Of a DNA stretch of 20,000 nucleotides, positions 1-20,000 are shown one piece after another. A program made the translations under genes and the position numbers. The DNA comes from an uncultured virus (IMG/VR IMGVR_UViG_3300008108_000135) (taxonomy: Duplodnaviria > Heunggongvirae > Uroviricota > Caudoviricetes), in the IMG/VR virus record IMGVR_UViG_3300008108_000135; one strand, given 5' to 3'. The notes under the pieces are model-generated. The model had not been told where the DNA came from. It did not search any database and was given only the letters and a program-made list of their open reading frames with translations. Positions within the stretch are counted from its first letter, which is position 1, and each line of letters opens with the position of its first letter.

Positions 1-1237
1 AATCTCTCTGAACCCATTTATCTGCAGGTACCCGATTACCATATGTGTGGTCGGGTACTTTTGTCCCTTCAGGTAAACGATTAGTAGCATTATCGGAACT
101 CGCATATCCACTGATGTTTGCTCCTAACTCAACTAAACGAAAATCCTCAATTTTTTTAGCTTTCATTAAATTATTAATACCATCAAATAATTGTTTATAC
201 GTTTCAGGTTTAATTGAAATCATATTATCCTTAAAAAAATTGTCATCCAATTTATATGAACCCAAGTCAAACCATTCTTCAGTAGAACCAGATTTAACGG
301 CTCCTGGTACAACACCCTCAACACTTGGCTCCATTCGTTTAATTACAATATCAGTACCATTAGGGTTATTTACCGATAATATTTTACCTTTTCTACCCGT
401 ACCTAAATCACCAAATATGTAATTACCCGCACCACCTGTAGAGCTTGTGAAGTTGTGTTGTCTTGCATTTGGGTTCTTTAATGATTCGTCGGTCCTGAAA
501 TCATCCGCAGTATAATCGGCGATAAAGTTAGCCATCTCTTTAAATTTATCCACATTATTGGCGTCAAAATGAACTCTACTTTTTTCTCTAGCGGTGTAAC
601 CAAATTTTTCTTGGGTAATCGGAATCATAATCCCATATATCGTTTCAGCTCTATTAGGACCTTCGGCACTTCCACCTCCGACAGTTTGATTAACAATCTT
701 CGCATTATACTCGGCTGGTATTTTTTCTAAATATTTATTAAATCTGTTTACCCACGTTGTACTACCTTTAGTAGAATCAAGTTTTTCAGGAGAACCTTTA
801 CCTAGTTGTGTTACCAATATGTGTGGAACTCCCCCAATCTCATAAAAATTATAAAGTATTGTATAAGGGTACATCTCTTGTTTTTCAGGTTCCTTTTTCA
901 TTTTACCATAAAAAGTCCCAATAACATATTGGTTCGCATCACCAGCACCTAAAACTTTTGTTTCATTAACTCTAACATTTTGTTCTTCAATACTCCCTTT
1001 AAATTGAGATAAAAGGTAATTTTTTAATGAAATGGCTCTATTAGATGCTAACCATTCATTGCCACCATCAATTCTGATATAACCTATAGATGGATTATAA
1101 TTTGCAATGCCTGCGGGTAATGCATCTAACTTAAACGTTAAGTTTGAGAACTTTTTAAAAGCGGGATTTGTTTGCTCTTGCAAACCCATCATATTTTTAA
1201 TACGTCTAATTTCTTCGTTTAATAAATTTTGTTTCAT
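1..1237 (-). CDS. Large protein, 3' end beyond the window, with N-terminal leader and OmpA-like peptidoglycan-binding motifs
   Basis: Absent from the ORF track because no stop lies in the window. Hand-translated from ATG at 1237, open to position 2 (412 codons): MKQNLLNEEIRRIKNMMGLQEQ...NEWLASNRAISLKNYLLSQFKG...FFKDNMISIKPETYKQLFDGINNLMK...NISGYASSD... Confidence 0.85.
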   Translation of the reverse strand, partial: MKQNLLNEEIRRIKNMMGLQEQTNPAFKKFSNLTFKLDALPAGIANYNPSIGYIRIDGGNEWLASNRAISLKNYLLSQFKGSIEEQNVRVNETKVLGAGDANQYVIGTFYGKMKKEPEKQEMYPYTILYNFYEIGGVPHILVTQLGKGSPEKLDSTKGSTTWVNRFNKYLEKIPAEYNAKIVNQTVGGGSAEGPNRAETIYGIMIPITQEKFGYTAREKSRVHFDANNVDKFKEMANFIADYTADDFRTDESLKNPNARQHNFTSSTGGAGNYIFGDLGTGRKGKILSVNNPNGTDIVIKRMEPSVEGVVPGAVKSGSTEEWFDLGSYKLDDNFFKDNMISIKPETYKQLFDGINNLMKAKKIEDFRLVELGANISGYASSDNATNRLPEGTKVPDHTYGNRVPADKWVQRD

Positions 1238-1240
1238 CGC

Positions 1241-1507
1241 TTAATTTAAATGTTTCATTATATCCGCCTTTTTAGCCAAACACATCTTTTTATCACCCAA
1301 AGAAGATGATTTTATCACCATTAGTTCTTTATCTGATAAAGCATTAATATCAATACTTAAAGGATTCCCACCTTCATATGAGTCTCTAATTTTTTTAAGG
1401 TCAAATAATGAACACTCCTCAAGAGGTAGTTGGTCTTCTTTTATTATAGAGTATTTTTCCAAAATGGATTTTTTCTCATCTTGAGATATTTCAACTATTC
1501 TTTTCAT
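1241..1507 (-). CDS. Hypothetical protein with leader MKRIVEISQDEKKSILEKY
   Basis: 88-aa ORF tightly packed with its neighbours; leader resembles that of 4081..4809 (LSDEEKNGILEQY). Confidence 0.8.
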   Translation of the reverse strand: MKRIVEISQDEKKSILEKYSIIKEDQLPLEECSLFDLKKIRDSYEGGNPLSIDINALSDKELMVIKSSSLGDKKMCLAKKADIMKHLN

Positions 1508-1607
1508 AATTCTGAATTAATTTTATGTTATTTTTTATAATATCCAATCTTTTTTTAAGATTTCGTCTATTTTTCTTACCTTTACCTTCTTTTCTAGCCT
1601 TTGCCAT
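1491..1607 (-). CDS. Small, highly basic peptide (38 aa)
   Basis: Start re-called at ATG 1607 (MAKARKEGKGKKNRRNLKKRL...), downstream of the ATATTTAT motif at 1627-1634. Confidence 0.6.
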   Translation of the reverse strand: MAKARKEGKGKKNRRNLKKRLDIIKNNIKLIQNYEKNS

Positions 1608-1635
1608 AACTATATATTTATTTCTAATAAATATC

Positions 1636-1929
1636 TCAATTATCAATAGTTCCCCAACCAATACTATATATTTTCCTAAAAATAAACTCATCGTAATTAG
1701 ATTGGAATACCATGTTGGACAAATCTCTTATATTATCTTCTATTTCGTTTTCTAATTCTAAATCAATTATTTCAATATTATATTTCCCCGTAACAATCAT
1801 AATACTATAATAAAACGCCTCATTATCAATATTATCTGAGTTAACTACGATTTTATCAATAAATGGATATTTCTTAATAATAATTGTATTAAGTATCTTA
1901 CTAAGTTGTGGGACTAAATCGTTTTTCAT
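1636..1929 (-). CDS. Hypothetical protein
   Basis: 97-aa ORF in the minus-strand run; N-terminus (IIIKKYPFIDKIVV) resembles 17424..17708 (IIFKKFPSLTSVEV). Confidence 0.8.
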   Translation of the reverse strand: MKNDLVPQLSKILNTIIIKKYPFIDKIVVNSDNIDNEAFYYSIMIVTGKYNIEIIDLELENEIEDNIRDLSNMVFQSNYDEFIFRKIYSIGWGTIDN

Positions 1930-1935
1930 ATAACA

Positions 1936-2502
1936 TTAAAATTCAGTCTCCAAGTCATACCCCATTTTATCGGTATATTTCTCTTGTAATACTTTATTAA
2001 CAATTGATATTACTTCATCCCTATAATCCTCAACAAGGTTAAAGAACTCATCGTCATAGTTTGGGTCATCGTCATATAAATCATCATAAATACTTCTACC
2101 ATTCTCAGTAATTGAGTCCAAGTCAATCTCCATTCTCATATGAACATATTGATTTGGAACGCTAACCTCAATTTCCCATAGTGTTACCAAAAAAGAAATA
2201 TTATTCCACTCAAATCGTAATTTTCTACCACTATCAGTTTCGTCTGTTAAATATAAACCAGGTCTTACCTCAAATAATGTAAAATCAGCTTTTAGGTATT
2301 TAAGGGGGTCAACACCATTTTTTTTGTTCCATTCTAATACCCAATGTTGTATTGTTGTGTATTGGTGAAAAAATAATCCAAATAATTTGATTTTAGTCAT
2401 ATCGTAATTGGCGTACCCCTGTTTATCCCAAAGTCTAAACAACATATTTTTTTGAGCTTCAATAACCGAATTTTGATTTTCTCTTATAATTACTTTCATC
2501 AT
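1936..2502 (-). CDS. Acidic hypothetical protein, class A leader (MKVIIRENQ)
   Basis: 188-aa ORF; ATGA overlap with upstream gene. Confidence 0.85.
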   Translation of the reverse strand: MMKVIIRENQNSVIEAQKNMLFRLWDKQGYANYDMTKIKLFGLFFHQYTTIQHWVLEWNKKNGVDPLKYLKADFTLFEVRPGLYLTDETDSGRKLRFEWNNISFLVTLWEIEVSVPNQYVHMRMEIDLDSITENGRSIYDDLYDDDPNYDDEFFNLVEDYRDEVISIVNKVLQEKYTDKMGYDLETEF

Positions 2503-2813
2503 TCAACAGGTATTACTGTAGGTTTACCAAATGGTTCTAAGACATGTGTAAAATACTCGTTAACAAATCTCAAATGGTCGGAATCAACTCGGTTACCATA
2601 AACATCAACAAAAATTAATACTCGGTGTGACATAACTTTAACCATTGTGACTTTGATTCTATCTATTACATTTATATATGATAAATACCAATTACCCGAA
2701 GACACTTCTTCATCTTTATATCTTTGTTTTAACACATTCCATTCATCATCAATTTTATTTTGATAAAATGAATGTAATTTATTCTCGGTATTTTCATTAA
2801 TTATAACTTTCAC
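2499..2813 (-). CDS. Hypothetical protein, class A leader (MKVIINENT); paralog of 3292..3678
   Basis: GTG start in a GTGA overlap; YQNKID...IDRIKVTMV aligns with YQSLID...VDSIKVTNV. Confidence 0.85.
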   Translation of the reverse strand: MKVIINENTENKLHSFYQNKIDDEWNVLKQRYKDEEVSSGNWYLSYINVIDRIKVTMVKVMSHRVLIFVDVYGNRVDSDHLRFVNEYFTHVLEPFGKPTVIPVE

Positions 2814-3292
2814 GATAAATAATTATTCACTAACATTTCAAATAGTTTATTTAAGTATTTAGTTTCCAATTTGTTAACACGAACATCATAATCATCAAAA
2901 TATTCGTCATACATCTGACCATCTTCATCAAATTCCCATACCGTAACATGGGCGAATAAGTTGTCATTATAATTCTCAATAAAATCAATATAAGATTCAA
3001 ATGTGTGGCCATCATCACCATCAAATTCGTCATACAAAATATCGGAATCTACTTCAGATAAATAGATTCTACCCCCGCCACCATAAACAGGATGTTGTTC
3101 ATCAAGTCCAATTATTTCTTTAATTAAATCTATCTTACTTTCTCTTGAATCAAAGTAATCGGGTAAAAGAGTTATGAAATTATCGTACCCTCCCATGAAC
3201 TTAATGGTATTTAATAATCCATTATTATCAATCATACCCATTAGTTTATGACTAATACCTTTTTTTTGTTCTTCTGTGACTACTATTCTCAT
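2810..3292 (-). CDS. Acidic hypothetical protein, class A leader (MRIVVTEEQ); paralog of 19643..>20000
   Basis: Start re-called at 3292 (TAATG overlap); GGYDNFITLL...KIDLIKEII segment shared with the last ORF in the window. Confidence 0.85.
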   Translation of the reverse strand: MRIVVTEEQKKGISHKLMGMIDNNGLLNTIKFMGGYDNFITLLPDYFDSRESKIDLIKEIIGLDEQHPVYGGGGRIYLSEVDSDILYDEFDGDDGHTFESYIDFIENYNDNLFAHVTVWEFDEDGQMYDEYFDDYDVRVNKLETKYLNKLFEMLVNNYLS

Positions 3293-3678
3293 TACCATTG
3301 GGGATTTTCATTTTTTAGGTCCACATTGTCTTCTATTATTTTAAGTTTGACACCCCTATCTCTTCCAAATGTAAGTCCCTTAACATAATACTCTAAATGA
3401 AACAATAGATTAGATGTGTCAAAAAATTTAATTGAGTCCAAAACTATATTAACATGAATGTTAACCACCATAATATTTGCACCAGGGTAAGTTTCATCGT
3501 AAATATCAACATTAGTAACCTTAATACTATCAACACTTTCAATATCATCTAAAACACGAGGGTCAACCCAATCAGGAACATTATCAGGACCATCAATACT
3601 AATCAATTCAGACACACACTTATCAATTAATGATTGATATAGATTAACCATTTTATTTTCGGTAATTAATACTTTCAT
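3292..3678 (-). CDS. Hypothetical protein, class A leader (MKVLITENK)
   Basis: 128-aa ORF; TAATG coupling on both sides. Confidence 0.85.
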   Translation of the reverse strand: MKVLITENKMVNLYQSLIDKCVSELISIDGPDNVPDWVDPRVLDDIESVDSIKVTNVDIYDETYPGANIMVVNIHVNIVLDSIKFFDTSNLLFHLEYYVKGLTFGRDRGVKLKIIEDNVDLKNENPQW

Positions 3679-4007
3679 TATGCCTCAACCCTTTTTAAAA
3701 CGTATATTCTAACCTCCCATTTACTTCCATATTCTTGCAAACCTAAACCAAACATAGAATCAAGACCAACCTTGATACTCCCTTTTAACTTCGCAACAAC
3801 ATCATAATTAACCGATTCACCTCCTGTTAAAATATTATGAGGGTCCATTGTAATCTCAATAGTTTTCCTTTGTATTATTTCATCATTACGGCTAGCCAGC
3901 ATAACAGGTTTGGTATTAAAGGAAACGGTAATTACTTCAGGAAATGAAGTTTTAATGAATCGCTCAATTGTCCCTTCTAATCTGTCTTCAGTTATAAGAT
4001 ATTTCAT
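3678..4007 (-). CDS. Hypothetical protein, class A leader (MKYLITEDR)
   Basis: Start re-called at 4007, 5 nt downstream of ATATTTAT (4013-4020); the longer start runs into a terminator. Confidence 0.85.
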   Translation of the reverse strand: MKYLITEDRLEGTIERFIKTSFPEVITVSFNTKPVMLASRNDEIIQRKTIEITMDPHNILTGGESVNYDVVAKLKGSIKVGLDSMFGLGLQEYGSKWEVRIYVLKRVEA

Positions 4008-4029
4008 ATTACATAAATATAATGAAAAT

Positions 4030-4057
4030 AAAAAACCCACCTGTTTGGGGGGTGGGT
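4030..4057 (-). terminator. Intrinsic terminator, CCCACC family
   Basis: ACCCACC...GGTGGGT stem followed by a U-tract on the minus strand, downstream of 4081..4809. Confidence 0.8.
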
Positions 4058-4080
4058 AAATTAAATCATTTTATGTTTTT

Positions 4081-4809
4081 TTAGGGTGTAATAAGTTTTA
4101 AACCATCGGTTGGTAATATAAGTCTATGACTACCACTTTGATTGGTGATACCATCAATTGTAGAGGTACCTCCATTAATCGTGATTGTTAATTTAGTACC
4201 GTCATTTACATATCCTAAAATTGTTTTTTTAAGTTCTTGATATTCGTTAGGATTTATTTTGTGAGTTATTACTTTATCAGTAGATGCCGTTCCTGTAGTC
4301 ACAGGAGTTGCGGGAACATTTTTATTATCCCCTGTTGTAGGGAATTGATGCTGTTCTCTTACTACCCCACCACTTTGGACTTTTTTAGGTAAAATCCATC
4401 CTAATTGTCCTAAACAAACGTTTTTGGGCATATTAACACCAATGTAATTTAAATGACCACAAAATTTTTCAGTTGATGGGACATCACTAAAGTCACCTTT
4501 AAATAAAGTTGCAATATCTTCACCTTTTGATTTTGCGATAGCATCAATTCTACCATACTCATTTTTGTCTTTAATAGAATATAGAGCCTTAAAAAACGCA
4601 TCTTCATTAGTTCCAGCACCTTTAACGGATTGGTATAACAAGTTATATTTTTGTTCGTCGTAATTTTCATTCAGTAACGGTTTAACGTTACCCAACTCAG
4701 ACTCCATTAATGATTTAAAACGTTCAGCATTAATTTTTATTTCCGCACCATATTGTTCAAGAATACCATTCTTTTCTTCATCACTTAAACCGTTTAATAT
4801 ATGTTTCAT
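4081..4809 (-). CDS. Annexin-repeat-containing protein with N-terminal leader
   Basis: LYQSVKGAGTNEDAFFKAL...IATLFKGDFS: GxGT (aa 64-67) followed by exactly 38 residues then D106, matching the annexin type II Ca2+ site pattern. Confidence 0.75.
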   Translation of the reverse strand: MKHILNGLSDEEKNGILEQYGAEIKINAERFKSLMESELGNVKPLLNENYDEQKYNLLYQSVKGAGTNEDAFFKALYSIKDKNEYGRIDAIAKSKGEDIATLFKGDFSDVPSTEKFCGHLNYIGVNMPKNVCLGQLGWILPKKVQSGGVVREQHQFPTTGDNKNVPATPVTTGTASTDKVITHKINPNEYQELKKTILGYVNDGTKLTITINGGTSTIDGITNQSGSHRLILPTDGLKLITP

Positions 4810-4841
4810 AATATTTTTTTTATATAAATATCATTTAAAAT

Positions 4842-4868
4842 AAAAAACCCACCTAAAAAGATGGGGTT
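4842..4868 (-). terminator. Intrinsic terminator, CCCACC family
   Basis: AACCCACCT-AAA-AGATGGGGTT imperfect stem plus U-tract. Confidence 0.7.
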
Positions 4869-4887
4869 AACATAATTTGTTTCGGTA

Positions 4888-5202
4888 TTACATACCTCTT
4901 CTTGTTCTTACTTTAAATGGTCTTTGTTTAACTTCTCTATATTTGTCAAACATTTTTTTACCGTGTTCTCCACGACCAAACCATTTAGTGTCTTCTCCGT
5001 GCTTAGATTCAAAATCTTCAAAGTCCTCAAACTTTTCTTCATCAAAGTCTTCATCACCCATATCATCAAAGCTAGCTCTTCTATCTGATTCATCGTACCA
5101 TTCCTCATCGTCAAATGAACCAAATTTTTTACCTTCATTGATAACTCGTTTAACGATTCTCATCAAATCAGATTCTGTTAATCTTATAACTCTTTTTGCC
5201 AT
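4888..5202 (-). CDS. Small protein with class B leader (MAKRVIRLTESDLMRIVKRVINE), acidic core and basic tail
   Basis: 104-aa ORF; ATATTTAT at 5219-5226. Confidence 0.9.
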   Translation of the reverse strand: MAKRVIRLTESDLMRIVKRVINEGKKFGSFDDEEWYDESDRRASFDDMGDEDFDEEKFEDFEDFESKHGEDTKWFGRGEHGKKMFDKYREVKQRPFKVRTRRGM

Positions 5203-5237
5203 GTTCTATTTTTTATTTATAAATATTATATAAAAAT

Positions 5238-5261
5238 AAAAAACCCACCTGATGAGGTGGG
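5238..5261 (-). terminator. Intrinsic terminator, CCCACC family
   Basis: Perfect CCCACCT-GATG-AGGTGGG stem plus U-tract. Confidence 0.85.
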
Positions 5262-5271
5262 AATTAATACA

Positions 5272-5496
5272 TCATAAGAAATATAACCATTTATCCTCAA
5301 AATGAGGGTAATACTTGGTAAAATTACGATGTCTGTCAATCATGTCATTCAAATCAACACATAAAATGAATGACCACAACAAAACACCAAGATAATCTAC
5401 CTCAATCACAGATTTAATGGTAAACTCCAAACTAATACCAAGTAAGATGAGACCCATAACCCCATACACAAAATATAAAATCAAACTATTTTTCAT
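5272..5496 (-). CDS. Small membrane protein with two hydrophobic segments
   Basis: 74-aa ORF without a leader, preceded by a Bacteroidota-type promoter. Confidence 0.7.
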   Translation of the reverse strand: MKNSLILYFVYGVMGLILLGISLEFTIKSVIEVDYLGVLLWSFILCVDLNDMIDRHRNFTKYYPHFEDKWLYFL

Positions 5497-5500
5497 AAGA

Positions 5501-5532
5501 CAAATATATACAAAATATTTTAACCAAACAAA
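5501..5532 (-). promoter_or_regulatory. Bacteroidota primary-sigma type promoter (-33 TTTG / -7 TAnnTTTG)
   Basis: Minus strand TTTG (5532-5529), 20-nt spacer, TATATTTG (5508-5501), 4 nt upstream of ATG 5496. Confidence 0.65.
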
Positions 5533-6023
5533 GATTTTAATATTTCTTTGTCTTCATCACTCAAAGCATTCCACCATTCATCATTATCAATATCAGGTAA
5601 ACCACCAAAATAAGAGTCATCAGTCATTCCTGATTCCTTACAAATTTTTGTTCCAACACTTTTTAGAATTATATATTCGTCACATTTATGTTTGTACGGA
5701 TTTCTAACATTATTAAACACCACACTATAATTTAAATCAATGTAGTTAGCCGCACTTGTTAGTATTTCTTCAAGATGAGACGGGACATCATACCTACCTT
5801 CATCCCACATTGTATCATCATAACTTAAATCTTTAATCAAAAAAGGTACCTTATCCCCAATAGCATTTACACGAATAACATAATCAGTGGTGTCTCTTGA
5901 TTTGAAGTGGTGTTCATTTACTTTATCAACCTCAAACTTCAAGTCAAGACCATATCTGTCTTTGATAATCTTACTACCAAGAGTATTAAGTATTTTTTCA
6001 ATTGCCGCGATTGGGTGTTCCAT
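5520..6023 (-). CDS. Hypothetical protein
   Basis: 167-aa ORF; ATATTTAT at 6029-6036. Confidence 0.85.
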   Translation of the reverse strand: MEHPIAAIEKILNTLGSKIIKDRYGLDLKFEVDKVNEHHFKSRDTTDYVIRVNAIGDKVPFLIKDLSYDDTMWDEGRYDVPSHLEEILTSAANYIDLNYSVVFNNVRNPYKHKCDEYIILKSVGTKICKESGMTDDSYFGGLPDIDNDEWWNALSDEDKEILKSLFG

Positions 6024-6045
6024 ATATGATAAATATATTATAAAT

Positions 6046-6071
6046 AAAAAACCCCACCTGTGAAGATGGGG
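6046..6071 (-). terminator. Intrinsic terminator, CCCACC family
   Basis: CCCCACCT-GTGA-AGATGGGG stem plus U-tract. Confidence 0.75.
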
Positions 6072-6099
6072 AGTAATAAAGTTTTAATGAATAAAATGC

Positions 6100-6312
6100 T
6101 TACTTCGGACTTTCTACCGTAAGTTGTGATAATGTTGCGGTAACCCCGCCAACCGCGATTAAATAACCACCCAAAGTAACAAGTGCCGCTGGTAATGCAA
6201 CAGGTGCCGCTACCAAAGCCGCTCCAAGAGCTCCCGCAGTTAACCCTACTTTCTGAACTTTTTTCCAAAAGTCAGGGGTCTTAGCATTCCATCTTTCAAA
6301 TAAATTTTTCAT
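6100..6312 (-). CDS. Putative holin-like small membrane protein
   Basis: 70 aa; basic N-terminus (RWNAKTPDFWKKVQK) followed by a long Ala/Gly/Val-rich hydrophobic hairpin; ATATTTAT at 6327-6334. Holin function is inferred only. Confidence 0.6.
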   Translation of the reverse strand: MKNLFERWNAKTPDFWKKVQKVGLTAGALGAALVAAPVALPAALVTLGGYLIAVGGVTATLSQLTVESPK

Positions 6313-6333
6313 AGTTGTTTTTATTAATAAATA

Positions 6334-6693
6334 TCAATAATCTTTAAAATGTCGTTCACCGTTAATATAGTAATAAACTCTACCCACATTAAGTCGGGTA
6401 TTATGAGTAAACCACTCAACAAATATATCAACCCAATTTGCACCAAAAGTTTGAGTTAAGGTATTTGACACCCTACCAAAAATCCATAATGTGTCCTCCT
6501 CATTATTATTCTTATTCAAAGACCAATATTCATAAGCACCATCCCCATCAATATCAAAGTCAATTGCCCCGAATTTATCCATCATATTACGATAATCAAT
6601 TGCCTTTTCAAAACCACCATCAGGGGTATATAGACTATCAAGATAAGATTTGACAGCTAAAGTATATTTGGATTCTGTTATTATTAATTTCAT
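6334..6693 (-). CDS. Hypothetical protein, class A leader (MKLIITESK); paralog of 10207..10560
   Basis: YLDSLYTPD...GAIDFDID...NWVDIFVEWFTHNTRLNV aligns with YLDLKFYPD...GDINFYVN...KWVPVVTKWFEQNTGLKV. Confidence 0.9.
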   Translation of the reverse strand: MKLIITESKYTLAVKSYLDSLYTPDGGFEKAIDYRNMMDKFGAIDFDIDGDGAYEYWSLNKNNNEEDTLWIFGRVSNTLTQTFGANWVDIFVEWFTHNTRLNVGRVYYYINGERHFKDY

Positions 6694-6704
6694 ACTAATA
6701 TATA

Positions 6705-7493
6705 TTATACAAAGGCGGATATAATATCATCTATTGATAATCCAATAGGGGGTAATCCCAAAAGTTCAATTACTTTTGATTCCGAATAAGTTCTATTCAT
6801 ATAATCACCAATAACTTTATTACCATCTCTATTTTGATATAGTAGGTTTTTTTCATTGGTTTTGATTAGATATAATGGTCCATACTTATTAATATAGACA
6901 TCCAAAATACGAGGATTTATTAGATTATCAAATTCTATTGGTAAATCATATCTATCATTAATTCTTTCAATCATACCTGTTAAGTCAACACCCAACCTGT
7001 CAATGATAAGATTTTTTAATTTTGATTCAATTAAAAAACTTTCTTTAATGTTCTTTTTCTTCTTAACATTATATTTGTTCGTTTTACTAGTATAAAAAGC
7101 ATTTTCATCATCGCTTTGGCCAGGGTCATGAATAAAGTCATAATCATACTGAACACAATCGCATTTAATACCAAGTTCATCGTATACATACTGAACCAAA
7201 ACCTTTGAGAATAACTTTGTTTTAAACAACGGAATAAATCTCTCCAACATATGAGAAAACTCACCATCCAAAGTTAAATCTCTTTTACATCCTTCGTTTG
7301 CCATGGTGGGAGGAAACCATATTGTCATTGGTGAAATATCGTCAAGGATATTACTTTTACCATAAATATATATTGATTGTATCGTTCTTTCATCATTTTC
7401 ATACATATTCTCGTATCTTAACTCACCCAAAATAGTTTTTAGGAGTTTATACGCCACATTCTTATATTGTTTTTTTGTAATTACGACTTTCAC
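6705..7493 (-). CDS. Two-part hypothetical protein, class A-like leader (MKVVITKKQ)
   Basis: GTG start 4 nt downstream of ATATTTAT (7498-7505); internal KKKKNIKESFLIESK junction. Confidence 0.85.
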   Translation of the reverse strand: MKVVITKKQYKNVAYKLLKTILGELRYENMYENDERTIQSIYIYGKSNILDDISPMTIWFPPTMANEGCKRDLTLDGEFSHMLERFIPLFKTKLFSKVLVQYVYDELGIKCDCVQYDYDFIHDPGQSDDENAFYTSKTNKYNVKKKKNIKESFLIESKLKNLIIDRLGVDLTGMIERINDRYDLPIEFDNLINPRILDVYINKYGPLYLIKTNEKNLLYQNRDGNKVIGDYMNRTYSESKVIELLGLPPIGLSIDDIISAFV

Positions 7494-7510
7494 AATAATA
7501 AATATCTCCG

Positions 7511-7861
7511 TTACCTAAACTTATCTTGAATTCTATTGACGAGATGTTTCCTTGCAACATTCATAAAATAATCTTGCACAATATCGGGGGGAACCATATT
7601 AAATGGTGTTATGTCGTGTGGACTAGGCCAAGATACATTAATTCCTTTCTCAGGGATATTACCTTTTTTATCAATATAAAAGACATATTCAATCCTTCTT
7701 TTACGGCCTTCAATATTAAACCAAAGATACACCACATAGTATTCTCTACGCATTGTATCTTCGTTCTTATATCCATACTCAGGTGTGACCTCAATATTAC
7801 CAATCTCTAGTAACCTGTCAATGATTTCTTTAGATGTTTTTTCTGTAATTAGGACTTTCAT
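7511..7861 (-). CDS. Hypothetical protein, class A leader (MKVLITEKT); paralog of 11961..12314 and of the N-domain of 8312..9664
   Basis: Start re-called at 7861 after GTATTTAT (7867-7874); shared IExxxEYG...YxxVxxWF...FxxxPxxxVxxYF pattern. Confidence 0.85.
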   Translation of the reverse strand: MKVLITEKTSKEIIDRLLEIGNIEVTPEYGYKNEDTMRREYYVVYLWFNIEGRKRRIEYVFYIDKKGNIPEKGINVSWPSPHDITPFNMVPPDIVQDYFMNVARKHLVNRIQDKFR

Positions 7862-7882
7862 ATATGATAAATACAATCTTTA

Positions 7883-8251
7883 TCAAAAATTACCTTCGTA
7901 TGTAAAATTGGTTGTTAGATTTTTTTCTTTCACGCTAACAACAAAATCAAGATGGGCCATAAACTGACATAACAAATCTCTAATTGATGATAGGTCCTCC
8001 TCAATGACATGTGTTAATTTTTCTTCACCGTCCACAATTTTATAGAATTTGTATCTTGGAGTAAAATCCATTGGACTGTAAAATATCTTCCATTCTTCGT
8101 TAATTTGGACATCATATATTACCCTATTATCTATTTTGGTAACTGAATTATAAAGAAGGTGGTTATAGTCGGACTTTGTAACGGTGCAGGTCAATCCCTT
8201 ATAAAGAGATTCAAACAACTTCTTAATCATTGGTATGTTTTTATCTTCCAT
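7883..8251 (-). CDS. Hypothetical protein without leader
   Basis: 122-aa ORF preceded by TATCTTTG. Confidence 0.8.
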   Translation of the reverse strand: MEDKNIPMIKKLFESLYKGLTCTVTKSDYNHLLYNSVTKIDNRVIYDVQINEEWKIFYSPMDFTPRYKFYKIVDGEEKLTHVIEEDLSSIRDLLCQFMAHLDFVVSVKEKNLTTNFTYEGNF

Positions 8252-8255
8252 AAAA

Positions 8256-8263
8256 CAAAGATA
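8256..8263 (-). promoter_or_regulatory. Bacteroidota-type -7 element TATCTTTG
   Basis: 4 nt upstream of ATG 8251; no clear -33 TTTG. Confidence 0.5.
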
Positions 8264-8280
8264 TAAAATTAATATGAAAT

Positions 8281-8304
8281 AAAAAACCCACCTGATGAGA
8301 TGGG
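8281..8304 (-). terminator. Intrinsic terminator, CCCACC family
   Basis: CCCACCT-GATG-AGATGGG stem plus U-tract, directly after the stop of 8312..9664. Confidence 0.8.
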
Positions 8305-8311
8305 ATATTTT

Positions 8312-9664
8312 TTATAATGCAATTTTAACCTGTGATTTTAAATAATCAGATTGTTGTACAATTTTTGTTAACAATTTTTTATACTCGGTTGGGTTTTTTG
8401 AAGATAGAATGTCAAAATGTTCTTTCACGAATTTTTCATCATAACCCAAAAGTTTTTTCATGTTAGGTGTTATATCTTTTTTAACACCTTTACCCCAATT
8501 AATTATATCGTCCAAAGTTTTAATGGTCACCTCTTTACCTAAACTTTTCATATATTTTTTTGTATTAGTACTAATACCATTTAATATTTTGGAGGTATTA
8601 GCAACAAGTTCTCTTGGGTGAAAATAATATGAGTTAGAAAAATATTCATCACTATATCTTTTAGTACCTGATTTATATTTTTTCATTAATTTTGAACTAA
8701 CGGATGATGGGTCTTTAATATGTGCCAATTCATGATAGAACAATTGGTCAATATCGGTAGGTGACATTTTCTTTACGTTATCTATACTAAACAATAAATA
8801 ATCATCCACCGCAAACCCGTAGCTACTACGGTAATTTTCACCCCACCATCTAACGGCATCATCAGATGTTATAAATAATACAGGGACATTTTTAACACCC
8901 GTCTTTGTTGTAACCTTTACTGAATGTCGTAATGGTTTAATATATTTCCTTAAAGTTAATGCTTTAGTTGCGGATGATGGTATATTTTTTACTTGTGAAG
9001 TTATTTTATGAATTTGAGATATTTCATCTTTAGTAAATTTAACCCCAAATTTAGAAACAAAATTCGCCATATTAGGTTTTGCGGTTTTTGAGGACTCTAA
9101 AGAACTCAAAAATTTCTTCCTATCAATTTTTTTACTTAAAAAACTTTGCACAAGTTTATCATATGATTCTTTACCAAATCTTTTAATATAAATCGGTTTT
9201 AACGTATTAACATAACTTAATATTGGTTTTGTTTCTTTAGTACCTCTAGAAAATAATTTTAAGAAATCCCCCAATACACCTTCGTTAATATTATCATCGG
9301 TAACCCACCATTTTGGGTTGCGACGCCTTTCCTCATACATATCCTCAAGAAATTGTCTTGTTTTCTTAATAAAATAACCATTGACAATATCTTTAGGGAG
9401 AAATGAAAACTCATCTATTGTCCGAACATCATCATAATAATCAAGTTTACCAATATTATCCACACCACGAACAACATACCAATAACGAAATGGCAATTTA
9501 AATTTACGACCATTAATGGTGAACCAAATATTAACACCATCATAAACTCTCCCGACAACATCATAAGTTTTTGCGCCATATTCAATTTCGTACTCAATGT
9601 TCTTCATCTTCAGGAGTTTCTCCATCGCACCACTTGTCTGTTCTTCTGAGATAATAATCTTCAT
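8312..9664 (-). CDS. Multidomain protein: class A leader, paralogous N-domain, basic region, zincin-like metallopeptidase domain
   Basis: Start re-called at 9664 (MKIIISEEQ), 4 nt after ATATTTAT (9669-9676); HELAH at 8720-8734 and a downstream Glu in YYFHPRELVAN. Confidence 0.8.
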   Translation of the reverse strand: MKIIISEEQTSGAMEKLLKMKNIEYEIEYGAKTYDVVGRVYDGVNIWFTINGRKFKLPFRYWYVVRGVDNIGKLDYYDDVRTIDEFSFLPKDIVNGYFIKKTRQFLEDMYEERRRNPKWWVTDDNINEGVLGDFLKLFSRGTKETKPILSYVNTLKPIYIKRFGKESYDKLVQSFLSKKIDRKKFLSSLESSKTAKPNMANFVSKFGVKFTKDEISQIHKITSQVKNIPSSATKALTLRKYIKPLRHSVKVTTKTGVKNVPVLFITSDDAVRWWGENYRSSYGFAVDDYLLFSIDNVKKMSPTDIDQLFYHELAHIKDPSSVSSKLMKKYKSGTKRYSDEYFSNSYYFHPRELVANTSKILNGISTNTKKYMKSLGKEVTIKTLDDIINWGKGVKKDITPNMKKLLGYDEKFVKEHFDILSSKNPTEYKKLLTKIVQQSDYLKSQVKIAL

Positions 9665-9790
9665 ACCAATAAATATATCATAAAATAAATCGCGGCGGGC
9701 GGGGACCAAAAGAAAAACGACCGAAGGTCGGACACGGTGAACGAAAATTTATCTTTTTTCTCCTTTTTTATTCCAAAATTATATAAGCAT

Positions 9791-9818
9791 AAAAAACCCC
9801 ACTTATGATGAGGTGGGG
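9791..9818 (-). terminator. Intrinsic terminator, CCCACC family
   Basis: CCCCACTT-ATGATG-AGGTGGGG stem plus U-tract. Confidence 0.75.
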
Positions 9819-9841
9819 ATTTAATTTAATTCAAAAATTAT

Positions 9842-10153
9842 TTAAAATTCATCTTCATTACCAAGAATATCCTGAATATCGGCCCCATAATAATCAGTAA
9901 TATAGTTTGCCAATAGCTCAGGTAAATCAAATCGTTTTAATCTACCCAAAATTTCTTCGGACAAATCCATTGCCATGTCTCTCATAGATTCATCATAACC
10001 ATCATAATCGTTAAGAACGTCCTTAACCTCTCTAAATATATCTTGTACAGTAATGGTTATAGATGAGCCTCCCATTTCATCATCATCTTCTTTAATAACT
10101 CGTTTAACGATTCTTTTTAAATCTGATTCTGTTAATCTTACAACTTTTTTCAT
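9842..10153 (-). CDS. Very acidic small protein with class B leader (MKKVVRLTESDLKRIVKRVIKE)
   Basis: 103-aa ORF; ATATTTAT at 10170-10177. Confidence 0.9.
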   Translation of the reverse strand: MKKVVRLTESDLKRIVKRVIKEDDDEMGGSSITITVQDIFREVKDVLNDYDGYDESMRDMAMDLSEEILGRLKRFDLPELLANYITDYYGADIQDILGNEDEF

Positions 10154-10206
10154 AATATCTTTTTTAATAATAAATATATTGTATTAATAAAAACTCCCAC
10201 ATTATA

Positions 10207-10560
10207 TCAATCATTCTTAAATGCATCAGCTTTTAAATCGTCATCATAATAACTTGTCCAATCAACCTTAAGTCCCGTGTTTTGTTCAAACCATTTTGTA
10301 ACCACGGGAACCCACTTATTGTGAAACAATCTATTAAGGTCTTGACTCATTTCATTAAATACCATTAATGATTTTCCATCACCCCAATCTGTGTAATAAT
10401 ACATCCGTTCATCATTAACATAAAAATTAATATCCCCATGTTTATTAACTTCTTCTCTATAATAATCATCACCAACCCAATTATAGTCGGGGTAAAATTT
10501 TAAATCAAGATATCTAATGATTCCTTGTTCGTACTTAGATTCAGAGATGATTACTTTCAT
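10207..10560 (-). CDS. Hypothetical protein, class A leader (MKVIISESK)
   Basis: Start re-called at 10560; ATATTTAT at 10565-10572; paralog of 6334..6693. Confidence 0.9.
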   Translation of the reverse strand: MKVIISESKYEQGIIRYLDLKFYPDYNWVGDDYYREEVNKHGDINFYVNDERMYYYTDWGDGKSLMVFNEMSQDLNRLFHNKWVPVVTKWFEQNTGLKVDWTSYYDDDLKADAFKND

Positions 10561-10581
10561 AATGATAAATATACTAAAAAT

Positions 10582-10610
10582 AAAAAACCCCACCTGTTAG
10601 GGTGGGGTTT
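10582..10610 (-). terminator. Intrinsic terminator, CCCACC family
   Basis: AAACCCCACC-TGTTAG-GGTGGGGTTT stem plus U-tract. Confidence 0.85.
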
Positions 10611-10632
10611 CAAAGAATATCTTATAAAACAT

Positions 10633-11184
10633 TTAACGAATATTTCTTATCTCACCAGTGGTGGCGTTATATTCATATTTATTTTTATTATCAATGGTCA
10701 CAATAACATATGGTGGTTCAATTTGGGTACTATAATTATAAGAGTCCAATTCTGGATTAATTTCCTCAATTTTTTTCAATATATAATTTTCCATCCATTC
10801 TTCCAATTCCCCATGCAAGATTTCCCTTTGTATTGTATTTTTTATGGAATTACCAATTTTTTTAAATGGTTTTTTAACAGCATCCCATATTTTACCTTCA
10901 CCAAGCTCTGATTCAAGGTCTTTTGAGTTTATCTTATTTAAAGCCCATTTCTTTAAATTATGTGCAACATCTTCATCAGCGGTTGCTCGTGAATAATTGC
11001 TAACAAATCTAATTTGTTTGTCCTCATCCATGGAATTAAAGTCAATGTCTTTACCAAGTTCAGTTCTAAGAACATCATTCATAAAATCAGAGACCTCCTC
11101 ATCAGACCAAATATTTGATTCTTTAATAACCCTTCTAACAATACGAGTTAACTCTGATTCTGTTAATCTTACAATCTTTTTCAT
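10633..11184 (-). CDS. Hypothetical protein with class B leader (MKKIVRLTESELTRIVRRVIKE)
   Basis: 183-aa ORF; ATGA overlap with upstream gene. Confidence 0.9.
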   Translation of the reverse strand: MKKIVRLTESELTRIVRRVIKESNIWSDEEVSDFMNDVLRTELGKDIDFNSMDEDKQIRFVSNYSRATADEDVAHNLKKWALNKINSKDLESELGEGKIWDAVKKPFKKIGNSIKNTIQREILHGELEEWMENYILKKIEEINPELDSYNYSTQIEPPYVIVTIDNKNKYEYNATTGEIRNIR

Positions 11185-11492
11185 TTTTTACATTTATTTT
11201 TTTTAAATCTTCTTATTTTTGCGCCACAAAGATTAAATTCGTCAGACCTTTCAGCATCTTCTTGAGCGGAAAAAGCTCTATTTAATAAATTCCATTTGTC
11301 TTCCATATTATTTATTTTACCACATTCAGAATCTTTAATATTTTCAACCTCTTTATATAAAGATTTAATTTCACCCATAAATTCACCGTGATTCATTTTA
11401 GCATATTTATGATGAGGTTTTTCATTTTCACTAATCACTCGTTTAACGATTTTCATCAAATCTGATTCGGTTAATCTTATAACTTTTTTCAT
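11181..11492 (-). CDS. Small protein with class B leader (MKKVIRLTESDLMKIVKRVISE)
   Basis: 103-aa ORF; ATATTTAT at 11507-11514. Confidence 0.9.
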   Translation of the reverse strand: MKKVIRLTESDLMKIVKRVISENEKPHHKYAKMNHGEFMGEIKSLYKEVENIKDSECGKINNMEDKWNLLNRAFSAQEDAERSDEFNLCGAKIRRFKKNKCKK

Positions 11493-11542
11493 ATTAATTT
11501 TTATTTATAAATATTAGGTAAAAACAAAAAACGGGGGACTAA

Positions 11543-11959
11543 TTAACTACGAACAAACTTATCGGTAGAATAATCATCAATCACTTGTTTAATGGGATAA
11601 TCATATGTTGATTCAAACCAAACCTTTAATAAATCATTAAACTTAGAACCAAACATTTCCAACATAGATTTAAAAGAATATTTAGAATAAATTAATAGCG
11701 GTGTTTGGAAACCATCAACAGGTTCGTTGTATGGGGGGTTCTCAGCATACTGAAATACCCAATCGTCATCTTCCCACCAACTATTATTATCATCATTATC
11801 ATCAATATTATAAAAATTAAGCGGGGAGTAATCAATATAAGTATTCTTATTATAATCATAATAGTCATAATCCCTTTCATGTTCATATAAATTAGCAAAC
11901 TCTAACATCATACTGTTGAATAGGGACTGTAATTTATCTTCCGTAATTAATACTTTCAT
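11543..11959 (-). CDS. Acidic hypothetical protein, class A leader (MKVLITEDK)
   Basis: Start re-called at 11959; C-terminal MFG...LLKVWFESTY motif shared with several ORFs in the window. Confidence 0.85.
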   Translation of the reverse strand: MKVLITEDKLQSLFNSMMLEFANLYEHERDYDYYDYNKNTYIDYSPLNFYNIDDNDDNNSWWEDDDWVFQYAENPPYNEPVDGFQTPLLIYSKYSFKSMLEMFGSKFNDLLKVWFESTYDYPIKQVIDDYSTDKFVRS

Positions 11960-11960
11960 C

Positions 11961-12314
11961 TCAATCGTCAAAATTTATTATTGGTAATAACTTATCCAAA
12001 TAAACTCTTGCTCTCTCAATAAAGTAACCATTAACAAGTTCCCTGGGGATGGATTCAAACTCATCTGTAATGCTAGCAAGGTCACCATGACTTACCATCT
12101 TAATGATATAATCCTTTTTTGTTTTGAAGGTTACCAATCTTGAATGCTCGTAAATTTGATTGGGATATTTAAACCAAACATTAACAACATCGTATTGTCC
12201 ACCATCAGTGCTATAAGACCTAAGCCCATATTCATAATGAATCTCAATACCCCTCTTGTTAAGGATACCCTCAATCATTTTATCTCTATTTGATTCGTTA
12301 AGAATGATTTTCAT
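11961..12314 (-). CDS. Hypothetical protein, class A leader (MKIILNESN)
   Basis: 117-aa ORF; ATATTTAT at 12321-12328; paralog of 7511..7861. Confidence 0.9.
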   Translation of the reverse strand: MKIILNESNRDKMIEGILNKRGIEIHYEYGLRSYSTDGGQYDVVNVWFKYPNQIYEHSRLVTFKTKKDYIIKMVSHGDLASITDEFESIPRELVNGYFIERARVYLDKLLPIINFDD

Positions 12315-12337
12315 ATACAGATAAATATAATGAAAAT

Positions 12338-12369
12338 AAAAAACCCCCTACATAAAAGAGGGGGTTTTT
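12338..12369 (-). terminator. Intrinsic terminator, possibly bidirectional
   Basis: AAAAACCCCCT-ACATAAAAG-AGGGGGTTTTT. Confidence 0.8.
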
Positions 12370-12823
12370 ATTCACAAACTTCTTTAAGTAACTTTAAATA
12401 TAAATCTAAAGATAAGTCATTTTTTGAAATGTTTACAAATTTTGTAACTACAATGGTATTTTCCTTAGTATATCCAATATCGCTATCTAATCTATCTAAA
12501 GATAAACTATACCAATCTTTCTCATTCATTGAAATTGGTTTTTTGGATATAAAACATTTTCCGTCTTGGGATTTTAATTTCTCAACAATATCATCATCAG
12601 TTATCTCAAACACAAACCCCTTTCTCGTTGCTCTATGTTTGGCACTCATAACTCTATAATGTATTAGATTATTTGACCTCCACTCCTTTTGTTTTTTTAT
12701 ATACTCATCTTTATCCCCCCTATTTTTATATTCTTTAGAGAGACAAACTTTACACTTGTTTTTTCTTTTAGGGTAAAAGTTATAAATTTCACTATCCCCA
12801 CATATTACACAACTATATCCCAT
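12368..12823 (-). CDS. HNH/beta-beta-alpha-Me-like endonuclease with N-terminal CxxC...CxxC zinc motif (homing-endonuclease-like)
   Basis: Start re-called at 12823 (MGYSCVIC...CKVC); SAKHRATRKGFVFEIT...QDGKC...SLDRLDSDIGYTKENTIVVTKFVNISK fits the DRxDxxxGYxxxN...NxxK pattern. Confidence 0.75.
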   Translation of the reverse strand: MGYSCVICGDSEIYNFYPKRKNKCKVCLSKEYKNRGDKDEYIKKQKEWRSNNLIHYRVMSAKHRATRKGFVFEITDDDIVEKLKSQDGKCFISKKPISMNEKDWYSLSLDRLDSDIGYTKENTIVVTKFVNISKNDLSLDLYLKLLKEVCE

Positions 12824-13012
12824 ATTTATAAATATCTTAGATAGTGAAAAAAACACAATGTTTTTTTTTTAATATTCCACATTTTTCATCCAGAAATTTT
12901 TTTTTTACATATGGACCCCTTTTCCCTTTTTCAGATTTTTACCCCAAAAATTTTTTTTTGGTTTTTCAGAAAAAATTTATATAAATGTTTTTTTACCCAT
13001 ACGTTTTGTTTA

Positions 13013-13125
13013 GGGGATTATCCCCCCTTTTTGACCCCAAACCACCTATATATGGAGGGGGGATACGGGGAGGGGAGGGGTATACCCCCCATATAGGGGG
13101 ATAATGGGGGTAGGGTGGAGTCCCC
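13013..13125. other. G/C-homopolymer island with G-quadruplex consensus and palindromes
   Basis: GGGGGG-ATAC-GGGG-A-GGGG-A-GGGG (13057-13080); GGGGTATACCCC (13077-13088); CCCCC-ATATA-GGGGG (13086-13100); GGGGA-TTA-TCCCC (13013-13025). Confidence 0.75.
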
Positions 13126-13246
13126 ACGTTATAATAACTCCCCCTGTCTTAGAACTTATCTATTAAGGTGAAGTCAAATAAATGACATATACAAATTGAT
13201 TTATTAACAATGACTATATGTCATGTTGATAAACATGGCATGGGGA

Positions 13247-13702
13247 TTACTCCACATCAATGTATTCAGATATGGATGGGTATCTTATTTGGGTATCTCC
13301 CCAAGATGTTACATAGGTTGCTTGGTATTCAGGTGGTAGGGAATTATAATATGATTCAAGGGTTGTTCCAATGGAGTTTCTTATTACTAGAATCTCGTTA
13401 TATATATCATCTTCAGTTGGTCCCATCCATGACTCCTCATCTCTTGACATATATGCCGATAATGATGATGACCTTGAAGCTCCCCCATATGAAAGTTTCT
13501 TTGTATAATAGTTATATGTCTTAGCAAACTCAGCGTAGTCCATAATGACATCAACAAACAATAGGTTCTCATATTGAGTATAGTTATGAAATAACTCAAT
13601 ACCCTTTATGAACTTGAACTTCTTGGACATTGCTCTTGATATAAATTCAATCCCTTTCTTTTGTGATTCATTAATGGGGAAATATCTTTCTTCTTCTTCC
13701 AT
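13247..13702 (-). CDS. Hypothetical protein
   Basis: Start re-called at 13702 (MEEEERYFPINESQKKG), 4 nt after ATATTTAT (13707-13714). Confidence 0.8.
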   Translation of the reverse strand: MEEEERYFPINESQKKGIEFISRAMSKKFKFIKGIELFHNYTQYENLLFVDVIMDYAEFAKTYNYYTKKLSYGGASRSSSLSAYMSRDEESWMGPTEDDIYNEILVIRNSIGTTLESYYNSLPPEYQATYVTSWGDTQIRYPSISEYIDVE

Positions 13703-13728
13703 AATCATAAATATAGTAATGATTTTAT

Positions 13729-13759
13729 TTTGCCGTGTCAATTACAATTTGTATCTTTG
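13729..13759 (+). promoter_or_regulatory. Bacteroidota-type promoter
   Basis: TTTG (13729-13732), 19-nt spacer, TATCTTTG (13752-13759). Confidence 0.6.
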
Positions 13760-13764
13760 TTTTG

Positions 13765-13890
13765 TTGGTGGATGTGATATCCGAAACGGGTCAGGGAAAC
13801 AGGTTCTTCTCTAAGAGGGTGGACTCCAACCTGCCTTATTGTTTTGAAAAGTATGGATGCGTTGGAGTCTACTCGGTCCCCATCTTTTGA
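13765..13890 (+). ncRNA. Candidate structured RNA (alternatively a 41-aa ORF)
   Basis: GC-richer segment after the promoter; 14-bp stem 13817-13830/13861-13874 with two G-U pairs on the + strand; hairpin at 13775-13793. Confidence 0.35.
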
Positions 13891-13902
13891 ATGGTTACAG
13901 AG

Positions 13903-13934
13903 CTAAGGTACAAAAACATTTTGACATATACAAA
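13903..13934 (-). promoter_or_regulatory. Possible Bacteroidota-type promoter, convergent with 13729-13759
   Basis: Minus strand TTTG, 20-nt spacer, TACCTTAG (one mismatch to TAnnTTTG). Confidence 0.4.
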
Positions 13935-13970
13935 CTTGAATATCATTTATATTATGATTATCTTTATACT

Positions 13971-14153
13971 ATGAAAACTGTAATGATTCTTTATATGATT
14001 ATGTTGGGGCTTATATTCATCCCCATCATTGTGTCTTCCATTCTATTTAATTATTTCCCCACCGCAAGGATTACCGATTGGTTCCGAAGAAATCTAATTA
14101 CAGATGTTGACCTTGAAGGAACTCCTCCACCATCTGACGAGAGTGAGTCCTGA
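13971..14153 (+). CDS. Small single-pass membrane protein (60 aa)
   Basis: Start re-called at 13971 (MKTVMILYMIMLGLIFIPIIVSSILF), preceded by the -7-like element TATCTTTA (13959-13966). Confidence 0.65.
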   Translation: MKTVMILYMIMLGLIFIPIIVSSILFNYFPTARITDWFRRNLITDVDLEGTPPPSDESES

Positions 14154-14394
14154 TGGTTTGTGATACCTCATTATAACTTTCTTCATTGAGTGGGGACTTT
14201 AAATTCCAATAGTCAATCACTTCCCCCATGTTAGATTCGGTTAGAATTAATATGGTCTGTCTTATGGGTTTGTTTACTCCCACCTTCTCTACCTTCTCAT
14301 ATACACAGACCCCACTATAGTCACCCAATATATATGTGACAGTATACTTTGGGGACTCATTGGTTACCACAATATCAAACTCATTTAGTATCAT
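14098..14394 (-). CDS. Hypothetical protein
   Basis: Start re-called at 14394 (MILNEFDIVV), 4 nt after ATATTTAT (14399-14406); 3' end overlaps the convergent gene by 56 nt. Confidence 0.7.
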   Translation of the reverse strand: MILNEFDIVVTNESPKYTVTYILGDYSGVCVYEKVEKVGVNKPIRQTILILTESNMGEVIDYWNLKSPLNEESYNEVSQTIRTHSRQMVEEFLQGQHL

Positions 14395-14435
14395 ACCTAT
14401 AAATATAGGTTTTGGTACATATAAATCAATCATAT

Positions 14436-14494
14436 ATTGTTCATAACTTTTTACCCTGACACTATGACAGGAGGGAATTGTTGATAACTTTTTA
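14436..14494. repeat. 18-bp direct repeat with DnaA-box-like core
   Basis: ATTGTTCATAACTTTTTA (14436-14453) and ATTGTTGATAACTTTTTA (14477-14494); core reverse complement TTAT[GC]AACA resembles TTATCCACA. Confidence 0.6.
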
Positions 14495-15247
14495 TGTTAA
14501 ATTTCTTGATTTTGACAAAATGTCATGTTTGTTTGATGATGGGGATAATCCCCTCGTTAGGAAATTCACTCCCACTTCTTCCCACAATTAATGAAAACAT
14601 AACACTGAATTCTTAGTTCCTGATAGTGTAAGGACCAATTTTTCCCCTCTGTAGGGGTCTGTAGGTCCAGTTTTTTAACTATATATAAAACCCAGCAAAT
14701 TATTATACTTATGGTACATAGAGCGGGGAAACACTTTAGTGTGTTAGAGATGACCATAGATAAACCTTCAACGGACCACTTATGTGGGAAAAAGTGGTAG
14801 ACAATATGACAGACACCTCATCAGATTATAATATATAAAGTTATTATCTATATCATATTAAACAGGTTAAACCTGACTACAAAGATATAATTAATAACTT
14901 ACTAAAGGGGGATTATATGTTTAAACATACATTAAACACCTATGGTGTTCTTTTATATGTTATTAAGTATAATCCCCATCATACGGAACTCATCTAATCT
15001 ATAATTTGTCTATAGTATAATGGGGGACATCTTATTAGACCACACATTTAAATGGGGGGATTATTGTGTAAACTATTTATACATTATAACCTAATATAGT
15101 TATATCATATGTTTATAACCTTATTTGGTTATAGTTGTTTATATTAAGGTAAAGATTACTCTCGTCACTGAACATAATAGTATAGGATAAAATTATGAAC
15201 GAGGAAATGTAGTGAATGAAATGAACGGTAATGGACGAGTGAGTGAT

Positions 15248-15806
15248 TTAATCGTATACTCTTATGTCAATAATAAACCACTCACCATTAAAGTCCTCCA
15301 CTAAACAAGTGGAGTTCTCACAAAAGTCTCCTGAGTTCATATAGTCTTTATCTAACTTGGGTTGGTGTATATGTCCACATACTGAAACATCATATCCCTT
15401 TTGTTTTGTTAGATAACCATCTTACTTTCATTATAACAAAATCTAATACATCCCCATGAAAACAAAAATACTTTCTTCCGTCTAATCCTATATGGACATA
15501 CTTCCTTACAATCTCAATATTATTCATCTTAAATGGAACGAATGGTTTTAAGAAATCATCATGGTTTCCCCTTATATAAATTACCTTTGTCCCATTCTCA
15601 CTTCTCTTCATAAACCTTCTGAATATCTTGGAACATTCTTTATTCCATTTCCCTTTTGATTTTAATGCCCAACCATCTATAATATCCCCATTAAGAATTA
15701 ATATGTCTGATTCATTCTCCTCTAAAAAACTTAGTATCTTCTTTGTTTGTGATTGTCTTGCTCCTAAATGTAAATCACTCATTATTATTGTTCTCCACTT
15801 TTTCAT
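15248..15806 (-). pseudogene. LpxH-like (UDP-2,3-diacylglucosamine hydrolase family) metallophosphoesterase, split by a frameshift with an apparent internal deletion
   Basis: First frame (15806-15390) has DLHLG, GDIID, GNHD and HGD. The missing C-terminus LTKQKGYDVSVCGHIHQP...YMNSGDFCENST...RVYD* is in a shifted frame at 15412-15248. Confidence 0.85.
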
Positions 15807-16507
15807 TTCCAATATGTATTATCTTTTGAAAAGAATTCCTTATTATTTCTGTTTATATATGATTTGAACATTAACTTTGTCATATATACTATTCCTTTAT
15901 CATCAAACCTTCTTGGTAATGTGAATATTGTTTTATTTAATATTTTGAATTTATTTGATTCTATTTGTTTGGATAGTAAGTAATCCTCCGCGACCTTTGC
16001 TTCTTCATCAAATCCACCCAATTTTTTAAATGTGTCCGCCCTTAATAACATAAACCCACCCAAACAAAATGGTGATATTCTTTTTGATATTTTCTGTATT
16101 AAATCAAATGTCCTAAATACATAATTATATTTCCCATTTGTTGTCCTGACTTTTGTTGTTAATAAATCATATTTGTTTTCAATCATTTGATTTATTGATT
16201 CTTTTAATAATTTTGGGTCCAATATGAACATATCAGCATCCATAAACAATATGTATGGGGTTTTTGCTTGATTTGCCCCATTATTTCTTGCTTTTGATGG
16301 TAATCCCCCATTTATTATTTTTAAATTAAATCTGTCTTTGTTTCTGACCTCTAATTGATATGTTGTTCCATCATCAGAAGAATCTGCAACAATTACTTCC
16401 ACCTTTTCTATATCTTCTTGGAAATTTAATAATGTCAAAGTTTTATCTATTGTCTTTGACTCATTTTTGCATGGGATAACAATTGTTAATAACTTGGATA
16501 ATTCCAT
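15803..16507 (-). CDS. Glycosyltransferase family 2 (GT-A fold)
   Basis: IVIPCKNE, IVADSSDDGT, SKARNNGA, FMDAD (DxD), GGFDE, AEDYLL motifs. Confidence 0.95.
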   Translation of the reverse strand: MELSKLLTIVIPCKNESKTIDKTLTLLNFQEDIEKVEVIVADSSDDGTTYQLEVRNKDRFNLKIINGGLPSKARNNGANQAKTPYILFMDADMFILDPKLLKESINQMIENKYDLLTTKVRTTNGKYNYVFRTFDLIQKISKRISPFCLGGFMLLRADTFKKLGGFDEEAKVAEDYLLSKQIESNKFKILNKTIFTLPRRFDDKGIVYMTKLMFKSYINRNNKEFFSKDNTYWK

Positions 16508-16607
16508 ATCTATAACTATGGGGTTTCTACTTGAATCTACATTATCATAACGCTAAATCTATGTAAACAAAAAAACGAGAGTGAGTGATAGGGTTATATT
16601 ATTTCAC

Positions 16608-16615
16608 TATATTTG
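16608..16615 (+). promoter_or_regulatory. Bacteroidota-type -7 element TATATTTG
   Basis: 6 nt upstream of ATG 16622; no clear -33 element. Confidence 0.5.
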
Positions 16616-16621
16616 TATATT

Positions 16622-17002
16622 ATGGATAATGTAAAAACCTTAATATCAAACTGTGGTTGGGAAAGTGCCAAATCTTTGCTTGGTGCTGAATACTTGGTTA
16701 ACCGTGTATGTAATAATAACCCATTGGTATTCTTATCATTTTATTATGACCCAAACCCCACCGAGATTCCTGAATACAACAACAGAGTTGTGTTTACATG
16801 TCAATCAACTGATAAAACCGTTTTTTTTCTATATAAAAAAGGAAATGAGGTTAGTGCTAGTAATGACTTAATAATGGAGGTTTTGAGAAATGATTTTGGA
16901 TTAACTAATATGGAAGATATATACTTGGTAATCAAAGAATGGTTTAAGAAAATGTATAATGTGAATGTGAGTAGTGTTAGGCACTTTCATGCTTTGTTTT
17001 AA
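16622..17002 (+). CDS. Hypothetical protein; paralog of 17736..18158 lacking the leader
   Basis: Start re-called at 16622; LISNCGWESAKSLLG...PLVFL...FGL...IKEWFKKMYNV. Confidence 0.85.
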   Translation: MDNVKTLISNCGWESAKSLLGAEYLVNRVCNNNPLVFLSFYYDPNPTEIPEYNNRVVFTCQSTDKTVFFLYKKGNEVSASNDLIMEVLRNDFGLTNMEDIYLVIKEWFKKMYNVNVSSVRHFHALF

Positions 17003-17014
17003 TCCCTCTATCTT

Positions 17015-17383
17015 ATGAATGATAAACTATTATATCTAATTAAATCTCAGGGTTGGCGTGTTGCCTCTAATATGGTTGGTGGTCCTGATGTTCTCTTTAA
17101 GTTATTGGATATAACCCCCACGAAGTTTCTGCATTCATTTAATGGTATGGGACAATCTTTTCCATCAGGTGATGTTACCTCATATGGTGAATGCTCTGGG
17201 TGTTGTTTATTTTTACATGATACAATGGATAATCTTTGTTTCATTAGTTATGAGGAAATATGGTCACTGTTTGAATATGGTTTTATGTTAACTTATAAGG
17301 AAACTCAAGAGATAACTAAACAATGGTTGTATGAATCTTATAACATAGATGTAGTTAGAACCAATTACTTTCGTAGGAACTAA
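17015..17383 (+). CDS. Hypothetical protein; paralog of 17736..18158 lacking the leader
   Basis: LIKSQGWRVASNMVGG...PTKFLHSF...ISYEEIWSLFE...TKQWLYESYNI. Confidence 0.9.
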   Translation: MNDKLLYLIKSQGWRVASNMVGGPDVLFKLLDITPTKFLHSFNGMGQSFPSGDVTSYGECSGCCLFLHDTMDNLCFISYEEIWSLFEYGFMLTYKETQEITKQWLYESYNIDVVRTNYFRRN

Positions 17384-17423
17384 TTCCCCTCGCTGTTTTG
17401 TATTTGATAATATTTATCATTAT

Positions 17424-17708
17424 ATGGAGAAACAATTGGAAAGCTTGGTTAGGAGAATTATATTTAAGAAATTCCCCTCTTTGACCTCAGTTGAGGTTTC
17501 AGAATCATGGGGTTCATATACATGTATGATAACTTCTGATGAATGTTTATCCATGAAAGAAGAAATGGAGATTGATACCGAAGTTAAGTTTTTATTAAAG
17601 ATGCTTTCCCCCGATTCTATTAAACATTTTAAAGAATCTAATGTTAGATGTTTCTTTGATTGTGGTAAAGGATTTGAATTTCATTCTACTCAAGGTTATA
17701 ATCATTAA
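17424..17708 (+). CDS. Hypothetical protein
   Basis: 94-aa ORF; ATATTTAT at 17410-17417. Confidence 0.85.
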   Translation: MEKQLESLVRRIIFKKFPSLTSVEVSESWGSYTCMITSDECLSMKEEMEIDTEVKFLLKMLSPDSIKHFKESNVRCFFDCGKGFEFHSTQGYNH

Positions 17709-17735
17709 TTCCCCCTCGCAATATATTTATATCAT

Positions 17736-18158
17736 ATGAAAGTTATTATAACCGAAAACCAAAAAGAAAAGATGTTAAGAAACCTAATCAAAAAGGATGG
17801 GGTTGTGTTCACATCTAATATGGTTGGTGGAATTGAGAATCTTTTTGATGTGTTAAATATTAAAAGTCCGATGGATTTCCTTCATTTATTTGATGACTTG
17901 GAACAAGTTCAATCAGAACAACGTGAAGATTTGATTTTATTCAGGTATAAACCAAATTATAACCTTATGATTTACGTTACAAAAAATGAAACTGTTTACA
18001 TAGATTATGATGAAATATGGTCATTTTTGGAAGACAAGTTTGGACTGAGTTATGAGGAAACACGAGCATTTACAAAGAAATGGTTGGATAATGTCTATAA
18101 TTTTAGGGGAATCACAACAAATGAATTTCAGGATGCTTACCACTCACGTATTGGGTAA
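17736..18158 (+). CDS. Hypothetical protein, class A leader (MKVIITENQ); C-terminus encoded by a repeat/spacer array
   Basis: 140-aa ORF; ATATTTAT at 17723-17730. Confidence 0.9.
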   Translation: MKVIITENQKEKMLRNLIKKDGVVFTSNMVGGIENLFDVLNIKSPMDFLHLFDDLEQVQSEQREDLILFRYKPNYNLMIYVTKNETVYIDYDEIWSFLEDKFGLSYEETRAFTKKWLDNVYNFRGITTNEFQDAYHSRIG

Positions 18159-18238
18159 GGTATAGAATTTAAGGGGGGTCACAACAATAAACACCTTGGG
18201 CTATGTCTCCAGACCAATTGTCTGAGGTATACAATTTA
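18084..18238 (+). repeat. Repeat-spacer array: 37-bp degenerate repeats separated by 30-bp unique spacers (period 67)
   Basis: R1 18084-18120 TTGGATAATGTCTATAATTTTAGGGGAATCACAACAA; R2 18151-18187 TTGGGTAAGGTATAGAATTTAAGGGGGGTCACAACAA (30/37 identical to R1); truncated R3 18218-18238 TTGTCTGAGGTATACAATTTA. Confidence 0.85.
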
Positions 18239-18240
18239 TT

Positions 18241-18396
18241 TTAATCCTCATCAGGTTCATCTGACATATAATCCACAGAATAACAATTAAAACATTGGGA
18301 TGGTTCTAATTTGGGGTTTTCAGGTCTAACTAATATCTCATATGTACGACCACAATCCTTACATATTTTATTTGTCAATATAAATTCACTATCCAT
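18241..18396 (-). CDS. Small zinc-ribbon protein (51 aa)
   Basis: Below the ORF-track size range; hand-translated MDSEFILTNKICKDCGRTYEILVRPENPKLEPSQCFNCYSVDYMSDEPDED (CxxC-19-CxxC); overlaps the upstream gene by 8 nt. Confidence 0.75.
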   Translation of the reverse strand: MDSEFILTNKICKDCGRTYEILVRPENPKLEPSQCFNCYSVDYMSDEPDED

Positions 18397-18712
18397 TGTA
18401 TAAATGCTCAATATACTTCTCCGTGATTCGTGGTGAAAAGTAATTCATTAGTGAATCATAAATATAATTATAATCAAAGTCAACTTTACCCCAATCAGAT
18501 AACGCTCCGTGAAATATATCCATCAATGTTGATACTATCTTTCGTTTAAACTTTTCTAATGATAAATCACGATTCCTAACTGATTTTATCTCAAAATTAA
18601 TCAACATGTTAAAATCATGCTCAATCTCTCTAAGACTAATTCTCCTTTTAAGATATAATGGTAAACCCGTCTCTTCTCTTAATATTCTTCTTATGGATTC
18701 TTGTAGGTTCAT
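18389..18712 (-). CDS. Hypothetical protein, class C leader (MNLQESIRRILREE)
   Basis: 107-aa ORF. Confidence 0.9.
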   Translation of the reverse strand: MNLQESIRRILREETGLPLYLKRRISLREIEHDFNMLINFEIKSVRNRDLSLEKFKRKIVSTLMDIFHGALSDWGKVDFDYNYIYDSLMNYFSPRITEKYIEHLYNG

Positions 18713-18713
18713 A

Positions 18714-19145
18714 TTAACAATCTCCTATACCGTAAAATACACAATCAACAATTTGACTGTCATCTTTATCAAAGATATAAACATAGGAATCTCTATTATT
18801 TATTCTATCGTAACATAATCTATGATGGCCATCTATTATGTATAATTTATTTTTATATTTGAACAAACTAATATCAGATTTATTGTATCTTTCATCGTCC
18901 ATTCTTTTTACGTATTCTATATCAAACTTTTCTTGAACTGAATATACTGTAATGTCTTTTGGTAATAATTCTTTTTCTAATTGAGAAACTTCTATCAATT
19001 CATCAATTTCATTAACCACCATATCCCACAGATTTGAAAACCTATCTAATTTACTAAAATGTTCTGGGACATACATAATATTACAGTCACCCCTATTATT
19101 TAGTTCTTCTCTTAATATTCTTCTTATGGATTCTTGTAGGTTCAT
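18714..19145 (-). CDS. ParB/Srx-like domain protein, class C leader
   Basis: DISLFKYKNKLYIIDGHHRL matches the ParB/Srx DGHHR motif. Confidence 0.75.
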   Translation of the reverse strand: MNLQESIRRILREELNNRGDCNIMYVPEHFSKLDRFSNLWDMVVNEIDELIEVSQLEKELLPKDITVYSVQEKFDIEYVKRMDDERYNKSDISLFKYKNKLYIIDGHHRLCYDRINNRDSYVYIFDKDDSQIVDCVFYGIGDC

Positions 19146-19630
19146 TTATCTCTTAATATTCGTTTAACTATTGGGTTGGAGAAGAATCTCTCAATATCTC
19201 TTTTAACTTTACCTGTATTACAAAATCTATTGTTAAAGAACATCTCAGGTATTTCATCTGATTCCTCCGTCCACATGTTTAATTCATATTCTTCAGAAAC
19301 CATTGGTAATTGTCTATCATACCAATCATCCATTCTCTTTTCCGCCTTATCAAATGTGGTAAACCCATTTGAATCTAACAACATGTCATCAATCTTAATA
19401 TATACATGAAGTAAGTAATCCTGCTCAACCTCATCCGTGTCCTTATCAACCTCGTTTGCTAGTAATAGATAGTAATTCACCTTTCTGTTGGGGAAACGCT
19501 TTCTAATCTTACCTATGATGTCGTATGCAAAGTAATGACAATATCCATATTGATAATCATATTTCCCCTCGTTCCATTTGGACTCAAGTGTTTCCCTTAA
19601 TATTCTTCTTATGGATTCTTGTAGGTTCAT
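19142..19630 (-). CDS. Putative papain-like/transglutaminase-fold protein, class C leader
   Basis: GYCHYFA ... LHVYIK ... LLDSNG gives a Cys-His-Asp order; ATATTTAT at 19636-19643. Confidence 0.6.
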   Translation of the reverse strand: MNLQESIRRILRETLESKWNEGKYDYQYGYCHYFAYDIIGKIRKRFPNRKVNYYLLLANEVDKDTDEVEQDYLLHVYIKIDDMLLDSNGFTTFDKAEKRMDDWYDRQLPMVSEEYELNMWTEESDEIPEMFFNNRFCNTGKVKRDIERFFSNPIVKRILRDK

Positions 19631-19642
19631 ATTTTATAAATA

Positions 19643-20000
19643 TCAAACATTTCTCGTATGAAAATCGGTAAGTATATAGAATACCTGGTCTAAAATATCC
19701 GTTGGTAGGTCTTCATAATATAGAACAAAGACATATGTATCACCCATTTCATTATCATAATTATCTTCTTCGTAACTATATACTGAAACATCTTCAGGAT
19801 ATAAATGTTCTATTTGTTTAACTATACCATTCTCCTTACTCATTACTATTGGTTCTTCATTTATATCACCAAGAGGTATATATTGCCAACCAAGTATTTC
19901 TAAATGCTCAACCAATATTTCCTTAATAATCATTATCTTATTATTCTTATTGTTAAGAAAGTCTTTACCTAATATATTAAGAAGTTTTGATATTCCTCCC
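19643..20000 (-). CDS. Acidic hypothetical protein, 5' end beyond the window; paralog of 2810..3292
   Basis: Frame stays open upstream of the listed ATG to the window edge (GGISKLLNILGKDFLNNKNNKIMIIKEIL), aligning with GGYDNFITLLPDYFDSRESKIDLIKEII. Confidence 0.8.
   Translation of the reverse strand, partial: GGISKLLNILGKDFLNNKNNKIMIIKEILVEHLEILGWQYIPLGDINEEPIVMSKENGIVKQIEHLYPEDVSVYSYEEDNYDNEMGDTYVFVLYYEDLPTDILDQVFYILTDFHTRNV

What the first reader, a model, noticed from the sequence alone, without database searches (positions are those of the whole stretch)
1237..19630. Library of 23+ diverse proteins sharing N-terminal Glu-motif leaders: candidate capsid-targeted cargo system
Seen: class A M[KR]xx[ILV][TSNR][EK] in 13 genes (starts 2502/2499, 2813, 3292, 3678, 4007, 6693, 7493, 7861, 9664, 10560, 11959, 12314, 17736); class B (K)KxxRLTES[DE]LxxIV[KR]RVIxE in 4 genes (5202, 10153, 11184, 11492); class C MNLQESIRRILRE in 3 genes; related leaders at 1237, 1507 and 4809. 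Apart from a few paralog groups, similarity stops after an [ILV]-x-E motif and the bodies differ. Established: phage T4 internal proteins IPI-III carry a short N-terminal capsid-targeting sequence that prohead protease gp21 removes by cutting after Glu, and IPI* inhibits the GmrSD restriction enzyme after injection. Inference: these leaders may route a large, variable set of proteins into the head for co-injection, on a much larger scale than in T4.
Basis: partly seen in the sequence, partly recalled or inferred. Interest (0 to 1): 0.85.

Follow-up and report, generated by a model that had tools for sequence, protein, structure and literature searches.

The report
Swappable capsid-loading tags on phage proteins
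Twenty-three mostly unrelated genes in this piece of an uncultured freshwater jumbo phage start with one of five short, interchangeable peptide tags that resemble the label phage T4 uses to load proteins into its head and then cut off, so the phage probably packs a very large, fast-changing protein kit, but no experiment has shown packaging or cutting.

Summary
Confirmed: all 23 leaders are where stated, far above chance. The window comes from a Bacteroidota jumbo myophage related to bS21-encoding lake phages. Two near-complete relatives carry 39 of 301 and 61 of 374 leader genes. Five classes (A-E) contain [IL]-x-E, T4 gp21's cut motif. They swap on the same body at that Glu. A and B are conserved as protein. 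Relatives encode a gp21 homologue and capsid propeptides with 4-5 such sites. Class D matches the scaffold's C-terminal helix, and the two vary together in a second lineage that includes a cultured phage. An ECF sigma factor has a leader only in its close clade. Best reading (0.72): T4-CTS-like head loading with protease release, on a far larger scale. Packaging, cleavage and injection are unmeasured, and this genome's own head genes are not held. This scan noted the same kind of system, scaffold mimicry included, on many other genomes. My paper searches found no description of it.

The parts
1..1237 (-). Class D leader gene (>=412 aa, runs off the window); leader aa 1-21 has [IL]xE at 8 and 21, and its helix matches the scaffold C-terminal helix of relatives
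1241..1507 (-). Class E leader gene, 88 aa
1936..2499 (-). Class A leader gene, 187 aa; stop/start-coupled to 2813
2499..2813 (-). Class A leader gene (GTG start), 104 aa; TATTTAT box at 2815-2822
2810..3292 (-). Class A leader gene with V-T-E, 160 aa; body occurs as the C-terminal module of a class C protein in G006
3292..3678 (-). Class A leader gene, 128 aa
3678..4007 (-). Class A leader gene, 109 aa; TATTTAT box at 4013-4020 within a hairpin repeat (4010-4055)
4081..4809 (-). Weak class E leader gene, 242 aa; box at 4824-4831, terminator-like hairpin 4848-4865
4888..5202 (-). Class B leader gene, 104 aa, sites at aa 10 and 23; box 5219-5226, hairpin 5244-5261
6334..6693 (-). Class A leader gene, 119 aa; paralogue of 10560
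6705..7493 (-). Class A leader gene (GTG; Lys at the first Glu position), 262 aa, two modules; the second, after internal [IL]xE sites near aa 150-156, is a stand-alone class A gene in G002; box 7498-7505
7511..7861 (-). Class A leader gene, 116 aa; paralogue of 12314 and of the first module of 9664
8312..9664 (-). Class A leader gene, 450 aa: leader + ~110-aa module + INE128 junction + HExxH-containing module. Six of 81 homologues carry that module directly behind the leader; 63 of 81 begin with class A; box 9669-9676
9842..10153 (-). Class B leader gene, 103 aa; box 10170-10177
10207..10560 (-). Class A leader gene, 117 aa; box 10565-10572, hairpin 10584-10611
10633..11184 (-). Class B leader gene, 183 aa; coupled to 11492
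11181..11492 (-). Class B leader gene, 103 aa; box 11507-11514
11543..11959 (-). Class A leader gene, 138 aa; follows 12314 directly
11961..12314 (-). Class A leader gene, 117 aa; box 12321-12328, hairpin 12344-12362
17015..17383 (+). Leaderless paralogue of the 17736 body (38% identity, E 1e-19)
17736..18158 (+). Class A leader gene, 140 aa; the same body carries class C leaders in relatives, in register after the final Glu; box 17723-17730
18389..18712 (-). Class C leader gene, 107 aa; first 41 nt identical to those of 19145
18714..19145 (-). Class C leader gene, 143 aa; a body 98% identical is the second module of a fused class C protein in L018
19142..19630 (-). Class C leader gene, 162 aa; box 19636-19643; homologue in G003 59% identical; YunG-like lead only
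4010..12363 (-). Seven copies of an intergenic repeat (terminator-like hairpin; most copies also carry the TATTTAT box) separating gene cassettes
   Evidence: (family D1)

Best explanation
The leaders are capsid-targeting propeptides of a T4-type head-assembly system in a Bacteroidota-infecting jumbo myophage. Steps: (1) Cassettes, often a terminator hairpin, a TATTTAT promoter box and a leader-coding start, express the genes with the structural genes (sequence shown; 'late' timing inferred). (2) The leader, an amphipathic helix usually flanked by two [IL]-x-E sites (a short strand comes first in A, B and E), docks the protein into the prohead core. Class D does so by copying the scaffold's C-terminal helix, and B and C more weakly resemble a scaffold N-terminal helix (resemblance shown; binding inferred). 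(3) The gp21-like protease cuts after the Glu, frees the cargo and separates fused modules at internal sites (inferred from T4). (4) Some mature cargo (muralytic enzymes, ADP-ribosyltransferase-like proteins, an ECF sigma factor, many small orphans) is ejected with the DNA for take-over or counter-defence (inferred; about 0.55 on its own). (5) Recombination among the repeated promoter-leader DNA, most recently class C, recruits and swaps cargo (swaps shown; mechanism inferred).
For: T4 gp21 cuts after L/I-X-E (PMC9026906 passages), and Alt loses 6 residues at ITE-6 (PMC5694885 passages); minimal class A has the same form. The Glu is the most conserved leader residue, 89-100% per class. Two or more sites lie in aa 1-30 in 60 of 64 B, 55 of 83 C, 29 of 31 D, 22 of 27 E and 28 of 69 A families, against 0-9 per class in aa 41-70. 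All 5 related records searched encode a Peptidase_S77 protease, a gp21 homologue (E 2e-13). Capsid proteins are gp23 homologues with 5 sites in aa 1-62 in 61 of 64 and none in aa 63-124 in 64 of 64. One body occurs with different leaders: A/C, A/B, B/D and C/D swaps, and homology restarts after the Glu. Classes A and B have third-codon identity 0.50 and 0.53 against second-position 0.78 and 0.83. TATTTAT precedes 86 of 100 leader genes with their own 5' region against 196 of 546 others (p 3e-21). Recognised portal, terminase, baseplate, hub, tube, sheath and adaptor proteins of G003 have no leader. The class B pattern has 1 match in GTDB, on a phage-like contig, against at least 128 viral stretches. 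ECF sigma: leader in 31 of 37 close homologues and 0 of 83 distant ones. A class D profile ranks the G006 scaffold tail 7th of 158,202 windows, and one scaffold ends in a near-exact class D. In a second lineage, scaffold tails and leaders both switch to an LAGI form.
Against: No virion proteomics, cleavage assay or expression timing exists for this lineage. The window's own head genes are not held (G001 is 17% complete); protease and scaffold come from relatives, and the scaffold is identified by position only (no PHROG or PDB hit). The capsid proteins compared are close relatives (about 63-100% identical), so the 64 are not independent. [IL]xE is common: 89 of 189 leaderless TATTTAT genes also have a site in aa 1-30. 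Scaffold site density (0.022) is no higher than in the baseplate hub (0.024) or adaptor (0.021). Two window leaders lack a canonical first site (3292, 7493). The residue after the site is often Glu or Asn. Bodies are mildly acidic (median -0.03 per residue), whereas T4 IPs are basic. A leaderless paralogue exists in the window (17015). The lineage covariation is one contrast between two lineages, with 3 leaders on the second side, and no such leader was seen in the 50 kb of Mel-JY01 examined. The B/C likeness to the scaffold is weak (median rank 53-100 of 158,202). 131 of 150 cargo representatives have no Pfam hit.
Confidence: 0.72

Rival explanations
1. Core filler only: the leaders do bring proteins into the prohead, but as extra scaffold or core mass for a large head; the bodies are degraded or stay inside and are not delivered to the host.
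For: Class D copies the scaffold tail. Bodies are acidic like core proteins. Leader-like helices also occur at C-termini and between modules (38 internal and 3 C-terminal copies in 150 class B representatives). T4 IPIII affects head assembly.
Against: Bodies include intact enzymes and a sigma factor that gained the leader. They turn over fast: 18 of 100 shared between G003 and G006 against 244 of 575 other genes (p 2e-6), unlike structural filler. Bodies are not rich in cut sites.
Confidence: 0.12
2. The leader is a docking or processing tag for something other than the head: an inhibitory propeptide or degradation/timing tag read by a phage protease in the cytoplasm, or a handle for another phage structure.
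For: No binding partner is shown. Residues after the first Glu are conserved (Gln in 74% of class A). Some leaders lack a canonical site. Eight cargo families are muralytic or peptidoglycan-binding and could serve lysis.
Against: It does not explain the match to, and covariation with, the scaffold tail, the shared motif in the capsid propeptide, or the absence from tail and baseplate proteins.
Confidence: 0.1
3. The repeat is a DNA-level expression or mobility cassette (terminator + promoter + first codons, PeSL-like); the peptide is a by-product or aids translation initiation on near-leaderless messages.
For: Seven hairpin repeats, most with the box, in the window. Class C is nearly identical as DNA (third-position identity 0.83; 41 identical nt). 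TATTTAT often ends 4-6 nt before the ATG. PeSL shuffling is known in T4-type phages (PMC2839356 passages).
Against: A and B use synonymous codons freely while residues are fixed. Five different peptides converge on [IL]xE. Leaders persist in coupled downstream genes with no promoter (71 such genes, 8 with the box) and inside fused proteins. The class C sample was fetched with an exact DNA pattern, which inflates its identity.
Confidence: 0.06

Closest known systems
Phage T4 capsid targeting sequence (CTS) of IPI-III and the Alt propeptide, removed by prohead protease gp21 (PMC9026906, PMC5694885, PMC9958956, PMC12373910; passages read)
   Same: Short N-terminal leader on otherwise unrelated, variable proteins; ends in L/I-X-E; gp21-like protease and gp23-like capsid protein in the lineage; class A resembles Alt's 6-residue ITE propeptide; ADP-ribosyltransferase-like cargo among relatives.
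   Different: About 40-60 genes per genome (13-16%) against 4 such proteins in T4 (at least 10 Ips reported across relatives); five interchangeable classes, usually with two cut sites around a helix; leaders also inside fused proteins; one class copies the scaffold tail, whereas T4's CTS is reported not to be shared with core proteins; bodies acidic and up to about 650 aa; no experimental proof.
Propeptides of SPN3US / phiKZ head and ejection proteins (A-X-E, S/A/G-X-E; PMC10052503, PMC5694885; passages read)
   Same: Jumbo-phage head cargo with N-terminal propeptides cut after Glu by a gp21-like protease, some 20-24 aa long.
   Different: There 8 N-terminally cut substrates with mostly long (111-254 aa) propeptides; here dozens of short, repeated, swappable tags with an [IL]-x-E motif.
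P22 scaffolding protein C-terminal coat-binding helix-turn-helix (bioRxiv 10.1101/2022.12.13.520362; passages read)
   Same: A basic helix at the scaffold C-terminus is the known coat-docking element, the precedent for what class D would mimic.
   Different: Different phage group; no homology tested; binding of this lineage's scaffold tail is unknown.
PeSL promoter-stem-loop cassettes of RB49/phi1 (PMC2839356; passages read)
   Same: Repeated terminator-promoter units in front of orphan genes in a hypervariable region, able to drive modular shuffling.
   Different: PeSLs are early sigma70-type and purely intergenic; here the box is TATTTAT and the shared unit extends into a selected peptide.
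bS21-encoding freshwater Bacteroidetes phages (PMC9723584; parts 1-2 of 6 read, plus a term search)
   Same: Relative G003 has bS21 on the opposite strand among terminase, portal, protease and capsid genes; similar size; low G+C; freshwater.
   Different: The paper's main text has no occurrence of 'motif', 'promoter', 'internal' or 'cleav'; bS21 itself is not seen in the held part of this genome.

Membership tests
T4-type CTS internal-protein system | Short shared N-terminal leader on otherwise unrelated proteins | tested here: met
   23 of 37 window ORFs in 20 body groups; 118 class B bodies fall into 90 families
T4-type CTS internal-protein system | Leader ends in the gp21 motif L/I-X-E | tested here: met
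   At least one site in aa 1-30 in 269 of 274 leader families; window exceptions 3292 (V-T-E) and 7493 (first site Lys)
T4-type CTS internal-protein system | gp21-like protease and gp23-like capsid protein with a matching propeptide in the same genome | tested here: inconclusive
   Met in relatives that share the leaders; the head module of this genome is not held
T4-type CTS internal-protein system | Sequence homology to the T4 IPII/IPIII CTS itself | not tested
   No T4 IP sequence was fetched; the class B leader found no match among annotated phages (tblastn), a weak test for 28 aa
T4-type CTS internal-protein system | Protein is packaged in the head and cleaved after the Glu | not testable with these tools
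   Needs virion mass spectrometry; no proteome of a relative was found
T4-type CTS internal-protein system | Leader alone is sufficient to package a foreign protein; cargo is injected | not testable with these tools
   Natural grafting onto an ECF sigma is suggestive only
T4-type CTS internal-protein system | Mature cargo small and basic, as T4 IPs | tested here: not met
   Median net charge -0.03 per residue, median length 157 aa; IPs are described as basic, 8-20 kDa. This is typical of T4 rather than strictly defining
PeSL-type mobile regulatory cassette | Repeated intergenic stem-loop plus promoter in front of orphan genes | tested here: met
PeSL-type mobile regulatory cassette | Promoter is early, sigma70-like (-35/-10) | tested here: not met
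   sigma70-type sites not enriched (136 against 125 +/- 8); the box is TATTTAT
bS21-encoding Bacteroidetes jumbo phages | bS21 on the reverse strand among TerL, portal, protease and capsid genes | tested here: inconclusive
   Met in relative G003 and 43 bS21-like ORFs in 80 capsid loci; region not held for this genome
bS21-encoding Bacteroidetes jumbo phages | Bacteroidota host signal | tested here: met
   Same-genome record G001 encodes a protein with a type IX secretion C-terminal domain; TAnnTTTG boxes (label recalled) lie just upstream of leaderless genes 5496, 8251 and 16622

The most novel reading that the evidence does not exclude
These phages run an open-ended cargo-display system. Any gene that recombines behind a promoter-leader cassette gains a clip-off helix that imitates the scaffold's own docking helices, is built into the prohead, is released by the head protease (also from polyproteins) and is injected. 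About one gene in seven would then be a pre-made effector, including a sigma factor that starts early transcription, drawn from a pan-genomic library of thousands of families (8,487 clusters at 50% identity carry class B alone; fragments inflate this).
Probability: 0.4. Interest if true: 0.85.

Novelty: new variant of a known kind. Interest (0 to 1): 0.62.

Why it matters
If true, a sequence tag marks dozens of orphan genes per genome as virion-delivered proteins. That gives a searchable library of candidate counter-defence and take-over factors in abundant freshwater phages; in T4 each of the three IPs blocks a different GmrSD enzyme (PMC12373910 passages). The match between class D and the scaffold tail gives a concrete, testable answer to what a capsid-targeting sequence binds, which is unresolved even for T4's core (PMC9958956 passage). 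A cultured Flavobacterium phage shows an analogous tag, so the test is practical. Short swappable loading tags would also be useful for protein delivery in Bacteroidota.

Tried and rejected
Window proteins against Pfam, PHROGs and NCBIfam: none of the 23 leader proteins reached a curated cut-off and none had a PHROG function. No DNA match among annotated phages and no match for the class B peptide. No tRNAs. Complex prediction of the G003 capsid protein with the class D leader gave no answer (score 0.00, controls not folded); it is not evidence either way. AlphaFold of 9664 was confident only from about aa 150; Foldseek had no match at E<=0.001 and the best VIA Z was 5.9, with zinc peptidases only among weak rows, so the peptidase call rests on the invariant HExxH. 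ESM Atlas: leader B gave only short unnamed clusters below 0.9; the 19630 body gave a YunG-like lead at 0.92-0.94. The scaffold has no PDB sequence match. RNA data: one metatranscriptome holds 0.06 of the words, as contigs only; no read profile was obtained, so start sites and timing stay open. A ribbon-helix-helix reading of class B (recalled fold) was dropped by eye: no alternating strand pattern and no second helix. A host-derived signal was rejected: the single GTDB match lies on a 3.3-kb contig whose other gene begins like a gene of the G003 structural region. Membrane segments are not significantly depleted in cargo (3 of 144 against 49 of 899, p 0.10). My note that 16622 is a paralogue of 17736 was not borne out at E<=1e-3. 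G002 looks chimeric (two proteases; window-type leaders only at 120-240 kb), so its 44 of 368 is not a per-genome figure. Near-duplicate loci L008, L028 and L031 were dropped before the family counts. Nine paper searches found no description of these leaders; subscription papers are not covered and no supplements were read (those of PMC9723584 could bear on expression).


Full report
OBSERVATION. All 23 leaders are at the stated starts. Leader patterns match 3 of 2,674 internal Met positions and 6 of 10,430 shuffled N-termini of related phage proteins, and reversed proteins score at most 8.4 bits on leader HMMs. Among 37 curated window ORFs, 23 carry a leader and 14 do not (the HMMs were partly trained on them). 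The 23 fall into 20 body groups. None reaches a curated Pfam or NCBIfam cut-off or has a PHROG function.

SOURCE. No whole genome is held. Record G001 (48.8 kb, 17% complete) is 100% identical over window 1-13017 and extends 35 kb further. It adds 6 leader genes of 58 and encodes a protein with a type IX secretion C-terminal domain, DnaK and thymidylate synthase, which points to a Bacteroidota host. An exact 29-nt class C pattern found 32 viral stretches on contigs up to 304 kb. All 5 records searched encode a Peptidase_S77 protease. I tiled G002, G003 and G006 and called genes with my own script. In G003, PHROGs (94 of about 300 proteins given) identifies the major capsid protein, protease, portal, terminase, baseplate, tube, sheath and adaptor, and Pfam identifies bS21 on the opposite strand between them. 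This is the layout of the bS21 phages of PMC9723584 (parts 1-2 of 6 read), whose main text does not mention motifs, promoters or cleavage. The head genes of the window's own genome are not held, so everything on protease and scaffold comes from relatives.

ANATOMY. HMMs give five classes: A, M-K-I-I-I-T-E-S-Q; B, K-K-I-I-R-L-T-E-S-D-L-x-R-I-V-K-R-V-I-x-E; C, M-N-L-Q-E-S-I-R-R-I-L-R-E; D, L-Q-E-E-I-x-R-I-K-x-M-M-G; E, F-I-I-T-E-x-E-K-x-R-I-L. The Glu is 89-100% conserved. Most B-E leaders have two [IL]-x-E sites around a short helix (60 of 64, 55 of 83, 29 of 31, 22 of 27 families; A 28 of 69), against 0-9 per class in residues 41-70. Counts at 12 bits are 39 of 301 genes in G003, 61 of 374 in G006 and 44 of 368 in G002; G002 looks chimeric. 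A class B profile hits 8,487 clusters at 50% identity (short fragments inflate this). A strict class B DNA pattern gives at least 128 viral stretches (DNA was fetched for 80) and 1 match in GTDB, on a phage-like contig. All 135 matches read lie within 7 codons of a start, and 118 distinct bodies fall into 90 families.

MODULARITY. Of 240 body families with a leader gene, 35 are mixed by my strict patterns; most of these mixes are missed weak leaders, but A/C, A/B, B/D and C/D swaps are clear. The 17736 body has class A here, class C in six relatives' genes and no leader in 17015, and it is in register after the last Glu. Protein 9664 is leader + module + INE128 + an HExxH module; 63 of 81 homologues start with class A and six carry that module directly behind the leader. 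Class B also occurs inside proteins (38 internal, 3 C-terminal copies in the top 150, which are ranked towards two-copy proteins). An ECF sigma factor carries A or B in 31 of 37 close homologues and 0 of 83 distant ones. Leader genes turn over fast: 18 of 100 are shared between G003 and G006, against 244 of 575 other genes.

PROTEIN OR DNA? For A and B, third codon positions are much less alike (0.50, 0.53) than second positions (0.78, 0.83), and synonymous codons vary freely. Class C is nearly fixed as DNA (0.83), which suggests recent copying, although its sample was fetched by an exact DNA pattern. The window has seven hairpin repeats, most with a TATTTAT box; WTATTTAT occurs 33 times against 17 +/- 4 expected. 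The box precedes 86 of 100 leader genes with their own 5' region against 196 of 546 others, also precedes scaffold, terminase and baseplate genes, and mostly ends 4-6 or 11-16 nt before the start codon. I read it as the phage late promoter; this is inference. Leaderless genes 5496, 8251 and 16622 have TAnnTTTG instead, the Bacteroidota host element (recalled). The cassette explains how leaders spread; it does not explain the peptide's conservation.

LINK TO THE HEAD. T4 gp21 cuts after L/I-X-E, and the 10-19-residue IP propeptides target the core (PMC9026906 passages); Alt is cut at ITE-6 and LTE-619 (PMC5694885 passages). The G003 protease aligns with T4 gp21 (E 2e-13) and the capsid protein with gp23. 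In 64 distinct capsid proteins, residues 1-62 hold 5 [IL]-x-E sites in 61 and 4 in 3, and residues 63-124 hold none; they are close relatives, so not independent. Scaffold site density is not above that of some tail proteins. Recognised portal, terminase, tail and baseplate proteins have no leader (that PHROG list was chosen as leaderless, and G003's leader proteins were scanned only with Pfam, in part). A class D profile ranks the G006 scaffold tail 7th of 158,202 windows; the median of 64 scaffolds is matched by only 14 windows; most other top windows lie at protein ends. All 60 distinct scaffolds end in R-[IMV]-x-x-[LMIV]-M and one in a near-exact class D. In the lineage of the cultured Flavobacterium phage immuto_2-6A (50 of 160 kb read), three scaffolds (immuto, Mel-JY01, left part of G002) end in an R-x-x-K-L-A-G-I form, and three genes begin with R-x-x-x-L-A-G-I; 0 of 47 window-type D leaders and 0 of 60 scaffolds have it. 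This is one contrast between two lineages. B and C resemble a helix near the scaffold N-terminus more weakly. In P22 the scaffold's C-terminal helices bind the coat protein (bioRxiv 2022.12.13.520362 passages). The scaffold is named by position only.

CARGO. Of 227 family representatives the 150 longest were scanned with Pfam; 19 hit at E<=1e-4: eight muralytic or peptidoglycan-binding proteins, two ART-PolyVal-like (below cut-off), PPK2, a sigma factor, thioredoxin, PAP2, a kinase-like protein, DUF2237 twice, DUF6576 and one weak LRR. ADP-ribosyltransferases, zincin peptidases and lysozymes are typical of proteins thought to be injected with phage DNA (PMC5512222 passages). Against a simple T4 parallel, bodies are mildly acidic and the residue after the site is often Glu or Asn.

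MECHANISM AND ODDS. Best: head loading by leader, release by the prohead protease and delivery of at least part of the cargo (0.72; injection alone about 0.55). Rivals: core filler without delivery (0.12), a tag for another process (0.10), a DNA cassette by-product (0.06). Shown: the leaders, their selection, swapping, promoter link, motif match and scaffold resemblance. Inferred: timing, binding, packaging, cutting and injection.

COMPARISON AND NOVELTY. It works like T4's CTS system, and the review already suggests the CTS as a way for T4-like phages to load various proteins; T-even phages have at least 10 Ips (PMC12373910 passages). Membership cannot be claimed, because packaging and cleavage are untested and homology to T4's tag was not tested. 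What differs is the scale, the five interchangeable classes, the internal copies and the scaffold mimicry. Nine searches of the paper library and term searches in PMC7824862, PMC12619734 and PMC13282480 (passages only) found no description. Subscription journals and supplements were not seen. Earlier notes of this scan describe the same kind on many other genomes (699 notes hold the search words), and the scaffold link too (seen after my own test). They are unchecked AI notes and are not counted as support; one is marked as partly fallen. Verdict: real feature, new variant of a known kind, interest 0.62.

Noticed in passing
L079:10640-11203 (G002) and homologues P0232-P0265: A phage ECF sigma factor carries a class A or B leader in 31 of 37 close homologues; if packaged, it could start early transcription.
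   Followed up: partly
window upstream of 4007, 7493, 9664, 10560, 17736, 19630; relatives: TATTTAT and TAnnTTTG boxes very often end only 4-6 nt before the start codon, implying leaderless or near-leaderless mRNAs.
   Followed up: partly
window 12860-13200 and 14430-15390: Long stretches with little coding, G/C homopolymer tracts and a break in GC skew; similar DNA occurs in relatives. Possibly an origin or genome end.
   Followed up: no
window 15390-16507: Metallophosphoesterase (LpxH-like hits below cut-off) plus family 2 glycosyltransferase, up to 91% and 75% identical in relatives, without leaders.
   Followed up: no
window 12368-12823: Endonuclease-like gene (PHROG 3322/1035) behind a TATTTAT box, without a leader.
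   Followed up: no
window 4081-4809: After the weak class E leader comes a second motif (RF-x-x-L-M-E-S-x-L-G-x-V-K-P) that opens other genes in G002, a possible sixth class.
   Followed up: no
window 18714-19145 and 19142-19630: By eye, a ParB-like IIDGHHR motif in 19145 and a Cys-His-Asp arrangement in 19630 (labels recalled); the Atlas gives a YunG-like lead for 19630.
   Followed up: partly
window 6100-6312: 70-aa hydrophobic, holin-like ORF behind a TATTTAT box, no leader; not tested.
   Followed up: no
L038:6616-7809 (G001, same genome): Phage protein with a type IX secretion C-terminal sorting domain.
   Followed up: no
G002 (L071-L085): Record appears to join two different phages: two proteases and two head modules, with different leader families left and right.
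   Followed up: partly
L296:25626-26867 (immuto26A_204): Annotated 'DNA polymerase phi-like' but by position and termini it is the scaffold; several neighbouring ORFs share other N-terminal tag families ending in [IL]xE.
   Followed up: partly
L086 (Mel-JY01, PP395634.1): Deposited as a Microcystis phage, yet it encodes bS21 and a head module like that of a Flavobacterium phage; the host label may deserve a check.
   Followed up: no
L040:13668-14378 (G003) and 40 homologues: Conserved 237-aa gene beside the portal with the highest [IL]xE density measured (0.041), a candidate degraded core protein like T4 gp67/gp68.
   Followed up: partly

What the first reader, a model, noticed from the sequence alone, without database searches (positions are those of the whole stretch)
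18084..18238. Repeat/spacer array at a gene 3' end encoding interchangeable 12-aa C-termini, with CRISPR-like geometry
Seen: 37-bp repeats alternate with two unrelated 30-bp spacers. R1 lies inside 17736..18158 and encodes LDNVYNFRGITT; spacer 1 then gives NEFQDAYHSRIG*. Because the period is 67 (3n+1), the stop is supplied by positions 6-8 of the next repeat, and all three repeats have a stop there (TAA, TAA, TGA). Read in the equivalent frame, R2 + spacer 2 gives NLRGVTT-INTLGYVSRPIV*, a tail of identical length. Five of the 7 R1/R2 differences are at third codon positions, which points to coding constraint, although one of them makes a TAG in the 5' part of R2. R3 is cut where the convergent gene ends. 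Established: 36-nt repeats bounded by GTTG...CAAC with ~30-nt spacers are typical of Bacteroidota type VI-B CRISPR arrays, and 18083-18118 reads GTTG...CACAAC; no cas gene is in the window. Inference: either a store of silent C-terminal cassettes swapped onto the gene by repeat-repeat recombination, or a CRISPR-derived mini-array or decoy RNA co-opted into a coding region.
Basis: partly seen in the sequence, partly recalled or inferred. Interest (0 to 1): 0.9.

Follow-up and report, generated by a model that had tools for sequence, protein, structure and literature searches.

The report
CRISPR-like repeats ending a phage gene
A small gene of a very large bacteriophage ends in a repeat-and-spacer module that looks like a Cas13b CRISPR array, but it belongs to a big family of phage proteins whose tails are built from constant 12-residue and variable 10-residue pieces that recombination shuffles between genes.

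Summary
R1 (18083-18118), R2 (18150-18185) and a cut R3 (18217-18239) alternate with two unrelated 31-nt spacers. The module is family-wide: I found 40 distinct arrays in relatives, and 39 follow a homologue of gene 17736..18158 in frame. Of 56 distinct spacers, 53 are 29-31 nt. In 37 of 40 arrays the last repeat is cut after position 23.

Two readings remain.

(1) Protein-repeat module, 0.5. Sister subfamilies translate the same 36+30-nt units in frame, up to about 17 units, and their 10-residue cassettes recur in different orders. Downstream repeats differ from R1 mostly at third codon positions. The window's R2-spacer2-R3 joins the sequence shared with a close relative exactly inside the repeat, which fits a recombination product.

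(2) Cas13b (type VI-B) repeat mimic or derivative, 0.33. A covariance model built only from repeats beside cas13b genes picks R1 as the window's best hit (19 bits, E about 0.01). A related jumbo phage carries a genuine cas-less VI-B array cut at the same position. The genes lack Shine-Dalgarno sites, as in Bacteroidota.

No cas gene, no convincing protospacer and no RNA evidence was found. A store of silent cassettes kept open is not supported. A one-off decayed duplication is refuted.

The parts
17736..18158 (+). Gene of subfamily A (140 aa). It has a folded domain, a C-terminal motif WLDNVYNFRGITT encoded by R1, and a 12-aa tail read from spacer 1 plus the start of R2.
   Evidence: One search gives the ORF. 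One search gives 394 homologues. One search gives an AF2 model with pLDDT 88.6, in which residues 117-128 form the end of helix 106-121 and strand 127-131.
18083..18118 (+). R1, the full 36-nt repeat, inside the coding sequence. It starts GTTG and ends CAAC.
   Evidence: It is the best hit in the window for the covariance model built from Cas13b-linked repeats (19 bits, E 0.011).
18119..18149 (+). Spacer 1 (31 nt), translated as NEFQDAYHSR(I).
   Evidence: It differs at 1 of 31 nt in orthologue L054. Its 21-nt core has no exact match in IMG/VR.
18150..18185 (+). R2, a full-length but decayed repeat. It starts ATTG, holds the gene's TAA stop, and has a TAG in its own frame 0.
   Evidence: The repeat model does not detect it. 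Its first 23 nt equal the cut repeat of L054.
18186..18216 (+). Spacer 2 (31 nt). In frame 0 of R2 it reads INTLGYVSRPI.
   Evidence: P0028 has KNTLGYVSRPVV and P0022 has RNTLGYDSKPVV as their first tails. One 21-nt exact match lies in an unrelated phage contig; I judge it ambiguous.
18217..18239 (+). R3, the terminal repeat cut after position 23. In its own frame it reads LSEVYNLF*.
   Evidence: The same cut is seen in 37 of 40 arrays.
17015..17383 (+). Paralogue without an array (122 aa). It ends WLYESYNIDVVRTNYFRRN* and uses AT-rich synonymous codons.
   Evidence: It is 38% identical to the gene. The repeat model does not hit it.
16613..17002 (+). More distant paralogue without an array (129 aa).
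   Evidence: It is 23% identical to the gene.
18241..18411 (-). Convergent small ORF whose stop abuts R3. It is not part of the module.

Best explanation
The repeats are the reduced C-terminal module of a large jumbo-phage protein superfamily. Members have a small folded domain. Its last helix ends in a 12-residue constant motif (36 nt), followed by a 10-residue variable piece (30 nt). This 66-nt unit is repeated 1 to about 17 times and closes with a partial unit that reads ...NLK*.

In sister subfamilies B and C the whole array is translated in frame. In the window's subfamily A only the first unit is reliably translated. Variable pieces of 29-31 nt shift the frame, and stop codons built into the next repeat end the protein: TGA in one shifted frame, TAA in the other, and the ...NLK* end in frame 0.

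Arrays grow, shrink and swap tails by homologous recombination between the 23-36-nt repeats of tandem paralogues. The window's R2-spacer2-R3 is best read as what was left when such an event removed the body of a downstream paralogue.

Shown: the family-wide architecture, in-frame translation in B and C, the recombination junction, and the codon-periodic divergence. Inferred: that recombination alone, without CRISPR machinery, makes the arrays, and that the likeness to Cas13b repeats is coincidental or secondary. The protein's function is unknown. My guess is a host-interaction or anti-host protein with a disordered, multivalent tail.
For: - Link to the gene: 39 of 40 distinct arrays follow a family homologue in frame; the fortieth is an inner part of a longer array.
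- Fold: R1 encodes residues that sit in the confident AF2 fold, and W116, L117, V120, Y121, L123, G125 and T127 are invariant or nearly so.
- Subfamily B, G004 ORF L104:3648..4514: ten repeats, nine periods of exactly 66, all nine spacers stop-free in frame (P=0.0005 by shuffling), ending VEETLNLK*.
- Other translated arrays: G002 has a 440-aa B protein and G005 a 468-aa subfamily C protein.
- Subfamily B breadth: 99 homologues of 158-342 aa. Of the 186 intervals of 21-23 aa, 181 are exactly 22. Cassettes such as NETFQARPNW, AHFESKSLFR and KSLNFPNGLA recur in different positions.
- Homology of A and B: hhalign E 4e-4 over 65 columns.
- Codon signature: differences between downstream repeats and their own R1 fall at frame-0 third codon positions in 27 of 47 cases (full repeats) and 45 of 71 (cut repeats). 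The copies therefore derive from coding gene ends.
- Mosaic junction between the window and L054 exactly after GAATTTAA of R2.
- Protein tails behave as read-through: 46 of 93 are 12 aa, many ending ..VG (one search counts lengths only; endings read from its list), 20 are 16-17 aa, many ending ..WMRSTI, and a few end ..LDEVYNLK.
- The repeat model scores B copies at 15.3, 7.1 and 5.5 bits or less and does not hit C. The geometry therefore exists without likeness to the Cas13b repeat.
Against: - In subfamily A the first period is 66 in only 16 of 40 arrays. Yet out-of-frame downstream repeats stay about 94% identical to R1 (47 differences in 23 repeats).
- R1 keeps non-preferred codons: TTG 0.96, GAG 0.95, AGG 0.95. 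The gene body uses TTA, GAA and AGA, and the array-less paralogue uses CTT, GAA, TAT and GTT.
- AF2 sees no fold in the translated B array (pLDDT about 30 for residues 90-288). Despite that, its variable pieces almost never change length.
- Spacer GC is 0.37 against 0.31 for the window.
- The likeness of A repeats to Cas13b repeats, and the genuine VI-B array in relative G003, are left as coincidences.
Confidence: 0.5

Rival explanations
1. Subfamily A repeats are a mimic or a derivative of the type VI-B (Cas13b) direct repeat, carried on an abundant multi-copy phage mRNA. Host Cas13b would bind and cut after R1 and after each further full repeat, and would load harmless guides: the sense-strand gene sequence or the phage's own spacers. 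Like an extraneous crRNA or an RNA anti-CRISPR, this would dilute the host's real guides. The coding role of R1 would be a second constraint on the same letters.
For: - A two-copy pattern taken from the phage repeat hit 15 stretches in 13 bacterial records, all Bacteroidota CRISPR arrays. Of 12 large neighbouring ORFs tested, 11 are Cas13b (NF038190).
- I built an unbiased repeat set by finding Cas13b itself (3 of 401 genomes of the phylum, 7 of 401 of the order) and used it for alignment A1 and model R1. By eye, the phage repeat keeps 13 of the 15 invariant columns.
- In 413 kb of phage DNA the best hits outside G003's array are the gene-embedded repeats: full length, coding strand, 12-27 bits. 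Within the window R1 is the top hit (19 bits, E 0.011; the next scores 12.1).
- Relative G003 (12 of 32 window ORFs have homologues there) carries a real VI-B-type array: six repeats at 44-48 bits, 30-nt spacers, and a last repeat cut after position 23, as here. By pattern, only 3 IMG/VR contigs hold such arrays.
- Genes show no Shine-Dalgarno enrichment: 8 of 149, 1 of 97 and 0 of 12, against a background of 0.04-0.05. This fits Bacteroidota.
- R1 keeps non-preferred codons.
- Literature. VI-B repeats are 36 nt with GUUG...CAAC ends and 30-nt spacers (10.1101/092577, passages). Extraneous crRNA from an unblocked first repeat can reduce Cas13b defence (PMC13187072, abstract). Viral solitary repeats were found for all CRISPR types except type VI (PMC10651486, passage).
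Against: - Sister subfamilies show that the 36+30 geometry is a translated protein repeat.
- Divergence among repeats is codon-periodic and shows no RNA pairing pattern. Positions 5-7, which would pair with 29-31, vary without compensation (read).
- About 9 of 40 arrays end in ACC rather than AAC (read).
- 28 of 40 arrays have a single spacer followed by a cut repeat, which cannot make a VI-B guide.
- The window's R2 and R3 start ATTG, and the model does not detect them.
- No cas13b in 5 phage records, which are 15-64% complete (the control found it in 5 of 5).
- Model E-values are rough. The finding was also picked for looking like CRISPR, which inflates the apparent significance.
- The one protospacer candidate lies in a phage with Shine-Dalgarno sites whose terminase is nearest to Pelagibacter phages.
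Confidence: 0.33
2. The arrays are scars of ectopic spacer integration. The host's Cas1-Cas2, which serves VI-B arrays in trans, mistook the repeat-like gene end in replicating phage DNA for a CRISPR repeat. It inserted roughly 30-bp spacers and duplicated the repeat.
For: - Spacer lengths are tight: 53 of 56 are 29-31 nt.
- All spacers are unrelated to each other, apart from two orthologous pairs that differ at one base each.
- Repeats inside an array match their own R1.
- L071 has one extra gene-proximal unit compared with L061, and its first two repeats are identical.
- Spacer GC is above the phage's.
- VI-B loci acquire spacers in trans (PMC8209922, passage).
Against: - Integration duplicates a whole repeat, but 37 of 40 arrays end in a copy cut at position 23.
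- Subfamilies B and C have the same units with repeats that hardly resemble the Cas13b repeat, and all their units are in frame.
- Cassette sharing and the window/L054 junction are explained by plain recombination.
- No source was found for any spacer in 0.8 Mb of held sequence or in GenBank phages.
Confidence: 0.07
3. This is a programmed switch. Silent C-terminal cassettes are stored downstream and moved onto the gene by repeat-repeat recombination, to vary the protein within a phage population.
For: - Tails differ widely between homologues while the body is conserved.
- The window's spacer-2 tail is expressed in P0028 and P0022.
- Recombination junctions lie in the repeats.
Against: - Later spacers are not kept open: 7 of 17 have frame-0 stops, the same as in the other two frames.
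- R2 carries a TAG.
- Direct repeats give irreversible deletions.
- 28 of 40 arrays have only one spacer, so nothing is stored.
- Tails are stable within orthologue groups: the tail NEFQDAYHSRIG or NQFQDAYHSRIG is found in P0001-P0012, down to 74% identity.
- No contig in the four runs laid showed an R1/R2 deletion joint, but those data were contigs only.
Confidence: 0.05
4. It is a one-off decayed duplication or a chance repeat.
For: Within the window alone the copies are only 81% alike, and the third is partial.
Against: - 40 distinct arrays with the same architecture occur across many contigs.
- The 20-nt core of the repeat is exactly conserved in 11 IMG/VR stretches whose proteins are only about 50-64% identical.
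Confidence: 0.01

Closest known systems
Type VI-B CRISPR arrays (Cas13b) of Bacteroidota
   Same: A 36-nt repeat with GTTG...CAAC ends and a U-rich middle, spacers of about 30 nt, a repeat co-directional with transcription, diverse spacers, and a last repeat cut as in the genuine phage-borne array of G003.
   Different: The first repeat is codons of a structured protein end. There is no cas13b nearby. Most arrays have one spacer followed by a cut repeat. Periods are 65-67 rather than a strict 66. Sister arrays are translated.
Viral solitary repeat units, RNA anti-CRISPRs (Racrs) and viral mini-arrays (PMC10651486)
   Same: Cas-less, repeat-like sequences on a phage, sometimes a full repeat plus a partial one. 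The proposed action is competition for the Cas protein.
   Different: Those are small non-coding RNAs with their own promoter, and none was reported for type VI. This one sits inside an mRNA and a reading frame, and no activity has been tested.
Extraneous crRNA from the first repeat of Cas13 arrays (PMC13187072, abstract)
   Same: R1 preceded by arbitrary sequence would make exactly such a guide. That work reports that such guides can deplete real crRNAs and weaken Cas13b defence.
   Different: There it is a by-product that the host suppresses with a leader hairpin. Here a phage would be making it on purpose, which is an inference only.
'False CRISPRs': tandem repeats with a repeat-spacer look, some overlapping genes (PMC5294841, passages)
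   Same: A cas-less repeat-spacer pattern that overlaps a protein-coding gene and is translated in sister subfamilies.
   Different: False CRISPRs were defined by lacking spacer diversity. Here 56 spacers are all distinct, and the lengths match a specific CRISPR subtype.
Shufflons and other systems that swap C-terminal segments; repeat-mediated gene shuffling in T4-type phages (both recalled, not checked in a call)
   Same: Short repeats at gene ends mediate exchange of C-terminal segments or of small genes.
   Different: No dedicated recombinase is seen. The repeats are direct, not inverted, so events are deletions or unequal exchanges rather than reversible switches.

Membership tests
Type VI-B CRISPR array | 36-nt direct repeat with 5' GUUG and 3' CAAC ends | tested here: met
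   R1 18083-18118 has both ends. R2 and R3 start ATTG. About 9 of 40 family arrays end in ACC. The feature is defined in 10.1101/092577 (passage).
Type VI-B CRISPR array | Repeat sequence and structure match repeats that lie beside cas13b | tested here: inconclusive
   With the model built from 9 repeats found through Cas13b itself, window R1 scores 19 bits (E 0.011) and relatives score 12-27 bits, against 44-48 bits for a true array. 13 of 15 invariant columns are kept (by eye).
Type VI-B CRISPR array | Spacers of about 30 nt, all different | tested here: met
   The window's spacers are 31 and 31 nt. In the family 53 of 56 are 29-31 nt, and only two orthologous pairs are alike.
Type VI-B CRISPR array | cas13b in the locus or genome | tested here: not met
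   None among the window's ORFs. 0 of 5 related phage records, which are 15-64% complete. The control search found it in 5 of 5 bacterial genomes. The whole phage genome was not available.
Type VI-B CRISPR array | Spacers match foreign protospacers | tested here: inconclusive
   Three embedded spacers were tested as 21-mers in IMG/VR. One hit was 25 of 31 alike, antisense to an ORF, but it lies in a phage that probably has another host. Two gave nothing. A genuine G003 spacer also found only itself.
Type VI-B CRISPR array | Transcript processed into 66-nt crRNAs | not testable with these tools
   Only assembled contigs of RNA runs were available.
Viral solitary repeat / RNA anti-CRISPR | Repeat close to the host's own CRISPR repeat | tested here: inconclusive
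   The host is unknown. Identity to known repeats is at best 25 of 36 against the pattern-selected bacterial arrays (15 positions fixed by the search pattern) and 20-26 of 36 against repeats found through Cas13b itself. It is 26 of 36 to G003's phage-borne repeat (by eye).
Viral solitary repeat / RNA anti-CRISPR | Inhibits the matching Cas effector | not testable with these tools
   This needs an experiment.
Phage 22-residue constant/variable repeat protein superfamily (defined here) | N-terminal domain homologous across subfamilies | tested here: met
   hhalign of A against B gives E 4e-4 over 65 columns. Both domains fold confidently.
Phage 22-residue constant/variable repeat protein superfamily (defined here) | C-terminal units of 36 constant plus about 30 variable nt, ending in a partial unit | tested here: met
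   The window has R1-sp1-R2-sp2-R3(cut). R3 reads LSEVYNLF*; compare LDEVYNLK* and VEETLNLK*.
Phage 22-residue constant/variable repeat protein superfamily (defined here) | All units translated in one frame | tested here: not met
   The window's periods are 67 and 67, its stop lies in R2, and R2 has a TAG. The feature is met in B and C. In A the first period is 66 in only 16 of 40 arrays.
False CRISPR (tandem repeat class) | No spacer diversity | tested here: not met
   There are 56 distinct spacers. The definition is from PMC5294841 (passages).

The most novel reading that the evidence does not exclude
Subfamily A is the first phage-borne mimic of a type VI (Cas13b) CRISPR repeat, and it is written into the codons of a multi-copy gene. 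Each transcript would hand the host's Cas13b a dummy guide, as an extraneous crRNA does, and so blunt RNA-targeting immunity. More boldly, the whole superfamily's 36+30-nt units could descend from a captured VI-B array. That geometry happens to be a whole number of codons, so such an array could be read as protein. This would be a CRISPR array turned into a coding sequence.
Probability: 0.3. Interest if true: 0.9.

Novelty: new variant of a known kind. Interest (0 to 1): 0.62.

Why it matters
If the protein reading is right, this is an unannotated and abundant phage protein superfamily. It has at least 394 clusters of subfamily A and 99 of subfamily B. Its tail alternates constant and hypervariable pieces, and the variable cassettes are shuffled between genomes. 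It is also a clear example of a coding repeat that CRISPR finders would call an array.

If the Cas13b reading is right, it fills the one gap left in the survey of viral repeat mimics, which found none for type VI. It would also show that a decoy RNA can be hidden inside a reading frame. In either case the genuine cas-less VI-B array found in a related jumbo phage shows that these phages meet Cas13b hosts, and the question can be tested directly with purified Cas13b.

Tried and rejected
- Own genome: not held. The nearest record, G001, is the same phage over window 1-12856 but lacks this region.
- Rfam: nothing in the window at gathering score. At the E-value threshold nothing matched any array, not even G003's genuine one. 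Rfam therefore has no usable VI-B repeat family, and its silence means nothing.
- GenBank phages: no DNA match to 16600-19700, no protein match, and no spacer match for a six-array locus.
- Local protospacer search: all 56 spacers plus G003's six, against 0.8 Mb of held sequence, gave only chance matches of 11-17 nt.
- IMG/VR 21-mer searches: the core of window spacer 2 gave one hit in G778. It is 21 nt exact and 25 of 31 overall, antisense to a DNA-ejection-protein ORF, and its flanks fit the published Cas13b flanking rules by eye. But 16 of 32 G778 genes have Shine-Dalgarno sites (background 0.13), and its terminase is 64% identical to that of a Pelagibacter phage, so it probably has another host. 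I treat it as ambiguous. Spacer 1 and an L077 spacer gave nothing. A genuine G003 spacer found only itself, so these blanks say little.
- RNA runs: only assembled contigs were available. One 177-nt contig of an RNA library covers 18175-18350. Nothing can be said about ends, processing or R1/R2 joints.
- Function of the 140-aa protein: no PDB sequence match of note, no Foldseek match (best E 0.3), and VIA-align best Z 4.5 over 40 residues resembling helix-turn-helix domains. No Pfam, PHROG or PADLOC family. The Atlas lists only viral hypothetical clusters.
- Folding of single repeats: energies are not better than shuffles (z -0.5 to -1.7). Three of the ten references in that call had wrong minus-strand coordinates and are ignored.
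- Other scans: no terminator after R3, promoter-like sites at chance level, no tRNA.
The same question was then answered with tools that take references.
Full report
**1. The observation**

The window is AT-rich (about 31% GC) and packed with small unannotated ORFs. The repeat finder reports a 37-nt direct repeat at 18084-18120 and 18151-18187, 81% identical and 67 nt apart. The sequence shows a third, partial copy from 18217.

In a 36-nt register the layout is:
- R1: 18083-18118
- spacer 1: 18119-18149
- R2: 18150-18185
- spacer 2: 18186-18216
- R3: 18217-18239

The ORF 17736..18158 ends WLDNVYNFRGITT-NEFQDAYHSRIG*, and its stop lies inside R2. R2 plus spacer 2 reads LGKV*NLRGVTTINTLGYVSRPIV*. 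The one exception is the reason given for the cut R3.

**2. What the virus is**

The window's own assembly is not held. Record G001 encodes the window's first 19 ORFs at 99-100% identity, so it is the same phage, but it stops short of the array.

More distant relatives are G002 (126 kb) and G003 (187 kb, estimated 64% complete). They carry a T4-type major capsid protein, portal and terminase. This points to tailed jumbo phages of about 300 kb. Twelve of 32 window ORFs have homologues in G003.

Start codons are not preceded by Shine-Dalgarno motifs: 8 of 149, 1 of 97 and 0 of 12, against a background of 0.04-0.05. That pattern is best known from Bacteroidota. This is an inference, not a host assignment.

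**3. The module is family-wide**

The 140-aa protein has at least 394 homologous clusters, all unnamed.
- In 9 of 9 IMG/VR loci and 20 of 30 metagenome loci the protein match stops at residues 126-130, which is the end of R1.
- A 20-nt piece of the repeat is exactly conserved in 11 IMG/VR stretches whose proteins are only about 50-64% identical.
- Across the loci I found 40 distinct arrays and 56 distinct spacers. Of the spacers, 53 are 29-31 nt.
- 28 arrays have one spacer, 6 have two and 6 have three.
- In 37 of 40 arrays the last repeat is cut after ...ACAATTTAA, position 23.
- 39 of 40 arrays are preceded in frame by a family homologue.

The homologues' C-terminal tails are what read-through of a spacer into the next repeat gives:
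- 12 aa, many ending ..VG, when the period is 67
- 16-17 aa, many ending ..WMRSTI, when the period is 65
- ..LDEVYNLK when the period is 66

**4. Evidence for a link to Cas13b**

A two-copy pattern taken from the phage repeat hit 15 stretches in 13 bacterial records. All are Chryseobacterium, Bergeyella, Capnocytophaga, Riemerella or a Bacteroidales genome. Of 12 large neighbouring ORFs, 11 are Cas13b.

That search fixes 15 of the 36 positions, so I built an unbiased repeat set by finding Cas13b itself. It occurs in 3 of 401 genomes of the phylum and 7 of 401 of the order. I aligned nine neighbouring repeats and made a covariance model from them.
- By eye, the phage repeat keeps 13 of the 15 invariant columns.
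- In 413 kb of phage DNA, the hits that rank directly below one genuine array are the gene-embedded repeats. They match at full length on the coding strand and score 12-27 bits.
- In the window alone R1 is the top hit (19 bits, E 0.011; the next scores 12.1).

The genuine array was a surprise. G003 carries six repeats scoring 44-48 bits, with 30-nt spacers, a last repeat cut after position 23 and a terminator. It lies beside a TnpB-like ORF and has no cas13b. By pattern, only three IMG/VR contigs hold such arrays.

R1 also keeps codons this phage otherwise avoids: TTG, GAG and AGG at 0.95-0.96.

From the literature:
- VI-B repeats are 36 nt with GUUG...CAAC ends and 30-nt spacers (10.1101/092577, passages).
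- An unblocked first repeat yields an extraneous crRNA that can weaken Cas13b defence (PMC13187072, abstract).
- A survey of viral solitary repeats found every CRISPR type except type VI (PMC10651486, passage).

**5. Evidence that the geometry is a protein repeat**

The same model gave a weak hit in G004, and that led to a second kind of array. ORF L104:3648..4514 (288 aa) has ten repeats with nine periods of exactly 66 nt. All nine spacers are stop-free in the reading frame (P=0.0005 by shuffling). The ORF ends VEETLNLK*, which is the cut repeat read in frame.
- G002 has a 440-aa protein of this subfamily B. G005 has a 468-aa protein of a third subfamily C, with VEDTIQNGVK.. units.
- Subfamily B has 99 homologues of 158-342 aa. 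Of 186 intervals of 21-23 residues, 181 are exactly 22. The same 10-residue cassettes recur at different positions in different proteins.
- A and B are remote homologues (hhalign E 4e-4).
- Their folded domains end in the helix that carries the first constant motif.
- AlphaFold sees no fold in the repeated part of B (pLDDT about 30).
- B copies score only 15.3, 7.1, 5.5 bits or less with the Cas13b repeat model, and C is not hit.

So the unit of 36 constant plus 30 variable nt exists in this superfamily as translated sequence, without likeness to the Cas13b repeat.

**6. How the window's array arose**

Orthologue L054 (79% identical protein) is about 98% identical in DNA from about 17860 to the GAATTTAA of R2. 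There L054 continues into the usual cut-repeat end and the start of the next paralogue. The window continues with the 3' part of a full repeat, spacer 2 and R3. The simplest reading is recombination between a cut repeat and the full repeat of a downstream paralogue, which deleted that paralogue's body.

Three further observations fit this:
- Spacer 2's peptide is the expressed first tail in P0028 and P0022.
- Across the family, differences between downstream repeats and their own R1 fall at frame-0 third codon positions: 27 of 47 for full repeats and 45 of 71 for cut ones. This is the mark of sequences that evolved as codons.
- Later spacers are not kept open. Seven of 17 have frame-0 stops, as in the other frames. 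For first spacers the figure is 9 of 39.

There is thus no sign of a maintained store of silent cassettes.

**7. Weighing the two readings**

The protein-repeat and recombination reading explains:
- the strict link to one gene family
- the in-frame sister arrays
- the codon-periodic divergence
- the junction in the repeat
- the cut last repeat, as the family's natural ...NLK* end

It leaves unexplained:
- why subfamily A keeps near-identical out-of-frame repeats (about 94% identity, with only 16 of 40 first periods in frame)
- the non-preferred codons in R1
- the likeness to Cas13b repeats
- the true VI-B array in a relative

The mimic reading explains those points. It is weakened by:
- the sister subfamilies
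- repeat variants that break the terminal pairing
- single-spacer arrays that cannot make a VI-B guide
- the fact that this finding was selected for looking like CRISPR

The first two readings are not exclusive, because R1 could serve both as codons and as a decoy.

**8. What could not be settled**

No whole genome, no host, no raw RNA reads and no mismatch-tolerant spacer search were available. The single protospacer candidate lies in a phage that probably has a different host, so I do not count it. The function of the protein is unknown.

I found no paper describing a phage-borne type VI repeat or this protein family in six full-text searches. Supplements of the preprints were not readable and might list such cases.

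Noticed in passing
L048:17690-18084 (-), in record G003 at about 117.7-118.1 kb: A genuine type VI-B-like CRISPR array sits in a T4-like jumbo phage with no cas13b in the 187 kb held. It has six 36-nt repeats (44-48 bits with the Cas13b repeat model), 29-30-nt spacers, a last repeat cut after position 23 and a terminator hairpin. It lies 110 nt downstream of a TnpB-like ORF (L048:18195-19442, OrfB_IS605 plus a Cas12f-like TNB domain). It is the only IMG/VR contig with this repeat.
   Followed up: partly
window 18672-18712 and 19105-19145; genes 18389..18712, 18714..19145, 19142..19630 (-): Three consecutive, otherwise unrelated genes start with the same peptide, MNLQESIRRILRE, and two of them share an identical 41-nt stretch. 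This stretch has enormous summed depth in two laid runs (1648 and 3019). Related loci have many genes starting MKxLIR[KR]ILKEE. This looks like a widespread shared 5' end or N-terminal module of unknown role.
   Followed up: no
L104:3648-4514 (+) in G004; L041:14215-15537 (-) in G002; L108:15349-16755 (-) in G005: These are long translated arrays of 22-residue units, 12 constant plus 10 hypervariable. There are 10, about 16 and about 17 units, in two further subfamilies. The hypervariable cassettes are shared between genomes in different orders. AlphaFold predicts the repeated part to be disordered.
   Followed up: partly
L097:989-1019 (record G778, 44 kb): A 21-nt exact match (25 of 31 overall) to window spacer 2 lies antisense to a DNA-ejection-protein ORF of an unrelated phage. 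That phage's terminase is nearest to Pelagibacter phages, and its genes have Shine-Dalgarno sites. It may be a chance match.
   Followed up: yes
window 17015-17383 and 16613-17002 (+): Two array-less paralogues stand in tandem upstream of the gene. Their C-terminal motif uses AT-rich synonymous codons instead of the GC-richer ones kept in R1.
   Followed up: partly
L105:12504-12620 (= L007:3348-3510) in G004: This is an irregular subfamily A array. Here the duplicated unit is the 3' part of the repeat plus its spacer (period 72) rather than the usual repeat start. It shows that other registers of duplication occur.
   Followed up: no
window 14434-15389: This is about 950 nt with no ORF of 100 aa or more. 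Only two ORFs of 40-63 aa lie at its left edge, and no ORF of 40 aa or more lies in 14758-15389. It sits between oppositely oriented gene blocks, and the 13-15 kb region has a slightly higher GC (0.35-0.36). No tRNA and no Rfam family was found there.
   Followed up: no
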